A stretch of DNA of 64,000 nucleotides. It comes from Gammaproteobacteria bacterium. Lineage in GTDB: Bacteria > Pseudomonadota > Gammaproteobacteria > Steroidobacterales > Foliamicaceae. Positions 1 to 64,000 of this stretch are shown in pieces (position 1 is the first letter of the stretch; every line of letters begins with the position of its first letter). A program made the position numbers and the translations under genes. The stretch covers positions 140,345 to 204,344 of the forward strand of contig WTGP01000008.1 in the NCBI GenBank assembly GCA_011523505.1, written 5' to 3'. The notes under the pieces were generated by a model. It was not told the origin of the DNA, did no database searches, and saw nothing but the letters and a program-made list of their open reading frames with translations.

Positions 1-1
1 A

Positions 2-1801
2 GGCCATGAGTTCGCCGAAGCCCCAGTCCATGTCGATTTCGCCGCGCGCCATCTGCAGCCGGTCCGCGACGACCTTTACCACCCGCGGGTGCAGATTGAC
101 CCCCTCGGGCACCGTTCCGAGTCGCTCGCCGAGGTCCGCGACCTGCTCCGGCGGGATGGCCGTATCGACTTCCACATCGGCATCGGCCTGCCGGTAGCTG
201 TCCCAATCGACGGTGAACTCGTTGCCGACCATGCCCATGGCCGCCTCCGGCAGCGGGTCGCCCGCGTCCAGCCGCCGGCGGTATTCGGCCTTGTCCGCCT
301 TCACCTGCGCTCTGGTGACCACGCCACCCTCGCAAAGACGGTCGGCGTACATCTCAAGGGTGGTGGGATGACCGCGAATGCGCTCGTACATGAGCGGCTG
401 CGTGGCGGCCGGTTCGTCGGCCTCGTTGTGTCCATGGCGGCGATAGCAAACGAGATCCACGAACACGTCCTTGTGGAAGGCCTGGCGGTATTCGAGCGCG
501 AGGCGGGTCGCGAACACGCAGGCCTCCGGCGAATCTCCATTCACATGGATTACAGGGGCCTCGATCATCTTGGCCACGTCGCTGCAGTACGGCGTGGAAC
601 GCGCGTCCTGCGGATCGCTGGTGGTAAAGCCGATCTGGTTGTTGACGATCAGGTGCACGGTGCCGCCGGTGGCGAAGGAGCGCGCCTGGGAGAGCTGCAG
701 CGTTTCCGTGACTACGCCCTGCCCGGCCACGGCGGCGTCGCCGTGGATCAGCACCGGAAGGATCTCGTCGCCCTCGCTGTCGCGCCGCCGGTCCATGCGC
801 GCGCGCACGGACCCCAGAACGACCGGGTTGACGATCTCCAGGTGCGAGGGATTGAACGCCAGCACCACGTGCACCATCCCCCCCGGCGTGGTTACGTCCG
901 ACGAAAAGCCCATGTGGTACTTGACGTCGCCGTACTTGCCCGACAGCGGCCCGGACTCGCCGGCGAACTCCGCGTAGAGCTCCTGTGGCGCCTTGCCCAG
1001 CACGTTCACGAGCACGTTGATGCGCCCGCGGTGGGCCATTCCGACCACGATTTCCTGCAGGCCCTTGGAACCGGCCTGCTGGATCAGGTCGTAGAGCATG
1101 GGAATGAGGCTGTCCCCGCCCTCCAGCGAGAAGCGCTTCTGGCCCACGTAGCGCGTATGCAGGTAACGCTCCAGGCCCTCGGCGGCGATCAGTTCGCGCA
1201 GGATTGCGCGCTTGACCGGGTCCGGCGGACGCCCCGCCAATTTCGCCGCTTCCACCCGGTCCCGCAGCCACAACCGCTCGCGGGCCCGCGACACGTGCGC
1301 CATCTCCACGCCGACGTCGCCGCAGTAGATCTGTTCCAGTTGTTCGATGATGGTCCGCAGCGGCAACTGGCGGCCCCCGGCGCCGCCGAATCGCCCGGTA
1401 TCGAACACGGTGTCCAGGTCCGCCTCGCTCAGGCCCGCGTATTCGAGCTTGGGGGCCTGGCTGCGCAGGTTGGGATTCAGATGCAGCGGATCGACGCGCG
1501 CGGCGCGATAGCCGCGCAGCCGATACAACTGGATGAGCCGCACCACCGCGCCCTGGCGCGAGGCGCCGGCGCGCACTGCGGGCGCCGCCCGGCCGTTGCT
1601 TCCGAGAGTCGCAACTACGCCGCCGTTCGGAAGGCGCGTCGGCAACGGCCGGCCGGCCTCGATGCTCTCGAACAGCTCGCGCCAGTGCGGCGCCACGTCG
1701 TCGGGATTGCTGCGCCAGGCGGAATAGAGTTCGAAGACATAAGGCGCGTTACTCGCAAAAAGCGGAGATTCCCGATACGCCCGTTCAATCGCGCCCGCCA
1801 T
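2..1801 (-). CDS. sucA: 2-oxoglutarate dehydrogenase E1 component (5' part; runs off the left edge)
   Basis: Not in the ORF track; translated manually from ATG at 1801 (alternative in-frame ATG at 1813): MAGAIERAYRESPLFASNAPYVFELYSAWRSNPDDVAPHW..., with SucA motifs GMAHRGRINVLVNVLGK, GDVKYHMG, FNPSHLE, IHGDAAVAGQG. Confidence 0.95.
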   Translation of the reverse strand, partial: MAGAIERAYRESPLFASNAPYVFELYSAWRSNPDDVAPHWRELFESIEAGRPLPTRLPNGGVVATLGSNGRAAPAVRAGASRQGAVVRLIQLYRLRGYRAARVDPLHLNPNLRSQAPKLEYAGLSEADLDTVFDTGRFGGAGGRQLPLRTIIEQLEQIYCGDVGVEMAHVSRARERLWLRDRVEAAKLAGRPPDPVKRAILRELIAAEGLERYLHTRYVGQKRFSLEGGDSLIPMLYDLIQQAGSKGLQEIVVGMAHRGRINVLVNVLGKAPQELYAEFAGESGPLSGKYGDVKYHMGFSSDVTTPGGMVHVVLAFNPSHLEIVNPVVLGSVRARMDRRRDSEGDEILPVLIHGDAAVAGQGVVTETLQLSQARSFATGGTVHLIVNNQIGFTTSDPQDARSTPYCSDVAKMIEAPVIHVNGDSPEACVFATRLALEYRQAFHKDVFVDLVCYRRHGHNEADEPAATQPLMYERIRGHPTTLEMYADRLCEGGVVTRAQVKADKAEYRRRLDAGDPLPEAAMGMVGNEFTVDWDSYRQADADVEVDTAIPPEQVADLGERLGTVPEGVNLHPRVVKVVADRLQMARGEIDMDWGFGELMA

Positions 1802-1855
1802 GTCAAATGGCATTTTATAGCGCCGGCGACTTCCGTAGGTGACAATACGCACCCC

Positions 1856-2596
1856 ATGAATGAACCGGGAATCAGCGTTGTGGCGCCGGCCTGCGACGAG
1901 GCGGAAAGCCTGCCGGAGCTGGTGCGCAGCGTGGCCACCGCCTTCTTCGCTTTCGATGCCTGGGAACTGATCGTCGTGGATGACGGCAGCCGCGACGATA
2001 GCGTGGAGGTGCTGGCCGGCCTGCAGAGCGAGCACGCACCGCTCAGGGTTGTGCGGCACTTGGACAACAGGGGCCAGAGCGCCGCGATGTGCACGGGTGC
2101 GGACGCCGCGCGATACGCCTGGCTCGGCTTTCTCGATGCCGACGGGCAGAACGATCCCGCCGACCTGGCGAAGCTGTATTCCGAAATGCTCGAGGCGGGC
2201 GACACGGCGCCCGGCATGATCATGGGCCACCGGCGGAAGCGCGAGGACGGCTGGTTGACGCGATATTCCTCGCGCATTGCCAATGCGGTGCGCGCGGGCT
2301 TGCTGCGCGATCGAACGCCGGACACCGGATGCAGCCTGAAAGTCCTGGCCCGCGACGACTTCCTGTCGCTGCCGCGGTTCGACCACATGCACCGTTTTCT
2401 GCCTGCCCTGCTGCTTCGTCAGGGCCTGCAAACCGTTTCCCGCCCGGTGGCCCACCATCCGCGGCGCGCCGGGCGCTCAAAATACGGCTTGGGGAACCGG
2501 CTGTGGGTGGGGATTGCCGACCTGCTGGGCGTCTGGTGGCTCGGCCGGCGGAGCTTCCGGCCCGGAACATGCGAGGAGATACGACACGATGACTGA
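1856..2596 (+). CDS. GT2 glycosyltransferase, polyprenyl-phosphate sugar synthase type (ArnC/DPM-like)
   Basis: C-terminal part of ORF 89..2596 from ATG 1856 (MNEPGISVVAPACDEAESL); motifs VVDDGSRD, NRGQSAA, FLDADGQNDP, DTGCSLK, HMHRFLP, HHPRRAGRSKYG. Confidence 0.9.
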   Translation: MNEPGISVVAPACDEAESLPELVRSVATAFFAFDAWELIVVDDGSRDDSVEVLAGLQSEHAPLRVVRHLDNRGQSAAMCTGADAARYAWLGFLDADGQNDPADLAKLYSEMLEAGDTAPGMIMGHRRKREDGWLTRYSSRIANAVRAGLLRDRTPDTGCSLKVLARDDFLSLPRFDHMHRFLPALLLRQGLQTVSRPVAHHPRRAGRSKYGLGNRLWVGIADLLGVWWLGRRSFRPGTCEEIRHDD

Positions 2597-2897
2597 ACTC
2601 ATTGAGCAGTGGCTGGCTCTGCCGACCGGCGACCTGATCTGGCTGGCGGTGGGGTTCGGCGGCCAGGCCATATTTGCGTCCCGGTTCCTCTACCAGTGGA
2701 TCGTCAGCGAACGCGCGGGCCGCAGCCATATCCCCCGGGCCTTCTGGTACCTGAGCCTGGCCGGCGGCCTCACGCTGCTCAGCTACGCCATCCATCGCGC
2801 CGATCCCGTTTTCATCCTGGGCCAGACGACCGGCTCCGTAATCTACATTCGCAACCTGGTCCTGCTGCACCGCCACGGCCAGCTTGAATCCACCTGA
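2589..2897 (+). CDS. Lipid A biosynthesis N-terminal (LAB_N) domain small membrane protein
   Basis: GFGGQAIFASRFLYQWIVSERAGRSHIPRAFWYLSLAGG...DPVFILGQ is the characteristic LAB_N pattern; ATG 2589 overlaps the GT2 3' end. Confidence 0.85.
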   Translation: MTELIEQWLALPTGDLIWLAVGFGGQAIFASRFLYQWIVSERAGRSHIPRAFWYLSLAGGLTLLSYAIHRADPVFILGQTTGSVIYIRNLVLLHRHGQLEST

Positions 2898-2900
2898 CGT

Positions 2901-4583
2901 TTGCGGTTCAGTAAAAACGAAATCTGGCTCGGCGCGGCAGCGCTGCTGACGCTCGCCGCCGGCCTGGGGCTGCGCGATCCCTGGGCGCCGGACGAACCCC
3001 GCTACGCGCTGATCGCCGCCGAAATGCTGCAATCGGGGGACTGGTCGGTGACCCGGCTGGGCGGCGTGATTTATGCGCAAAAGCCGCCGGTGTATTTCTG
3101 GTTGCTGGCCGCCGCCCAGGGGCTCGCAGGTCTCCGGCCCGGGTTCCTGTTGCCGTCGCTCCTGGCGGGACTGGGAACGCTGGCGCTTGTCTGGGACCTG
3201 GCCCGTCGGCTGTGGTCGCGCGAAACGGCATGGTGGGCGGCCCTGGGGCTGCTCGCCTGTCTGCAGTTCACGATGCAGGCCCGCAGCGCGCAAATCGACG
3301 CCGTCCTTTGCTTCTTGACGACGCTGAGCCTGTACGGGATGCTCCGGCACCTTCTGCTGGGGCCGGACTGGCGCTGGTTCAGCCTGGGCTGTCTCGCGGC
3401 CGGCGTGGGAGTAATGACCAAGGGCGTGGGCTTTCTGCCGCTGCTGGTGCTGTTGCCCTGGGCCGGAATGCGCTGGGCCGGCTGGAATGTGCCGCGGCTC
3501 GGCGGCGGTTCACGGTGGCTACTGGGACCGGTGTTTTTCTTCGCGCCGCTTGCTCTATGGCTGGTCCCGCTCTTGCTCAGGGCCCAGGGCGACCCTGAAA
3601 TTGCCGGCTACCTGGACAACCTGCTGTTCCGCCAGACCATTACCCGTTACGCGGACCCCTGGCATCACTTCCAGCCCTTCTGGTACTTCTTCGTGGAAGT
3701 CATTCCCTGGGCCTGGTTCCCGCTCGTTCTCCTTTCGCCCTGGCTTGCCGCGCGCTGGGCGCGCCGTTGGCGCGATCGCGACGCAAGCGTCGTGCTGCTT
3801 GCGGGCTGGATCGCGCTGGTGCTGCTGTTTTTCACGATCAGTTCCGCCAAACGCGACGTCTACCTGCTGCCTGCGGCGCCCGCGCTGGCGCTGCTTTCGG
3901 CGCCGCATCTGGCGGAACTCGCGGCCCGGCTGTCCTGCCGGCGCGTCCTGCGCGCCGCGGCGCTGCTGCTGTCGCTGGTCCTGGCAGCCGGTTCCGCCTG
4001 GCTGCTGTTCGTGGACGTGGAGCGGCTGGCCGAGCTTTCGGCAAGATACGAGACCGGCGCCGCTCCCCTCTGGACGCTGTTTGTCGCGGCGCTGGCCGGC
4101 GCCGTTCTCGCGCTGGCTATCCCTACCCGGCGGGCGGCGCCGATGTTTGCGGTATTCCTGCTACTCGGCTGGCACGTCTGGGGCTGGTCGCTGCAACCGC
4201 AGATCAACGACGCCCGCTCCGGAGGCCGCATCGCGGCCCGCACGCTGGACGCCATGCCCGGCTACGCTCCCCTGGGGGTGGCTCATTGGCGCGCCCAGCA
4301 GATACTGCATCTCGACCGGCCGGTCGTGCACTTCCAGGGCGCCGGCCTCACGGGAGAGGAAGAAATGGAACAGGCCGCCGCATGGCTCTCGATGGACGGC
4401 GAGCGCCGCCTCCTGGTGCCGGCCGAACACCGCCAACCGTGCTTTCACGCGAGCGGCGGATTGCGCCTCGGGCACGCCCACCGCCGCGAATGGGTGCTCT
4501 TGTCCTCCGAAGACCTGAGTGGCGCCTGCACCGCAAAGGCCGATCCCGCACACCGGGTGCGCCTTCCGGCGCTGCGCCCCTAG
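2901..4583 (+). CDS. ArnT/GT39-GT83-like polyprenyl-phosphate-sugar-dependent glycosyltransferase
   Basis: PWAPDEPRYALIAAEM, YAQKPPVYFWL, GVMTKGVG, FFTISSAKRDVYLLP motifs; many transmembrane segments; TTG start. Confidence 0.9.
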   Translation: MRFSKNEIWLGAAALLTLAAGLGLRDPWAPDEPRYALIAAEMLQSGDWSVTRLGGVIYAQKPPVYFWLLAAAQGLAGLRPGFLLPSLLAGLGTLALVWDLARRLWSRETAWWAALGLLACLQFTMQARSAQIDAVLCFLTTLSLYGMLRHLLLGPDWRWFSLGCLAAGVGVMTKGVGFLPLLVLLPWAGMRWAGWNVPRLGGGSRWLLGPVFFFAPLALWLVPLLLRAQGDPEIAGYLDNLLFRQTITRYADPWHHFQPFWYFFVEVIPWAWFPLVLLSPWLAARWARRWRDRDASVVLLAGWIALVLLFFTISSAKRDVYLLPAAPALALLSAPHLAELAARLSCRRVLRAAALLLSLVLAAGSAWLLFVDVERLAELSARYETGAAPLWTLFVAALAGAVLALAIPTRRAAPMFAVFLLLGWHVWGWSLQPQINDARSGGRIAARTLDAMPGYAPLGVAHWRAQQILHLDRPVVHFQGAGLTGEEEMEQAAAWLSMDGERRLLVPAEHRQPCFHASGGLRLGHAHRREWVLLSSEDLSGACTAKADPAHRVRLPALRP

Positions 4584-4601
4584 TGTCGCGTCAGGCCGCG
4601 G

Positions 4602-5579
4602 TTATTCGGAATACTCCCGGAACCAGCGGACAAACTCCGCGAGACCGTCTTCCAGGCCGACTCTCGGCTCGAACCCGAAATCCCGGCGCATCGCCGACAT
4701 GTCGGGAAGCGTCACACGCATTTCTCCGGGAGGTTCCGGCGCGAACTCGATCTCCGCTTCAACGCCCATAGTCCGGCCCAGCATCCGGATGAAATCCAGC
4801 AACTCCACGTCTTGTTCGGAACCGAGGTTATAAAGCGCCGCAGGCGGCTGCCCGGATGGCGGGCCCGCCTTCAGGATGGCAAGCGTTCCCCGCACGGCGT
4901 CGTCGATAAAGGTGAAGGCGCGCCGCTGCTTACCGTCGCCGAACACTTGCACGGGCTTCCCGCCGGCGAGCCTCTTCGCAAACGAAATCGCGGCCATGTC
5001 CGGCCGTCCCCAGGGACCGTAAACCGTGAAGTAGCGGATTCCGGTACTGGGCAGCCCATGAATGCGCGCGTACGAATAGGCCAGCAATTCGCCCGCGCGC
5101 TTCGTGGCCGCATAGACGCTCCTGGGACGATCGGCAGCGTCTTCTTCGGAAAAAGGCGTCTCTTCGGAATCGCCATACACCGACGAGGATGAGGCGTATA
5201 GCAGATGCTCCACACCGTGCCGCACACAGCACTCCAGCAGCACGGTCAGCCCGGTCACGTTGCTCGCTATGTATTGCTCCGGCGCTTCGATCGAATAGCG
5301 CACTCCGGCCTGCGCAGCCAGATGTAGAACCTGCAGGAATTCATGCGCCTCGAACAGGGCCTGCACGCCGCTTCCGTCCGCCAGGTCCAGCTTGTGAAAC
5401 GTAAATCCGTCATGCTGCCGCAAGCGGTCAAGGCGGGACCGTTTTAGCGCCAGATTGTAGTACGCATTCAGATTGTCCAGCCCGACAACCTCCCGGCCAG
5501 CACACAGCAGCGCCTGTGCGACCGCGTGACCGACAAAACCGGCCGCTCCAGTTACCAGGATTGGTGATTCGATATGCGT
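4602..5579 (-). CDS. NAD-dependent epimerase, UDP-glucuronate 4-epimerase-like (start codon non-canonical or mutated)
   Basis: The frame extends upstream of the tracked ORF to ILVTGAAGFVGHAV...VVGLDNLNAYY; also HLAAQAGVRYS, YASSSSVYG, YAATK, RYFTVYGPWGRPDMA. No ATG/GTG/TTG lies between the in-frame TAG at 5598-5600 and the Rossmann motif; the 5' end given (ACG 5579) is a guess. Confidence 0.85.
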   Translation of the reverse strand, partial: THIESPILVTGAAGFVGHAVAQALLCAGREVVGLDNLNAYYNLALKRSRLDRLRQHDGFTFHKLDLADGSGVQALFEAHEFLQVLHLAAQAGVRYSIEAPEQYIASNVTGLTVLLECCVRHGVEHLLYASSSSVYGDSEETPFSEEDAADRPRSVYAATKRAGELLAYSYARIHGLPSTGIRYFTVYGPWGRPDMAAISFAKRLAGGKPVQVFGDGKQRRAFTFIDDAVRGTLAILKAGPPSGQPPAALYNLGSEQDVELLDFIRMLGRTMGVEAEIEFAPEPPGEMRVTLPDMSAMRRDFGFEPRVGLEDGLAEFVRWFREYSE

Positions 5580-5597
5580 TTCTGCGGTAGCGTATTG

Positions 5598-5789
5598 CTA
5601 TTGCGACGCCATGTCAGGCGTTTCACGGTTGGCCGTAAGAATGCCTTCGATACGCGCTACGCGTTCGGCAACATGCGCGATCTTTTCGGCCAGCCGATCA
5701 AGTCGGTTGCCGGTTCGCAATTGCAGAGGCAGGACAACGGCAAGGACCGCGCCCGCCGTTCCGACTATGGTGATCAGTTCCTCAATCAT
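5598..5789 (-). CDS. 63-aa hypothetical microprotein (N-terminal TM helix plus short coiled coil)
   Basis: ATG 5789 preceded by GGGAGAG; MIEELITIVGTAGAVLAVVLPLQLRTGNRLDRLAEKIAHVAERVARIEGIL... Confidence 0.6.
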   Translation of the reverse strand: MIEELITIVGTAGAVLAVVLPLQLRTGNRLDRLAEKIAHVAERVARIEGILTANRETPDMASQ

Positions 5790-5878
5790 GGGGCTCTCCC
5801 TGTTCCCGTTTCCTGTTGGCGATTCTGTACGATGGCAGTGAAAAAGACAATGCGGAAATCGCAGACTGAACACACCAT

Positions 5879-7201
5879 TTACGTCGAGGCGCGGACTTCC
5901 TTGGCGGACATGCCCGGGGCGCGCACCAGCACGACCAGCGCAGCGATGACCACAAGGAAGTTGATGATGCCCATCATCGCAAACGGCGCGCCCCTGCCGA
6001 TCTTGTCGAACACGATTCCTCCGAAGTAGCCCGTACAGAGGATCGAGAACGCGCCCACCAGACCGAACACGCCCACCACCGCGCCCCGCCGCTCCTTCGG
6101 CGCCTCCTGGCCGAGAAGCGCGCCGCCTGACACCAGCGCCGCGATCTCGCCGATGCCCACGGCCACACTGGCCAGCAGTGCTGCGGTAACGAACGGGTCC
6201 TTGGCCAGGTACATGGCGAAATAGGCCACCCCGGCCACGCTGAAACCGAAGACCACGGTAACCACCCGATTCAGGCGGTCGGCAATAAATCCCATGACGG
6301 GCGACCAGAGGACGCTGGTTCCGAACACCAGCGCTAACATGATGCCCGCCCGTCGCATGCCCTCGACGCTGGTCAGCCCCACATCGTTGCCGTGTTGCAC
6401 CACCCAGAGCGGAAGAAATATACCTACCGCCACGAGGTCGCCCCGCGAGGCGAAGGAAGTCATGAAAGCGAGGGCGATACGGGGGTTCTTGGCGGCCTCG
6501 GAAAAACCCTTGGCCACCTTGGTCCGGAGGGACTCCTGCGGCTGATTTTGCGCAACCTGTCCGGAGCGCCACGACAGCCGGATCATCAGCGCGACGAACA
6601 GCGCGAACCCGACCATCAGCCAGCATGTGTAGATGCCCGCGTCGGCCGGGCTGATTCCCAGCTCCGTGAGGTAGCCGGGCAGATTGCCGATATTGCGGGA
6701 CATCACCACCATGCCCACGGCCGTCATGATGCTTCCGATCCCGAGCAGCAATCCGCGTGAACGGTTGGCGGGCAGGTCCTGCAGCGATGTCCCGTACATG
6801 ACCGGGACAATCGCGGCGCCAATGGCGAAAACTGCCCGGTAGGAAAATATCTGGAATTCACTCTGTGCCAGCGGGTAGATCAGCAGGCCCAGGGCCACGA
6901 AGCCCAGTCCGATGACCATGATGATGCGGCGGCCGTAATTGTCTGAAGACGCACCCACAATGCCCATCAGCAGCAGGACCACGACCTCCTGCATGGCGGC
7001 CAGGTTCCCTGTCAGTCGCCCCTGGACCTCTTGGGCAATTCCAAATACTTCCGTCAAAAGGTAGGGCTGGATGAATCCGATGAATCCCAGCAGCGGTATG
7101 ACCGTGAGCCCGGCAAACATCACGCCGCCGGCGTTGAGCCACGTGTATCCCAACGTAAGAGTCAGCGGACCGATTCGCCGGGGTTCGCTCATTTCACTCA
7201 T
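5879..7201 (-). CDS. MFS transporter
   Basis: About 12 hydrophobic segments; MFS motif A-like GASSDNYGRR and GFIADRLNR; paralogue of the next gene. Confidence 0.9.
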   Translation of the reverse strand: MSEMSEPRRIGPLTLTLGYTWLNAGGVMFAGLTVIPLLGFIGFIQPYLLTEVFGIAQEVQGRLTGNLAAMQEVVVLLLMGIVGASSDNYGRRIIMVIGLGFVALGLLIYPLAQSEFQIFSYRAVFAIGAAIVPVMYGTSLQDLPANRSRGLLLGIGSIMTAVGMVVMSRNIGNLPGYLTELGISPADAGIYTCWLMVGFALFVALMIRLSWRSGQVAQNQPQESLRTKVAKGFSEAAKNPRIALAFMTSFASRGDLVAVGIFLPLWVVQHGNDVGLTSVEGMRRAGIMLALVFGTSVLWSPVMGFIADRLNRVVTVVFGFSVAGVAYFAMYLAKDPFVTAALLASVAVGIGEIAALVSGGALLGQEAPKERRGAVVGVFGLVGAFSILCTGYFGGIVFDKIGRGAPFAMMGIINFLVVIAALVVLVRAPGMSAKEVRAST

Positions 7202-7210
7202 GGCGCGCGC

Positions 7211-8524
7211 TCAGGTCGAGGTGCGGACTTCCCTCGCCGACATCCCCGGTGCGCGGATCAGCACGTACAGGGCGACCAGCGCCACGATGAGGTTCACTAT
7301 GCCCATCATGACGAACGGCGCCACGCGGCTGATCATGTCGAAGACGATACCGCCGAAGTAGTTGGTGCAAAGGATGGATGTCGCACCGATGAGACCGAAC
7401 ACGCCGACCACCGCGCCACGTCTCGCCTTCGGCGCCTCCTGCCCCAGCAGCGCGTTGCCGGTGATGATGACGGAAATCTCGCCTATGCCCAGGAATACAC
7501 ACGCAACCAGCGCGATGTTCAGGTACGGATCCTCGACCATCGCCATGCCCAGGTATGCGGCGCCGGCAACCGCAAACGCAATGCATACCGCGAGAACGCG
7601 GTTGACGCGATCGACAAACCAGCCGATAAAAACAGCCACCAGGAGCCCGACACCGTTAATCGCCGCAATCATGATGCCGGCCCTTCTCGTGCCCCCGCCG
7701 GTGCTCAGGCCTGCGTCCCAGCCGATCTGCTCCACCCAAAGCGGCAGGAAAGTGATTACCACAACGAGGTCGCCCCTGGAAGCGAACGAAGTCAGGTATG
7801 AAAGTGCGATTCGGGGATTCCGAATTGCTTCGGAGAAACCCAGCCCCAGGTTTCGCCAGACAGGCTTGCGAGGCTCGCTTGCCGCCACGCGGCCGGGACG
7901 CCAGGTCAGCCAAACCATCGTCGCGGCGACGGCAGCGAAAGCGACCATGCACCAGCAAGTGTAGATTCCAGCTTCCGCGGGAGTGAAGCCGCGCCCAACC
8001 AGGTACAGGGGCAGTCTGCCAACCGTAAGAGCCATCAAGATGATGCCTCCTCCCGTGGCAATGCTGCCGAGCCCGATGAACCGGCCGCGAGAACGGTTAG
8101 CCGGCGTGTCCTGCATCGAAGCTCCGTACATGATTGGAGCCGTTGCGGCGCCTAGCGCGAATACCGCCCGGTATCCGTAAAGCTGCAGTTCATTCTCGGC
8201 AAGCGGGTAGACCAGAAGACCGAGGCCCACCAGGCAAAGCCCCACGACCATGAGCACGCGCCGGCCGAAATTGTCGGACGCCGCCCCCACCACCCCCATC
8301 AGCGTGATCACGATCACTTCCTGCAGCACTCCCAGATTGCCCGTCATCCGCCCGTGAAAATCGGGGTCGATCTGAAACACTTCCCTGAGGAGAGTCGGCA
8401 TGATCAGGCCCATGAAGGCCAGCAATGGGATGATCGAAAACCCTCCCAGCAGCACACCGAACGCGTTCAGCCGCGTGTAGCCTTCCGCAAGGACGATCGG
8501 ACCGAATTTTTTCGGCACGCTCAC
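7211..8524 (-). CDS. MFS transporter (tandem paralogue of 5879..7201)
   Basis: GAASDNFGRR, GWFVDRVNR; shares TSFASRGDL and GQEAPK.RRGAVVGVFGL with the neighbour; GTG 8524 chosen because the tracked start overlaps the upstream gene. Confidence 0.9.
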   Translation of the reverse strand: MSVPKKFGPIVLAEGYTRLNAFGVLLGGFSIIPLLAFMGLIMPTLLREVFQIDPDFHGRMTGNLGVLQEVIVITLMGVVGAASDNFGRRVLMVVGLCLVGLGLLVYPLAENELQLYGYRAVFALGAATAPIMYGASMQDTPANRSRGRFIGLGSIATGGGIILMALTVGRLPLYLVGRGFTPAEAGIYTCWCMVAFAAVAATMVWLTWRPGRVAASEPRKPVWRNLGLGFSEAIRNPRIALSYLTSFASRGDLVVVITFLPLWVEQIGWDAGLSTGGGTRRAGIMIAAINGVGLLVAVFIGWFVDRVNRVLAVCIAFAVAGAAYLGMAMVEDPYLNIALVACVFLGIGEISVIITGNALLGQEAPKARRGAVVGVFGLIGATSILCTNYFGGIVFDMISRVAPFVMMGIVNLIVALVALYVLIRAPGMSAREVRTST

Positions 8525-8549
8525 GGGCGCGCTCGGGCGCTTGCCGGAA

Positions 8550-9818
8550 TCAACCGCCGCGCCGCTTCGCCTGAACGGCGTCAAGAATCGCGATGTTGGC
8601 CTCTGCGCTGCCCTGCTTCTGCGCCTCGGCGATTACGGCGCTGATGGCCGCGCCGCGGAACATGCGCGGTATCTTCTTGAGCCGTGCCGCCGCGCCGGGC
8701 GTAAAGACCATGCCGTGCCTGTTCTCGTTCAGCTTGTTCAGGAACCCGGGATCGACCTCCACGGCATGTTCGTCTTCCGGCTGCGCCGCCCCATTGCCCG
8801 ATTCGGCAGCTGCGCCGTTCCCTTGCGCAGGCTCCTCGCCGTCCACGTGGTAGGTCAGTTCGGGCTTGTTGACGAACAGGTCCTCCACGCGGATGAAGTC
8901 GGCATTACGGTCGTACTCCAGGCGCGGTTCCTCGTCGGGGTTCAGCGAAGGGCGGCGGTCGTCGATGATCGGAATCCGGTGCATCAGCCGGAAGGCCGGC
9001 GAGAAGTCGTTGATCCCGCGGTGCTGCGTGCAGCGGTTGTCCCAGATCGCCACCGAGTTGTCGCGCCAGAAGAACCGGCACTCGTGCTCCGGCTGGTAGC
9101 TGTGCTCGAGCAGCATCGCCAGCAGCGCATCGCTTTCGTCCTGGTTCAGCTCCAGGATGCGCGACGTGGTCATCTGGCAGACGTAGAGGCACTTGCGGCC
9201 CGTTTCGGGGTGCCTGCGGACCACCGGGTGCACGACCGGTGGGTTGCGCTTCATCATGTCTTCGTAGGCCCTGGCGCCCCCGCCCTCGAGAATGCCCGGG
9301 CCGAAGTTCTTCGACAGCGTCTGTTCCGCGGTCAGGCCCTCCAGGAACTTCCGCATGGGTTTGGACAGGCTCGCGTACGCCTTCTCCATGTCGCACCAGA
9401 TGGTGTTTCCTCCGCCGGTCGGCATGGTCAGACCGCGAAGGATGGACATGCGCGACGGATAGTCGCGGAAGATATCGTCCGTGTGGTAATTCACGTCGCC
9501 GCCGATGGTCTGATACTCGTCCATGCGCTGCAGGCGGATCATCGGATAGCCCTCGACCTGCGGTATCGAACCCGGGCCCTGGGGCATCCCGAACTTGCGG
9601 GCCAGCCTCAGGTGCTGTTCGTCCGTCATCTCCTGGTCGCGGAAGAAGATGACCTTGAATTCGAGCAGCGCCGCGTAGATTTCGTCGATGACGTCCTGGG
9701 CGAGGTCGTCGGCCAGGTTGGCGCCGCTTATCGTCGCGCCCAGCGCACCCGACAGCGGCTCCGCTTCAAGGTGCCTGAATTCCGGCAGATCGCGCTGCGA
9801 AGTAAACAGGTATGACAC
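8550..9818 (-). CDS. TauD/TfdA-family Fe(II)/2-oxoglutarate dioxygenase with C-terminal PCP_red-like domain
   Basis: PLSGALGATISG, VIFFRDQ, YHTD (HxD), GGNTIW, VHPVVRRHPETGRK, IWDNRCTQHR; probable GTG start at 9818; about 130 aa extra C-terminus. Confidence 0.9.
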   Translation of the reverse strand: MSYLFTSQRDLPEFRHLEAEPLSGALGATISGANLADDLAQDVIDEIYAALLEFKVIFFRDQEMTDEQHLRLARKFGMPQGPGSIPQVEGYPMIRLQRMDEYQTIGGDVNYHTDDIFRDYPSRMSILRGLTMPTGGGNTIWCDMEKAYASLSKPMRKFLEGLTAEQTLSKNFGPGILEGGGARAYEDMMKRNPPVVHPVVRRHPETGRKCLYVCQMTTSRILELNQDESDALLAMLLEHSYQPEHECRFFWRDNSVAIWDNRCTQHRGINDFSPAFRLMHRIPIIDDRRPSLNPDEEPRLEYDRNADFIRVEDLFVNKPELTYHVDGEEPAQGNGAAAESGNGAAQPEDEHAVEVDPGFLNKLNENRHGMVFTPGAAARLKKIPRMFRGAAISAVIAEAQKQGSAEANIAILDAVQAKRRGG

Positions 9819-9888
9819 AGGATTTTCCCCAATGCCCGCGCTGCCAGCATACCCTAACGCGGGAGCGCGGGCGTGTCCCGTGCCATCG

Positions 9889-9897
9889 TGATATGGT
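9889..9897 (+). promoter_or_regulatory. Putative extended -10 promoter (TGaTATGGT) of a leaderless thpR mRNA
   Basis: TG-n-TATGGT ends 6 nt before ATG 9904; no Shine-Dalgarno sequence in between. Confidence 0.4.
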
Positions 9898-9903
9898 CGC
9901 GCA

Positions 9904-10428
9904 ATGCCCCGGTCCGGCAAGAGGCGCCTGTTCTTCGGGCTATGGCCCGACGACGATCTTCGCACCCGCGTCGTCCGCGCCACCCGCGCCGAAGTGCGGG
10001 GCACGGGCGGCAAGCCCACGCCGCCCGAAAATCTGCACATGACGCTGCATTTCCTCGGCCCGACTCCGGAAGAACTCATTCATCCACTGATCGAGCGGGT
10101 ATCAGCGTTGCCGCTGGACCCGTTCGAGTTGGCGCTGGAGCAATACGGCTACTGGCAGCGTGCAAGAACCCTGTGGCTGGGTCCGAACGAAACCCCTCTC
10201 CCGCTGGCGGAACTGGCCAGCGACATCGGCCGGATCTCGCACGAACTGGGGCTACCCCGAAACCGGCGCGCGTTCATCCCGCACATGACCCTGGCGCGCA
10301 AGGTCAACCGCCTCACTCCGAGGGAACCGCCTCGTCCGTTGCACTGGCCGGTAAACGAATTCGTGCTGGTGGAATCGGTGCTCGGCGGGCGCCATTCCCG
10401 CTACACCATCCTCGAACACTTCGGCTGA
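9904..10428 (+). CDS. thpR: RNA 2',3'-cyclic phosphodiesterase (2'-5' RNA ligase family)
   Basis: RLFFGLWP, two HxT motifs (NLHMTLHFLG, FIPHMTLAR), FVLVES. Confidence 0.9.
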   Translation: MPRSGKRRLFFGLWPDDDLRTRVVRATRAEVRGTGGKPTPPENLHMTLHFLGPTPEELIHPLIERVSALPLDPFELALEQYGYWQRARTLWLGPNETPLPLAELASDIGRISHELGLPRNRRAFIPHMTLARKVNRLTPREPPRPLHWPVNEFVLVESVLGGRHSRYTILEHFG

Positions 10429-10434
10429 CCCGCG

Positions 10435-11352
10435 CTAGTCTTCGAAGGGGCTCAGGTCGACGGCCAGCAGCTCCGGATTGTCCCGTTCGATCCGGGCGAA
10501 ATACTCGGCCGGCAACTGGTGCACGCCGTCGAGCTTCTTGCCGCTCCAGATGGCGAACATGTGGCCGGGGATATCGCCCATTTGCAGCCACCGGGGATAG
10601 GGAAAGACATAGCCGCCGGCCGTTCCCATGGGCAGCCTCGTGATGGAGGGGTCCTCGAACAGGGCCCTTGACGTCCAGTTGTGCGACGTCTCGATGAAGG
10701 GCGTCACCCAGTTGTCCGGCGGAACCCGAATCTGCTCCGCCTTCACGATGTCGTCCTCGATTCGGAAGACCGTGCTGGTGGGCGTGTAGCCGTCGCCATC
10801 CCGGTCCAGCGGATGCTTGCCTTCGGGCGAGTACAGCATTCCCGGATCTTCCGTGAGAATGGTCGGCTCCACCCTGACCGTTTCGCCCGTCACCGGATTG
10901 TGGACACGGTCGATGAACTCGCCCGTCACCGGATGGCGCGGATACGAGGTGTTGTGCCCGTGCACGCGATATACGTGCGTGTCGATCCGCTTGTGATGAG
11001 AAAACTCGATTCCCTCATAGCGCACCACGGGCTCCACGCGCCGGCCCTCGGCGACGATGAACATCGTGAAGTGATACCAGAGAAGCACGTCCGCTTCGTC
11101 CGCCAGGTCGCGATAGATGCGAAACTCGGCGGTCATCTTGTCGAGCGGGTCGTCAAAGGCGAAGAATACCGAGCGCACCCGCCCTTCCGAAGGCGGCATG
11201 TAGGTAGTTTCCGGTGGCGCTGCTGCCTGTGCCGGGCGAAAAGGTGCAAGGGCAGCGGCAGCCGCGGCGGCGGCCGGAACGATCAGGGCGTCACGGCGCG
11301 AAACAGGCAGCGCTTCGCCGCCGCCAAAAGCCCGCTTCATGATTTCGAGCAC
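10435..11352 (-). CDS. DUF1838-like protein with probable Tat signal peptide
   Basis: SRRDAL followed by an Ala-rich h-region and AQA; the LWYHFTM...YEGIE and PRWLQMGDIPGHM...SGKK segments recall DUF1838 (recognised from memory). Confidence 0.6.
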   Translation of the reverse strand: MLEIMKRAFGGGEALPVSRRDALIVPAAAAAAAALAPFRPAQAAAPPETTYMPPSEGRVRSVFFAFDDPLDKMTAEFRIYRDLADEADVLLWYHFTMFIVAEGRRVEPVVRYEGIEFSHHKRIDTHVYRVHGHNTSYPRHPVTGEFIDRVHNPVTGETVRVEPTILTEDPGMLYSPEGKHPLDRDGDGYTPTSTVFRIEDDIVKAEQIRVPPDNWVTPFIETSHNWTSRALFEDPSITRLPMGTAGGYVFPYPRWLQMGDIPGHMFAIWSGKKLDGVHQLPAEYFARIERDNPELLAVDLSPFED

Positions 11353-11666
11353 GCTAGAGGATGAGCAGCAGCAACAAAACTAATGCAACCGCAGTGAGAA
11401 TAATTGCCATCCAGCGCTTATTGCGTTTACGTATCCGCTGGCGCTGCTCGAAGTCCGTCTGCGGAATACCCAATCGTGGGCGCCAAAGGAAGGATTTATC
11501 CTTGCTCTTCGCCATACCGCGATCCCACAAATGGCAGATCAGTCATGCTTATGCTGGACGCATAACAACGCCTTCGGGTGATTCTAATCGAGACTATGGT
11601 GCCAAGTCGATTCAGATAGTTTCAACTAGTCTCACGCACCGCGCCGGGCACCCTGATGTGGTTAAG

Positions 11667-11740
11667 CGCCCCGACCAGGATTCGAACCTGGGACCTTCCG
11701 CTTAGGAGGCGGACGCTCTATCCAGCTGAGCTACCAGGGC
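11667..11740 (-). tRNA. tRNA-Arg (anticodon CCT); CCA not encoded
   Basis: Reverse complement GCCCTGG TAGCTCAGCTGGATAGAGCG TCCGC CTCCTAA GCGGA AGGTC CCAGG TTCGAAT CCTGG TCGGGGC G folds into a full cloverleaf. Confidence 0.97.
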
Positions 11741-11752
11741 GCGGCGGCGTCC

Positions 11753-11781
11753 AGCATAAGCCAGCGGGCCGCTACGCGCAA
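11753..11781 (-). promoter_or_regulatory. Putative sigma70 promoter of tRNA-Arg: TTGCGC-N17-TATGCT with GC-rich discriminator
   Basis: -35 at 11781..11776, 17-nt spacer, -10 at 11758..11753, then GGACGCC; tRNA G1 at 11740. Confidence 0.55.
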
Positions 11782-11802
11782 AATTGCGTAGCGGCCCGCT
11801 GG
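11761..11802. repeat. Perfect 17-bp inverted repeat (8-nt loop) after the TonB receptor; possible terminator or processing hairpin
   Basis: ccagcgggccgctacgc-gcaaaatt-gcgtagcggcccgctgg; no long U tract on either strand. Confidence 0.8.
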
Positions 11803-11826
11803 AGAAGTCTGCCCGATCAGTAAGGC

Positions 11827-14343
11827 CTAGAAGCGGTAGCTGGCGCGCACCCCGAATTCACGCGGGTCGGGGTAGTAGAGCGTCAGCGCATTCGGGAACA
11901 GCAGCGTGAAGAAGAAACGTCCCGGAGGCGGCACCCGGGGAGGTGGAACAAATCCGGACACGATGCCGATGCCGCCAAAGTCGGGCGCCGAAACCCCGCT
12001 CCGCATGGTGTCGTCGTCGAACAGGTTCTCGACATACGCCATGACCGTCCACGAATCCCGCGACAGACCTACCCGAAAGTCCGCCAACATGTAGCTCTCG
12101 AACTCCACCATGTTCCACTCGTCCATCCAGCGGGAACCCTGGTACTGGACATCGAAATCAATCATCAGTTCCGCGCCGTTGGCCAGCCCCGAGCGCCAGG
12201 ACAGACCGGCGAACAATTGATGCTGCGGAACGTCCTCAATCTCGTTTCCGGTCAGGTCCACAAGACAGGTGGTGGTGCCGCCCAGCGTCGTCAACTCGCA
12301 GCCCCCGCCGCGCACCGCATCGTTGATGGAACTGCTCAACTTGTTGTATTCGCTGTACTCGGCCGAAAGCAGCGTATAGCCCCATTTCATTGTGAGGTTG
12401 TCGGTGAGCACCGCCGAAACGTCAACTTCCAACCCCTTGATCAGGGCCGCCGAAGCGTTTTCCGGGCGGGTCGCCAAGTTTCCGCTCGCCGTCTGATACT
12501 GGGTAGTCAGTTGCTTATCGGTGAAATCCTGGTAGAAGACCGCCCCGTTGAATCGCAGGCTATCGTCCATCCAGCTTGTCTTCCAACCAAACTCGAAGAC
12601 CGTCATTTCTTCCGCCTCGAAACGCAGCACGTCCGGATTAAACCCTTCAGGTCCCACCAATGTGCTGATGCCGGCGGGCTTTATGGCGCGCGAGACGGAG
12701 CCGTAGTAGGTCTGTTCGTCCGAGGGCCGGTAGCGCACGATCACCTTGGGCGCCAGGTAGCTGTCGTCTTCCTCGGCTGAAATTGAATGGGCTTCCGGCG
12801 GGAACTGTGTAAACGGACCGAAGGCGTTTCCGATCAGGGTGCCCCCGGACGGTCCACTCATGTCCAGGTCCTCGGTCACGTAGCGGGCCTCAAGGCCGAT
12901 GTCCCAGGCTTCCGTAAATTGCCAGTCCACCAGGCCGTACGCGGACGTGTGGGCAACGTCCCGGTTCCATGGAAGGACATGCCTGGGCACTTCGCTGCCG
13001 ATGCGGGCCACCCAGTAGCCGCAGTCGATCCGCAGGCGGAAATTCGGAACCCCCATCGAGAAGAACGGCGGCAGGAAGCCGTAGTTGATGCAGGTCGTGC
13101 CGTACTCGTCGTGCTGGTATTCCTCGCTCCAGTACAACCCTCCCACGACCCAGGAAACAGGCCCTTCGCCTGTGGACGTGAGCCGGAATTCCTGGCTGAA
13201 CAGATCGTTCTCGGTCACAAAGTTCACCTCGCCGGAGATGCTGATGCCGAATGGTCGAACCGGCGCGGAAATATCGCCTATCCGCTGAGAGTCGTGGAAT
13301 TGATGGGCATCAACGGAACCGACGTGGGAAATGGACGTCAGCATTGCGCCGGCAAAGTCGAACTCGGCGCGCAGCTGCCCGCGCAATACCTCGCGCGTCG
13401 TGCCCTGAAATTCCTCGCCGGTGCGGGGGTCGGGGCTGAGCGTTATGGGCGCGGCGTCAATGCCGGGAACGGTCCCGAACGGCTGATCGACCGAGGTTGC
13501 GTCCGGGTGCCAGATTACTCCCAGGCCAGCGGCCGGCGTGGGGATTGGGACACGAATGTCGGAGGCCGCAGCCGCCCCGGGAGCGAATTCGTCGTCGGTG
13601 TATTCGAAACGCGCCGTGAATCGTGCGCGCTCCCCGACATCAAGCGCTGCCGTCAGCGTAAAGCCCACACCCTCCTGGCCGCCGACATCTCCACCGGTCA
13701 CGGTGTTCTTGTAATAGCCGTCCTCGTTCCAGGCCGCGAAGTTGAACCCGACGAAGAAGTTCTCGCTCAGGGGGCCGCTGGCTGATCCCATGATCTCCTT
13801 CTTGCCTTCGGCGGAAACGTCAACGGAAAGCTGCCCGCGGCGGTCCGCTCCGGGCCGTCGGGTCACGTAGTGGATCGCGCCGCCGAAAGCGCTGCGTCCG
13901 TAAAGCGCGGACTGCGGTCCGCGGACCACTTCGATGCGTTCGATATCGATAAGGCGTGGATTGATCGTGAGCGAACTGCCGGAAGTCCGTACTCCCTCGC
14001 TGGAAATATCCACGTCGTCCAGCAGCACGGCCACGTTCGGACGTCCCCGTGTGGGCGACAGGCCGCGCATCACGACGCGGGTGTCCTGCGGTGAGAACCC
14101 CTTGTCGAAGATGATCCCGGCCGATTGGCGGGCGATGTCTTCGATACTGTCGATGCCCTGGACCATCAGGTCTTCCTGGCTGAAGGTGGTGATGCTGATC
14201 GGCACCTCCTGCAGCGATTCCTCGCGCTTTCGCGCCACCACCACGATTTCCTCAAGCTCCTGCGCATAGACAGGAATCGTGAGGCTTGCGGCGCAAACCG
14301 CCGGAATCATCAAGCGCCAGAGCGCCTTGCCGCGTGCTTCCAT
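11827..14343 (-). CDS. TonB-dependent receptor
   Basis: Signal peptide (VYAQ), TonB box ELEEIVVVARKREESLQEVP, plug motif IERIEVVRGPQSALYGRSAFGGAIHY, C-terminal PREFGVRASYRF; RBS GGAGG before ATG 14343. Confidence 0.95.
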   Translation of the reverse strand: MEARGKALWRLMIPAVCAASLTIPVYAQELEEIVVVARKREESLQEVPISITTFSQEDLMVQGIDSIEDIARQSAGIIFDKGFSPQDTRVVMRGLSPTRGRPNVAVLLDDVDISSEGVRTSGSSLTINPRLIDIERIEVVRGPQSALYGRSAFGGAIHYVTRRPGADRRGQLSVDVSAEGKKEIMGSASGPLSENFFVGFNFAAWNEDGYYKNTVTGGDVGGQEGVGFTLTAALDVGERARFTARFEYTDDEFAPGAAAASDIRVPIPTPAAGLGVIWHPDATSVDQPFGTVPGIDAAPITLSPDPRTGEEFQGTTREVLRGQLRAEFDFAGAMLTSISHVGSVDAHQFHDSQRIGDISAPVRPFGISISGEVNFVTENDLFSQEFRLTSTGEGPVSWVVGGLYWSEEYQHDEYGTTCINYGFLPPFFSMGVPNFRLRIDCGYWVARIGSEVPRHVLPWNRDVAHTSAYGLVDWQFTEAWDIGLEARYVTEDLDMSGPSGGTLIGNAFGPFTQFPPEAHSISAEEDDSYLAPKVIVRYRPSDEQTYYGSVSRAIKPAGISTLVGPEGFNPDVLRFEAEEMTVFEFGWKTSWMDDSLRFNGAVFYQDFTDKQLTTQYQTASGNLATRPENASAALIKGLEVDVSAVLTDNLTMKWGYTLLSAEYSEYNKLSSSINDAVRGGGCELTTLGGTTTCLVDLTGNEIEDVPQHQLFAGLSWRSGLANGAELMIDFDVQYQGSRWMDEWNMVEFESYMLADFRVGLSRDSWTVMAYVENLFDDDTMRSGVSAPDFGGIGIVSGFVPPPRVPPPGRFFFTLLFPNALTLYYPDPREFGVRASYRF

Positions 14344-14413
14344 TTGCTTTCCTCCCAAGCAACGTAGGATTTCGCAACGGATTTTGCCACAACTGCCCCA
14401 AGCGGCGCTTTCG

Positions 14414-14419
14414 TATAAT
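14414..14419 (+). promoter_or_regulatory. Consensus -10 hexamer (TATAAT) 10 nt upstream of the probable TTG start of the HMGR-MVK gene
   Basis: tcgTATAATtgccggcgctTTG; no SD sequence; no convincing -35. Confidence 0.4.
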
Positions 14420-14429
14420 TGCCGGCGCT

Positions 14430-16693
<2,264 letters not shown>

Positions 16694-16697
<4 letters not shown>

Positions 16698-17215
16698 ACG
16701 CGCCGGTCAACCTGGTGCTGGTGGACGCCGAGGACCGTGAAATCGGCGTCGCGGAGAAATTCCAATGCCACGAGGGCGATGGCCTTCTGCACCGCGCCTT
16801 TTCCGTTTTCGTCTACGGACCGGACGGTCGGGTCCTGCTCCAGCAGCGAAGCGCCGCCAAGCCGCTGTGGCCGATGTACTGGTCGAATGCCTGTTGCGGC
16901 CATCCCCTGCCGGGCGAGGACGTTCCGGCCGCTGCCGAGCGCCGCACGCACGAGGAACTGGGCATCTCCTGCAAGGCCCGGTTCCTGTACAAGTTCATCT
17001 ATCAGGCCCGCTACTCCGCCGGCTACTCGGAACACGAGTTATGCCACGTATTCCAAAGCGACTACGACGGCGAACTGGCGCCCGACCCCGCCGAAATCGC
17101 CGCCTGGCGCTGGATCGCGCCGGACGAACTGACGCAGGAGATCGAACGCCACCCCGAACGCTTCACCCCCTGGATGAAGCTCGAATGGGCTGAAATCCTC
17201 CGCTACTCGGAGTGA
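16694..17215 (+). CDS. idi: Isopentenyl-diphosphate delta-isomerase, type 1 (Nudix)
   Basis: LHRAFSVF, LLQQRSAAK, WSNACCGHP, ERRTHEELG, SEHELCHVF, FTPW; GTGA overlap with the upstream stop. Confidence 0.93.
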
Positions 17216-18588
17216 ATGCCGCCCCTGGTGAGCGTGACCGGGTTCAGGATGGCCTTGAGCTGATTTTCGGACAGGTCGGTTTCCTCGACCGCCACTTCCA
17301 GGATCGGCCGCCCTTCCGCATAGGCCCGCTTGGCGATCGCCGCGGCCTTGTCGTAGCCGATTACCGGGTTCAGCGCCGTCACCAGGACCGGGTTGCGTTC
17401 CAGCAGTTCCGCCAGGCGTTCCCGGTTGACCGTCAGGCCGGCGATCGCCCTGTCGGCCAGCATCCGGCAGGCCGCCGAAAGAATCTGGATGCTCTCGAGC
17501 GCGTTGCGCGCGATCATCGGCAGCATGACGTTCAACTGGAAGTTGCCCGACTGGGCGCCCACCGTTATCGCCGCGTCGTTGCCGATCACCTGGGCCGCCA
17601 CCTGCATGGCGGCTTCGCTGGCGACGGGATTGACCTTGCCCGGCATGATGCTGGATCCCGGCTGCAAAGCCGGAAGCGTGATCTCGCCCAATCCGCCCAG
17701 CGGCCCCGAGTTCATCAGGCGCAGGTCGTTGGCGATCTTCATCAGCGCCACCGCCGTTACCTTGAGCTGGCCGGACAGCTCAACCATCGTGTCCTGCCCG
17801 GCCAGCGCCGCAAACCGGTTGCCGGCCGGCGTCAGATCGAGGCCGGTCTTTTCGCTGATCCAGCGGCAGGCCAGTCCCGACATCACCGGGTGGGCATTGA
17901 TTCCCGTCCCGACTGCCGTTCCGCCCAGCGCCAGCTTGTTCAGCCTTAAATTGAGCACCTGCTCAAGCCGGGTCCGGCAGTCGCGCAATTGCGCCGCCCA
18001 GCCGCCGAATTCCTGACTGAGCGCCAGGGGCATCGCATCCATCAGGTGCGTGCGGCCGGTCTTGACGACACCCTCGAATTCCGCGGCGCGCTTTTCGATC
18101 GACCCCGCAAGGTGATCCAGCGCCGGCAGCAGTCGCTCGTATACCTCCAGGGCCGCGGAAAGATGCAGCGCCGACGGAATGACATCGTTGCTGCTCTGCC
18201 CCATGTTGACGTGATCGTTGGGATGCACCCTGACCTCTTTGGAACTGGCGGCGTTGGCGATCACCTCGTTCACGTTCATGTTGCTGCTGGTGCCCGATCC
18301 AGTCTGAAAGACGTCCACGGGGAAGTGCTCGTCGTGGATGCTGTGGGCAACGTGTTCGGCTACCCTCATGATGGCGTTGGCTCGAGCCGAATCCAGCAGG
18401 CCCAGCGTGCGATTGGCCGAAGCGCACGCCCCCTTGATCAGGCCCAGGGCGCGAATGAACGCGCGCGGCATCCTCTTGCCGCTGATCTGGAAGTTCTCCA
18501 CGGCACGCTGGGTGCTGGCGCCCCAAAGCGCGTCGGACGGGACCTTGAGCGTTCCCATGCTGTCGCGTTCGGTTCTGAATTTTGGCAC
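17203..18588 (-). CDS. fumC: Fumarate hydratase class II
   Basis: RTERDSMG, FQTGSGTSSNMNVNEV, HPNDHVNMGQSSND, KTGRTHLMDA, GSSIMPGKVNP. Confidence 0.95.
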   Translation of the reverse strand: MPKFRTERDSMGTLKVPSDALWGASTQRAVENFQISGKRMPRAFIRALGLIKGACASANRTLGLLDSARANAIMRVAEHVAHSIHDEHFPVDVFQTGSGTSSNMNVNEVIANAASSKEVRVHPNDHVNMGQSSNDVIPSALHLSAALEVYERLLPALDHLAGSIEKRAAEFEGVVKTGRTHLMDAMPLALSQEFGGWAAQLRDCRTRLEQVLNLRLNKLALGGTAVGTGINAHPVMSGLACRWISEKTGLDLTPAGNRFAALAGQDTMVELSGQLKVTAVALMKIANDLRLMNSGPLGGLGEITLPALQPGSSIMPGKVNPVASEAAMQVAAQVIGNDAAITVGAQSGNFQLNVMLPMIARNALESIQILSAACRMLADRAIAGLTVNRERLAELLERNPVLVTALNPVIGYDKAAAIAKRAYAEGRPILEVAVEETDLSENQLKAILNPVTLTRGGIHSE

Positions 18589-18654
18589 GAACTACCCCTG
18601 TTGCAGTATGATGCGCGCCTCGGAGTATAGCCGCCCATCCCCATGTCCCGGTAT

Positions 18655-18922
18655 TAGTGTGCTGACTCATGAATGCGTTGCCTTTCAGAGCGGGCCTGAA
18701 GCGTCAATGCAAGGCGCCGTCCGCGGGGAATACTGCACGTATTGCCCAGGACGGCAACGCCGCAGTGGCGCTTCAGGCCCGCTCCCGAAGGGCGCGTCCC
18801 CCATGGCCCGTGGCCGCGTTGCGCCCCTTGGCAATGGGAGACACCATTCCCGGCGGGACGCGCCTTGCCACACGCCATGGGGGACACGCTGAAAGGCAAC
18901 GCATTCATGAGTCAGCACACTA
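18655..18922. mobile_element. MITE-like element: 34-bp perfect terminal inverted repeats beginning/ending in TA, with two internal hairpins
   Basis: tagtgtgctgactcatgaatgcgttgcctttcag (18655-18688) is the reverse complement of 18889-18922; internal IRs gagcgggcctgaagcg/cgcttcaggcccgctc (18688-18703/18769-18784) and gcgcgtcccccatggc/gccatgggggacacgc (one mismatch); no transposase. Confidence 0.75.
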
Positions 18923-20283
18923 GCCCAGCGAATTCCTTATCCGCTCTAGGGCCGCTGGACGGGCGCTACGCTGAAGCCGTCCGCCCGCTCGCGGAATTGT
19001 TCTCCGAACAGGGCCTGATCCTGTGGCGGCTCAAGGTCGAGCTCGCCTGGCTGCGGGCGCTTTGCGGTGAAGAATCATTCGGGCCCGCACCTCCCCTGAG
19101 CAGCGGGGAAACGGCGTTTCTGGACGCGCTGGAGCAGGACCTGGGGCCGCAGGCGGCGGAGCGCGTCAAGGAACTGGAACAGAAGACCCGGCACGACGTC
19201 AAGGCGGTGGAACTGTACCTGGCCGAACGCCTCCGCGAGCACGACTCGCTCTCCGACCGCATTCCGATGCTGCATTTCGCCTGCACAAGCTGGGACATCA
19301 ACAGCAGCGCCTATGGGATCATGCTGGCAAGGGCCCGGTCCGAAGTCCTGGTCCCGGTGCTGGAAGCCCTGATCGGGCAGCTTCACTGCATGGCCCGCGA
19401 GCACGCCGGCCTGCCCATGCTGGCGCGCACCCACGGCCAGCCGGCCAGCCCCACGACGCTGGGCAAGGAACTGGCGGTGTTCGTGCACCGGCTGAAGCGC
19501 CAGCTTGCCGTTTTCGGCGAAGTTCCGGCCATGGCCAAGTGCAGCGGCGCCACCGGCAACTACAACGCGCACTACGCGGCCTGTCCCGATGTGGACTGGC
19601 CGGATTTCAGCCGCCGCTTTCTTTCGGGGCTGGGACTCGAGCAGAACCCGGTCACGACCCAGGTCGAACCGTACGACTGGGTGGCGGAATATTGCGACGC
19701 CCTGGCGCGCATCAACCGCATCCTGCTCGACCTCAGCCGGGATGCCTGGACCTATATTTCGATGGGCTACTTCCGCCAGAAGGCGGTGGGTAGCGAAACG
19801 GGATCGTCCACGATGCCGCACAAGGTCAATCCCATCAACCTCGAAAACGCCGAAGGCAACCTGGGGCTGTCCAACGCCTTGCTGGGTCACTTTTCGGAAA
19901 AGCTCCCCGTGTCGCGCCTGCAGCGAGACCTCAGTGATTCCACGGTCCTGCGCAACCTGGGCGTCGCATTGGGGCATGCGCTGGTGGCCTGGACGGAAGT
20001 GCAGAAAGGTCTGGACAAACTCTCGCCCGACGAGTCCAGAATGAGCGAGGACCTCGACTCCGCCTGGGAAACGCTGGCCGAGGCGGTGCAAACGGTAATG
20101 CGCGCCCACGGCTGTGAGAACGCCTACGAACAACTTAAGGATTTATCACGTAATCAGATAGTTACAAGAGAATCCTTACATTCTTATTTGAAAAACGCAG
20201 AGCTGCCCGACGCAGCGCGTGAGGCGCTGCTCGCCCTGACTCCCGCGACCTACACGGGCATCGCGGAGAAACTGGCCGAGTGA
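18907..20283 (+). CDS. purB: Adenylosuccinate lyase
   Basis: SALGPLDGRY, TRHDVKAVE, HFACTSWDIN, MLARTHGQPASPTTLGKE, GSSTMPHKVNPINLENAEGN, SRLQRDLSDSTVLRN. Confidence 0.96.
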   Translation: MSQHTSPANSLSALGPLDGRYAEAVRPLAELFSEQGLILWRLKVELAWLRALCGEESFGPAPPLSSGETAFLDALEQDLGPQAAERVKELEQKTRHDVKAVELYLAERLREHDSLSDRIPMLHFACTSWDINSSAYGIMLARARSEVLVPVLEALIGQLHCMAREHAGLPMLARTHGQPASPTTLGKELAVFVHRLKRQLAVFGEVPAMAKCSGATGNYNAHYAACPDVDWPDFSRRFLSGLGLEQNPVTTQVEPYDWVAEYCDALARINRILLDLSRDAWTYISMGYFRQKAVGSETGSSTMPHKVNPINLENAEGNLGLSNALLGHFSEKLPVSRLQRDLSDSTVLRNLGVALGHALVAWTEVQKGLDKLSPDESRMSEDLDSAWETLAEAVQTVMRAHGCENAYEQLKDLSRNQIVTRESLHSYLKNAELPDAAREALLALTPATYTGIAEKLAE

Positions 20284-20292
20284 GGCATCCCG

Positions 20293-21378
20293 GTGACGGG
20301 CACCGTCATGGTGGCGATTTCCGGGGGAGTGGATTCCGCGGTGGCCGCCTTGCGCCTGATCGACGCGGGCCACCGGTTGGAAGCCCTGCACATGACCAAC
20401 TGGGACGAGCCCGACGGCTCCTGCCCTGCCGCCGAAGACCTTGAGGCCGCCGCCGACGTGGCCGGCGAACTCGGCATCCCGCTTCACCACCTGAATTTCT
20501 CCGAGGAGTACCGACAGGAAGTCTTCGAGGACATGCTTCTGGAGTGCCGGGCGGGGCGTACGCCCAACCCCGACGTGGGCTGCAATCGGCGCATCAAGTT
20601 CGGGGCCTGCCTGAACCAGGCGCGCAGGCTGGGCGCCGAACGGCTGGCCACGGGCCATCACGCGCGCCTGGAGCACTCGGCATCCGGCACACGGCTGTTG
20701 CGTGGAAAGGACCGCAACAAGGACCAGACGTATTTCCTTCACGCGGTTGACGGAAGCGCGCTCGGCGGCTGCCTGTTCCCGGTCGGCGACCTGGACAAGA
20801 ACGAGGTGCGCGACATCGCGCATCGGCGCGGACTGCCGAACTACGCGCGCCCGGACAGCACCGGCATCTGCTTCGTCGGAGAACGATCCTTCCCGGAGTT
20901 CATCTCGCGGCACCTGGCAATGCAAGCGGGGCCGATAGTCACGCTTGGCGGGAAACACGTGGGCGAACACCAGGGCTTGGCCACCTATACCATCGGCCAG
21001 CGGCGGGGACTGGGCCTTGGGGGGATGAAGGACTGCGGCCCGGAACCCTGGCATGTCGTGCGCAAGGATCTGAGCGCCAATGCCCTGGTCGTGGCGCAGG
21101 GACACGACCACCCCCTGCTGTTCAGCCGCATGATCACGGTGAGAAAGCTGAAGTGGGTAAGCGGCGCGCCGGATGGACTCCCGGGAGGCACGCGGTTGAG
21201 CGCCAAGACCCGTTATCGCCAGGACGACGCCGACTGCGAGGCGCGACTGCTCGGTCGGGACCGCTGCCTGGTGCGCTTCGACAAGCCTCAGTGGGCGGTG
21301 ACGCCGGGACAGTACCTGGTGTTCTACGAGGGCGAGGAATGCCTGGGCGGCGGAGTAATCGAACGCGCCGAAGCCTGA
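20293..21378 (+). CDS. mnmA: tRNA-specific 2-thiouridylase
   Basis: SGGVDS PP-loop, TPNPDVGCNRRIKFG, ATGHHA, KDQTYFL, DSTGICFVG, YTIGQRRG, TPGQ. Confidence 0.95.
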   Translation: MTGTVMVAISGGVDSAVAALRLIDAGHRLEALHMTNWDEPDGSCPAAEDLEAAADVAGELGIPLHHLNFSEEYRQEVFEDMLLECRAGRTPNPDVGCNRRIKFGACLNQARRLGAERLATGHHARLEHSASGTRLLRGKDRNKDQTYFLHAVDGSALGGCLFPVGDLDKNEVRDIAHRRGLPNYARPDSTGICFVGERSFPEFISRHLAMQAGPIVTLGGKHVGEHQGLATYTIGQRRGLGLGGMKDCGPEPWHVVRKDLSANALVVAQGHDHPLLFSRMITVRKLKWVSGAPDGLPGGTRLSAKTRYRQDDADCEARLLGRDRCLVRFDKPQWAVTPGQYLVFYEGEECLGGGVIERAEA

Positions 21379-21480
21379 CCCGCGAGCGAAGACAGGACGC
21401 CGTGGCGGGCATGCCCCCACTCCCCAGGGGGAACTGTTAGCATTTGCCGCATGTGGGGTCAGGGGCCGCAACGACATCCC

Positions 21481-22167
21481 GTGAAGGCACTCTCAGGCGT
21501 ATTGATTGCGTGCAGTCTCGCGCTTTCGCCCGCCGGCGCCGCGGCAAACGAGGAGGCAATCGTGAACGCCGACTTCAACCCTCTGGCCGAACTCGGCCGG
21601 GAACGCCGCCGCCAGGTCCAGGTCCGTCAATCACTGAAGGGCGCACTGGAACAGGCCGAACCGGGAGACGACACGCTCGCCGCCCTGCTGGAGGCCTGCG
21701 CCGACTACCTGGTGAACTCGATGGGTCGGCTCGACCTCACCGACATGAACATTCACAACCTGCTGGCGGCGCGCGTCCCCACGGACAACGCGGAGGTTCA
21801 CGAGGCACTGCAAACACTCGCCAACCGGCAAAAAAGAGCGCGAGCGGAGAATGCCCGGCTTGCCGAAGCGCTCTACGCGTACCGCCAGGCCGGTCGCTCC
21901 GATTTCGCCGTCCTGGATAAGGCGTTGAGGCAATACCACCGCGTCATGTCGGAACTGATGACGCCGCGCAAGAATCCCTTCAGCGACTACACCGACATCC
22001 TGTTCACTATGGATGACTGGACCAATATCGCCGAGGTCAGCGCGGAAACCATTGCCACCGAAGATCGCCTGTTCGACGAAGTCTCGGTGGCGGCGCCGGA
22101 CGCTCTGAAGCCGGACGCCTTCTCCGGCACGCACGGTATGCAACGGCCGCCTGTTTCGAACAAGTGA
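21481..22167 (+). CDS. Exported all-alpha hypothetical protein
   Basis: GTG 21481 gives a Sec-type signal (MKALSGVLIACSLALSPAGAAA); helical pattern; codon usage matches the neighbours. Confidence 0.7.
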   Translation: MKALSGVLIACSLALSPAGAAANEEAIVNADFNPLAELGRERRRQVQVRQSLKGALEQAEPGDDTLAALLEACADYLVNSMGRLDLTDMNIHNLLAARVPTDNAEVHEALQTLANRQKRARAENARLAEALYAYRQAGRSDFAVLDKALRQYHRVMSELMTPRKNPFSDYTDILFTMDDWTNIAEVSAETIATEDRLFDEVSVAAPDALKPDAFSGTHGMQRPPVSNK

Positions 22168-22277
22168 TCCCTATCACGCCACTCTCGCGATAGAATGTAC
22201 GTTACCGCAATTCTTGCGGGCCAACGGGTGCCCTGCGCACTAGCACACAGGCGCCAACCAACTTATTAGAAGGAATC

Positions 22278-22583
22278 ATGGGAAGAAAACTTTACGTAGG
22301 CAATCTGCCCTATTCGGCAACGGAAAGTTCCGTTACGGAGAAGTTCGCCGAGTCCGGGACCGTCGAGTCCTGCAAGCTGATCAGCGATCGTGACACGGGC
22401 CGCAGCAAGGGTTTCGGCTTTGTGGAAATGGCCACCGACGCCGAGGCCCAGGCGGCCATCGAGAACCTGGACGGCTCCGATTATGACGGCCGCCCCATGA
22501 GGGTGAACGAAGCCAGGCCGCAGCAAAAGAGATCCGGCGGCCGGGATCGCGGTGGTTACGGCGGCGGCAGGTATCGCCACTGA
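22278..22583 (+). CDS. Single-RRM RNA-binding protein with Gly/Arg-rich tail
   Basis: RNP2 LYVGNL, RNP1 KGFGFVEM, DRDTGRS, RVNEAR, RGGYGGG tail; RBS AAGGA. Confidence 0.95.
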   Translation: MGRKLYVGNLPYSATESSVTEKFAESGTVESCKLISDRDTGRSKGFGFVEMATDAEAQAAIENLDGSDYDGRPMRVNEARPQQKRSGGRDRGGYGGGRYRH

Positions 22584-22598
22584 CCTTTCCCCGATCCG

Positions 22599-24005
22599 CT
22601 AGTTCTCCCCGATACGGGCGAGTTCGCGGCGGAAACAGCGCAGGGTGACGGGCGCCAGCAACAGCACCACCGAACCGTACAGCAGCGGCACGGCGGCAAA
22701 GGCAAGAGCCAGGCTCTTGGCGCCGGTCGCCCCGGGCAACACCCACTCCACAAGCGCGTCCATGCCCGCCACGCCGGTTCCGCCATTGAACCAGTCCGAC
22801 AGCCAGCCCACGGTGGACGGCCCCAGCGTGAGGCCGGTAATGCTGATCGCCATGTAATAGATGGCGGTAATCTGGCCGCGGAATTGTGCCGGCGTGATCA
22901 TCAGCAGCGCGGTGACGCCGGTGGAGGTGGTGGTGGCGATGCCCACCAGGCTTACGCCCAAAACCACGAACGCCGAAACCGTGCTTGGCATCAGGGCAAT
23001 AAGAAAACCGGTGGGCGCGAAGATGACCGCGCCCACCACGGCGATTAGCAACGGGGCGTTATCGCGCCCTCTTCGCACCAGAAAATCAGACAACGCGCCG
23101 GCCGCAAAAACCGTGGCGGGCGCGCACAGCAGCGTGACGACGGCCTTGATCTGGGCAAATTCAGGCGTCTCCATGCCCCAGGTCCTTGAAAACACCGCCG
23201 GCATCCAGAAATGAGAGTAGGCCACGGTCGTCATCAGGCAGAACGGCAGCACGAACGTCAGGTAGGTCTTCCAGTGCGTGAAGACATGCCGGAACATGAG
23301 CGCCGGCGTGGCGTTGATCTGCAGGTGCCTGACCCCCGGGAGGGAGGAGACATCCCGCTCGAGGTCGCGGCGCGCCGGCTCGCGGACCGTCAGCATGGCT
23401 AGCGCCAGCAGCAGGCCCGGAAGCCCCACAATGATGAAAACCGCCTGCCACGGCCTGATGGCGCCCACCAGCGGCCAATTGAGCACCTCAACCCCGCGCA
23501 GCGCCGCGAGCAGCGCGCCGATCACGTAGTAGGCGAAAGCCGTGCCCAGCGACAGCGCCATGGAGTACACGGCAATGGCCTTGCCGCGCTTCTCTTTGGG
23601 GAAACTGTCCGCGATCATCGACATCGTGCAGGGACTTAATGCCGCCTCGCCCACTCCGACGCTCATGCGAAACAGAAATAACTGCAGGTAGTTGCTAGCC
23701 AGCCCGCAAAATGCGGTCGCTGCCGACCACAGCGCAATCGCGCAGCTGACAATGGTCACCCGTCGCGTACGGTCCGCCAGCCAGCCCAGCGGCAGGCCCA
23801 TCGTGGCGTAGAAGATCCCGAAGGCCAGGCCAAGCAACAAACCCATCTGGCCATCGGTCAAGCCCAGGTCCGCCTTCATCGGCTCAACCAGCAGGCCGAT
23901 CACGGTGCGGTCGATGTAGGAAATAAAGTAGGCCAGCGTAAGCAGCGCCACCATGTACCAGCGGAGCGCAGGGCGCGGATAGGGAACGGCAGTCGCGGTA
24001 TTCAT
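22599..24005 (-). CDS. MFS transporter (spinster-like)
   Basis: ISYIDRTVI, GWLADRTRR, VGVGEAALSP, IADSFPKEKRGKA; start overlaps the upstream stop (TGATG). Confidence 0.9.
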   Translation of the reverse strand: MNTATAVPYPRPALRWYMVALLTLAYFISYIDRTVIGLLVEPMKADLGLTDGQMGLLLGLAFGIFYATMGLPLGWLADRTRRVTIVSCAIALWSAATAFCGLASNYLQLFLFRMSVGVGEAALSPCTMSMIADSFPKEKRGKAIAVYSMALSLGTAFAYYVIGALLAALRGVEVLNWPLVGAIRPWQAVFIIVGLPGLLLALAMLTVREPARRDLERDVSSLPGVRHLQINATPALMFRHVFTHWKTYLTFVLPFCLMTTVAYSHFWMPAVFSRTWGMETPEFAQIKAVVTLLCAPATVFAAGALSDFLVRRGRDNAPLLIAVVGAVIFAPTGFLIALMPSTVSAFVVLGVSLVGIATTTSTGVTALLMITPAQFRGQITAIYYMAISITGLTLGPSTVGWLSDWFNGGTGVAGMDALVEWVLPGATGAKSLALAFAAVPLLYGSVVLLLAPVTLRCFRRELARIGEN

Positions 24006-25039
24006 CAGTGTTTTTTCTCCGGTTCTCCCCGCACGCTGCAGCACTGCACGCCTACGTTGCGCCCATCGTACAGCCTCGCCAGAGCGTCAGGCATGTTCTC
24101 GAAGCCCTCCACCACGTCCTGGACGGGCTTGAGCTTACCCGCCTTGATCCACGCCGCCAATCCGTCGAAGGCGTCCTGGAAGCGGTCCTGGTAGTTATAG
24201 ACGAAGAACCCGCTCATGCTGCCGTTCACCCGGCGCAGGTTCAGATAGTTGGACAGCGCGAAGCGTTCCTCTCTCAGGTATTCCGAAATCGACCCGCACA
24301 GCACGATGCGCGCGCCCAATGCGAGGTTGTCCAGGCAGGCCGCGAGTAAATCGCCGCCCACGTTGTCGAAGTAGAGGTCCATCCCGTCGGGGCAGAGTTC
24401 CGCTACGCGTGCGCAGGCGTCCTCGTTCTTGTAGTCGATCGCCTGCTCGCAGCCCAGCTCCCGGATGAAGCGGCATTTCTCCGGCCCCCCGGCAATGCCG
24501 ATCACGCGGCAGCCGTGGATCTTCAGCATCTGCACCACGATCGATCCGACCCCGCCCGCGGCGCCCGAAACTACGGCGAGGTCGCCGGCCTTGGGGCGCC
24601 CGCAGTCCAGCAGCCCCCAATAGGCGCTGACCCCGGTCATCCCGAGTACGCCGGCGCCCAGCGAAAACGGCAGGCCGTAGTCCCTGCACTTGAAGAACCG
24701 CTCGCGGGTCGCGGCAGCCGTGACCTTCCACGTCTGCCAGCCAAGCTGTCCCTGAACGATGTCCCCAGGCCGATAGTCCGGGTGATTGGACTCCACCACT
24801 TCGCCCACTCCGCGACCGTGGATCACGTCGCCTATGTCCAGCGGCGTCTCTCCAGAGGGATTGAGCCCCTGCATATACATCCGCATCACCGGCGCCAGAC
24901 CGAGGTAGCGCGTCTTCACCAGCATTTCGCCGGGTCCGGGCGAGCGAATCGGGCGTTCGGCCAGCTCGAAATCGCCCGGGCGCACGTTGCCTTCCGGCCG
25001 CGCCGCAATGCGCCATTGCAGGTTGACGTCTTCTCGCAA
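24005..25039 (-). CDS. NADP-dependent oxidoreductase (MDR, prostaglandin reductase/CurA-like)
   Basis: WRIAARPEG, LGMTGVSAYWGL, VSGAAGGVGS, GIAGGPEKC, YFDNVGG, RIVLCGSISEY. Confidence 0.9.
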   Translation of the reverse strand: MREDVNLQWRIAARPEGNVRPGDFELAERPIRSPGPGEMLVKTRYLGLAPVMRMYMQGLNPSGETPLDIGDVIHGRGVGEVVESNHPDYRPGDIVQGQLGWQTWKVTAAATRERFFKCRDYGLPFSLGAGVLGMTGVSAYWGLLDCGRPKAGDLAVVSGAAGGVGSIVVQMLKIHGCRVIGIAGGPEKCRFIRELGCEQAIDYKNEDACARVAELCPDGMDLYFDNVGGDLLAACLDNLALGARIVLCGSISEYLREERFALSNYLNLRRVNGSMSGFFVYNYQDRFQDAFDGLAAWIKAGKLKPVQDVVEGFENMPDALARLYDGRNVGVQCCSVRGEPEKKH

Positions 25040-25084
25040 AGTGCCGCGCCCTCCTTCCCGGCGGCCACTATACTGGATCGGGCG

Positions 25085-25618
25085 CTATTGATCCTGCTCG
25101 ATCATTTCGTAGATCTCGACCATGTGGCCCGTGGGAGCGCGCAGCAGGATAGTCATCGAGCGGCCCGTGCGCGACGGTCCGTAGGGCTTGACGATGTCGA
25201 CGCCATGCGCGACGGCGCGATCGTAAACGTCGCTGATATTCTTGCCCATATGCACCAGCACTACGCCGCCATAGGCCGTCCCTTCATCGGGCAGATCAAG
25301 CTCGGCAAAATCCGGGGTGTCCTCCACCATCAACAGGCCAATCATGGCTCCTTCTTTGGACGTGAAGATGGTGAAGTAGGTGGTCGAATCTTCGTTCCAA
25401 CCCAGCGGATGGGCAAAGCCCGTGCGCGGTTCCGGATCGCCGGCGTAATCGAAGCCCATAACGTCCCTCCAGAACGTGATGGACGGCTCGAGGTCGGCCC
25501 GGCGGGCGAGCAACGCGGTGCGTATGAAAGTAGCGTAGCCCGGCTCGGCTTCGTGGCTGTCCGCCTGGGCGCCGGCGAACATCATTACGCCGGCAAGCAA
25601 TAGAGTAAATTTGCGCAT
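25085..25618 (-). CDS. Exported VOC/glyoxalase-fold protein
   Basis: Signal peptide MRKFTLLLAGVMMFAGAQA; SITFWRDVMGF and LRAPTGHMVEIYE are typical VOC ends; RBS GGGAG. Confidence 0.7.
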   Translation of the reverse strand: MRKFTLLLAGVMMFAGAQADSHEAEPGYATFIRTALLARRADLEPSITFWRDVMGFDYAGDPEPRTGFAHPLGWNEDSTTYFTIFTSKEGAMIGLLMVEDTPDFAELDLPDEGTAYGGVVLVHMGKNISDVYDRAVAHGVDIVKPYGPSRTGRSMTILLRAPTGHMVEIYEMIEQDQ

Positions 25619-25670
25619 GGGTGTGCTCCCTGTTTTGTATCGGCTGCAACTATAGACCTTTAGGGTAATC

Positions 25671-26960
25671 ATGCGGGTCAGGAGAACAATTGCAGGCGCC
25701 ACCGCCATGGTGCTCTTCCTGGGCGCGGTCCTGTCCGGCTGCGGTGGCGGTGGCGGCGACGCAAACCCGCCGCCACCGCCACCTCCCGTTACGCCTCCGC
25801 CACCACCGCCTGTAACGCCGCCAGTAGTGGAGCCCCCCGCGGCTCTGGACAGCGGCCCGGCGGCTTGCATCGACGGCGACGCCGGCGATTTTGCCTGCAT
25901 GGCCATTTCGCTTGAGAAGCGGGTTTCTCTCGACGCCATGGACGGAACCGCAGGCAACGACGTCTGGGGCTGGACGGACACTCAGACAGGCATGGAATAC
26001 GCCCTGATGGGCATGACCAACGGTACCGCCTTTGTTGACGTTTCCGACCCGCAAGGCCCTGTATTCCTCGGAAGGCTGCCGACGGAAACCAGGGAATCCG
26101 TTTGGCGCGACATCAAGGTGTATCGCGACCATGCCTACATCGTCGCGGACGGCGCCGGCGCCCACGGCATGCAAGTATTCGACCTGAGGCGCCTGCGGGG
26201 CCTGTCGGGGCCTGCGGATTGGTCCCCCGACCTGGTATATGACGGCTTCGAGCATGCGCACAACCTGGCGATCAACGAGGCGACCGGGTTCGCCTATGCG
26301 GTCTCGACGGACACCTGCGACGGCGGTCTGCACATCATGAACATCCAGACCCCGATCAATCCGATGTTCGCCGGCTGCCACAATGTGAGAAGGACGCATG
26401 ACACACAGTGCGTCACTTACCAGGGGCCGGACGAGGAGCATCGCGACCGGGAAATCTGCTTCAGCTCAAACGAGAACCACGTCGAGGTCGTCGACGTCAC
26501 CGACAAGTCCGCCCCGCTGACACTCTCTTCCACTACCTATGCGCAAATGGCGTACGTGCACCAGGGTTGGCTTACGGAAGACCAGCGCTATTTCCTGCTC
26601 GGCGATGAGCTGGACGAGACCAACTTCGGTCTGACCACGCGCACGCATGTGTTCGACGTATCGGACCTGGATTCCCCGGAACACCTCTATGCGCATGACC
26701 TGGGCACGCGAGCGACCGATCACAACCTTTACGTGCAGGGAAATCGCGTGTTCGAAGCCAATTACACCACCGGTTTGCGGGTTCTTGAGTTCGGCGATCT
26801 GACGGCGGAAGACATCCGGGAAATCGCATTTTTCGACACGTTTCCGGACAGTAACGCCCGGAACCTGCAGGGCGCCTGGAGCGTGTACCCGTATCTGCCT
26901 TCCGGAACGCTGATTGTCAGCGATATGCAGAACGGGCTGTTTGTTCTGTCAATGCAATAG
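25671..26960 (+). CDS. Choice-of-anchor B family lipoprotein with Pro-rich linker
   Basis: Lipobox LSGC then GGGGG and PPPPPPPVTPPPPPPVTPP; GNDVWGWTD...EYALMG, WRDIK, HGMQVFDL, HNL, YVHQGW, DELDE, GAWSVYPYLPSG. Confidence 0.85.
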   Translation: MRVRRTIAGATAMVLFLGAVLSGCGGGGGDANPPPPPPPVTPPPPPPVTPPVVEPPAALDSGPAACIDGDAGDFACMAISLEKRVSLDAMDGTAGNDVWGWTDTQTGMEYALMGMTNGTAFVDVSDPQGPVFLGRLPTETRESVWRDIKVYRDHAYIVADGAGAHGMQVFDLRRLRGLSGPADWSPDLVYDGFEHAHNLAINEATGFAYAVSTDTCDGGLHIMNIQTPINPMFAGCHNVRRTHDTQCVTYQGPDEEHRDREICFSSNENHVEVVDVTDKSAPLTLSSTTYAQMAYVHQGWLTEDQRYFLLGDELDETNFGLTTRTHVFDVSDLDSPEHLYAHDLGTRATDHNLYVQGNRVFEANYTTGLRVLEFGDLTAEDIREIAFFDTFPDSNARNLQGAWSVYPYLPSGTLIVSDMQNGLFVLSMQ

Positions 26961-27032
26961 CAAGCACCGACAGCAGGCGGGCCAGCCACTTTCGCGCTAA
27001 ACTAATCGCACCGCCAACCGAGGGGGACCCAG

Positions 27033-28115
27033 ATGATCCCGATCAGCCAGAGACACCGCGCAGGCCTTCAGTTCCTGGGGTCGCTGCAGCATTTTTCCTC
27101 CAGCCATATTCGCGACCTTGCGCGCGACCAGTTCGCCGCCAGTGAGAAGGGGCGGGAGCTTCTCGAGGCCGAGGTCGGGCCGGAGCCGCGCGCCCAGCTG
27201 AAACGTGCGCGCGAGGCCCGCAGGGCGGCGCTGGACTCTCCGGCGTACCAGCACGAGCGGCTGTATCAGCGCTATGTGGCCGAGGAGAATTTCGTGCGCG
27301 CCATTCCCGCGGTGGAGGAAAAGCGCGAAGAATGCCTCAAGGTCCTGAGCCGGGAGCCCGAATACCTGGGCGGCTCGCTGGAACTCGACGACAGCGTACC
27401 GATACCCAAGTACTACGAGGGCGTGGAGTGGCACCTGGAACCGGGAGGCTGGGACGGCTACGACCTGGCCACACCGATGTTCATGGCCGGAGTGGCCCCG
27501 CACGTTTTCTCCCGCGGCGGCTATGCGGCCGTGGAAGTGGACCAGGACATCCGCCGGCAGCGCGTGGACGTGGTGAGCCTGCTGCCGAAAGACCACTACG
27601 ATCGCATCTACGAGCCCGGATGCGGGGGTCTCGGAGCGCTGGCGGCCTGCAGCAAGGTGTATCCCGACGCCGAGCTGACCGGCAGCGACATCTCGACGGC
27701 ACTGCTCCAGGGCGGGCACAAGGCCGCGCGCACCATGGGCATACCGATCCATCTGAAACAGCGCGACGCGCGCGATACGGGCGAGCCCGACGAGTCGTAC
27801 GACGCCGTGCTCATGTACGCGCTGCTGCACGAAATGCCCGTCAGGGTGAGCATCGACACCATCCGCGAGGCGTACCGGATCCTCAAGCCCGGCGGCGACA
27901 TCGTGATCAACGACCCGCCGCCATTCAGCCGCGTGGACGCATTCCAGGCCGCGATCCTGGACTGGGAAAGCGAATATCGCGGGGAACCGTTCTTCAGCGC
28001 GGCCTGTTCGATGGACTGGGCGACGGTGCTCGAAGAAGTCGGCTTCAAGGTGCTCGAAGCGCGCGCCCTGGATTCAAGGGGCTACCCCTGGGTCAACGTA
28101 GCGACCAAGCCTTGA
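27033..28115 (+). CDS. Class I SAM-dependent methyltransferase, copy M1
   Basis: RIYEPGCGG (motif I variant), TGSDIS, YDAVLMYALLHEMP, ILKPGG; long N-terminal extension. Confidence 0.85.
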   Translation: MIPISQRHRAGLQFLGSLQHFSSSHIRDLARDQFAASEKGRELLEAEVGPEPRAQLKRAREARRAALDSPAYQHERLYQRYVAEENFVRAIPAVEEKREECLKVLSREPEYLGGSLELDDSVPIPKYYEGVEWHLEPGGWDGYDLATPMFMAGVAPHVFSRGGYAAVEVDQDIRRQRVDVVSLLPKDHYDRIYEPGCGGLGALAACSKVYPDAELTGSDISTALLQGGHKAARTMGIPIHLKQRDARDTGEPDESYDAVLMYALLHEMPVRVSIDTIREAYRILKPGGDIVINDPPPFSRVDAFQAAILDWESEYRGEPFFSAACSMDWATVLEEVGFKVLEARALDSRGYPWVNVATKP

Positions 28116-28164
28116 GCGCGGCGCTGCACCCCGCGGACGAGAGCGGGAGGCCCTCGATCCCGGC

Positions 28165-28461
28165 ATGACCAAACCGCCGACCCGCCCGCTCACCGGCGAC
28201 GAAAGCCTGGACCGGCTGCTGCGCATGAACACGGAGCTCCTGTCGGAGCTCTGGATCCTGCGCGACCGGGTCATGGTCCTCGAGAAAATCCTTGAGGAGA
28301 AGGGGCTGCTCGATACCGCCGCGATAGACGACTACGCGCCTTCTCCGGAATTCGGCGAGGTCCTGCAGGACGAGCGCGACCGGCTGGTGCGGCGCGTTGC
28401 CGGCGCGCCCTGGACCGAGGAATTCACCTGGCAGTCACTCGTCGAGCGCGGCGGGCGGTAG
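28165..28461 (+). CDS. Small helical methyltransferase-associated protein, copy P1
   Basis: LDRLLRMNTELLSELWILRDRVMVLEKILEEKGLL; homologous to 57236..57526 and 62149..62466. Confidence 0.8.
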   Translation: MTKPPTRPLTGDESLDRLLRMNTELLSELWILRDRVMVLEKILEEKGLLDTAAIDDYAPSPEFGEVLQDERDRLVRRVAGAPWTEEFTWQSLVERGGR

Positions 28462-31400
28462 TTTCCGCCCGACCCAGGCGAAATAGACCGCCGGGATCAC
28501 GAGCAGCGTAAGCGCCGTCGTCGAAACCATCCCGCCCAGCATGGGCAGCGCGATCCGGCGCATCACGTCCGCACCGAGACCGCCGGTCAGGAATATCGGC
28601 ATAAGGCCGACGAGCACCGTTATCACGGTCATCAGTATGGGCCGCAGGCGCAGCGCGGCGCCCACGCTGATGGACAGCATGATTTCCTCCTTGTTTGCGG
28701 GCTTGTCCTCACGCACGTGGTTGTCGAGGTACATCACCATGACCACGGCGGTTTCAGCCGCAACTCCACCGAGCGCGATGAACCCCACCGCGACGGCCAC
28801 GGACAGGTTGTAACCGGCCAGCCATATCGCCCACAGTCCCCCGATCAGGGCGAAGGGCAGCGAAAGCATGATGATGGCGGTCCGGTCCAGCCGTCCGAAG
28901 TGCAGCATCAGCAGCAGAAAGATCAGCGCGATCGCCGACGGTATGGCGATCCTGAGACGTGCCCCGGCCGCTTCGATCTGCTCGTATTGCCCGGACCACT
29001 CGATCGCGTAGCCCGGCGGGAGCCGCACGGCGCTGTCCACGACGCGCCGGGCCTCGGCAACGTAGCCGCCCAGGTCCCGGCCCTCGATATCCACGAAGAC
29101 CCAGCCGGTGAGGCGCGCGTTCTCGGAGCGGATCATGGGCGGCCCCTCCGTAAAGAACACGGCTGCGAGTTCTCCGAGCGGAATATGCGCCCCCGTGGGC
29201 GTCGGCACCAGGATGTTCTCAAGATCGTCCCGGGTCTCCCGAAACGGCCGGTCGTAGCGCAGCATGATGTCGTAACGCTCGCGTCCTTCCACGCTTTCGG
29301 CGAGCTTCATGCCGCCCAGCGCGGTCTGGATGACCGATTGGAATACGCCCATGTCGATATTACGGCGCGCAAGCTCGGAGCGATTCGGCACGATTTCGAG
29401 GTAATTGCCGCCCAGCACCCGGTCGGCAAGCGCCGTGCGGGTGCCGGGGACCCGGCTGACGGCCGATTCCACTTCGCGGGCGATCCGCTCAAGCTCAGCG
29501 AGATCGTCGCCCGTAATCTTTACGCCGACGGGTGTGCGCACACCGGTCGACACCATGTCCATCCGAATATTGATCGGGTAGCCCCAGGAGTTCTTCAGAC
29601 CCGGCATCTGCAGACGCCCGTTCAGGTCTTCGACGAGTTTCTCGGGTGTCATTCCGTCACGCCATTCCGACATTGGCTTGAGCCGAATCCAGGTCTCGAT
29701 CATCGTCAGCGGCGCCGGGTCGGTGGCGGTGTCCGCCCGGCCGGCCTTGCCGAAAACGCTTTCGACCTCCGGCGCCGCCGCGATCACCCGGTTGGTCTGG
29801 CCAAGGACTTCACGGATCTTCGTGGAGGAAACGCCCGGCAGCGTCGTCGGCATGTACAGCAGTTCGCCTTCGTATAGGGGCGGCATGAATTCCGATCCCA
29901 GGCGGGAATACGGAATCAATGCGCTCGCGATCAGGATTACGGCCGCCGTCACCGTCATCCATTTGAACCGCAAGGCAGCGCGCAGACAGGGAGCATAGAG
30001 TCGCGCGGCGAACTCGCTGACCGGATTGCGCACCCGCAGATGCCCCTTGAGGAGCAGCAGGATCAGCACCGGCACCAGCGTGACCGACAGCAAGGCCGCG
30101 AAACCCATTGCGTAGGTCTTGGTGTAGGCCAGCGGGGCGAACAGGCGGTGACTTTCGCCGGTCAACGCGAATACCGGCAGAAAGGAAACGGTGATGATGA
30201 GCAGGGAGAAGAACACGCCGGGGCCGACTTCCCGAACCGCCTGGATGACGGCCCGCCGGCGGGCTTCGCGACCGGCCCCCGCGCCCAGGTCCGACAGCTT
30301 CCGGTTCGCGTTCTCCACCATCACGATCGAGGCATCCACCATCGTGCCGATGGCGATGGCGATACCGCCCAGCGACATGATGTTGGCGGTTATGCCCTGC
30401 GCGGACATGATGACGAATGCTCCGAGCACCCCCAGCGGCAGCGTGATCAGGGCCACGAAAGCGGAGCGAACATGCAGCAGGAAGATGAAGATCACCAGCG
30501 CCACCGCGATCCCTTCTTCGATCAGCTTGCGATTCAGGTAGGAGACGGCCCCTTCGATGAGCGGGGCGCGGTCATAGGTCGTGACGATACGGACGCCTTC
30601 GGGCAGCCCGCGCTCAAGGTCTTCCAGCCTTGCCTTTACCCGGCGGATCACGTCCAGCGCGTTTTCTCCGTCGCGCATAACGACGATCCCGGCGACGGTC
30701 TCGCCCACGCCGTTCAGGTCCACGATGCCGCGCCGCAACGCCGGGCCCTCGACAATCCGGGACACGTCGGCGAGGGTCACGGGCGTGCCGTCTTCCGCGT
30801 ACACGACTACCTGCTCCAGGTCGAGACGGCCCTCGACGTAACCGGACGACCGGATCACGAACTCGCTTTCACCCTGCTCCAGCACGCGTCCGCCTACTTC
30901 GCTGGACGCGGCTCCCACGGCCTCGGAAATGCGCCGGATGGACACGTCGTAGGCGCGCAGCTTGTTGGGGTCGATGAGCACCTGGTACTCGCGCACGAAA
31001 CCGCCCACGGACGCAACCTCCGCAACCCCGTCGACGCCGGCCAGCTCAAAACGCAGGAACCAGTCCTGCAGCGAACGCAGTTGGGCGAGGTCCGTGCGCC
31101 CGCTCTCGTCCACCAGAGCGTATTGATATACCCACCCCACCCCGGTCGCGTCCGGACCGATCTGCGGTGTTGCGCCTTCCGGCAATTCCGCGCTGAGTCG
31201 TGAAAGGGCCTCCGCGACCCGCGAGCGCGCCCAATACAGGTCCACATTGTCTTCGAATATCACGTAGACAAAGCTGGTCCCGAACATCGACGAGCCCCGC
31301 ACGTCCCTGGTCTTGGGCAATCCAAGCAGATTGGCCGACAGCGGATAGGTCACCAGGTCCTCGACGATCTGCGGGGACTGCCCCGGAAACTCGGTGCGGA

Positions 31401-31596
31401 TGATCACCTGCGTGTCGGTCAGGTCCGGGATGGCGTCCAGCGGCGTCCTTTCCAGCGACAGCCAGCCGGCCAGCATGAGTCCGGCAGCCAACGTCAATAC
31501 GATGATCGGATTATCGGCCGACCAGGCGATCAGCCGGGCGATCGCCGAGTCCGACGGGTCCCGGCCGGCCAGCTGCTCTGCGGGGTGTTCGGCCAC
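28435..31596 (-). CDS. cusA: CusA/CzcA-family heavy-metal RND permease (Cu(I)/Ag(I) type)
   Basis: DAIPDLTDTQVII, GPDATGVGW, AIGTMVDASIVMVEN; Met-triad contexts ELLYMPT, PAPLTMIET, RMDMVSTG match E. coli CusA. Confidence 0.95.
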   Translation of the reverse strand: MAEHPAEQLAGRDPSDSAIARLIAWSADNPIIVLTLAAGLMLAGWLSLERTPLDAIPDLTDTQVIIRTEFPGQSPQIVEDLVTYPLSANLLGLPKTRDVRGSSMFGTSFVYVIFEDNVDLYWARSRVAEALSRLSAELPEGATPQIGPDATGVGWVYQYALVDESGRTDLAQLRSLQDWFLRFELAGVDGVAEVASVGGFVREYQVLIDPNKLRAYDVSIRRISEAVGAASSEVGGRVLEQGESEFVIRSSGYVEGRLDLEQVVVYAEDGTPVTLADVSRIVEGPALRRGIVDLNGVGETVAGIVVMRDGENALDVIRRVKARLEDLERGLPEGVRIVTTYDRAPLIEGAVSYLNRKLIEEGIAVALVIFIFLLHVRSAFVALITLPLGVLGAFVIMSAQGITANIMSLGGIAIAIGTMVDASIVMVENANRKLSDLGAGAGREARRRAVIQAVREVGPGVFFSLLIITVSFLPVFALTGESHRLFAPLAYTKTYAMGFAALLSVTLVPVLILLLLKGHLRVRNPVSEFAARLYAPCLRAALRFKWMTVTAAVILIASALIPYSRLGSEFMPPLYEGELLYMPTTLPGVSSTKIREVLGQTNRVIAAAPEVESVFGKAGRADTATDPAPLTMIETWIRLKPMSEWRDGMTPEKLVEDLNGRLQMPGLKNSWGYPINIRMDMVSTGVRTPVGVKITGDDLAELERIAREVESAVSRVPGTRTALADRVLGGNYLEIVPNRSELARRNIDMGVFQSVIQTALGGMKLAESVEGRERYDIMLRYDRPFRETRDDLENILVPTPTGAHIPLGELAAVFFTEGPPMIRSENARLTGWVFVDIEGRDLGGYVAEARRVVDSAVRLPPGYAIEWSGQYEQIEAAGARLRIAIPSAIALIFLLLMLHFGRLDRTAIIMLSLPFALIGGLWAIWLAGYNLSVAVAVGFIALGGVAAETAVVMVMYLDNHVREDKPANKEEIMLSISVGAALRLRPILMTVITVLVGLMPIFLTGGLGADVMRRIALPMLGGMVSTTALTLLVIPAVYFAWVGRKLPPAALDE

Positions 31597-31598
31597 GG

Positions 31599-32861
31599 CT
31601 AATGCCTGTGCATGGAGTGGTCGGTGGCGCCGTCCGGGGACTGCGGATCGAGCTTGGCAAGCCCCTCGCGCAGGTTGGCCTCGGAATCGAGCATGAACTG
31701 CCCGCTCACGACCACCCTCTCACCTGCGTTCAGACCCGCAAGAATTTCCGTGCGGCCGCCCCCCGCAACGCCTGTCTCCACGGTACGGCCGGTAAAACGG
31801 CCGTCGCCCAGAGCGACGATCACATGCTCGCCCCGGCTGTCGCGCAAGAGGGCCTCGGTGGGCACGGAAAGGCGCGCTTCGCCGCTTCCCAGGCTGAATT
31901 GAATGTCCGCGTAGGCGCCGGGGCGCAACGCTCCGGAAGCATTGTCCACTTCGATGCGGACGTCGGCGGTGCGGGTCCTGGGATCGATCGTCGGATAGAC
32001 GTAATCCACCGTTCCCTCTTTCGGCGCCCCGGGCGCGCTCGGGAATTGCAGCGAAACCGTCTGCCCCGCCTCAACCATGGACAGGTCCGCTTCGGGGATG
32101 GAGGCGATGATCCAGACCCTTTCGTAGGACTGAAGACGAAGGATCTGCGTTCCGGGCTTCACGTAATCGCCTTCCCGCACCGAAAGGGCGGCTATCGTCC
32201 CGGAAGCCTCCGCGTAAACGGGCAAGCGCTCGATCACTTCGCGGTTTTCGACGAGCTGGTCGATTGCGGTGGCCTGCATGCCGTCGGAAATCAGACGCTG
32301 GCGGCCCGAATCCATGCGCGACCGGCGGCCCGCCTCCAGTGCAGCCAGGAAGTCCTTCTGCGCGGCAATCAGCTCGGGGCTGTATACCCGGTACAGCAGC
32401 GCGCCGCGCTTGACCTCGTCTCCCTCCGCACGCACCGCGAGGTCTTCGATCCATCCCTCCAGCCGGGAAACGGCAACGGTCTCAAGCCGTTCGTTGCTTT
32501 CGACGTTTCCGTACGCACGAACCGTCCTTTCGAAAAAGGCAGTTTCCACGCGGGCTGTGCGCACACCCATGGTCTGGATCATTTCCGGCGCCACCTGCAC
32601 CTCCGGCGCGGCGCCTCGCGGGAGTTTGGACCCATTCGAAACGGGCACGAGATCCATCCCGCAAATGGGACAAGGGACATCGGGATCCTGCGACACGAAT
32701 TGAGGATGCATCGGGCAGGTATGCTGCTGATCCGCCTGCACAAACGTTGGGGACTGTCCCGCCGGCGAATCGGGGCCGGACCCGTTTCCGCCACAGCCTC
32801 CAACCGCCAATGCGGTCAACAGCAACGCGGCGAAATAACAACGAAAACTGAAAGTGTTCAT
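31599..32861 (-). CDS. cusB: RND periplasmic adaptor with N-terminal heavy-metal-binding domain
   Basis: Lipobox-like VGGC; CPMHP...CPICGMDL; GWIEDL, YSPELIAAQ, VDYVYPTIDPRTRT, SGQFMLDSE; His-rich end DHSMHRH. Confidence 0.9.
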   Translation of the reverse strand: MNTFSFRCYFAALLLTALAVGGCGGNGSGPDSPAGQSPTFVQADQQHTCPMHPQFVSQDPDVPCPICGMDLVPVSNGSKLPRGAAPEVQVAPEMIQTMGVRTARVETAFFERTVRAYGNVESNERLETVAVSRLEGWIEDLAVRAEGDEVKRGALLYRVYSPELIAAQKDFLAALEAGRRSRMDSGRQRLISDGMQATAIDQLVENREVIERLPVYAEASGTIAALSVREGDYVKPGTQILRLQSYERVWIIASIPEADLSMVEAGQTVSLQFPSAPGAPKEGTVDYVYPTIDPRTRTADVRIEVDNASGALRPGAYADIQFSLGSGEARLSVPTEALLRDSRGEHVIVALGDGRFTGRTVETGVAGGGRTEILAGLNAGERVVVSGQFMLDSEANLREGLAKLDPQSPDGATDHSMHRH

Positions 32862-34090
32862 GACGTCACCAGTAAGGAATTGAGTCGCGCCAACGCGCGG
32901 TCGCGGCGGGCCTGCTCGTCTGCCATCCGGCCCAGCAGGATCAGTTCCGCCAGTTCGCCATCGATAACCGGCGAGTAGTCCCCTATTCCCGACTCGTACC
33001 GGGTCCGCTGAGCCTGAACCTGCTCGCGGATGGCGGAGATTTTTGCCAGCAGCGCGGCGAAGGCCGCTTCCGCGGCCCGTCTGGTCGCGTCCAGGACCGC
33101 GTACCGGGCCGCCGCGGTTCTCGCTGCGGCCATGTGGCGATTTCTGGCGCTTTCCCGCTCAGCCCGCGCCGCGCGCAGCGCCGGAGCCTGCGAACGGCTG
33201 CCCCACAAGGGAACACTGAAAGTTACGGCGGCCGATACCCAGTCGTCGCCCGGAAAACGCATGCCCGAGGCGCCCGAGTCACGTTGCTGATAAGTAACCT
33301 GCAGGCCCCAGTCCGGTTTCCAGGCGGCCTGCGCCTCGGACACGCCTGCGTCGGCCACGGTTATGTTCTCCCGCGCCACCCGTACCGCGTGAAAGGCATC
33401 GGGATTTCCCGACCAGGCCTGCGGCTCCAGATCCGGCGGAGGCACGTTTCCGGCGCCGACGACGAGGTCCTGAAGACGCGCATCGACCTCTGCCCTTTCG
33501 CCTTCGAGGTCCGCCAGGGCACGGTCGACCTCCGACCGCTGCAGGTCGATCTCGGCCAGGCGGAACAGCACCGGGCGCCCTGCGGCAATCTCGCCCTGCA
33601 CGATCTGCTCCAGTTCGCCGTACAGGGAATCCTGCTGCCTCAGGTAAGAAACCTGCTCTGCTATACGGCGCCTTTCGACCAGTGCAACGATCAATTCGGC
33701 GCGCATCCGCGCAAACTGCAGAGCTTCCACCGCGTCATTGTGTGCGGCGCGGCGATTCGCGCGCTCCGACCGGGCTGCGCGTTCGGGCCGGTTGGGAATC
33801 TGCTGGCTTATGCCGAGCGCCTTGTTGGTAGGCAGGTAAGTACGGAATGAAGGGTCGAGCAATGGAAAGTTGTTGACGCCTACCGATACCACAGGATCGG
33901 GCCACGCCACGGCGGCAACGGCATCTTCGCGGTAGGCCTGCGTTTGCAGGCGGAGCGCCTGGAGTGCGGGATGGTCCCTGAGACGCGCCTCAAGCTCCTC
34001 GAAGCTTTGCCCGAACAGGGGCGGTGCGCTTAGAGCAAGACCAAGCGAACACGCCAGGAATAAGAATGGTTTTCGGCTGTTTCTGGCCAT
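32858..34090 (-). CDS. TolC-family outer membrane efflux protein (CusC-like)
   Basis: Signal peptide, WPDPVVS and WKPDWGL...FSVPLW repeats, long helices; first large gene of the operon. Confidence 0.85.
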   Translation of the reverse strand: MARNSRKPFLFLACSLGLALSAPPLFGQSFEELEARLRDHPALQALRLQTQAYREDAVAAVAWPDPVVSVGVNNFPLLDPSFRTYLPTNKALGISQQIPNRPERAARSERANRRAAHNDAVEALQFARMRAELIVALVERRRIAEQVSYLRQQDSLYGELEQIVQGEIAAGRPVLFRLAEIDLQRSEVDRALADLEGERAEVDARLQDLVVGAGNVPPPDLEPQAWSGNPDAFHAVRVARENITVADAGVSEAQAAWKPDWGLQVTYQQRDSGASGMRFPGDDWVSAAVTFSVPLWGSRSQAPALRAARAERESARNRHMAAARTAAARYAVLDATRRAAEAAFAALLAKISAIREQVQAQRTRYESGIGDYSPVIDGELAELILLGRMADEQARRDRALARLNSLLVTS

Positions 34091-34169
34091 CTTGATCTCC
34101 CTTTGAGGGAAATGAGCGGGTAGGGGTACGCACCGGGCAATGACCCGGTACGAGCGTTGCGCTCGATGA

Positions 34170-34571
34170 CTAGATCAGTAGGCGCTGCTTGAGTACGACA
34201 GGTGTTTGCGCCTGCCTTGCAACGGCGGCAGGCGGCCCGGCAATTCGTACGCTTTGCGGACGAACCGATGGCACGGAATGGTCCGAAATCGCCGGCGGCA
34301 GTTTGAATCCCGGCTCGTTCTTGAACGCGATCGCCTTGGCTGCTCCGCCGGCCGGCGCCGGTTCGAAGTCGGCGCACTCGGAGCATTCCGGCGCACAGCC
34401 GTGTCCTTCACGAGCCTGCCCGTCGTCCGGACAGTCCCCGCACAGGGGAGCTTCGGTGACCGGCTCCTGCGCCTGGGCCAACAGATCGGCCAGGCAACAG
34501 CAGGCAATGGCCTGCTGCATGCCGAACAGGGCAGCGGCCAGGACCAGCGAAATGCGCGCAGATGCCTTCAT
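34170..34571 (-). CDS. Cys-rich exported small protein at the head of the cus operon (CzcI/DUF2946-like)
   Basis: Hydrophobic N-terminus, ACCC, CGDC, GHGCAPECSEC, Pro-rich tail ending RLLI; TATACT 10 nt upstream of ATG. Confidence 0.6.
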   Translation of the reverse strand: MKASARISLVLAAALFGMQQAIACCCLADLLAQAQEPVTEAPLCGDCPDDGQAREGHGCAPECSECADFEPAPAGGAAKAIAFKNEPGFKLPPAISDHSVPSVRPQSVRIAGPPAAVARQAQTPVVLKQRLLI

Positions 34572-34635
34572 CAGGTTTCCAAGTATACGCTTTCGGCGCT
34601 CTTACTGGTTGGATGCGCAACTCGGCAGGAGGGTT

Positions 34636-35889
34636 TCAGGCCTGTGCCGATGCCGCCTTGCCGCGCCCCAGCAGCAACAGCATCGCCGGGCCCAGCACAA
34701 GCAGCGCCATCGCCGGCAACAGCACCAGAATGTACGATCCCTGAACGTCGAAGGTGAGCGCGAATATCACGGGACTGGACGCGGTAATGAATGCCTGACA
34801 GATCATGATCAGCGAGTAGACGCGCCCGTAGGATGCAAGGTCGAATTCGCGCGCAATCATGTACGGCAAGGCAGCGAATTTGGCGCCCGCGGACAGACCC
34901 AGGCAGCCCGCCGCGCACACCACCGTCCACACGGGAAGTTCCGGCAGGATCAGCAATCCGCAGGCAGCCGCCCCAACCGCCAGGGCCACAAAAGCCAGGC
35001 CCGGCGCCCACACGTAGTCGATGAGATATCCGCCGCCCACTCTTCCCACCATGAGGAACGGACCGATCAGGCTGAACAGCGCCGCCGCCTGCCGCCCAGA
35101 ATAACCGGCGTCCTCGAGGATGGGGACAAAACTGGCAATCATTCCCGACAGACCGAAAGTCGCGCAGCAGAATGCAATTGCCATGATCCAGAAGGTACGG
35201 GACCGGACCGCCAGCCTGAATCCGGAACTGGGCCTGACCTGACCCGCCCGGGCAGGCGCCTCGTTCTCCTCCGACGGGCGTTCGGGCGGCTTGCGCGGCG
35301 CATCCTTCAAACCGAGGATCAGGACAGGAACCCCCACCAGGAGAATGAGCGCCGAAACTCCGAAAAAGCCCGCGCGCCAGTTGAAGTACTCCATGAGGGT
35401 CGCGACAAAGGGCGGCATGAACAGGGCCGCCAGTCCGCTTCCCGAAAGCAATATGCCGAAGGCCATGCCCCTCTTGCGTTCGAACCATCCGGCCACGTAC
35501 CGCGTCAGCGCGATCGAGGAGGCGCCCATGCCGAGGACGGTTGCGATCGACCAGGAGGCGTAGAAGCGCGGCAGCCAGTCGCTGCTCGTGCCGATCAGCG
35601 CCATGCCCAGGCCATAGCCCACCGTGCCCCAGATCACCAGGGGCCGGGCGCCGTAGCGATCGCACAGCCAGCCGAGGAGCGGCGCCACGCTCGCGGCGGT
35701 CATCGTGGCTACCGTGAAGCTCAGGGCCACCTCGGCGCGCGACCAGCCGAAGGCTTCCCCCAGGGGGATGGTAAGAACACCCAAAAGGTAAACCGGCACG
35801 GTGCCGAAACTGAACACCTTGCCGACCAGGGCCGCGCCCAGCGGCCGCCAACCGCGGCGAAACTCGCTCCAGGGACTGACGGGACTCAT
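34636..35889 (-). CDS. MFS transporter
   Basis: GWLCDRYGAR, GYLIDYVW, AREFDLASYGRVY; about 12 TMs. Confidence 0.9.
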   Translation of the reverse strand: MSPVSPWSEFRRGWRPLGAALVGKVFSFGTVPVYLLGVLTIPLGEAFGWSRAEVALSFTVATMTAASVAPLLGWLCDRYGARPLVIWGTVGYGLGMALIGTSSDWLPRFYASWSIATVLGMGASSIALTRYVAGWFERKRGMAFGILLSGSGLAALFMPPFVATLMEYFNWRAGFFGVSALILLVGVPVLILGLKDAPRKPPERPSEENEAPARAGQVRPSSGFRLAVRSRTFWIMAIAFCCATFGLSGMIASFVPILEDAGYSGRQAAALFSLIGPFLMVGRVGGGYLIDYVWAPGLAFVALAVGAAACGLLILPELPVWTVVCAAGCLGLSAGAKFAALPYMIAREFDLASYGRVYSLIMICQAFITASSPVIFALTFDVQGSYILVLLPAMALLVLGPAMLLLLGRGKAASAQA

Positions 35890-35928
35890 AAGGGCGACAT
35901 ACGTTGTCGGTAACCTTCGCCGCGCAGC

Positions 35929-35952
35929 TAGGGCCTGTTAACGCAGGCCCTA
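35929..35952. repeat. Short TA-bounded inverted repeat between the tandem MFS genes
   Basis: tagggcctg-ttaacg-caggcccta; its right end is the TAG stop of the upstream MFS gene. Confidence 0.6.
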
Positions 35953-37206
35953 ATGCCCCGCGACGGGACCGCGGCCTTTCTTCAGAAAGAGAAGCAACGC
36001 GGGACCCAGCACCAGCAAGACCGCAGACAGCAGCAACAGCGAGCGATAGCTGCCGGTCTGATCGAAGGCGTAACCGAAGATCGGAGGGCTGATGGCGGTG
36101 ATGACCGCCACGCCCACGACCAGCAGTGAATACACCCGGCCGTAGGACTCAAGACCGAACTCGCGGGCAGCCAGATAGGACAGGGCGTCCCACTCCGCGC
36201 CGGCCGCCAGGCCCAGGCAGAAGGCGGCGACAACCACAAGCCAAACCGGAAGCGCCGGCAGAATCAGCAGGCCGCAGGCAATGGCGCCGAAGGCCAGCGC
36301 CACGAAGGTCAGCCCGGGGGCCCAGAGCTTGTCCAGCAGGTAGCCCACGCCCAGCCTTCCCACCATCACGAACAGACCGATCAGGCCGGTAAGCGCGCCG
36401 GCCTGTCCGGCGCCGTAGCCGACGTCCCTGAGGATCGGATTGAAGCTGGAAATCAGTCCGGCAATGCCGAATGTGGCGGCGCAGAATGCGATCGACATCA
36501 GCCAGAAGGCCCGGCTCTCGAAGGCCAGGCGAAAGCCGCGGGGGCGCTGGACGGGCGCGCCTCCGTTCAAGGCGTCTCCGGCCCCGGACTTGTTGGCGGG
36601 CGCCGTCTTTTTCGGAGCGTCCTTGAGCCCCGCCACCACTACCGGAACGCCGATCAGCAGGATCGCCGCCGACAAACCCAGGTAGCCCGCCCGCCAATCG
36701 AAGTTCTCGATCAGGGAGGCCACGAACGGCGGAGCGGCAAAGGCGGTAAGGCCGCTGCCCATCAGCATGATGCCGAGAGCCAGGCCGCGCTTGCGCTCGA
36801 ACCAGCCCGCCACGAACCGGGTCAGCGCGATCGCCGAGGCGCCCACGCCGAGCATCGTCGCCAGCGACCACGAGGCGTAGTAGCGCAACAGCCAGTCGCT
36901 GCTGGTCGCGATGATCGCCATGCCCAGGCCGTAGCCCACCGTGCCTGCAATCACCAGCGGACGCGAACCGAAGCGATCGCAGAGCCAGCCAACGAGCGGC
37001 GACAGGCTGGCCGAGGTAAAGGTAGCGACCGTGAAGCTGAAAGTAACCTCAGCGCGCGACCAGCCGAAGGCCTCGCCCAGCGGAACCGTGAACACGCCCA
37101 CCACGTAGATCGGAATGGTGCCGAAGCTGAACGCCTTGCCGATGACAGCGGATGCCAGGGGTTTCCAGCCACGGCGGAACTCATTCCAGGGACTGACCGA
37201 ATTCAT
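35950..37206 (-). CDS. MFS transporter (tandem paralogue of 34636..35889)
   Basis: MNSVSPWNEFRRGW versus MSPVSPWSEFRRGW; GWLCDRFGSR; AREFGLESYGRVY. Confidence 0.9.
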   Translation of the reverse strand: MNSVSPWNEFRRGWKPLASAVIGKAFSFGTIPIYVVGVFTVPLGEAFGWSRAEVTFSFTVATFTSASLSPLVGWLCDRFGSRPLVIAGTVGYGLGMAIIATSSDWLLRYYASWSLATMLGVGASAIALTRFVAGWFERKRGLALGIMLMGSGLTAFAAPPFVASLIENFDWRAGYLGLSAAILLIGVPVVVAGLKDAPKKTAPANKSGAGDALNGGAPVQRPRGFRLAFESRAFWLMSIAFCAATFGIAGLISSFNPILRDVGYGAGQAGALTGLIGLFVMVGRLGVGYLLDKLWAPGLTFVALAFGAIACGLLILPALPVWLVVVAAFCLGLAAGAEWDALSYLAAREFGLESYGRVYSLLVVGVAVITAISPPIFGYAFDQTGSYRSLLLLSAVLLVLGPALLLFLKKGRGPVAGH

Positions 37207-37361
37207 TGGAGCAACATACGCGCTTCCCATCACCAAAAGCAAGCAAAGGCGAATACGCCGGGTACGAGATCTTCCTCCGGAAGCGACGCCCTCCGTCCCG
37301 GGCCCGGTCGCCCGTAGAATAGCGCCCTCACGCCCCGGCGCTATCCAGACCGAGCCCCGCC

Positions 37362-38738
37362 TTGAATCAGACCGCCGCTTCCGCCGCGCCTTCCGTGCCG
37401 TTCCATCAACGGCTGACCTGGGGCATGGGGTCGCTGGGCACGATCACCTACCTGAACGTGTTCACGGCGCTGGCCATGTATTACCTGACCTTTGTGCTCA
37501 AGGTGGACGAGGCGCTGGCCGGAACGCTGATTACCGCCGCCCGCCTGATCGATGCTTTCAGCGACCCTTTGATGGGCTGGGTAACCGACCATACGCGCAG
37601 CCGCTGGGGCCGTCGCAGACCCTATTTGCTGCTGGGCGCCGTGGTCTGCGCCGCTTCGCTTCCCGCTGTCTTTTCCCTTCACGGCATGTCCGATGTACTG
37701 CCTCCTTCCACCGTCCTGGTGATGGCCGTACTGATCTCCTATTCCCTTGGCTTCACGATCTTCAACGTTCCTTACCTGACGATTCCCGTGGAAATGACCA
37801 CCGATCGGATGCAACGCCTGAGTCTGATGAGCTACCGCTCGGTGTTCATGATGGTCGGCGCCGCGCTCGGCGCATCGGTCGCCCCGGCCATGCTCGAGTT
37901 CTTCGGCGGCGATACGAACGCATCGGCCTTTCAGATCATGGCGGGGACGCTCGGCGCAGTGGTCCTGGTATCGATGCTGACAACCTTTCTCGGCACTCGC
38001 GGAGCCTGGTCGGCCCCGGTGGAGACACAGCCGAAACTGTCCATTGGGAAACAGATCCGGACGGTCAGCAAGAACACGCCATTCGTGCTGCTGATCGGCG
38101 CCAAGTGCACACAATTCGTGGCGCTGGCCGTTACGGGCGGGACCGTCGTTTACATGTTTACGGTGGTCCTAAAGCAGCCTCTCACACTTCTGCCCTGGCT
38201 GGCGATCTCCACAAGCCTGACCATCCTTGTCGCGATTCCGTTCTGGAAATGGTACGGCCGATCCATCACCAAGCGTCGCGGCGTACTGATCGGGGCGGGC
38301 GCGGAGATTTTCGCCCACCTGAGCTGGCTGCTGGTCAGCCCGGACTGGAGCAACGAGGCGATGATTGCCTTCCTCGTTGCCCGCGGAATGTTCTCGGGCT
38401 TCTTTGCCGGGGCCATCCTGCTCTATTCGCAGGCCATGTGGCTTGACACGATCGATTACGACCAGGAACGCACGGGGCTGCGCCGCGAGGGCCTCTACAC
38501 GTCGGTGTACGTGTTCGTGGAAAGACTGGGATATTCGCTCGGCCCCATCCTGCTGGGATTCATCCTCAAGGCGGGGGGATTGAACATCAATCTGGACCCC
38601 GCGGACCAGCCGGCCAGCGCGGCGGCGGCAATCCTCTTCTGTATGGTCGCTATCCCGGCGATCGCGCAGGTATGCATGGTGCTGTTCGTCTGGTTCTACA
38701 GATTGCCAGAAATAATTAAAGGCATATCAAAGATATAA
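37362..38738 (+). CDS. GPH-family (MelB-like) glycoside/cation symporter
   Basis: RLIDAFSDPLMGWVTDHTRSRWGRRRPYLL, FNVPY, TIDYDQERTGLRREGLY. Confidence 0.9.
   Translation: MNQTAASAAPSVPFHQRLTWGMGSLGTITYLNVFTALAMYYLTFVLKVDEALAGTLITAARLIDAFSDPLMGWVTDHTRSRWGRRRPYLLLGAVVCAASLPAVFSLHGMSDVLPPSTVLVMAVLISYSLGFTIFNVPYLTIPVEMTTDRMQRLSLMSYRSVFMMVGAALGASVAPAMLEFFGGDTNASAFQIMAGTLGAVVLVSMLTTFLGTRGAWSAPVETQPKLSIGKQIRTVSKNTPFVLLIGAKCTQFVALAVTGGTVVYMFTVVLKQPLTLLPWLAISTSLTILVAIPFWKWYGRSITKRRGVLIGAGAEIFAHLSWLLVSPDWSNEAMIAFLVARGMFSGFFAGAILLYSQAMWLDTIDYDQERTGLRREGLYTSVYVFVERLGYSLGPILLGFILKAGGLNINLDPADQPASAAAAILFCMVAIPAIAQVCMVLFVWFYRLPEIIKGISKI
38703..38730 (+). promoter_or_regulatory. Possible acnA promoter TTGCCA-N16-TATCAA inside the AT-rich 3' end of the GPH gene
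   Basis: 38701-38770 contains only 20 G+C in 70 nt. Confidence 0.35.
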
Positions 38739-38768
38739 CGGATACTTCTAAATCAAGGATTAACTGTA

Positions 38769-41369
38769 ATGAGTGCACGGAAACTCTCCAGGCTTGAGAT
38801 CGGCGGACGCAGCTTTGCATACAACGGCCTGTCTGCTTTCGATGCCAGCGAAGTCGCGAAGCTCCCCTACTGCCGCAAGATTCTGCTGGAAAACCTCTTG
38901 CGCAATGCGGACGGACAGGACACTGGAAATGACCTGCTCGCCGCATTGAGCAGGGAGCGGGAGCTGGAGTTCCGGCCGGCCCGAGTGATCCTGCAGGACT
39001 TCACCGGCGTTCCGGCAGTCGTTGACTTGGCGGCGATGCGCGACGCGATGGAGGCGCTGGGCGGCGATCCCCAGGCGATCAACCCACTGGCGCCGGCCGA
39101 ACTGGTCGTGGACCACTCGGTCCAGGTCGATCACTACGCCACGCCGGATGCCCTGGCCCGGAACAACGAACTCGAATTCGAGCGAAACCGCGAGCGCTAT
39201 TCCTTCCTGCATTGGGGGCAACAGGCGTTCCGCCAGCTCAAGGTCGTGCCGCCCAACACCGGCATCGTCCACCAGGTCAACCTGGAACGCCTCGCGCGCG
39301 TGGTATTCCGCAAGGAGCAGGACGGCGAAACCCTGCTCTACCCGGACACGCTGGTAGGGACCGATTCACACACAACCATGGTCAACGGCCTCGGCGTACT
39401 GGGCTGGGGCGTGGGAGGAATCGAAGCCGAAGCCGCCTTGCTCGGCCAGCCGATTACGATGCTGCCTCCCCCGGTACTGGGCGTGCGTTTGCACGGCAAG
39501 CTGCGGCCGGCGGCTACCGCCACGGACCTGGTCCTCACGGTCACCGAGGCGCTGCGGGAACGGGGCGTGGTGGGCTGGTTCGTCGAGTTCTTCGGCGAAG
39601 GGCTGAATGGCCTTCCTCTGGCCGATCGGGCCACTTTGGCCAATATGTCGCCGGAATTCGGAAGCACTTGTGCCATATTTCCTGTTGATGGGGAGACAAT
39701 TCGCTACCTGGAGCTCACCGGACGCAGCAAAGAGCAGGTAGAAATCGTGGATGCGTACGCCCGGGCGCAAGGCCTGTGGCGGGAGGATACAGGCCCCGAA
39801 CCGGATTTCGACGACACGCTGGATATTGACCTGGAGGCCGTCGTGCCGTCAATTGCCGGCCCGCGGCGCCCGCAGGACCGGATTCCGATCACGCAGAGCA
39901 AGCCGGCATTCGCTTCGGCGCTGAAGGAGCGCGGGGGAACTGCCGTTCCGTTCTCTGGCGACAAGCCCGGTGACGGCGCGGTGCTGATCGCGGCCATCAC
40001 GAGTTGCACCAACACCTCCAATCCGTCGGTCATGATGGCCGCCGGCATGCTGGCGCGGGCGGCCCGCAATCGCGGCCTCAGGCCCCCGGACTGGGTCAAA
40101 ACCAGCCTGGCGCCCGGTTCCCGGGTGGTGACCCGTTACCTGGAGTCCGCCGGCCTTCTGGACGACCTGTCGGTGCTGGGCTTCGAGATCGTCGGATACG
40201 GATGCACGACCTGCATCGGCAATTCGGGGCCCCTGCGCGAGGACATCGCGCGCCACGTCGAGGAATCCGGACTGGGCGGCTGCGGCGTTCTGTCCGGCAA
40301 CCGCAACTTCGAGGGGCGCATTCATCCCCAAGTGTATTTCAACTACCTGGCCTCCCCTCCCCTGGTCGTGGCCTGGGCGCTGGCCGGGCGCATGGACGTG
40401 GACATCGAGAACGATCCTCTTGGCCTGGACTCGGAAGGCCATCCCGTCTATCTGCGCGATGTCTGGCCGGACGCCGCCGAAGTGCAGGCGGAAGTGGCGC
40501 AACACGTGCGCGCGGCGCAGTTCGAAGCGGGTTATGCGGGAGTGTTCGACGGCGACGAACGCTGGAACGCGCTGGAGAGTCCGGCCAGCAGCCGGTATCC
40601 CTGGGATGGGGAATCGACCTACGTGCGCCGTCCGCCGTTCTTCGACGGCATGTCGGCCAAGCCCGAAGAGCCGCAGGGCGTGACCGCCGCCCGGGTCCTG
40701 GCGCTGCTTGGGGACTCGGTCACGACCGACCATATTTCGCCTGCCGGGGCGATCCCGGCCCGATCGCCCGCTGGCCAGTGGCTGAGCGAACAGGGCGTCG
40801 CGCCCCGCGAATTCAACTCGTACGGCTCGCGGCGCGGCAACCACGAAGTCATGCTGCGTGGCACCTTCGCCAATATCCGATTGCGTAATCGCCTGGCGGG
40901 CGGCGTGGACGGTGGCTGGACACGGCTCCAGCCCGACGGCGAAGTGATGAGCATCTACGACGCCGCCATGCGCTACAGCGAAGAGGAAACGCCTCTGGTG
41001 GTGCTGGCCGGCAAGGAATACGGTTCGGGCTCCTCGCGCGACTGGGCGGCCAAGGGCACGGCGCTGCTGGGCGTGCGCGCGGTGATCGCGACCAGCTTCG
41101 AGCGGATCCATCGCTCCAACCTCGTGGGCATGGGCGTACATCCGCTCGAATTTCCGCAAGGGACGGATGCCGCAAGCCTGGAACTGGACGGCAGCGAAAC
41201 CTATGACATTTCCGCGCCGAACGGTGCGGACGTGTCGGTGCGCGCCACCCGAACCGACGGCTCCACGGTCGAGTTCGCGGCGCGCTCGCGAATCGACACG
41301 CCCAAGGAGCACGAATATTTCCGGCATGGAGGCATCCTTCCCTACGTGTTGCGCCGCCTGGCGGCCTGA
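38769..41369 (+). CDS. acnA: Aconitate hydratase A
   Basis: [76 protein letters not shown]. Confidence 0.96.
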
Positions 41370-41378
41370 GCCCCGCGC

Positions 41379-42269
41379 ATGACGGACCCACCGATACTTT
41401 CGGTGCGTGAGCTGGTCAAGGACTACGGACCGGTTCACGCGGTGCGCGGCATTTCCTTCGATGTGCCGCGCAACTGCTGTTTCGGCCTTCTCGGGCCGAA
41501 CGGCGCCGGCAAGACCACCACCGTGGAAATCATCGAAGGCGTAACGCCCGCCACATCCGGCAAGGTACTGTACGAGGGCCGGAAAGCCGGGGCACAGTTC
41601 CGCCAGGACTCCGGCGTACAGTTCCAGACGGCCGCGCTGCAGGACTTCATTACGGTGCGCGAGACGCTGGAAATGTTCCATCGCCTGTACCGGCGCCGCG
41701 CCGATATCGACCAGGTGATCGCCGACTGCGCGCTGGAAAAGCTCCAGAAGCGCGACAACCGCAAGCTGTCGGGCGGACAGCGCCAGCGCCTGCTGCTGGC
41801 GATTGCATTGGTGAACGACCCGAAGATCCTGTTCCTGGACGAGCCGACCACCGGCATGGATCCGCAGGCGCGGCGCAATTTCTGGGAGCTGGTGGAGCGG
41901 ATCCGCGCCCGCAACAAGACCATCGTGCTGACGACGCACTACATGGAAGAGGCGCAGGCGCTGTGCGACGAGATCGTGATCATGAACGAGGGCGTGATCG
42001 TCACCCAGGGCGCCCCGGACACGCTCCTGAAGGCGCACTACAAGGAAATCATCCTGGAACTGCCCGAAGCCGACCTCGAGGAACTGCCGGCGGGGTTTCC
42101 CTTTCACACCTACCGGCGCAACGGGCTGGTGGAAATTCACACCGATGACGCCAACGAAGCCATCACGCGCCTGAGCCGCGCCGGAGCGCCGCTCGGCCGC
42201 CTGAACATTCGTCCCTTCCGCCTGGAGGACCTGTTCCTGGACCTCACGGGCAAGGAGCTCAGATCATGA
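41379..42269 (+). CDS. ABC transporter ATP-binding subunit (ABC-2 exporter)
   Basis: GPNGAGKTT, LSGGQRQR, LFLDEPTTGMD, TTHYMEE. Confidence 0.95.
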   Translation: MTDPPILSVRELVKDYGPVHAVRGISFDVPRNCCFGLLGPNGAGKTTTVEIIEGVTPATSGKVLYEGRKAGAQFRQDSGVQFQTAALQDFITVRETLEMFHRLYRRRADIDQVIADCALEKLQKRDNRKLSGGQRQRLLLAIALVNDPKILFLDEPTTGMDPQARRNFWELVERIRARNKTIVLTTHYMEEAQALCDEIVIMNEGVIVTQGAPDTLLKAHYKEIILELPEADLEELPAGFPFHTYRRNGLVEIHTDDANEAITRLSRAGAPLGRLNIRPFRLEDLFLDLTGKELRS

Positions 42270-43279
42270 TCCAACGAATCCTCGCCATACTGCACGCGCG
42301 CAACCTGGAGTTCCTGCGCGACAAGGCCACGCTCGGCTGGAACGTGGCGATGCCGCTGCTGCTGGTGGCGGGCATGGCCGCGATCTTCTCCGGCGGCGAC
42401 CGCGCCTCCTACAAGGTGGCGCTGGTGCAGGCCGAACAGGAGATCAACACGGCCGCGCATCCCTACCTGCAGACCCGCTATTTCGACTTCATCGCCATGG
42501 AGCAGGAGGAAGCGATCGAACGGGTGGCCAACCACCAGCTCGACCTGGCCCTGGACCTGAATGCCGGAACCTACTGGATCAACCCGGAATCGCCGGGCGG
42601 ATACTTCGCCGAGCGCCTGCTTGAAGCCTCGTCGGAGGAAGGCGCGTGGCTGCGGCAGCCGGCCAGCGGCAATCCCATCACCTACGTGGACTGGCTGATC
42701 CCGGGCATCCTGGGCATGAACATCATGTTCAGCTGCCTGTTCGGCGTCGGCTACGTGGTGGTGCGGTATCGCAAGAACGGGTTCCTGAAGCGCCTGAAGG
42801 CCACACCGCTGCGGCCGGTGGAGTTCATGTCCGCGCAGATTCTTTCGCGCCTGTTGCTGGCGATCTTCGTCACCCTGCTGCTCTACGGCGCGACCCGGCT
42901 GCTGCTGGATGTCCGCATGGAGGGCAGCGGGCTGGCGCTGTTCCTGGTGGCGGTGCTGGCGTCGATCAGCCTGGTTTCGATCGGCCTGGCCATGGCGGCG
43001 CGCGTGACCAGCGAGGAGCTGGCGGGCGGGCTGCTGAACCTGGTGACCTGGCCGATGATGCTGCTGTCCGGCGTCTGGTTCTCGCTGGCCGGCGCGCCTC
43101 AGTGGGTGCAGCAGCTTTCCAACGTCTTCCCGCTAACGCATGCGCTCACGGCCGCGCGGGAAATCATGCTGTACGGCGCGGGATTTGCCGATGTGCTGCC
43201 GCAACTGCTGATCCTTACCGGCATCACGGCGGCCTTCCTGACTATCGGCGCGACGATGTTCCGCTGGCGTGGCGCTTGA
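42266..43279 (+). CDS. ABC-2 type permease
   Basis: YVDWLIPGILGM, LKRLKATP, SGVWFS, FPLTH; ATGA coupling. Confidence 0.9.
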   Translation: MIQRILAILHARNLEFLRDKATLGWNVAMPLLLVAGMAAIFSGGDRASYKVALVQAEQEINTAAHPYLQTRYFDFIAMEQEEAIERVANHQLDLALDLNAGTYWINPESPGGYFAERLLEASSEEGAWLRQPASGNPITYVDWLIPGILGMNIMFSCLFGVGYVVVRYRKNGFLKRLKATPLRPVEFMSAQILSRLLLAIFVTLLLYGATRLLLDVRMEGSGLALFLVAVLASISLVSIGLAMAARVTSEELAGGLLNLVTWPMMLLSGVWFSLAGAPQWVQQLSNVFPLTHALTAAREIMLYGAGFADVLPQLLILTGITAAFLTIGATMFRWRGA

Positions 43280-43283
43280 GTGG

Positions 43284-43415
43284 GCTTCTTTTCCTGTTCC
43301 CTGCCTCGTGGGAGACGCATGAACCCATCCATGGGGCTTGGCGGCTTGCTCGCGTCGGGACATCGACGCTCGCTGTCGCCGACACTCCCACGAGGCAGGG
43401 AACAGGAAAAGAAGC
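43284..43415. repeat. Palindromic element with 31-bp perfect inverted arms and a 70-nt core (REP/MITE-like)
   Basis: gcttcttttcctgttccctgcctcgtgggag (43284-43314) and its reverse complement (43385-43415), filling the permease-tatD gap. Confidence 0.8.
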
Positions 43416-43444
43416 GTGCCGAACCCTAAATTGGAGGGCTCGGC

Positions 43445-44263
43445 GTGGTGTTGATCGATATTGGTGTGAACCTGGCGGACGCGTCGTTTGACGCGGATCG
43501 GGACGAGGTGATCGAACGGGCCGCGGCGGCGGGCGTAAGGCACATGATCGTGACGGGGACGGGTCTCGACGAATCGGAGAGCGCGCTGGCATTGGCGGAG
43601 CAGAATTCGGGGGTTTTTCGGTGTACGGCGGGGATTCATCCTCATTTGGCGACGCGGTGGACGGACGCGCCGCAAGAGGCGCGCGAACGGCTCGGCGCGG
43701 TGCTAGGCAGCGAGCTGGCGGTGGCGGCCGGCGAGTGCGGACTGGACTACTTTCGCAACCTGTCGCCGCCGGACGCGCAGCGTGCGGCGTTTGCGGGGCA
43801 GCTCGAACTGGCGGCGGAGCACGGCAAGCCGGTGTTCCTGCATCAGCGCGACGCGCATGACGACTTCCTCGCGATCCTGAAGGAGCACGAAGTCGACAGG
43901 CTCGGCGGCGTGGCCCATTGTTTTACCGGCGGACCGGAGCAAGCGGAAAGCTACCTTGAGCTGCGGCTGTACATCGGCATCACCGGCTGGGTCCTGGACG
44001 AGCGGCGGAACCACGAACTGCTCAAGGCGATTCCCCTGATTCCGCTCGACCGCGTGCTGCTGGAAACCGACAGCCCCTACCTGCTGCCCCGTCACCCAGA
44101 CGTCAAACCGCACCGGAGACGCCGCAACGAACCGGAGTTTCTCCCCTACGTCGTCCGGACCCTGGCCGATAAAATGCGCGTGGACCCGGAAGAACTCGCC
44201 GCCGCCGCGCACGACAACACTTGCAAGCTGTTCGGATGGCCCGAACCGGAGGATGCCCCATGA
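43445..44263 (+). CDS. tatD: TatD-family hydrolase
   Basis: IDIGVNL, TAGIHPH, GECGLDY, VFLHQRDAH, HCFTG, LLETDSPYL, RNEP; RBS GGAGG. Confidence 0.93.
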   Translation: MVLIDIGVNLADASFDADRDEVIERAAAAGVRHMIVTGTGLDESESALALAEQNSGVFRCTAGIHPHLATRWTDAPQEARERLGAVLGSELAVAAGECGLDYFRNLSPPDAQRAAFAGQLELAAEHGKPVFLHQRDAHDDFLAILKEHEVDRLGGVAHCFTGGPEQAESYLELRLYIGITGWVLDERRNHELLKAIPLIPLDRVLLETDSPYLLPRHPDVKPHRRRRNEPEFLPYVVRTLADKMRVDPEELAAAAHDNTCKLFGWPEPEDAP

Positions 44264-44892
44264 GTAAAGAACTCGTTTTTTACACGAACCCCATGTCGCG
44301 CGGACAGATTGCGCGCTGGATGCTGGAGGAAGCCGGCGCCGAATACCGCACCGAGGTGCTGCAATACGGGCCCGAGATGAAATCGGAGGACTTTCTGGCC
44401 GTCAATCCGATGGGCAAGGTGCCGACGATCCGGCATGGCGACGTCGTGGTTACGGAGGCGGCCGCGATCTGCGCCTACCTGGCCGACGCCTTTCCCGAAG
44501 CGGGGCTGGCGCCTCCGCCCGGGCAGCGCGGTGCCTACTACCGGTGGATGTTCTTCGCCGCCGGTCCGCTTGAAGCGGCCACCATAAACCGCGCGCTCAA
44601 ATTCGAGGTTCCCCCGGAACGCGAGTCCATGATCGGCTACGGGACCCTGGAGGCGGTCTTGAACACGCTCGAAGCCGCCGTCAGCGCAGGCGAATTCGTT
44701 GCAGGCCCGAACTTCAGCGCGGCCGACGTCTACGTCGGATCGCACATTTACTGGGGCCTCCAATTCAAGTCAATCGAGATGCGACCGGCCTTCGTGGACT
44801 ACTGGTCGCGCCTGGAGAACCGCCCGGCCCGGCTGCGCGCCGCGTCACTCGACGAAGCGCTGATGCCGAAGACTAGCCAAGAAACGGGGTAA
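44260..44892 (+). CDS. Glutathione S-transferase family protein
   Basis: FYTNPMSRG, VNPMGKVPTI, TEAAAICAYLAD, FSAADV; ATGA overlap with tatD. Confidence 0.92.
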   Translation: MSKELVFYTNPMSRGQIARWMLEEAGAEYRTEVLQYGPEMKSEDFLAVNPMGKVPTIRHGDVVVTEAAAICAYLADAFPEAGLAPPPGQRGAYYRWMFFAAGPLEAATINRALKFEVPPERESMIGYGTLEAVLNTLEAAVSAGEFVAGPNFSAADVYVGSHIYWGLQFKSIEMRPAFVDYWSRLENRPARLRAASLDEALMPKTSQETG

Positions 44893-46180
44893 GCGCGGCG
44901 AGTTCGGCGGGGATTTCCTCGTGGCTGGAAGGGCGCGAGAGCAACTCCTCGAGCTGCGGGGGCGGCGCCACCGTAGTCCCGATCAGCGGTTCGACCACGG
45001 TTTCGAATTTGGCCGGGTGGGCGGTGGCGGCGATGACCCAGTCGCCGGCGGGCGCGCCGGATTCGGCGAGAAGCCCGCGGCAGGCGTCCACGCCGGCGGC
45101 CGTGTGAGGGCATAGAACCGCGCCGGAATCCGAGTATTCCCGGCGGATCCGACGACGAATCCGCTCATCGTCAACGCTCGCGGCGCTGACGGCGGCCCGT
45201 ATCCGGTCGACGTCGCCGGCGAAATGGTGGCGGAGCCGTTCCACGTTGCTGGGATCGCCCACGTCCATCGCGTTGGCCAGCGTGCCGATACTTTCGCGGC
45301 CGCGGTATTCGCCGCTGGAAAGGTAGTCCCCTATCGTGCGGTTGGCGTTGGTGGTCAGCAGGATGCGGCCGATACCCGCGCCCATCTCGCGCGCCCACAG
45401 GCAGGCCACTCCGTTGCCGAGGTTGCCGGTGGGAACGACGAAATGGCTTCCTTCCGGCGACTGGAGCGCGGCCCAGGCGTGGTAGGCGCTCTGCGGTAGC
45501 AGCCTGCCCAGATTGATGCTGTTCGCCGAGCCCAGCCGCACTCTCTTCCTCAGTGCGGCGTCGGCGAAAGCCTGCTTCGCCAGGCGCTGGCAGTCGTCGA
45601 ACGCGCCGTGCACGGCGAGCGCCTGGACATTCTCGTCCCAGCAGCCGAGGTGGTGCTCCTGGCGGGGCGAAATCCGGCCCTTGGGGAACAGCACGAGAAC
45701 GCGGATCTTCTCGCGGCCGGAGAACGCCGAAGCCACGGCCGCGCCGGTATCGCCCGAGGTGGCGACGAGGATGGTCAGCGGCGGCGAGGACGCGGGTTCT
45801 TCGGCGAGGATGCGCTCCAGGCAGGCCGCCAGGAACCGCGCGCCGTAGTCCTTGAACGCCGCGGTGGGGCCGTGAAACAGCTCCAGCAATCGCAGCCCCG
45901 CGCCGTTCCCGGCAGGCGACAGATCGACCAGGGGCAGCGGAAAGTCGAAGGCGTTGCGGCAGATGTCCGGCAATGCGCCGGCCAGGGACGAACCCGCGAA
46001 GTAAGGAGCCAGCATGCGTTCGGCCAGCTCCGCCGGCATGGCGGCTTCGGCCAGCGCCTCGCGCTCGAAGACCGCCAGGCGCTCGGGTACGTACAAGCCG
46101 CCGTCCGGCGCGGTGCCGGTCTGCAGCACGGCCTCAAGCCCGGCCGGTCCGCCGCCGCGGGTGCTGTGGAACGCCGCCAC
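44873..46180 (-). CDS. thrC: Threonine synthase
   Basis: APDGGLYVP, LELFHGPTAAFKD, ATSGDTGAAV, ANSINLGRL, PTGNLGN, TAHPAKF. Confidence 0.95.
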   Translation of the reverse strand: MAAFHSTRGGGPAGLEAVLQTGTAPDGGLYVPERLAVFEREALAEAAMPAELAERMLAPYFAGSSLAGALPDICRNAFDFPLPLVDLSPAGNGAGLRLLELFHGPTAAFKDYGARFLAACLERILAEEPASSPPLTILVATSGDTGAAVASAFSGREKIRVLVLFPKGRISPRQEHHLGCWDENVQALAVHGAFDDCQRLAKQAFADAALRKRVRLGSANSINLGRLLPQSAYHAWAALQSPEGSHFVVPTGNLGNGVACLWAREMGAGIGRILLTTNANRTIGDYLSSGEYRGRESIGTLANAMDVGDPSNVERLRHHFAGDVDRIRAAVSAASVDDERIRRRIRREYSDSGAVLCPHTAAGVDACRGLLAESGAPAGDWVIAATAHPAKFETVVEPLIGTTVAPPPQLEELLSRPSSHEEIPAELAALTPFLG

Positions 46181-46191
46181 GGAAAACTCCG

Positions 46192-48669
46192 CTAGCGTGG
46201 TGCGCCCAGCATCCGAGCGAGGCGCAGGAGGTCCGCGAAAATGCCGCCGGCCGTCACCGCCGGCCCCGCTCCGGGACCTTGTACCACCAGCGGGCTGTCG
46301 CTGTAGCGGGCGGTGCGGAACAGGAACATGTTGCTGGTCAGATCCAGCCGGGCAAAGAGGTGGTCCTCGGGCAGCGACTCCAGCCGCACGGACGCCCGGC
46401 CTTCGCTGTCCAGCCTTCCGACGTAACGAAGAACGCGGCCTTTCTCCCCGGCCTGCTCCAGACGCCGGCGCATGTCGCCGTCGTAGCGCCCCAGCCCATC
46501 GAGAAACTCCTCGACCGTGGCTTCCGACAACTCGTCCGGCGCCAGGCTTTCCACTTCGACATCGGCCAGGTCCATGCGCAGATTCAGCTCGCGCGCCAGG
46601 ATCAGCAGCTTGCGCGCCACGTCCATGCCGCTCAGGTCCTCGCGCGGGTCGGGCTCGGTATAGCCCGCATCCCGGGCCTGGCGCACGACCTTCGAGAAGT
46701 CCGAGTCGGCGTCCAGCGCATTGAACAGATAGGCCAGCGTGCCGGAAAAAATGCCCTCCACGCTGAGCACTTCGTCGCCGGTGGCGATCAGGTCGCGCAG
46801 GGTCTCGATGACCGGCAGTCCGGCCCCCACGTTGGTCTCGTACAGCAGGTGCACGCCGTTGGCCCGGCGCAGTTCGTGCAGGCGCTCGTAAGCCCCGTGC
46901 GGCGCACTCTGCGCCCGCTTGTTGGGCGTCACGACGTGGATCCCGGCGCGGAAGAAGCCGGCATAGGCGTCGCTGATCGATTCGCTGGCGGTGCAGTCCA
47001 CGATCGCCGCGTGCGGCAGGTGATCGGGGTTCACGTGCGCGCTGAAACGCTCAAGGTCCATGGCTTCGCCTTCGTTCGCCAGCACGCTGCGCCAGTCGTC
47101 CAGGTCGAGGCTGCGCGGGGCCAGGTGCATGCGGCTCGAATTAGCGATCGCCCGCACCCGGAAATCGAGATTGAAGTTCTCCCGCAACTGGCCCGCGGCC
47201 CGGGCCATCTGATCCAGCAGCTCGGCGCCGACGGTGCCCACGCCGATCACGCCCAGCGACAGCGTGGTATGCGACAGATAAAAACCGCCGTGCGCGGCCC
47301 GCAACGCCCGGGTCGCGCTGGCGCCCGTCACGACCGCGGAAATATTGCGCTCCGACGATCCCTGGGCAATCGCGATCACGTTCACGCCGGCGCGCCCCAG
47401 CACGCCGAAGAACCGGCCGGCCACACCCGGGATTCCGACCATGCCGTCGCCCACCAGCGCCAGCACGTTCACGCCATCGTCCCGCGTCACCCGGCTGACT
47501 TGCCCAAGGCCCATTTCCTGGGCGAAGGCATCGCGCGTCACCCGCTCGGCCCGGTCCGCATGCGCCTCGGGAACCGCGAAGGTTATCGAGTGCTCCGAGC
47601 TGGCCTGGGTAATCAGCAGCACCGTGACCTGCGCCTTGCTCAGCGCATTGAACAGCCGGTCGGCGGTCCCGGGCACGCCGATCATCCCCGCGCCTTCCAG
47701 ACTCAGCATCGTGACGTTTTCGATCATCGTGATGCCCTTGACGGGCTCGTTCCGGTCGCCATCGGCGGAAATCAGGGACCCCCGCAGCTCCGGCCTGAAG
47801 CTCGAACGGATCCACACCGGTATCTTCTTGCTGATCACCGGGCCCATCGTCTGCGGATGTATGACCCGCGCGCCGAAATAGGCCAGCTCCATGGCCTCGT
47901 TGTAGGACAGCTCGCGGATCACGTGCGCCTCGGGCACGCGCGCGGGATCGGCGCTCATCACGCCCTCCACGTCGGTCCAGATCGTGAGCGACTCCGCGTC
48001 CAGCAGCGCGCTGAAAATCGACGCCGAGAAATCGCTGCCGTTGCGCCCCAGGGTCATCTGCAATCCGCGCCCGTCCCGGGCGATATAGCCGGTCACCACG
48101 CGCACCGGGGTGGCATCGTTTGCAAGCAGGTGCTTCAGGTGTCTGCCCGAGGTCTTCCAGTCCACCACGACGCCCAGTTCGCCGGGCTCCACGCGCAGGA
48201 CATCTCGGGCATCCAGCCAACCGGCCTTGCGGCCGTCGCCGGCCCCGCGTTCGCTGATCAGGGCCGCCAGCAGGCGCGCCGACCACAGCTCGCCGCATCC
48301 GGACACCAGGGCTTCCATTCGCGGCCCCGCAGACTGGATCAGCACGGCGGAATGAAGAATGTCCGCAACGTCGCGGCACTCTGCGGCCTGCGCATCCAGC
48401 AGCGCGGTGCGCTGTTCCGGGTCCGATATCAGCTCTTCCGAGACCGCGGAATACTGTTCCTTCAAGGCATCGAGGTCGTCCTGCCACTTCTGGTCACCCG
48501 AAACCGCGCGATCCAGCAGCGCAAACAGCGCGTTGGTCACGCCCTGCATGGCCGACACCACCACGGCCACCCGCGGCGAGGAATCGCCCAGCACGATGCC
48601 CGCCGCTCGCTCGAAACCGCGCGCGTCGGCCAGGCTGCTGCCGCCGAATTTATGTACTGTCCAGGTCAT
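46192..48669 (-). CDS. thrA: Bifunctional aspartokinase/homoserine dehydrogenase
   Basis: HKFGGSSL, LGRNGSD, WTDVEGVMSADP, two ACT domains, GVGTVG, VTPNK, YETNVGAGLP, GPGAGPAVTA. Confidence 0.93.
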   Translation of the reverse strand: MTWTVHKFGGSSLADARGFERAAGIVLGDSSPRVAVVVSAMQGVTNALFALLDRAVSGDQKWQDDLDALKEQYSAVSEELISDPEQRTALLDAQAAECRDVADILHSAVLIQSAGPRMEALVSGCGELWSARLLAALISERGAGDGRKAGWLDARDVLRVEPGELGVVVDWKTSGRHLKHLLANDATPVRVVTGYIARDGRGLQMTLGRNGSDFSASIFSALLDAESLTIWTDVEGVMSADPARVPEAHVIRELSYNEAMELAYFGARVIHPQTMGPVISKKIPVWIRSSFRPELRGSLISADGDRNEPVKGITMIENVTMLSLEGAGMIGVPGTADRLFNALSKAQVTVLLITQASSEHSITFAVPEAHADRAERVTRDAFAQEMGLGQVSRVTRDDGVNVLALVGDGMVGIPGVAGRFFGVLGRAGVNVIAIAQGSSERNISAVVTGASATRALRAAHGGFYLSHTTLSLGVIGVGTVGAELLDQMARAAGQLRENFNLDFRVRAIANSSRMHLAPRSLDLDDWRSVLANEGEAMDLERFSAHVNPDHLPHAAIVDCTASESISDAYAGFFRAGIHVVTPNKRAQSAPHGAYERLHELRRANGVHLLYETNVGAGLPVIETLRDLIATGDEVLSVEGIFSGTLAYLFNALDADSDFSKVVRQARDAGYTEPDPREDLSGMDVARKLLILARELNLRMDLADVEVESLAPDELSEATVEEFLDGLGRYDGDMRRRLEQAGEKGRVLRYVGRLDSEGRASVRLESLPEDHLFARLDLTSNMFLFRTARYSDSPLVVQGPGAGPAVTAGGIFADLLRLARMLGAPR

Positions 48670-48726
48670 GGGTATGGATAGGCAAATGCGCTTCCACCGA
48701 GCGCAGGATAGCGGTCAAGCGGGCAA

Positions 48727-49989
48727 TTATTGCAGCAGAAACAGCGACAGGCCAGGCCAGAATGAGACCGTGACCAGGGCAAGCAGCATCAACACAAGGA
48801 AGGGCAGCACGGCGCGGCATATCTCGCCGAAGGATTCGTTGAAGGCGGTCATGGCCACAATGAGGTTCAGGCCCATGGGCGGGGTCAGGTAGCCCATCTC
48901 CAGGTTCACGACCATCACCACGCCGAAATGCACGGCATCCATCCCCTGGGCCACGGCGATGGGTTGAAGCAGCGGTGAAAGGATCAGGATCGCCGAGCCG
49001 ATGTCCATGAAGCATCCGACCAGCAGCAGGAAGGCATTCATAAGGAGGATGAAACCGGGCAGCGAGTCGATGCGCGTCACGAGCCATTCCACGGCCATGT
49101 CCGGAACCTGCTCGTATGTCAAAAAAACGTTGAGCGCCAGCGCCATCATCAGGACCGGAAACAGCGACCCCATCAGGCGCGTGGTAGTGGTAAAGACTTC
49201 GACGACGTCCTTGAAACGCATTTCGCGATGAATCACGATTTCCACGAAGAAGCCGTAGACCACGGCGATGGAGGCGGACTCCGTCGCAGTGAAAAAGCCG
49301 CTGTAGATGCCGCCCAGAATGATGACCGGCATCAGCAGTGACCAGATTCCGTGGATGAACGCCACTCCGATTTCCCGCAAATGCCACCTTCCCAGCCGGA
49401 AGCGCCAGTTTCGGGCGATCGCCCACAGGCTCATCAAGCCGGTAAGGAGCAATGCCGGGCCGACACCCGCAATAAAGAGATTGGAAATCGAGGTCCCCGT
49501 CATGATGCCGTACAGGATGAGCGGAATACTCGGCGGAACGACGATGCCAAGGGTGCCGGCGGCGCAGATGGAGCCCAGGGCAAAACGCTTGTTGTAGCCG
49601 GCCTCCAGCAACGCCGGGTACATCACCGCGCCTATGGCCAGGAGGGCCACGGTCCCTGAACCGGTGACGGCCGCGAACATCGCGCAGGACAGCACCGTCG
49701 CGATGGCAAGACCACCGGGTATGGGCGCCGAAAGCGCCCGCGCCAAGCGGATCAAACGCCTGGCTATCGCGCCCCGGGCCATGATCGCTCCCGCCAGCAG
49801 GTACATCGGGATCGACAGCAGCACTTCGCGATTGAGCCCGTCCCAGCCGTCGTTGATGATGTTCTGGATTTGCCCGTCGCCCCAGAACCAGTAGGCCATC
49901 CCGCAGGCGACGCCCAGCACGACCAGCAGATTCTGCCTCAGAGCCAGCAGCACGAGCGCCGCGGCCAGGATGCTCAGCGCGTCGATCAC
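48727..49989 (-). CDS. dctM: TRAP transporter large permease
   Basis: LLSIPMYLLAG, GTLGIVVPPSIP, ITPPMGLNL-type motif (YLTPPMGLNL); GTGA coupling to dctQ. Confidence 0.92.
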   Translation of the reverse strand: MIDALSILAAALVLLALRQNLLVVLGVACGMAYWFWGDGQIQNIINDGWDGLNREVLLSIPMYLLAGAIMARGAIARRLIRLARALSAPIPGGLAIATVLSCAMFAAVTGSGTVALLAIGAVMYPALLEAGYNKRFALGSICAAGTLGIVVPPSIPLILYGIMTGTSISNLFIAGVGPALLLTGLMSLWAIARNWRFRLGRWHLREIGVAFIHGIWSLLMPVIILGGIYSGFFTATESASIAVVYGFFVEIVIHREMRFKDVVEVFTTTTRLMGSLFPVLMMALALNVFLTYEQVPDMAVEWLVTRIDSLPGFILLMNAFLLLVGCFMDIGSAILILSPLLQPIAVAQGMDAVHFGVVMVVNLEMGYLTPPMGLNLIVAMTAFNESFGEICRAVLPFLVLMLLALVTVSFWPGLSLFLLQ

Positions 49990-50513
49990 GTCTTCAACTC
50001 CCTTTGCGAATCGGCCAGTGCGCCTTGCTCCGGCGGCTTGAGGTCCGGCCATCGCGCGTAAAGACTGTGACGCAGGGTGGCAAGCACAAAGACCAGCGGA
50101 ATGACGCCCTGAATCGGCCAGACGATGATGCGCAGGACCACGGAACGCACGTCCAGCAGGTAGGTCTCGCGGACGAGGTCGAACGCGACCACGGCGAAGA
50201 CGAGGCAAAAGAGCGTCATCAGGACTTCGCTGAAATGATCGAGAAACGGCCCCCAGGACTTCGGAAGCCAGCCGTCGGCAAACCGGGGCCTCAAATGCGA
50301 GTTGGCGGCGGAGGCCAGACCGATGCCGAACATCACCTTGATGATGTTCGCGTACACCCCGATCTGCCGCGCCCAGTACAGGCCGGATCCGCTGATCTCG
50401 CGGATCACCACGTCACCGAAAATCACCACCACGAGCAGGGCGAAAGCGGTGATTGCAATGGCCCGCTCCACCTGGTACAAGGCGGCAAGCAGGCGCCGCG
50501 CCGTCTCCTTCAC
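49986..50513 (-). CDS. dctQ: TRAP transporter small permease
   Basis: Four TMs; DVVIR, SHLRPRF corresponds to the H-I-x-V-D region of DctQ; directly upstream of dctM. Confidence 0.85.
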   Translation of the reverse strand: MKETARRLLAALYQVERAIAITAFALLVVVIFGDVVIREISGSGLYWARQIGVYANIIKVMFGIGLASAANSHLRPRFADGWLPKSWGPFLDHFSEVLMTLFCLVFAVVAFDLVRETYLLDVRSVVLRIIVWPIQGVIPLVFVLATLRHSLYARWPDLKPPEQGALADSQRELKT

Positions 50514-50551
50514 CGCAGATCCCTCCCGCTAGGTAGTGAAGCGCGGACCAT

Positions 50552-51526
50552 CTAGTGCAGGTCCCGCGCGATTCGCAATCCCACCCGGGCGCTGCGAAGC
50601 CAATAAGGCGCCCAATCACGCTTGGCCGGCCTCACGTACCAGGCCTTGGCCTGCCAGGCTCCGCCGCGTATCAGCCGTTCATTGCAGTCTTCGGTGGGGG
50701 CCTCCCCCGCGGCCGGGACCGTGTACATGCACCCATCCACCCATTCCCAGGCGTTTCCGAGCATGTCGTAAACCCCGTAGCTGTTGGCCGGAAAACTGCC
50801 GACCGGCGCGGTAAGTGGGTAGCCGTCACGGCAGGGAAAGAAATGGCTGTCCGCGGCGGCGGCATCCACGTTCAGGTAGTCGGCGGCATCCAGATCCATC
50901 ACGTTCGCATGAGCGCATGCATCGCGTCGCTGCGAAATGCCGGCGCTGTCCCAGGGCCGGGCCCCCTGGGTACGGTCACGGGCCAAATACTCCCACTCCT
51001 CGTCGGTCAGCAGGCGGTACGGCTCTCCTGTCTTCTCGGCAAGCCAGCGGGCATAGGCCTGCGCCTCGGTGAAACTCACGCATACGACGGGATGATCCGG
51101 CCCCTGCGGGAAACCCGGATCCGACCACGACCACGAAGGGCCGCGCGCTCCCCAATGATTCGCCTGAAAGTTCCAGGTGATGCATTCCCATTCGGGATCG
51201 TAGCCCTCTTCGACCACGAAAAGGGAAAACTGTGTGCGGGTCACCTCGGTGACGGACACGGCAAATGCCGCGTCCACGCCCGCAGGTTCCTGGGGCGTTT
51301 CGTTTGCGGCGTCGCGCGCCGGAGTGCCCTCTCCCAGCGCTTCGCCCGGAGGCGACCCCTTGATGAACCGGCCCGGTGGAATGACGACCATCCGGGGACA
51401 GTTGAAGCAATCCCGGAATTCGTGACCGGGCAGGTAGTCCACAGTCGGGCTGTCCCCGGCATGACACGGAGCGAGCATCGCGATCTGGGCGATCAGAATC
51501 GCTATGGATGGAAGTCCGTGCCGCAA
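50552..51526 (-). CDS. Exported FGE-sulfatase (SUMF1/EgtB/PvdO) domain protein
   Basis: FRDCFNCPRMVVIPPG, TEVTRTQF, HPVVCVSF, YRLLTDEEWEY, PVGSFPANSYGVYDMLGNAWEW, RGGAW; probable TTG start 51526 with signal peptide. Confidence 0.85.
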   Translation of the reverse strand: MRHGLPSIAILIAQIAMLAPCHAGDSPTVDYLPGHEFRDCFNCPRMVVIPPGRFIKGSPPGEALGEGTPARDAANETPQEPAGVDAAFAVSVTEVTRTQFSLFVVEEGYDPEWECITWNFQANHWGARGPSWSWSDPGFPQGPDHPVVCVSFTEAQAYARWLAEKTGEPYRLLTDEEWEYLARDRTQGARPWDSAGISQRRDACAHANVMDLDAADYLNVDAAAADSHFFPCRDGYPLTAPVGSFPANSYGVYDMLGNAWEWVDGCMYTVPAAGEAPTEDCNERLIRGGAWQAKAWYVRPAKRDWAPYWLRSARVGLRIARDLH

Positions 51527-51540
51527 ATCCGCGGGTTCTC

Positions 51541-52287
51541 TCAGCGGCCGCGGATGGCGCGCGTCTCGTCGGGTTCGGGTTCCGCTACCCGGCGCATGTG
51601 AAATTCGAAGGTGTCGTGCTTGCGGCCCGCGAAATGCGGCACGCGGTAAAGGGCGGACATGCCTTCCAGAATGCGCGAAATCCGGATCGGACCGACGTCC
51701 ATCGTTTCGAAGCCGAGATCCGTGACAAGGTCCATGACCCACTGCTTGGAAGCCTCGTCGTTGCCGGCCACCGGCACCGTGACCGGGCCGTGGGCGCGCG
51801 ACGGATCGAGCACGATGTGAAAACCCACGGTGTTGAACGCCTTGACCACGCGCGCGTCGGGCGCCGCGCCCTGCACCATTTCGCCCGAGGACGTTTCTCC
51901 CACCGGCTGAGGCAATCCCTCCGGTCCCTCCTGGACCGCATTGCCGGCGTCGATGACCAGCTTGCCGGCCAGACTCGGACGCAGCCGCTGAACCACGTCT
52001 TCCGCGGCGAAAAAAGGAACCGCCAGGAAAACGATTTCGCCTTCGGCTGCGGCTTCTTCCTGGGTCATCGCGCTGGCTTCGCCCGCCGTGCGGTCAAGCA
52101 ACCGCTGAATGCGCTCGCTGGCCGGATCGCGCGAACCGTAAACGATCGTATGGCCCAGTTCCGCCATTCGGGGCCCGATGGACCCGCCCATCATGCCCGT
52201 TCCGATAACGGCGATGGTCTCGGCGGCCGCGGGCGACGCGGCGGTCAGCAGCGCGATCAGCACCAGCGGCAAAGTTCGTTGCTTCAT
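51541..52287 (-). CDS. NADPH-dependent F420 reductase-like (F420_oxidored) protein with N-terminal signal peptide
   Basis: [34 protein letters not shown]; preceded by [22 protein letters not shown]. Confidence 0.8.
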
Positions 52288-52429
52288 CAGAATCCTCCCA
52301 ACACTTTCAGGCCCCGGCAACACGCAGTTCCCGTTCGAAAACTGCCCGCGCTTGCCCGGAACACGACCAGGGGAAGCGCGTCGAGGGGTGAGTACAATGC
52401 CCTATTTTGCCCGCACAGGAGAAGCCCTG

Positions 52430-53425
52430 ATGCCAAACACCATGCGCGCCGTCGTTGCCGAAGCGCCCGGCGGTCCCGAATCGCTGCAAATCAAGGACAT
52501 TCCGGTGCCCTCCCCCGGCGAAGGAGAGGTGCGGATACAGGTTGCGTACTCGCCGCTCAATCCGCTGGACACGCACGCACGCGCCGACCGCATCAAGTGG
52601 ATGCACCCCGGATTTCCGTTCGTGACCGGCTACGAATACTCCGGCCGGGTGGTCGAGACCGGCGATGGGGTGGACCCCGCGCTGAACGGCAGCCGCGTGG
52701 CCGCCAATGGACAATGGAACGGCAACGGCGAATTCGCCATTGCCCGCGCGGCCGGCCTGGTGCCCATTCCGGATCGCTTCGACTACCAGTTGGGATCGAC
52801 CTTTTCCACCTGCGCGCCCACGTCCTGGCACCTCGTACACTCCGCGGGACGGGTACAGCCGGGCCAGACGGTGATCGTGCATTCCGCGGCCGGGGCGGTC
52901 GGCATCATGACCACCCAGATCGCCAAGGAGGCGGGGGCCACGGTGATCGGCCTGGTCGGCGGGGAGAAGAAGGCCGCATGGGCCAAGCAGTTCGGCGCCG
53001 ACCACATGCTCGACTACCGCTCGGAGGAATGGCCGGCGCAGGTCAAGGAACTGACCGGGGGACGCGGCGCCGACGTGATCGTCGACGGCGTGCAGGGCCC
53101 CAATGCGGCGCGCAACTATGACGCCTGCGCACCATTGGGCAACGTGATCTACATCGGCGCGATGGGCGGCATGGCTCCGCCGGCCGATATTTCCCTGATC
53201 ATCGGCAAGAGCATCAGCGTTACCGGCTTTGTACAGTTCTTCCACCAGGCCCGCACCCGCCAGGCGGAAGACGCCGAGATCGAGGAGAAGCTGGCTACCG
53301 GGCAATGGCGGATTCCGATCGAGCGGGTTGCAAGCCTGGACGAAACCCCCGCCATGCATGCGGCCTTCGAGAACCGCGAACTGTTTGGCCGGACCCTGAT
53401 CGAAGTCGGCGGAGAGGACGTCTGA
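52430..53425 (+). CDS. Zinc-independent MDR quinone oxidoreductase-like protein
   Basis: APGGPESL, PFVTGYEYSG, VHSAAGAVG, GRGADVIVD; RBS AGGAG before ATG 52430. Confidence 0.88.
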   Translation: MPNTMRAVVAEAPGGPESLQIKDIPVPSPGEGEVRIQVAYSPLNPLDTHARADRIKWMHPGFPFVTGYEYSGRVVETGDGVDPALNGSRVAANGQWNGNGEFAIARAAGLVPIPDRFDYQLGSTFSTCAPTSWHLVHSAGRVQPGQTVIVHSAAGAVGIMTTQIAKEAGATVIGLVGGEKKAAWAKQFGADHMLDYRSEEWPAQVKELTGGRGADVIVDGVQGPNAARNYDACAPLGNVIYIGAMGGMAPPADISLIIGKSISVTGFVQFFHQARTRQAEDAEIEEKLATGQWRIPIERVASLDETPAMHAAFENRELFGRTLIEVGGEDV

Positions 53426-54465
53426 CCCTCGCCGGCCGAATCACTGCCCCTTTGCTGGCCGCGCTCCTTGCGGCGGCCTGCGGAGGCGAAGGCGGCCGGC
53501 AGAAGGACGACGGGAGGCTGGTGGTGGTGATCGGCGCTGAGGGCGCCATCGACACGCCCTGGCATGACGGCTGGAAGCGATTCGAGCGGCGCGTCTACGA
53601 GGCCGGATACCCGGGACTGGAATTGCAGATGTCCGTAAACGGTCAACTCGGGGCCGAGGCAACCATACTCGCCCAGGCGCGGCGCGGTCGGATCCAGTAC
53701 GCCGGCACTTCGCTGCACGGCATGTCCAGCGTGGTGCCGGAACTGAGCGTGATTCTGGCTCCATATCTTTTCGACAGTTACGAAGAGGTCGATTTCGTAA
53801 CGGACAACTACCTGACCCCGGTGTTCACCGAAATGCTGGCGGCGCGCGGGCTGACATTCATTCAGTGGAGCGAGGTGGGCTGGAACCACATCTACTGCCG
53901 CGAGCCCCGGATCGAGCCTGAGGAATTCCGGGGGGTGAAGATGCGCGCCTCCACGGCCATCGCACCCCAGGTGTTTACCGCCTCGATCGGCGCCGACCTC
54001 ATTCCCCTGTCCTTCGACGAGACCCTGCCGGCGCTTCAGACCGGCCTGATCGAGTGCGGCCAGAGCGGCGCCGGCCAGTACCTGCTCTCCGGAATCGCCG
54101 AGGACGCGCCGCATTACACGCTGACCGGACACGCCTACGACTCCGGCGTGCAATTCGCCAACTCGCAGTGGTACGACTCGCTGCCCGAGGAAGTGCGCCA
54201 GGTGCTGAAAAACGCGCTGGATGGCCAGCAGGAGAACCGCGACATCGTGCGCCAAGTGATTGCCGGACAGGAGCGCGAATGGCAGGAAGCCGGCCGGGTT
54301 ACGTTCTACGAGCTGAGCGAAGAGCAGAAAGCCCGGTGGCGGGAAGCGGCGGAAGGATCGCACCAGAGGCTGATCGAGCGCATCGGCGGCCGCGCGCAGG
54401 AGATCTACGACCTGATTCTGGTCGGCAAGGCGGACTTTGCGGCCCGCGGGGAGGATGCGGCATGA
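53422..54465 (+). CDS. dctP: TRAP solute-binding protein with lipoprotein signal (probable CTG start)
   Basis: NGQLGAEAT, LAPYLFDS, GVKMRAS, PLSFDETLPALQTGLIE; CTG 53422 follows GGAGAGGA, overlaps the upstream TGA and yields MTLAGRITAPLLAALLAAAC. Confidence 0.85.
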   Translation: MTLAGRITAPLLAALLAAACGGEGGRQKDDGRLVVVIGAEGAIDTPWHDGWKRFERRVYEAGYPGLELQMSVNGQLGAEATILAQARRGRIQYAGTSLHGMSSVVPELSVILAPYLFDSYEEVDFVTDNYLTPVFTEMLAARGLTFIQWSEVGWNHIYCREPRIEPEEFRGVKMRASTAIAPQVFTASIGADLIPLSFDETLPALQTGLIECGQSGAGQYLLSGIAEDAPHYTLTGHAYDSGVQFANSQWYDSLPEEVRQVLKNALDGQQENRDIVRQVIAGQEREWQEAGRVTFYELSEEQKARWREAAEGSHQRLIERIGGRAQEIYDLILVGKADFAARGEDAA

Positions 54466-55061
54466 GCATTGGTGACGAAGTAATGGCGCTCGACATCCCG
54501 CCGCTGCCGCGGGACGAACTGGCCGGGGACATGCGCGATTATTTCGCGCTGTGCGAGGAAAAGCTGGGCTTCGTGCCCAACGTGCTGACCGCACATTCCT
54601 TCAGCAGCGAAAAACTCCGCGTCTTCCGCGAGATCTACGACGAACTGATGCTGGCCGAGTCGGGCCTGAGCAAGCTGGAGCGCGAAATGATCGCCGTGGT
54701 GGTGTCCTCGGCCAATCATTGCCTTTATTGCCTGGTCGCCCACGGCGCGGCGGTGCGCAAGCTTTCGGGCGACCCTCTGCTGGGCGAGGTGCTGGTGATG
54801 AACTACCGCGAGGCCGAGATCACGCCGCGCCAGAGGGCCATGCTGGACTTCGCCTGGAAGGCCACGGCCCGCCCGAAGGAAACCGGCGCGGAAGACCGGG
54901 CGCGGCTGCGCGAAGCCGGGTTCAGCGAACGTGACATCTGGGACATCGCCAACGTCACCGGTTTCTTCAACTTCAGCAACCGCGTGGCGATGGCCACCGG
55001 CATGACCCCCAATCCCGAATATCACAATATGGCGCGCGAACCTGCGGACGACGGGCAGTAG
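54462..55061 (+). CDS. AhpD-like / carboxymuconolactone decarboxylase family peroxidase-related enzyme
   Basis: EKLGFVPNV, LEREMIAVVVSSANHCLYCLVAHG (CxxC), FNFSNR; ATGA coupling. Confidence 0.9.
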   Translation: MSIGDEVMALDIPPLPRDELAGDMRDYFALCEEKLGFVPNVLTAHSFSSEKLRVFREIYDELMLAESGLSKLEREMIAVVVSSANHCLYCLVAHGAAVRKLSGDPLLGEVLVMNYREAEITPRQRAMLDFAWKATARPKETGAEDRARLREAGFSERDIWDIANVTGFFNFSNRVAMATGMTPNPEYHNMAREPADDGQ

Positions 55062-55081
55062 CCGCCGGGAGGATTCCACCA

Positions 55082-56134
55082 ATGAAACTGAGATTGCTGG
55101 GCTCTAGCAGCCTGCGCGTTTCCGAGCTGTGCCTGGGCGCAATGACCTTCGGCGGGACGGCCCACTTGTACGCCGGGGAAGAAGACTGCCGGGCCGTGTA
55201 CGACGCCTACCTCGCCGCCGGCGGGAATTTCATCGACACGGCCGATATGTACGGAATGGGCGCCAGCGAGAGCATGCTGGGCCGCTTCCTGGGCGAGGAC
55301 CGCAAGCGGATCGTCCTGGCCAGTAAATATTCGATGAATACCGACCCGGACGACCCCAACGCCGGCGGCAACCATCGCGCCAACATGGTCCGCTCGCTGG
55401 AGGGCAGCCTCGAGCGGCTCAAGACCGACTACCTGGACCTCTACTGGGTTCATGCCGCCGACGGACTGACTCCGCCAATGGAGATCATGCGTGCGCTGGA
55501 CGACCAGGTGCGGCTGGGCAAGATCCTGCACATCGGCATCTCCAACGCGCCGGCCTGGCAGGTCGCGGCGATGAATGCGGCGGCGGCGGAGCGCGGCTGG
55601 ACGCAATTCACGGCTTTCCAGCTCCAGTACAACCTGGCCGAACGCACGATCGAGAACGCGTTCTTCCCGCTGGCGAAGTTCCAGAACATGGCGATTACCG
55701 CCTGGAGCCCGCTGCTGTTCGGTGCGCTCACGGGCAAGTACACGGTCGCGAAAGACGGCTCGGTCGAGGGCGAAGGGCGCCTGGGCGGGCCCATGGGGGG
55801 ACGCATGCTGACGCCGCACAACCTGAAGGTGGCCCAGGGCCTGCAGAAAGTGGCGGACCGCCTGGGCGCCGCACCGGCGACCGTCGCGCTGGCCTGGCTG
55901 CTGCACCGCCCGGCGCCGGTCATCCCGATCGTCGGCGCCCGCAACCTCGATCAGATGGATCAGAACCTGGCCTGCGTGGACCTGGAGCTGGACGCCGAGT
56001 CACTGGCCGAACTGGACGCGCTTTCGCCGCCGGCGCCGACCTTCCCGGAATCGCTGCTGGCGATGCCGCCGCTGCGGACCATGGTCCACGGCCCGGCGCT
56101 GGTCGAGCGCCTCGTTCCCTGGAACACGGACTGA
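55082..56134 (+). CDS. Aldo/keto reductase
   Basis: SELCLGAMTFG, FIDTADMYG, LASK, LKTDYLDLYWVH, IGISN, AWSPL, PIVGAR. Confidence 0.93.
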   Translation: MKLRLLGSSSLRVSELCLGAMTFGGTAHLYAGEEDCRAVYDAYLAAGGNFIDTADMYGMGASESMLGRFLGEDRKRIVLASKYSMNTDPDDPNAGGNHRANMVRSLEGSLERLKTDYLDLYWVHAADGLTPPMEIMRALDDQVRLGKILHIGISNAPAWQVAAMNAAAAERGWTQFTAFQLQYNLAERTIENAFFPLAKFQNMAITAWSPLLFGALTGKYTVAKDGSVEGEGRLGGPMGGRMLTPHNLKVAQGLQKVADRLGAAPATVALAWLLHRPAPVIPIVGARNLDQMDQNLACVDLELDAESLAELDALSPPAPTFPESLLAMPPLRTMVHGPALVERLVPWNTD

Positions 56135-56177
56135 TCGCGCGTGTAGCACCGGAGGGGGTTTACACTGCCATGTCATC

Positions 56178-57239
56178 ATGAACGACACCCTGCAACCGAA
56201 ACTCCGCCAGCGCGGGCGCGCTTCCGTCGATTTCCTGGCCCACGTATTTCATGGCACGACCGGAGTGCGCAAGGGCGTTCATGAAGAACTGAAAAACCGA
56301 TTCGGCGACGGAGCGTCCCTGCCGGACGACCTCGACGAGCGCCACGAGGCCGTCACCGGCGTCCTTTCCAGCGAACCGGGCTACCGCGTGCAGCAAACGA
56401 TCGGCGAGTGGCACTCGCGCCAGCACGGCCTGATCGCGATGGACGCGTTCGAGGAACTGAAGCCGGGCGTAACCGAACTGCTCGCGCAGTACGACGAAGG
56501 ACCGTCGCGGCTGATCGCCGATGAAGACTTCAAGGCCCCGGACTATTTCGAAGGCGTGGAAATTCACCGCACCCGCGGCGGATGGGACGGGCATCCCTAC
56601 ATGGGTTTCGTTCATGGCGAAATCGTCCACAGGCTGATCGTGGACGCCACCTATCCGGGCGGTATTTTCACGCAGCGGCGCATGGTGGCAGGGCTGGCGC
56701 CGAAGGACCGCTACCATCGCATACTCGAGATGGGCTGCTCCACCGGCCATTTCACCCGGGCGCTGGCCGAGACCTACCCGGATGCGGAAATCACCGGCGT
56801 GGACGTGTCGATCCGCACGCTTGAGCACGCGCTGCGCACGGGCAACTCCTGCGGCCATGGCTGGCAACTGTATCTGCGCGCCGCCGAGGACACCGGCTTC
56901 GACGACGAGCACTTCGACCTGGTCACCTCGTACATCCTGCTGCACGAAATGCCCGCCGACGCCATCCGGGGCTCCTTTGCCGAGGCTTACCGGGTGCTGA
57001 AGCCCGGCGGCGACCTGCTGATGAGCGACGTCGCGCGCTATGCGCACCTCAACAAGGTCCAGGAATGGCAGGACGATCAACTCGCCCGCTTCGGCGGCGA
57101 GCCCTTCTGGCGCGAGTCCGCCAGCCTGGACCTGGTCGCCGCGCTGGAGGATGCCGGGTTTGCAGAGGTTGACGGCCGGGCCATAGGCAATCAGGGCTAT
57201 CCCTATCCCTACGTAGTAACCGCGCGCAAGCCCGCATGA
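56178..57239 (+). CDS. Class I SAM-dependent methyltransferase, copy M2
   Basis: [36 protein letters not shown]. Confidence 0.88.
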
Positions 57240-57526
57240 ACGGCGACCCCCGTTCGTTCAACAATCCCGACCGCCCGACGCTCACGGCAGACGACATGCC
57301 GGGCGTGGGCCAGGCCGTAATGACGCTCACGCATGAGCTCTACGTCCTGATCGACCGCATCGCCGCGCTGGAAGCGGTGCTCGAGCGGCACGGCCTCGAC
57401 GTAAGCACGGAAATCGAAGCCTTCAAGCCGGATGCGGAACAGCAGGAGCGGCTTAACGAGCGCGGCCGCGCCCTGGTGGCCCGCGTTACCAACGCCCTCG
57501 CCGGAGAACCCGACCCGCTGCCCTGA
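57236..57526 (+). CDS. Small helical methyltransferase-associated protein, copy P2
   Basis: [25 protein letters not shown]; ATGA overlap with M2. Confidence 0.8.
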
Positions 57527-57583
57527 CCGCCATGCTACACTCCTAGGCTGTTCACGGTTTCGATGTTCATGGAGTAGAAGATC

Positions 57584-58192
57584 ATGGCCAAAGACAAGGA
57601 TGGCGCAACGGACTTGCCACCTGCAAAAACCACGCCGGCAACTTATCAGGATGTGCTTGACGCGCCACCGAACATGGTCGCGGAAGTCGTTTACGGCGCC
57701 CTCTACACCCACCCAAGGCCAGCCCCTGCGCATGCCTGGGCCAGTTCGGGGCTGGGTTCCACACTGGGAGAGCCATTCAATTATGGGCGCGGCGGGCCTG
57801 GGGGCTGGTGGATTATCGACGAACCCGAACTTCACCTGGGCGAGGACATCGTAGTCCCCGACCTGGCGGGCTGGCGGCACGAAAGCATGCCGGATTTCCC
57901 CGAAACCGCCTACTTCACACAAGCGCCAAACTGGGTCTGCGAAGTACTCTCTCCGTCCACGCGCTCGCTCGACCGGGGCGCCAAGCAAGCCATTTACGCC
58001 CGCGAAGGCGTAGGACACCTATGGTTCGTCGATCCCGACGCCCGCACCCTCGAGGCTTTCGAGTTGCGCGACAACCGCTGGAGTCTGCTGAAACTACTGG
58101 CCGACGACGCACGGGTTTCGCTTCCGCCTTTCGACGCCATCACATTTTCGCTGAGCGACCTCTGGCCCCCACCGGCGCCGAAATCTGCGTGA
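57584..58192 (+). CDS. Uma2 (DUF820) family PD-(D/E)xK endonuclease-like protein
   Basis: VAEVVYG, PRPAPAH, VVPDLAGW, WVCEVLSPST, HLWFVDP. Confidence 0.9.
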   Translation: MAKDKDGATDLPPAKTTPATYQDVLDAPPNMVAEVVYGALYTHPRPAPAHAWASSGLGSTLGEPFNYGRGGPGGWWIIDEPELHLGEDIVVPDLAGWRHESMPDFPETAYFTQAPNWVCEVLSPSTRSLDRGAKQAIYAREGVGHLWFVDPDARTLEAFELRDNRWSLLKLLADDARVSLPPFDAITFSLSDLWPPPAPKSA

Positions 58193-58255
58193 ATCCAGGC
58201 ATGGTCATCCACACACTCCGCTTGGCGCGGGACCGGCAATCCAGTCGGGCGAAAA

Positions 58256-59422
58256 TCAGAGCGGTTCGGTCGCGGGGTCGTAGTGCGAGAGTCCGAGGGT
58301 CTCCTCGGTGACCACGGGCCTTCGGGCCAGTTCGTCGGGGTCCTGTTGCATCAGGCGGTCGCCGCCCAGCAGGGACTGGCGGTGGATTACCATCACGCGC
58401 TCGCGGCGCGCGTGCTCGTAGCGACACAGCGCCTCGCCGGCCTCTTCGAACTCGATCAGCGAGCGGCAGAGGATCACCGCATCCTCGATGGCCATCGCGG
58501 CGCCCTGACCCAGCCAGGGCAGCATCGGGTGAGCGGCGTCGCCCAGCACGGTAGCGCGGCCCCGCACCCATCGAGGCAAAGGCCGGCGCGAGAAAAGCCC
58601 CCACATGTGGCAGCGCCTGCCGGAAAAAGCGCTAAGCACAACACGCGCGTCCTCGTGAAAGTCGGAAAAGACGCCACGCACCGAAACGATGTCGCCGGTC
58701 TGCGACCAGCCTTCGGCGGTCCAATTGTCGGCCCGGGAGAACGCCACGAAGTTCTGCAATGCCCCGTGGCGTACGGGATAGCGAACGAACATGCGCCCCG
58801 GCGCCACGAACACCATGGAACCGGGGCGTGACTGTTCGGCGCCCAACTCGTCCCGGGTGACCAGGCCCCTCCAGGCCACGAAGCCGGAGAACTCCGGCGC
58901 CGGTTCGGAAAAGACCTCGCGGCGCACGGTGGACTTGAGCCCGTCGGCGCCGATCAGCAAATCGGCGCCTGCCTGCGATCCGTCGGCAAAACCCAGCAGA
59001 TAAACGCCCGCCGGATCGTCCGAAACGGCCGTCAGTTCCTTGTCCAGCACCAGCGCATCGGGCTGCAGCGCGGCCAGCCTTTCGCGCAGAAGATCATGCA
59101 GGTCGGCGCGATGGGCCTGCAGGTACGGCGCGCCCTGTTGCTCGCGCGTATTGTGGCGCCTGAAGTTCACGAGCACCTTGCCGTTGGCGTAGTGGCGCGT
59201 GACCTGGGTCGGCGGCTCGTCGGCCATCGCCTCCAGTCGCTCGCCCACGCCCAGGTAACGAAGCCCCTTGACGGCGTTCGGCGAAAGCGAAACGCCGGCG
59301 CCGATCTCCCTGAGTTCGGGTGCCTGCTCATAGACGCGCAGCCGCTTGCCCGCGCGGGCCAGGCCCAGCGCCAGCGCGAGGCCGCCGATGCCGGCGCCGA
59401 CAATTGCAATCCGGTCGGCCAC
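58256..59422 (-). CDS. FAD-dependent monooxygenase (group A, salicylate hydroxylase-like)
   Basis: IAIVGAGIGGL, HRADL, LIGADGLKS, LGDAAHPMLPWLGQGAAMAIEDA. Confidence 0.92.
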   Translation of the reverse strand: MADRIAIVGAGIGGLALALGLARAGKRLRVYEQAPELREIGAGVSLSPNAVKGLRYLGVGERLEAMADEPPTQVTRHYANGKVLVNFRRHNTREQQGAPYLQAHRADLHDLLRERLAALQPDALVLDKELTAVSDDPAGVYLLGFADGSQAGADLLIGADGLKSTVRREVFSEPAPEFSGFVAWRGLVTRDELGAEQSRPGSMVFVAPGRMFVRYPVRHGALQNFVAFSRADNWTAEGWSQTGDIVSVRGVFSDFHEDARVVLSAFSGRRCHMWGLFSRRPLPRWVRGRATVLGDAAHPMLPWLGQGAAMAIEDAVILCRSLIEFEEAGEALCRYEHARRERVMVIHRQSLLGGDRLMQQDPDELARRPVVTEETLGLSHYDPATEPL

Positions 59423-59428
59423 GAGCTG

Positions 59429-61012
59429 CTAAATGCCGAGGGCGCCGGGGTTGATCAGCCCCGAGGGATCCACCTGCTGCTTGACGGAGCGCAGCAACTC
59501 CAGGGCGCCGGGGTCACGGTCTCTCGCATACGGGTAGGCGCGGCCGATCTGAAGGTGCACGGCGCCATGCCGGTACATGAGCTCGATCAGCTCCATGCGC
59601 ATCCGCTCCACCAGCTCCCGGCCCTCGGGGTTCGCCCGGCCCTCGCTTGCGACGCCTTTCATTTCATCCGGAAGGTAGCGGCGATGGTAGGAAAGCCACT
59701 CGTCGTCCCAGTAAATGACCACCTCCCAGAGGAAGCCGGCCCTGGCGCTGGTGCTGTAGACGACGAATGCCTGGACGCTCTTCTCTTCGCACTCCCGGCG
59801 AATGCCATCCAGATACCGCAGGTACTCTTCATGCAGCCCCTCGGCGCTCGAAAACGGCACTATCGCATGCAGGGGCAACAGCCGGCGACCAGTGGGGCTC
59901 ACGATCATCGGGGCGGGAAACGGGACCGCGCGCGCATACTCGGCCATGGTGTTGGCCACTTCGATGCCCCGGTCGCCGACCGCCCTGCGTATCCGCCGCA
60001 GATTCATGCGCAGTTCCGCCGCGTCCGCCCCTTCGGTGAGGAAGTTCAGCAGGTATTTCGAGGCGTTGAGGAACCGGCGCCCGCCCGTGACCACCCGCAT
60101 TCCCTTGCGCAGGGCCTGCACGGGCCCTGAAGCGGCGCGCATGATGGTGAAGAGGTTTCGTGCATCCTGCTTCAATTCGGCCCGGCCCGCGGCCTGCCGG
60201 ACCAGTTCGGTCTCCGCGCCGAACACCTCGGTGGCGAGTCCGCCGCGCGATACGCGCCGGGTCGCCTCCACGAGCTGGGAAAAATCATCGAACGAGAAAC
60301 TCAGGCCCTCGCCGGCCGCGGGACGCGGCTCCAGCTTGAGGGTCACCGCCGTCTTCACCCCCAGGGCGCCCGCGTCGCCGCAGAAAAGCCCGGTGAGGTC
60401 CGGGCCGTATTCCCGGAAAAAGGAGCTGTGCTCCGGCTGCCCTCCGGAACCGGTCACCAGCACACTGCCGTCCCCCAGCACGACCTCCAGTCCCAATGCG
60501 GCGGAAACCGAAGGCCCGTGCCGCCCCGAACCGAAAGTGACCGCCCCCTGGGACATTGCGCCGCCGACGGTCGATAGCCGGCCGGACATCGGCCCCCAGA
60601 ACACCGATCTCAGCCCGTGTTCGGCGAGTTCCGCATCCACGGCGGACCACGTGCATCCGGCTTCCACCGTGGCGTACAGATCGTGCGCATTGATCTCGCG
60701 CACCGCGTTGAGGCGGCCGGTGTCCAGAACGATGGAGCGCTCGCGATCGGGCAGAAAGGCGTCCGTGTACGACATGCCGCCGCCGCGCACGAACGTCGCC
60801 GTTGCGTGCGCATGGCAGACCCGCAGCACGGCCTGGACTTCCTGCGTGGAACCGGGGCTGACCACGGCCAGCGGCATCTCGACGCTGCGGTATACGTCCT
60901 GCGAAGCGAGTTCCCTCGCTTCTTCCGATGTGACCGCGTGCTCCGGCCCGACTGCCTCGATCAGCGCATCGATCAGCGCCGCGCCGTCAGCGCCCGGGCT
61001 ATCGCGGCGCAT
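59429..61012 (-). CDS. FAD-binding oxidoreductase (VAO/GlcD/D-lactate dehydrogenase superfamily)
   Basis: VVSPGSTQEV, RGGGMSY, TVEAG, STVGG, LEVVLGDG, GPDLTGLFCGDAGALGV, C-terminal DPSGLINPG. Confidence 0.88.
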   Translation of the reverse strand: MRRDSPGADGAALIDALIEAVGPEHAVTSEEARELASQDVYRSVEMPLAVVSPGSTQEVQAVLRVCHAHATATFVRGGGMSYTDAFLPDRERSIVLDTGRLNAVREINAHDLYATVEAGCTWSAVDAELAEHGLRSVFWGPMSGRLSTVGGAMSQGAVTFGSGRHGPSVSAALGLEVVLGDGSVLVTGSGGQPEHSSFFREYGPDLTGLFCGDAGALGVKTAVTLKLEPRPAAGEGLSFSFDDFSQLVEATRRVSRGGLATEVFGAETELVRQAAGRAELKQDARNLFTIMRAASGPVQALRKGMRVVTGGRRFLNASKYLLNFLTEGADAAELRMNLRRIRRAVGDRGIEVANTMAEYARAVPFPAPMIVSPTGRRLLPLHAIVPFSSAEGLHEEYLRYLDGIRRECEEKSVQAFVVYSTSARAGFLWEVVIYWDDEWLSYHRRYLPDEMKGVASEGRANPEGRELVERMRMELIELMYRHGAVHLQIGRAYPYARDRDPGALELLRSVKQQVDPSGLINPGALGI

Positions 61013-61015
61013 TGC

Positions 61016-62080
61016 TCAGCCGGGCTTGGTGGCCAGTGTATTGAGAAGAAACGTGTTGGTGGTTTCCTTGCTGACGTCCTCGAAGCCGACCTTTTCAAGC
61101 AGGGCCGCGAAGTCGAATGCGCCGAATGCCTGGGAATAAGGCTCGCAGTTGTAGCGCGCGTCGAATACCTTCCACATCCAGTTCGGTGTGGGAAACATGG
61201 TCGAGTTGGGCGTATCGATCACCGTGAGCGTACCGCCCGGGCGCAGCACTCGCAGCATTTCGCGGACTATCGGCTCGAAGGTGTGCTCGGGCACCTCGTG
61301 AAAGAGGATGTAGGCAAGCACCGCGTCGAATGTATCGTCCGCATGTTGCATGTTCTCCGCCAGGGCCTGCTGAAAATGCACGTCCACGCCCATGTCGCTT
61401 GCGCGCATGTGCGCATAGCGCAACATGGGCAGCGCCACGTCCAGTCCCCAGACCTCCGCCTGCGGATGCCGCTCCTTCAGCACCGTAGTGCATTGCCCGA
61501 TCGAGCAGCCGAGGTCCAGGATTTTCCGTACCTGCCCGTCCGCCGGCAGCCGCATGTCGTCCACACAGGCTTCGTGGATTTCATCCTTGTCATTGTCGCC
61601 CTGGTAGAAAACCCGGGTGCCGTGATAGAAGACAAAGCCCGCCAGGTTGTCGCCGCAATAGCCGCCGGGCTGCAGGTGGATGTCCTCGCAGGCCGATTCC
61701 GGCACATGAAAGTCCGGATCGTAGTGCAGGCGCCCGGGGTTGCGTTCTTCGGCTTCCGTCAACTGGCCTTCCCAGAACTCGCGATCCGCCGCGAAAGAGT
61801 CCTGCAGCTTCTGCCAGGCAAGCTGCTGCTGGCTGCGCATCACGCGCTTCCAGCCGGCAACCGCCGGGCTTCGATCGATTTCCGGCGCAAGCTGTGCGTA
61901 CTGGTCCGCGTCGATGACGGCGGGCATGCCGGCTTGCGCGGCAATGCCGCCCACCTCGCCGGCGATTCCTGGGAACCAGGAGCGTATGGCGAAGTTGCGG
62001 ACCTCGGTCATGTACTCCATGTGGCTGGCGTCCTCCCTTCTCGGGGGATGGGGGTGTTTGCCGGGATTTCTTTGTTCCAT
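61016..62080 (-). CDS. Class I SAM-dependent methyltransferase, copy M3
   Basis: KILDLGCSIG, WGLDVA, FDAVLAYILFHEVP, VLRPGG. Confidence 0.88.
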   Translation of the reverse strand: MEQRNPGKHPHPPRREDASHMEYMTEVRNFAIRSWFPGIAGEVGGIAAQAGMPAVIDADQYAQLAPEIDRSPAVAGWKRVMRSQQQLAWQKLQDSFAADREFWEGQLTEAEERNPGRLHYDPDFHVPESACEDIHLQPGGYCGDNLAGFVFYHGTRVFYQGDNDKDEIHEACVDDMRLPADGQVRKILDLGCSIGQCTTVLKERHPQAEVWGLDVALPMLRYAHMRASDMGVDVHFQQALAENMQHADDTFDAVLAYILFHEVPEHTFEPIVREMLRVLRPGGTLTVIDTPNSTMFPTPNWMWKVFDARYNCEPYSQAFGAFDFAALLEKVGFEDVSKETTNTFLLNTLATKPG

Positions 62081-62148
62081 ATCTGCTTTCCTGTTTCAGG
62101 GGCGCCGATCGCACTCAAAGATTAACGCACGTCGGCCGGCGAACGGCG

Positions 62149-62466
62149 CTAGCCGTCGGCGCGCATGGTGCGGAGGGGATCGAGCAGGCGAGTCACCAGG
62201 GCGGTCAGCTCCTCCTGCCGGCCCTGCGCGTCGGACTCGGAATGGGATTCGATTTCCTCGGGCGTAAGCAGGCCCTTGGAATGCAGCAGCGACTCCAGCG
62301 CCCGGCGCCGGTCGCGCTCGATCCAGAGTTCGCCGCCCAGGACGATGACCGCTTCCAGCAGGCGGTCCATCACCGGATGAGGAAGAAAGTGCGGCTCCTC
62401 GCCGGGACCCGGCAGGCCGGCGCGCTCCACCTGCGCCCGGGACAGTTCGTCATGCTTCGTGTTCAT
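62149..62466 (-). CDS. Small helical methyltransferase-associated protein, copy P3
   Basis: ATG 62466; VMDRLLEAVIVLGGELWIERDRRRALESLLHSKGLL. Confidence 0.8.
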   Translation of the reverse strand: MNTKHDELSRAQVERAGLPGPGEEPHFLPHPVMDRLLEAVIVLGGELWIERDRRRALESLLHSKGLLTPEEIESHSESDAQGRQEELTALVTRLLDPLRTMRADG

Positions 62467-62503
62467 TGCCTGCCTCCCCGGCCGTGCTCGCGTGCAGGCC
62501 CGG

Positions 62504-63433
62504 TCAGCCCGCCTTCTGCGACTCCATCGCGCGCTTGAATGCTTCGTATTCGTTGATGTCGGTGCGCCGATCGCGGCTCCAGGCGGTCGCAAAACCCGTG
62601 GGAAAATCGGCATCGCCGTCCCGGTAGCCGTCTTCCGACCACAAGATGGGAAACAGCGGTCCGCCCGGCGGCTCCCCTTCGATCATCTCGTCGAAGCTGA
62701 CGCCCGCCAGGTTCACGCAGTCCGGCCTCGGATGCCAGCGAATATCGTCGCCGAATACGCGTATGGACAGCGCAATCCGCCAGTCGTCCGCGTGATTGCC
62801 GTGCGAGTAGTGCAGCGTCCATGGATGCACGATCAGGATGTCGCCGGGGTCCATCGCCCACTTCAGAAAGCGGTTGGCGGGATCGGCGCGGAGTTTCTCA
62901 CCATCCGGATGCGGCACGCGGTCGTCCGGCCTCTCCATCTGACGCGCATTGGGCGAGAACAGCCAGTAGCGCACGTCCTGGTTCTGCGAGCCGGCGATGC
63001 ACTCCAGCGAATTCTCTTCGGCGATGGGCGTCAGCGGCACCCAGATCGAGGGCACCATCTTGCCGACCGTGGGCCAGCCCATCCGGTCGCAATGCCATAT
63101 CGTGGTCTTGCTGGAGCGCGGAGGCTTGACGAAGAACTCGTCAAAGAAAAAGCGCACCATGCTCGACCTCATCACCCGGGCGGCCGCTTCGGCCACCGGC
63201 GACTCGAACACGAACTTCCGGAATTCCGGCACCTTGCGCGACATGTAGCGGCCGGGATACGTCGGCAGCAGGCCGACATCCTCGTTGTCGATGGCGATCC
63301 GCCTGGCGGCCGGAATCAGCGAATCGATCCAGCGCCGATCCAGGATCCCCCGCAGGCACACGACTCCGTCGCGTTCGTATATCTCCGTTTCTTCACTGGA
63401 AATGGGCCGGCACGGTTCGGGCAGTGTAGTCAT
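62504..63433 (-). CDS. Phytanoyl-CoA dioxygenase (PhyH)-family Fe(II)/2OG dioxygenase
   Basis: YERDGVVCLRG, TIWHCD (HxD), IWVPL, LECIAGS, MDPGDILIVHPWTLH, RIALS. Confidence 0.88.
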   Translation of the reverse strand: MTTLPEPCRPISSEETEIYERDGVVCLRGILDRRWIDSLIPAARRIAIDNEDVGLLPTYPGRYMSRKVPEFRKFVFESPVAEAAARVMRSSMVRFFFDEFFVKPPRSSKTTIWHCDRMGWPTVGKMVPSIWVPLTPIAEENSLECIAGSQNQDVRYWLFSPNARQMERPDDRVPHPDGEKLRADPANRFLKWAMDPGDILIVHPWTLHYSHGNHADDWRIALSIRVFGDDIRWHPRPDCVNLAGVSFDEMIEGEPPGGPLFPILWSEDGYRDGDADFPTGFATAWSRDRRTDINEYEAFKRAMESQKAG

Positions 63434-63597
63434 GGTCAGTCAGGCCGTCGCAGGGGTATCCGGCAAATGTACACGAGACCGGCCCCATACCGCCAATAGA
63501 AAACGCGTTGCCCTGCCATAAACGCGGTGAATGGCGACTTTACGGTGTCAGCCGCGCTGCATAGAATCAACGTTCCTTTGCATCGGGGGATGCCGCG

Positions 63598-64000
63598 ATG
63601 GGAATCTCTACCAATCCGACCGAGCGGCTGAGCCGGCCGCAGCCGCACTTCATCAACGGCGAACGCGTCGCGAGCGGGGGCTTGCGGGACGTTCTGGACC
63701 CCGCCACCGGAAAGCCGATCTCGCAATTGCATCTGGGTGGACAGAGTGAAGTCGATGCGGCGGTAGCGGCCGCCCGGGCGGCGTTGCCGGCCTGGGCCGC
63801 GGTAGCGCCGGACGAGCGCGCAAGACTCATACTCAGGTTCGCTGAGCTGATGGAGGCCAATGCGGAGAATATTACCGAGTTGTCGATCCTGGACGGTGGA
63901 CTGCCGCGCATGATCGCTCAGGGCTCGGCGCCGTTCGCATCCCTGTTCCTGCGCTACTACGCGGGATGGACGAACAAGATCACCGGCAAGACCATGCCGT
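63598..64000 (+). CDS. Aldehyde dehydrogenase (5' part; runs off the right edge)
   Basis: Not in the ORF track; manual translation MGISTNPTERLSRPQPHFING...DPATGKPI...EVDAAVAAARAA...ERARLILRFAEL...LRYYAGWTNKITGKTMP. Confidence 0.92.
   Translation, partial: MGISTNPTERLSRPQPHFINGERVASGGLRDVLDPATGKPISQLHLGGQSEVDAAVAAARAALPAWAAVAPDERARLILRFAELMEANAENITELSILDGGLPRMIAQGSAPFASLFLRYYAGWTNKITGKTMP

Follow-up and report, generated by a model that had tools for sequence, protein, structure and literature searches.

How a gene of core metabolism came to begin inside the arm of a mobile repeat is the question raised by the purB locus of G000, the genome under study (3.12 Mb, 53 contigs, 64.6% GC), within the 64,000-nt stretch of DNA that was analysed (the window). 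G000 belongs to Candidatus Foliamicus, a genus known from sponge-associated MAGs (named records), and our genus sample comprises 22 genomes, G000 and G003 included; labels of the type L### denote individual copies of the element or locus. We consider it probable that positions 18655-18922 are an IS630-derived MITE that was inserted between codons 5 and 6 of purB and severed the native start, and that an in-frame ATG in its arm lets PurB be made (Table 1). A non-autonomous IS630 derivative circulates in Candidatus Foliamicus and related sponge-associated gammaproteobacteria, and its insertion has separated the native start (18643, MSRYS...), together with the upstream signals, from the remainder of purB.

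Table 1. Features of the purB locus in G000 (window coordinates)
Feature	Position	Strand	Remarks
fumC (class II fumarase)	17203..18588	-	Divergent neighbour of purB; ORF translation
Relic native purB start	18643..18657	+	ATG TCC CGG TAT, then the TAG of the arm; 4-codon leader ORF MSRY*
IS630-type MITE, 268 bp	18655..18922	+	264-bp GTG...CAC body with TA at either end
Left arm	18655..18688	+	First three bases (TAG) now close the relic purB leader frame
Internal hairpin 1 of the Y-fold	18688..18784	+	Consensus helices 2-4; double-sided changes in 15/34 pairs (80 copies)
Internal hairpin 2 of the Y-fold	18792..18888	+	Consensus helices 6-7; double-sided changes in 11/37 pairs
Right arm	18889..18922	+	AAAGG (SD-like) 18892-18896; purB ATG 18907-18909; codons 2-5 (SQHT)
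purB (adenylosuccinate lyase), 458 aa	18907..20283	+	Read from the arm ATG; Pfam Lyase_1 and ASL_C; single copy

The two arms of the element are 34 nt each, 100% complementary and separated by 200 nt. Exactly two occurrences of the arm sequence were found in the window, against 0 in 100 shuffles. Further inverted repeats lie between the arms (18681-18710/18762-18791 and 18792-18814/18867-18889), and the element strand is predicted to adopt a Y-shaped fold consisting of an outer stem and two hairpins (dG -221.7 kcal/mol; z = -13.65 vs shuffles). These results agree with the first-pass annotation of the locus, in which a 268-bp element with perfect 34-bp terminal inverted repeats (TIRs) and two internal hairpins had been described. 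The conserved fold occupies the entire length of the element, which contains no transposase gene; its sole internal ORFs are mirror images of 77-84 aa. The left arm had also been said to create a mirror MSQHT start on the minus strand, and the corresponding ORF (17963..18670) is indeed present in the ORF list. It overlaps fumC on the same strand in a different frame, and because it is out of frame with fumC we attribute it to the palindrome, as a by-product.

The mobility that had been proposed for the repeat was borne out by its copy number. Besides the purB copy, G000 has three further copies of the core (four in total), and the core was found in 18 of the 22 genus genomes, with up to about 29 hits per genome. 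Complete copies with another arm variant are present in two other families, in Candidatus Azotimanducaceae and in a Pseudomonadales MAG. We extracted 85 full-length copies with their flanks; the copies reside at unrelated loci in both orientations and show presence/absence polymorphism at orthologous sites. The flank consensus of 83 copies is CTA|GTG...CAC|TAG (left C 61, T 72, A 74; right T 69, A 55, G 65), and a CTAG/TA flank is the signature of IS630. Furthermore, ISs of ~1.15 kb (1149 bp) in the genus have the ends CTAGTGTGCTGTCCCGCAAATAAGTT / CTAGTGTCTTGTCCCATAAATAAGTTC, to be compared with TAGTGTGCTGTCCCATAAGTTCG in the arm of MITE subfamily 1. The 362-aa ORF of these ISs contains HTH and DDE_3 domains and shares 66-67% identity with annotated IS630-family transposases from Ralstonia, Cupriavidus and Pandoraea. 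Thus, the earlier suggestion of a TA-bounded MITE, a kind that occurs in IS630/IS5-related families, is upheld by the IS630-like ends and by the CTAG/TA flank consensus of 83 copies. A scan for DDE_3 (PF13358) revealed many copies in G020, G001, G011, G012 and G003 and none in G000; with DDE_3 absent, the four G000 copies may be stranded.

The CTAG/TA target fits some pairs of filled and empty sites (L014, L010 and the dacB site of G008) and misfits two coding-constrained sites, namely purB (TCGA -> TA..TA) and actP (TG -> TA..TG); at many other junctions, a few bases were replaced. No clean insertion rule emerged from 40+ filled/empty pairs, whose junctions are irregular; remnants of the ends persist at several 'empty' sites. 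One such site, in G000, retains 9 nt from an end of the element at a position that is occupied by a complete copy in G013. Intergenic regions often contain solo ends and 48-nt mini-palindromes with the end motif. In G000, intergenic solo or truncated arms (TAGTGYCGTGTC...) lie at C19:459225, C12:19538, C19:81575, C53:222084 and C25:27027, and the remnant arms suggest that elements are frequently lost and leave remnants. The mini-palindromes of ~48 nt at G008:C1:295304-295351 and 1019619-1019666, with two end motifs 32 nt apart, resemble a short, REP-like version of the family. A candidate autonomous element of 2.1 kb in G003:C24 was dismissed, as its inverted solo ends enclose rho and trxA and not a transposase. 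A REPIN/RAYT system was also discarded: Y1_Tnp (PF01797) occurs in 5 of the 22 genomes, not in G000, and its occurrences are single, partial and not flanked by the end motif.

The purB 5' region was retrieved from all 22 genus genomes and compared, a check that the first-pass annotation had named. The site is empty in 20 of the 22, where it reads ...ATGTCCCGGTAT TCGA GCCCAGCG... or a homologous sequence, and the native N-terminus is different from that of G000. In G007, with 97% PurB identity across residues 1-198, the empty site ...CCCCATGTCCCGGTAT TCGA GCCCAGCGAATTCC... is translated as M S R Y S S P A N S L S A L G P L D G R Y; the empty sites of the relatives begin ATG TCC CGG TAT TCG AGC CCA... 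(MSRYSSPANS). Since a homologous native start is in frame in nearly all empty-site genomes (the exceptions are G006 and G016), the ATG at 18643 is the native purB start. In G000, the element is located between GGTAT and GCCCAG, that is, at purB codons 5/6, and the native start is cut off. The native fumC-purB intergenic region (18589-18642), which lies left of the element, has remained intact, and its sequence is conserved across the genus. Within it, the motif TTGCAGTATGATGCGCGC...GAGTATAGCCGC (window 18600-18642) is nearly invariant in all 22 genomes and is probably a shared divergent promoter or operator unrecognised by the consensus scan.

Read from the arm, the purB frame of G000 is ATG(18907) AGT CAG CAC ACT AGC CCA GCG AAT TCC TTA TCC GCT CTA GGG CCG CTG GAC GGG CGC TAC, and no ATG, GTG or TTG codon occurs in this frame between 18907 and the DGRY motif. 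The frame therefore confirms that the right TIR holds the purB ATG, the AAAGG and the codons for MSQHT, with no other such start ahead of DGRY. The arm ATG gives MSQHT-SPANS... (MSQHT-SPANSLSALGPLDGRY...), and the length of PurB equals that of the native protein; the candidate N-terminal peptide predicted from this start is (M)SQHTSPANSLSALGPLDGR. That the TIR forms the 5' end of purB holds true insofar as the right arm has the only start that keeps the conserved N-terminus. However, the insertion lies inside the coding region, at codons 5/6, and not upstream of it.

The arms provide signals to other genes as well. In G008, a Peptidase_S13 (PBP4-like) gene starts at the arm ATG (MGQHT + CNLVSALALAVLLCSPSAA); its orthologue in G000 reads GTG TTC GTG CTT CGG CCT AGC CAG..., and the G008 element sits at that CTAG. 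In G007, a C39-peptidase ABC exporter starts at the arm ATG (MRQHT...), and the G000 orthologue starts MPPRASNEAAAS... The arm ATG accordingly heads three unrelated genes: purB, the PBP4-like gene and the C39 ABC exporter. In the arm of the subfamily, this outward-facing ATG is located 13 nt from the arm end and is preceded by AAAGG. The 3' ends of genes can also be affected. Another G000 copy, common to G003 and here called copy B, occupies a site that is empty in 18 genomes (GAAGAC TG ATGG), where a TGA stop overlaps an ATG. The filled site is GAC TA[element]TG ATG: a DUF485-like gene that ended in this TGA now has its stop in the TAG of the arm. At this site, the second of the coding-constrained ones (TG -> TA..TG), a T is followed by an inserted segment of exactly AGTG...CACT. 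Among 113 junction TAGs, 42 close the long inbound frame, vs 22 and 31 in the other two frames, which is a modest excess. ORFs with a repeat fused to their 5' or 3' end have already been described in reviews, as has the neisserial REP2 with its own RBS and ATG (PMC3184786).

At the purB junction, TCGA was converted to TA[element]TA, with a net loss of CG and no plain duplication of TA. The first-pass annotation had placed the ATG at 18643 one base out of frame with purB in a reconstructed empty site. This arithmetic is correct for a site from which the element with a TA is excised, but in the real empty sites (TCGA) the ATG is in frame, and the discrepancy arises from the 2 nt (CG of TCGA) lost at the junction. 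By the rule of copy B (AGTG...CACT placed after T), an insertion at T|C of ATTCGAGC would read ACT CGA GCC and fall out of frame. Loss of CG gives ACT AGC CCA and brings the arm ATG into frame; hence, we infer that the 2-nt loss, simultaneous with the insertion or secondary to it, rescued the gene. Two independent insertion sites of subfamily 1 have the 8-mer ATTCGAGC in common in the empty state, namely purB (GTATTCGAGCCC; window 18650-18660) and L069 (G007:C18, compared with G000 C11; CAATTCGAGCGC), and this 8-mer may be a secondary target preference.

The purB insertion also occurs in G003, with both junctions identical to those in G000, split over two contig ends. Among the 22 genomes, the arm variant at purB in G000 and G003 (…GCTGACTCATGAATGCGTTGCC…) was found only at purB in those two; no other carrier or master copy was found elsewhere in the 22 genomes, and two metagenome scans gave 0 hits. 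In the purB tree, G000 is the sister of G007, which has the empty site, and G003 groups elsewhere. The purB genes of the two carrier species are 10% divergent (dS = 0.33 between G000 and G003). Their purB elements have 3 mismatches in 268 nt. Divergence of the flanks is higher, about 7.5% in the left one and, in the right one, 15 differences within the first 100 nt, beginning at +7. The purB insertion is young, as judged by the 3/268 differences between the two copies.

Two more orthologous insertions have the same pattern. Copy B (C13:203848-204115 in G000) differs from that of G003 by 2 mismatches in the element and by 5-8% in the flanks, and L026/L057 (G021 vs G011) are 99.2% identical in the element and 94% identical in the flanks. 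Over the three pairs from different species, the elements are 99-99.6% identical and the flanks are 4-10% different. The element could be more alike than its flanks because insertion alleles were exchanged by gene flow in very short tracts, because insertion recurred at one site or because the element is strongly constrained. G000 and G003 have two insertions in common, and G007, the purB sister of G000, is without both.

The only purB of G000 encodes a full-length protein with both Pfam domains, and its dN/dS is 0.167 vs G007 and 0.138 vs G003, similar to the 0.10-0.15 of non-carrier pairs. Because the insertion is young, the intact ORF and the low dN/dS mostly reflect the time before the insertion and are weak evidence of function since then. 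In the predicted fold of a read-through mRNA, both the AUG and the SD-like AAAGG are paired throughout (P(unpaired) = 0.00) in an outer stem of -64 kcal/mol; in the RNA predicted without the left arm, the purB start region is single-stranded. The AAAGG is weak as an SD sequence and lies 10 nt from the ATG. A consensus scan found no sigma-70-like promoter in or beside the element (18350-19050).

One possible explanation of these features is a recent knock-out or knock-down of purB, tolerated by adenine salvage in a host-associated symbiont, in which the in-frame arm ATG is an unused coincidence. Predicted sequestration of the whole start in a perfect 34-bp stem, the lack of a promoter-like site in the interval scanned and an insertion so young that there was little time for gene decay would all be expected in this case. 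We nevertheless regard it as unlikely, because the frame is correct (a 1-in-3 chance), the N-terminus has exactly the native length and the junction has lost exactly the 2 nt needed for the frame. Moreover, two species with divergent purB genes keep the allele with an intact ORF of 458 aa, and two other real genes start at the same arm ATG.

If PurB is instead translated from the arm ATG at 18907, as we prefer, the mRNA would have to lose or lack the left arm for the start to be exposed. Unmasking could occur via RNase III cleavage of the 34-bp duplex or via a 5' end inside the element. RNase III is encoded in G000. Cleavage of MITE hairpins by this enzyme is documented for the Correia elements, in which the long hairpin of co-transcribed arms is cut and the expression of the neighbouring gene is altered (PMC2229807). 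By analogy with the Correia elements, processing of the duplex, or an internal 5' end, appears to be the most likely route to translation of purB. We also considered a ribosome that terminates on the relic leader ORF and thereby unmasks the start. This was rejected, as a standard footprint opens only the bases after the AUG, which remains paired, and a wider footprint opens the AUG and leaves the SD-like motif paired. The element had also been suggested to be domesticated and to be capable of regulating translation; this is a matter of interpretation, and a tolerated or rescued insertion fits equally well.

A third possibility is that purB starts beyond the element, at a non-canonical codon or at a GTG seen in G003, and that the arm ATG plays no part. 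In G003, this in-frame GTG lies seven codons downstream (CCA GTG AAT CCG). In G006 (L041), the native ATG lies outside the purB frame (ATG TCC CGG TAT TCG AGT CCG TGA), which opens at a GTG eight codons on, so that this genome appears to start at the GTG homologous to that of G003; either the start is a later one or the long-read assembly has a 1-nt error. Together, the GTG of G003 and the apparent GTG start of G006 indicate that the first 8 residues of PurB are probably dispensable. However, the codon at this position is GCG in G000, where the only near-cognate start is the CTG immediately before DGRY, and initiation there would delete SLSALGPL, which is conserved across the genus. Besides, a downstream start would be 8-45 nt after the stem and would need the same unmasking as the arm ATG. 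For these reasons, we find a downstream start very improbable.

The fold of the element was analysed in an alignment of 80 distinct copies. The RNAalifold consensus has 104 predicted pairs, 50 of which have compensatory double changes. Paired cells amount to 98.3%, vs 85.9% in shuffles, and the cells with double-sided changes number 1034, vs 317±20 in shuffles and ≤101 when the partners are slid by 1-3 columns. Covariation was observed in 24 of the 31 pairs of the outer stem and, in the basal helices of the hairpins, in 11 of 21 pairs (helix 2) and 10 of 20 (helix 6). Such strong covariation would suit an element that is primarily a structured RNA gene, or a cis-regulatory RNA of purB, and not a transposon. 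In spite of this, we give such a reading hardly any credence, because the copies are scattered over unrelated loci in both orientations with presence/absence polymorphism, the ends match those of IS630-family ISs and no Rfam family was matched. A search for a known RNA family gave only chance-level hits to miRNA models, far below the gathering scores. Likewise, the mismatches in the outer stem are without strand bias (about 14 G.U vs 15 A.C), and thus the constraint is not obviously that of one RNA strand.

For a mobile element of the IS630 type, the symmetry of the arms is itself a puzzle. The arms are 31-36 nt long with 0-2 mismatches per copy, and positions 11-30 vary widely between copies, whereas the ends of the parent IS match each other at only 23-25 of 40 positions. 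A classical fixed TIR does not describe this arrangement, in which the arm sequence differs strongly between copies and self-complementarity is kept. Arms copied from the target flank, or guiding the choice of target, were rejected as well: the same arm types recur at unrelated loci, and arm-flank matches (5.59 nt) are no better than in permuted pairings (5.54±0.09). L008 and L054-L056 each have a single outer-stem mismatch, which is identical in L008, L055 and L056; therefore, symmetry is not restored at every transposition. Hairpin-templated correction of quasi-palindromes is established in E. coli. The arm symmetry could come from selection for pairing in active lineages or from hairpin-templated correction.

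A broader proposal, in which the element would not be just a passive IS630 MITE, would join these observations: the Y-fold and the arms, symmetric yet hypervariable, would reflect a strand-pairing step, and the outward ATG with its SD-like sequence and the terminal TAG would be portable signals under selection. We put this forward tentatively, as an idea that is doubtful as a whole. If it is true, the strand-pairing step would be either a mobilisation intermediate in the form of a single-stranded hairpin or a hairpin-templated (quasi-palindrome) correction, and the portable start and stop signals would enable the element to colonise gene boundaries, even the 5' coding ends of essential genes. 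The near-identical insertion alleles would then mean either that alleles are passed between species or that the same sites receive the element repeatedly.

Several known repeats resemble the element in part. RUP of pneumococcus, which is mobilised by IS630-Spn1, is likewise a short non-coding element with TIRs resembling those of a resident IS630 IS, TA-type targets and many copies (PMC2229807). However, RUP is 107 bp long, compared with 268 bp here, and the present element differs from it in the Y fold with heavy covariation, in the arms of 31-36 nt that are symmetric within and hypervariable between copies, and in its occurrence in uncultured sponge symbionts. Neisseria REP2 has a promoter and is without terminal inverted repeats, whereas the element described here has its ATG inside a transposon arm, behind the SD-like AAAGG, and no promoter-like site by the consensus scan. 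The Correia (NEMIS) elements of Neisseria are TA-flanked MITEs as well, but they derive from another parent IS family, and Correia arm types can mix within one copy. In the Bacillus cereus group, bcr1 is dispersed and its cruciform-like fold is kept by compensatory base-pair changes (PMC3184786); unlike our element, it is associated with 5-bp direct repeats, and no IS630 parent has been identified for it. REPIN/RAYT systems are similar in the paired inverted units that form a long hairpin, in their compensatory evolution and in the solo or short palindromic relatives between genes, but here no RAYT gene is associated and the ends match a DDE transposon. In conclusion, the element represents a new family of IS630-derived bacterial MITEs, and a repeat that supplies a gene start was already known in principle.

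The purB locus offers a natural case, with 20 empty alleles and two carriers, in which a transposon arm has replaced the start and the first five codons of a core metabolic gene, with the length of the protein unchanged. MITEs can rewrite gene boundaries in uncultured symbionts, and annotators should bear in mind that a repeat can contain the start or the stop codon of a gene. The family is suited to asking why some bacterial MITEs keep an elaborate covarying fold, and what keeps the arms perfectly symmetric when those of the parent IS are not. Elsewhere in the window, an 803-aa ORF (14286-16697, plus strand) has an N-terminal part similar to HMG-CoA reductase and a C-terminal part similar to mevalonate kinase.

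What the first reader, a model, noticed from the sequence alone, without database searches (positions are those of the whole stretch)
27033..62466. Thrice-repeated two-gene module: long SAM methyltransferase plus a conserved ~100 aa helical partner
Seen: three class I methyltransferases (M1 27033..28115, M2 56178..57239, M3 61016..62080; 353-360 aa) share, beyond the SAM fold, a long N-terminal extension, a motif before the fold (WHLEPGGWDG / [10 protein letters not shown] / IHLQPGGYCG), the (L/F)HE(M/V)P motif and a late EP(F/Y). Each is next to a co-oriented small gene (P1 28165..28461, P2 57236..57526, P3 62149..62466). The small proteins align on EL(W/Y)xxxDRxxxLExxLxx(K/H)GL...I(D/E)...LVxR. 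M2-P2 is translationally coupled (ATGA); the order is M-P twice and P-M once, which argues for conserved functional linkage rather than a recent block duplication. Established: some methyltransferases need small activator subunits (Trm112 paradigm). Inference: P is a dedicated subunit, chaperone or substrate-presenting partner of an uncharacterised methyltransferase family. The ALESLLxxKGL segment also recalls the N-terminal helix of nitrile hydratase alpha subunits, possibly by coincidence. I recognise no named family for P.
Basis: partly seen in the sequence, partly recalled or inferred. Interest (0 to 1): 0.82.

Follow-up and report, generated by a model that had tools for sequence, protein, structure and literature searches.

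The report
Methyltransferase with a dedicated small partner
A distinct family of SAM-dependent methyltransferases is almost always encoded next to a ~100-residue acidic helical protein that no database describes; this genome holds 15 such pairs, so the small protein is very probably a dedicated partner of the enzyme, although what the pair methylates is unknown.

Summary
The three M genes and three P genes lie where stated. The motifs are correct, and M2-P2 overlap by ATGA.

The window's 3.1-Mb genome holds 15 M paralogues and 15 P paralogues:
- 13 are co-oriented neighbours (7 M-P, 6 P-M).
- 1 pair is divergent and 1 lies 5 kb apart.
- M and P distances co-vary (Mantel r=0.56, p=1.5e-4).

P belongs to a large family, about 1,750 clusters at 50% identity. 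It has no Pfam, NCBIfam or PADLOC model, and its members are small and acidic.

Linkage outside this genome is strong from the P side:
- In 68 evaluable loci of other species (alpha- and gammaproteobacteria, one Rhodococcus), an M gene lies within 1 kb upstream of P in 67.
- From the M side, 59 of 75 evaluable genes have an adjacent P.

M is a confident class I methyltransferase with intact SAM motifs, an N-terminal four-helix domain and an invariant His loop. One M clade, not the window's copies, carries conserved Tat export signals.

Recurrent neighbours are TonB receptors, GPH/MFS_2 transporters and oxidoreductases.

Best reading: P physically partners its cognate M. This is not shown: AlphaFold on a read-through fusion was inconclusive, and inter-protein covariation is only suggestive. 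The substrate is unknown.

The parts
27033..28115 (+). M1: class I SAM-dependent methyltransferase of the M family (360 aa)
   Evidence: ORF. Pfam Methyltransf_25/11 above the gathering score, residues 190-295. Scores 608 bits on the family HMM. Orthologues 45-97% identical in 66 loci of other species.
28165..28461 (+). P1: 98-aa acidic helical partner protein (P family)
   Evidence: ORF. No Pfam or NCBIfam family. 73 homologues, all 'hypothetical'. Predicted helix-loop-helix in the model of its 97%-identical orthologue. GGGAGG lies 16 nt upstream of the ATG.
56178..57239 (+). M2: M-family methyltransferase (353 aa)
   Evidence: AF2 model has pLDDT 94 and pTM 0.93, with an N-terminal four-helix domain (11-104), a loop carrying invariant H130, and a Rossmann methyltransferase core. 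More than 1,000 homologues.
57236..57526 (+). P2: 96-aa P-family protein, translationally coupled to M2 (ATGA overlap)
   Evidence: The same M-P overlap arrangement occurs in the Novosphingobium locus L001.
61016..62080 (-). M3: M-family methyltransferase (354 aa)
62149..62466 (-). P3: 105-aa P-family protein, upstream of M3 (P-M order)
   Evidence: GGAGG lies 6 nt before the ATG at 62466; the longer ORF to 62613 overlaps the PhyH gene.
55082..56134 (+). Aldo/keto reductase directly upstream of M2 (43-nt gap), probably the same operon
   Evidence: Pfam Aldo_ket_red, 241 bits.
62504..63433 (-). PhyH-type 2OG dioxygenase directly upstream of P3
   Evidence: Pfam PhyH, 71 bits.
59429..61012 (-). 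FAD_binding_4 (GlcD/VAO-like) oxidase directly downstream of M3 (3-nt gap)
   Evidence: Pfam FAD_binding_4. Homologues recur beside M-P pairs in 3 metagenome loci (cluster 7).
58256..59422 (-). FAD-dependent aromatic-ring-type monooxygenase, last gene of the M3 operon
   Evidence: Pfam FAD_binding_3. NCBIfam 3-hydroxybenzoate 6-monooxygenase-like, below the cut-off.

Best explanation
M is a distinct subfamily of class I SAM-dependent small-molecule methyltransferases. Family-specific features are an N-terminal four-helix domain, an invariant His in a vH.QPGGY loop, and the LHE(M/V)P and GEP(F/Y) motifs around the substrate pocket. P is a dedicated, non-catalytic, acidic helical-hairpin protein made together with its cognate M, often by translational coupling. 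It most likely binds M 1:1, with P helix 1 (the ELWxxRDRxxxLE segment) packing near the substrate-pocket cap. P would then be needed for M's activity, specificity or stability. Each M:P pair has diverged as a unit, and each sits in a different uptake or oxidation gene island (TonB receptor, GPH/MFS_2 transporter, reductases, oxidases, hydrolases). The 15 pairs of this genome therefore probably methylate 15 different imported or intermediate compounds. Shown here: the gene linkage, the co-divergence, the methyltransferase fold and the novelty of P. Inferred: physical binding, stoichiometry, where P docks, and the chemistry.
For: There are 15 M and 15 P paralogues in one 3.1-Mb genome; 13 are co-oriented neighbours with gaps from -121 to +69 nt, and 5 overlap by 4 nt. 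Both gene orders occur (7 M-P, 6 P-M), so the linkage is kept through rearrangement. M and P paralogue distance matrices correlate (Mantel r=0.56, permutation p=1.5e-4). From the P side, an M gene lies within 1 kb upstream in 67 of 68 evaluable loci of other species, spanning Gamma- and Alphaproteobacteria, a Marinimicrobia-labelled MAG and Rhodococcus. From the M side, 59 of 75 evaluable genes have an adjacent P. P evolves about as slowly as M: identities to the window pair fall in parallel, for example 62-70% for P and 62-66% for M in Rhodospirillaceae. P is acidic (median pI 5.0), which argues against a DNA-binding regulator. P is unrelated to any part of M (hhalign probability 0.2%). M keeps all SAM motifs and models confidently as a methyltransferase. 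In 136 M:P pairs, mutual information with APC correction puts the best inter-protein column pair at rank 42 of 81,576 long-range pairs. The P columns involved lie in helix 1. The M columns cluster near LHE(M/V)P, residues 295-298 and 312-321.
Against: No direct evidence of binding exists. AlphaFold2 on a natural read-through M-stop-P fusion with a paired alignment gave only pTM 0.73 and pLDDT 60-82 for P, so no confident docking. No coordinates or PAE were available to inspect. No natural M-P fusion protein was seen among the best 150 of 1,752 P clusters or among 240 M homologues. About one M gene in five has no P within 3 kb, so P is not indispensable to every member. One P sometimes precedes two tandem M genes (L090, L118, L148, L157). 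The covariation analysis has Neff of only about 86 and is confounded by shared phylogeny. No member of either family has been studied experimentally, as far as the libraries searched show.
Confidence: 0.5

Rival explanations
1. P is a transient, dedicated maturation or export chaperone. It would resemble the redox-enzyme maturation proteins NarJ, TorD and NapD. It binds newly made M in the cytoplasm, holds it until it is folded or loaded with its ligand, and then leaves. In the Tat-bearing clade it would proofread M before export.
For: A whole clade of M carries twin-arginine signals: 117 of 120 homologues of own-genome M_5, against 0 of 120 M2-type homologues. Its P partners have no signal peptide and are always encoded just upstream. 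The DMSO-reductase family gives a precedent, from established knowledge: both exported enzymes (TorA, DmsA) and a cytoplasmic one (NarG) each have a dedicated small chaperone encoded in the operon. The weak AF2 docking fits a transient or peptide-directed interaction.
Against: P matches none of the chaperone families. Twelve of the 15 M paralogues here, and all three in the window, have no Tat signal yet keep P. A SAM-binding Rossmann domain is not known to need cofactor insertion. P is as conserved as the enzyme and co-varies with pocket-lining positions, which fits a stable subunit better.
Confidence: 0.2
2. P is the substrate, or a scaffold or carrier, of M: a small protein or RiPP-like precursor that its cognate methyltransferase methylates, for example on the invariant Arg or Glu of helix 1.
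For: Strict 1:1 pairing and co-divergence would also be expected for an enzyme and its dedicated protein substrate. P has two invariant charged residues, R35 and E40 in P1 numbering. A lanthipeptide C-terminal methyltransferase (LahSB, 6uak) is among the sequence-level PDB hits of M.
Against: There is no hypervariable core, no leader-cleavage motif, and no protease or RiPP maturase nearby. Within orthologues the whole of P, tail included, is conserved (A3). The neighbours are uptake and oxidation enzymes for small molecules. The LahSB hit covers only the generic methyltransferase core. Export of one M clade by Tat, away from a signal-less P, does not fit well.
Confidence: 0.08
3. P is a regulatory binding protein, an inhibitor or switch of M activity, or M-P is a toxin-antitoxin-like or defence pair.
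For: The features recall type II TA loci: a small acidic protein next to a larger enzyme, variable gene order, translational coupling, many paralogues per genome, and a Uma2 nuclease gene next to P2.
Against: There is no PADLOC hit for P, and only a generic methyltransferase-core hit for M. The orthologous M1-P1 locus keeps its place and its GPH-transporter neighbour across bacterial classes, unlike mobile TA loci. Paralogues are old (25-40% identity) and embedded in metabolic operons with 3-68-nt gaps. No DNA-binding domain is present, and P is acidic.
Confidence: 0.1

Closest known systems
Trm112 with its methyltransferases (Trm9, Trm11, Mtq2, Bud23; archaeal Hvo_0019, PDB 6f5z)
   Same: A small non-catalytic protein that class I methyltransferases need as an activating or stabilising subunit. 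The 6f5z methyltransferase chain is among the structural neighbours of M.
   Different: Trm112 is one zinc-knuckle, beta-strand protein shared by several RNA or protein methyltransferases. P is all-helical and acidic, has no Trm112 Pfam match, and comes as one cognate copy per methyltransferase, encoded next to it.
Redox-enzyme maturation proteins and Tat 'hitchhiker' pairs (NarJ/NarG, TorD/TorA, NapD/NapA; HybO/HybC)
   Same: A small signal-less protein encoded beside a partner that carries a twin-arginine signal in part of the family and none in the rest. Binding in the cytoplasm before export is plausible.
   Different: Those partners are molybdo- or metallo-enzymes that need cofactor insertion. 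P matches none of those families. Most M proteins, including the three in the window, are cytoplasmic.
Small-molecule class I methyltransferases of the Methyltransf_11/25 type with N-terminal helical domains (DsyB 7wdq, Rv2258c 5f8e, SgvM 8ftv; PmtA 8ys9, phosphoethanolamine N-methyltransferases)
   Same: Rossmann methyltransferase core, SAM motifs I, post-I and III, and the LH(H/E) segment after strand 4.
   Different: Sequence identity is at most 14-23%, and TM-score normalised to M is at most 0.51 over the whole chain. None of the named families' NCBIfam cut-offs is approached. The vH.QPGGY loop and the P partner are specific to M.
UbiK/UbiJ accessory factors of the ubiquinone methyltransferase metabolon
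   Same: A helical accessory protein of about 95 aa that works with class I methyltransferases (UbiE, UbiG) without catalysing anything (established knowledge).
   Different: No sequence match to the UbiK (BMFP) family. UbiK is single-copy and not encoded next to the methyltransferases.
Nitrile hydratase alpha subunit, N-terminal helix
   Same: The short motif R-V-x-x-L-E-x-(I/L)-L-x-E-x-G-(L/I)...I-D aligns over 25 residues. In NHase this helix is a subunit-interface arm.
   Different: It scores about 10 bits per stretch, and 13 bits against a family cut-off of 250. P has no metal-binding CxLC(S/T)C motif. A phycobilisome linker scores equally well. It is best treated as a convergent helix motif.

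Membership tests
Class I SAM-dependent methyltransferase (Pfam Methyltransf_25 / Methyltransf_11) | Pfam domain above the gathering score | tested here: met
   M1, M2 and M3 score 54, 73 and 78 bits against a cut-off of 27 for PF13649.
Class I SAM-dependent methyltransferase (Pfam Methyltransf_25 / Methyltransf_11) | SAM-binding motifs: (D/E)xGxGxG-like motif I, an acidic residue at the end of strand 2, and the FDxV...LH segment | tested here: met
   Motif I is kept in all 15 paralogues; the middle Gly is Ser or Thr in some. D209, D247, H256, E269, R272 and G277-G278 are invariant or nearly so (M2 numbering).
Class I SAM-dependent methyltransferase (Pfam Methyltransf_25 / Methyltransf_11) | Rossmann-like alpha/beta fold | tested here: met
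   AF2 pLDDT 94. More than 1,300 Foldseek PDB matches, all methyltransferases.
Class I SAM-dependent methyltransferase (Pfam Methyltransf_25 / Methyltransf_11) | Methyl transfer from SAM to a substrate | not testable with these tools
   This needs an enzyme assay. The Tat-exported clade makes it worth checking.
Named methyltransferase equivalogs (UbiE/MenG, BioC, RquA, CpaM, ArsM, Tam, PmtA) | NCBIfam score above the curated cut-off | tested here: not met
   Best scores are 43-59 bits against cut-offs of 155-575.
Trm112-type methyltransferase activator | Trm112 domain or zinc-knuckle fold | tested here: not met
   No Pfam hit for any of 23 P members, even at E<=5. P is predicted all-helical.
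Nitrile hydratase alpha subunit | TIGR01323 above its cut-off, and the metal-binding Cys cluster | tested here: not met
   13 bits against 250, residues 34-59 only. P1 has no Cys.
Tat-exported protein | N-terminal twin-arginine motif followed by a hydrophobic stretch, conserved among homologues | tested here: not met
   Absent from M1, M2 and M3 and from 120 of 120 M2-type homologues. Present in own-genome M_5, M_6 and M_8 and in 117 of 120 of their homologues.
Type II toxin-antitoxin or defence system | Match to known toxin, antitoxin or defence models, and mobile, patchy context | tested here: not met
   PADLOC gives only a generic methyltransferase-core hit and nothing for P. The locus is syntenic across classes.
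RiPP precursor (e.g. NHLP-type leader) | Conserved leader with a hypervariable core, and a maturation protease or transporter nearby | tested here: not met
   Orthologues are conserved over their whole length (A3). No protease or maturase is among the recurrent neighbours.
Redox-enzyme maturation proteins (TorD/DmsD/NarJ, NapD) | Pfam family match | tested here: not met
   No hit. A functional analogy is not excluded.

The most novel reading that the evidence does not exclude
The M:P pair is a new kind of two-protein enzyme. In one large clade it is exported folded through the Tat pathway, with P riding along as a hitchhiker or loading M beforehand. It would then work in the periplasm, where SAM is not known to occur. 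That would mean either single-turnover or cofactor-like use of pre-bound SAM, or a periplasmic source of SAM. P would be the component that makes this possible. The cytoplasmic pairs in this window would be the ancestral form of the same machine.
Probability: 0.15. Interest if true: 0.88.

Novelty: new variant of a known kind. Interest (0 to 1): 0.7.

Why it matters
Methyltransferases that need a non-catalytic partner are known mainly from RNA and protein modification, with Trm112 as the example. Here a large protein family with no database model appears to play that role for small-molecule methyltransferases of marine, freshwater and soil proteobacteria. The family has about 1,750 clusters at 50% identity.

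It is expanded to 15 cognate pairs in a 3.1-Mb genome whose close relatives are uncultured MAGs. If P is required, expressing these enzymes alone will fail or mislead. Annotation pipelines that call P 'hypothetical' also miss half of the functional unit.

The pairs sit in uptake and oxidation islands, so they mark unexplored steps in the turnover of dissolved organic compounds. The Tat-bearing clade raises a sharper question that can now be tested directly: what does a SAM-fold enzyme do outside the cytoplasm?

Tried and rejected
- **Family searches for P.** Pfam, NCBIfam and PADLOC gave nothing consistent. There was one sub-threshold DUF2018 hit for P2 and scattered coiled-coil noise.
- **P profile against PDB sequences.** Only the nitrile-hydratase alpha N-terminal helix and a phycobilisome linker appeared, at about 10 bits. 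I rejected both as homology.
- **P as a split-off piece of M.** hhalign probability is 0.2%, so this is rejected.
- **Natural M-P fusions.** None was found among the top 150 P clusters or about 240 M homologues. P0353 (470 aa) is only a read-through tail.
- **First fusion alignment (P7-M7 read-through, A6).** MAFFT laid the M N-termini over P, so I discarded it. I replaced it with 18 natural in-frame M-stop-P read-throughs plus unpaired rows (A7).
- **AF2 on the read-through fusion.** The result was only moderately confident, and no coordinates were available. Foldseek on that model added nothing.
- **MddH (marine S-methyltransferase).** It is 24 kDa and a different family.
- **Literature searches.** Searches for periplasmic or Tat methyltransferases, for 'Foliamicus', and for methyltransferase small subunits gave nothing relevant.
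- **The search for related loci with the broad P alignment A4.** The P-side adjacency statistic therefore covers P1-type orthologues only.
Full report
**1. The observation**

The six ORFs are present as described:
- M1 27033-28115 (+), P1 28165-28461 (+)
- M2 56178-57239 (+), P2 57236-57526 (+)
- M3 61016-62080 (-), P3 62149-62466 (-)

M2 and P2 overlap by ATGA. P3 starts at 62466 behind a GGAGG. The longer ORF call to 62613 runs into the PhyH gene upstream.

The M proteins are 25-34% identical to one another and the P proteins 31-40% (A1 and A2). Gene order is M-P, M-P and P-M.

**2. The module is repeated 15 times in this genome**

A profile of P1-P3 finds 15 P-family frames in the window's genome (3.12 Mb, 53 contigs). 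With the genome in the Python box, an HMM of M1-M3 finds 15 M-family ORFs at 143-608 bits. The next methyltransferase scores 46 bits. An HMM of P1-P3 again finds 15 P ORFs.

Pairing them by position gives the following:
- 13 are co-oriented neighbours with gaps of -121 to +69 nt: 7 in M-P order and 6 in P-M order.
- 5 of these have the 4-nt overlap typical of translational coupling.
- 1 pair is divergent and 1 pair lies 5.2 kb apart.

The M-M and P-P distance matrices correlate (Mantel r=0.56, p=1.5e-4 by 20,000 permutations). The pairs have therefore duplicated and diverged as units.

**3. What M is**

Only generic class I methyltransferase models match, over residues 180-295. No NCBIfam equivalog comes near its cut-off.

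AlphaFold2 on M2 with 31 sequences gives pLDDT 94 and pTM 0.93. The model has three parts:
- four N-terminal helices (residues 11-104);
- an irregular segment (105-141) carrying the invariant His of the vH.QPGGY motif;
- a Rossmann methyltransferase core.

Foldseek against the PDB returns only methyltransferases. The best full-length TM-score is 0.51 (DsyB), followed by Rv2258c, phosphoethanolamine and phosphatidylethanolamine N-methyltransferases, and SgvM.

In all 15 paralogues the SAM motifs are kept. Also kept are P121, H130, D247, H256-E257, E269 and R272 (M2 numbering). M is therefore a real, distinct subfamily of small-molecule-type SAM methyltransferases. Its substrate is unknown.

**4. 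What P is**

No Pfam, NCBIfam or PADLOC model matches. Scanning 23 members one by one gives no recurrent family.

A P profile against 1.84 billion representative proteins finds 1,752 clusters at E<=1e-3 and 1,118 at E<=1e-10. All of the best 150 are 82-231 aa, and none is fused to a methyltransferase. The names given by sources are all 'hypothetical protein'.

P is acidic, with a median pI of 5.0, and 82% of members lie below pI 6. It shows no profile similarity to any part of M.

The consensus has three parts:
- a variable N-terminus, often (Y/F)FxDP;
- a long helix, L..EL(W)..RDR...LE.LL...G;
- a loop ending in P, followed by a second helix.

Against PDB sequences, the only hits are the N-terminal helix of nitrile hydratase alpha and a phycobilisome linker, at about 10 bits per stretch. 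I treat these as a shared helix motif and not as homology.

**5. Linkage outside this genome**

*From the P side.* A scan of one genome per species with the P1-type alignment returned 71 loci. They come from uncultured Gammaproteobacteria including Ca. Foliamicus, Rhodospirillaceae, Steroidobacteraceae, Nevskiaceae, Woeseiaceae, a Marinimicrobia-labelled MAG and a Rhodococcus isolate.
- An M-family gene lies directly upstream and co-oriented in 66 loci.
- Three of the others are cut by the contig end.
- One (L032) has M 0.77 kb upstream.
- One (L031) has no M within 4 kb.

*From the M side.* 80 metagenome loci held 92 M-family genes.
- 59 have an adjacent P.
- 17 are too close to a contig end to tell.
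- 16 have none within the fetched flank, up to 3 kb. Three or four of these are the second M of a P-M-M tandem.

Single look-ups show M-P in Novosphingobium (two pairs flanking two MFS transporters) and in Aliiglaciecola.

So P is essentially never found without M, while roughly one M in five lacks a nearby P. This asymmetry is what one expects of an accessory to M.

**6. Context**

Next to the P1-type pair, a GPH/MFS_2 symporter is adjacent in 34 of 71 loci. TonB-dependent receptors occur in 15 loci, with alpha/beta hydrolases also recurring.

Across the broader M family, the recurrent neighbours are TonB receptors, SDRs, aldehyde dehydrogenases, MFS_2 transporters and FAD_binding_4 oxidases.

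In the window the neighbours are as follows:
- M2-P2 follow an aldo/keto reductase.
- P3-M3 sit in an operon: PhyH dioxygenase, P3, M3, GlcD/VAO-like FAD oxidase, aromatic-type FAD monooxygenase.
- M1-P1 lie between a choice-of-anchor-B protein and a convergent RND pump.

The other 12 pairs of the genome sit beside these genes:
- a double nitrilase-like protein and an aldehyde dehydrogenase;
- a creatinase-like M24 hydrolase and an amino-acid permease;
- alanine dehydrogenase;
- a family III CoA-transferase;
- an acyl-CoA synthetase;
- a dienelactone hydrolase;
- TonB receptors.

The pairs thus look like a reusable methylation step in many different uptake and oxidation islands.

**7. A Tat-exported clade**

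Three own-genome M paralogues (M_5, M_6, M_8; none in the window) begin with MNRR(T/S)(I/V)(L/M)G followed by a hydrophobic stretch and AxA.

Of 120 database homologues of M_5 (49-97% identical), 117 have RRxhh in the first 25 residues. None of 120 M2-type homologues does. In two other genomes the Tat-type M is again preceded by a signal-less P. In one of these it is flanked by ApbE, an FMN_bind protein and a TonB receptor.

My count confirms that independently. Export of a SAM-fold enzyme is unexplained, and it bears on what P does: hitchhiker or pre-export chaperone.

**8. Tests of physical coupling**

In 18 of the fetched loci, M and P are by chance in one frame, separated by a single stop. 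Reading the stop as Gly gave natural paired rows. This is a modelling device only; no claim of read-through is made.

I combined these with unpaired M and P rows into a clean block alignment (A7). AlphaFold2 was then run on the L018 pair, which is 94% and 97% identical to M1 and P1. The results were as follows:
- mean pLDDT 81.5 and pTM 0.73;
- P as helix 375-407, a short helix 413-418, helix 423-441 and tail helices;
- pLDDT of 60-82 for P.

This neither supports nor excludes a defined interface, and no coordinates or PAE could be read.

Mutual information with APC correction was computed on 136 M:P pairs (Neff about 86). It behaves sensibly inside M: 87 of the top 200 pairs are within four residues, against 4.6 expected. 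It places the best inter-protein pair at rank 42 of 81,576 long-range pairs.
- The P positions involved lie in helix 1 (P1 N22, L26, S27, W30, L32, D34).
- The M positions cluster near LHE(M/V)P (Y262, P269), residues 295-298, and residues 312-321 around GEPF.

This is suggestive of P lying against the substrate-pocket cap, but shared phylogeny is not excluded.

**9. Verdict**

The finding is real, stronger than stated, and not explained by any described family. The functional linkage of P to M is established by comparative genomics.

That P is a bound subunit is the most likely mechanism (about 0.5). A transient maturation or export chaperone comes next (0.2). A regulatory, inhibitor or TA-like role (0.1) and a substrate role (0.08) are less likely.

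Compared with known systems, it works like Trm112-type activation but is not a member of that family or any other. I class it as a new variant of a known kind.

Per-genome counts in relatives and transcript evidence are therefore missing.

Noticed in passing
own genome outside the window: C19:145694-146872(-), C45:74801-75976(+), C23:124311-125558(+) (the window is C23:140345-204344): Three M paralogues carry N-terminal twin-arginine (Tat) signals. 117 of 120 database homologues of this clade do too. A SAM-fold methyltransferase exported to the periplasm is unexplained.
   Followed up: partly
L088:3492-9330: In a Pseudomonadales MAG the Tat-type P-M pair is flanked by an ApbE flavin transferase, an FMN_bind protein and a TonB-dependent receptor. 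This hints at a periplasmic flavoprotein partner for the exported clade.
   Followed up: no
L090:4619-7676; also L118, L148, L157: One P gene precedes two tandem M paralogues (P-M-M), so one P may serve two closely related methyltransferases.
   Followed up: partly
proteins P0227, P0239, P0337, P0219: Some P-family members carry long Lys/Ala/Pro-rich histone-H1-like tails at the N- or C-terminus. One has an N-terminal domain with a weak SnoaL_2 match (17 bits, below the cut-off).
   Followed up: partly
window 57584-58192 (+): A Uma2-family putative endonuclease gene lies directly after P2, between the M2-P2 module and the M3 operon.
   Followed up: no
window 25671-26960 (+): The gene upstream of M1 is a choice-of-anchor B family protein (TIGR04312, 485 bits) with a lipoprotein-like N-terminus and a Pro-rich linker. 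Pfam has no match for it.
   Followed up: no
own genome C13:469175-470263(-) and C13:475518-475796(+): The only separated pair: M_11 lies next to a TonB receptor. P_11 lies 5.2 kb away, between a creatinase-like M24 hydrolase and an amino-acid permease.
   Followed up: no
L031:4001-4279: The single P1-type locus without any M gene within 4 kb. The P frame there lacks the first five residues, which may be decay after loss of M.
   Followed up: partly
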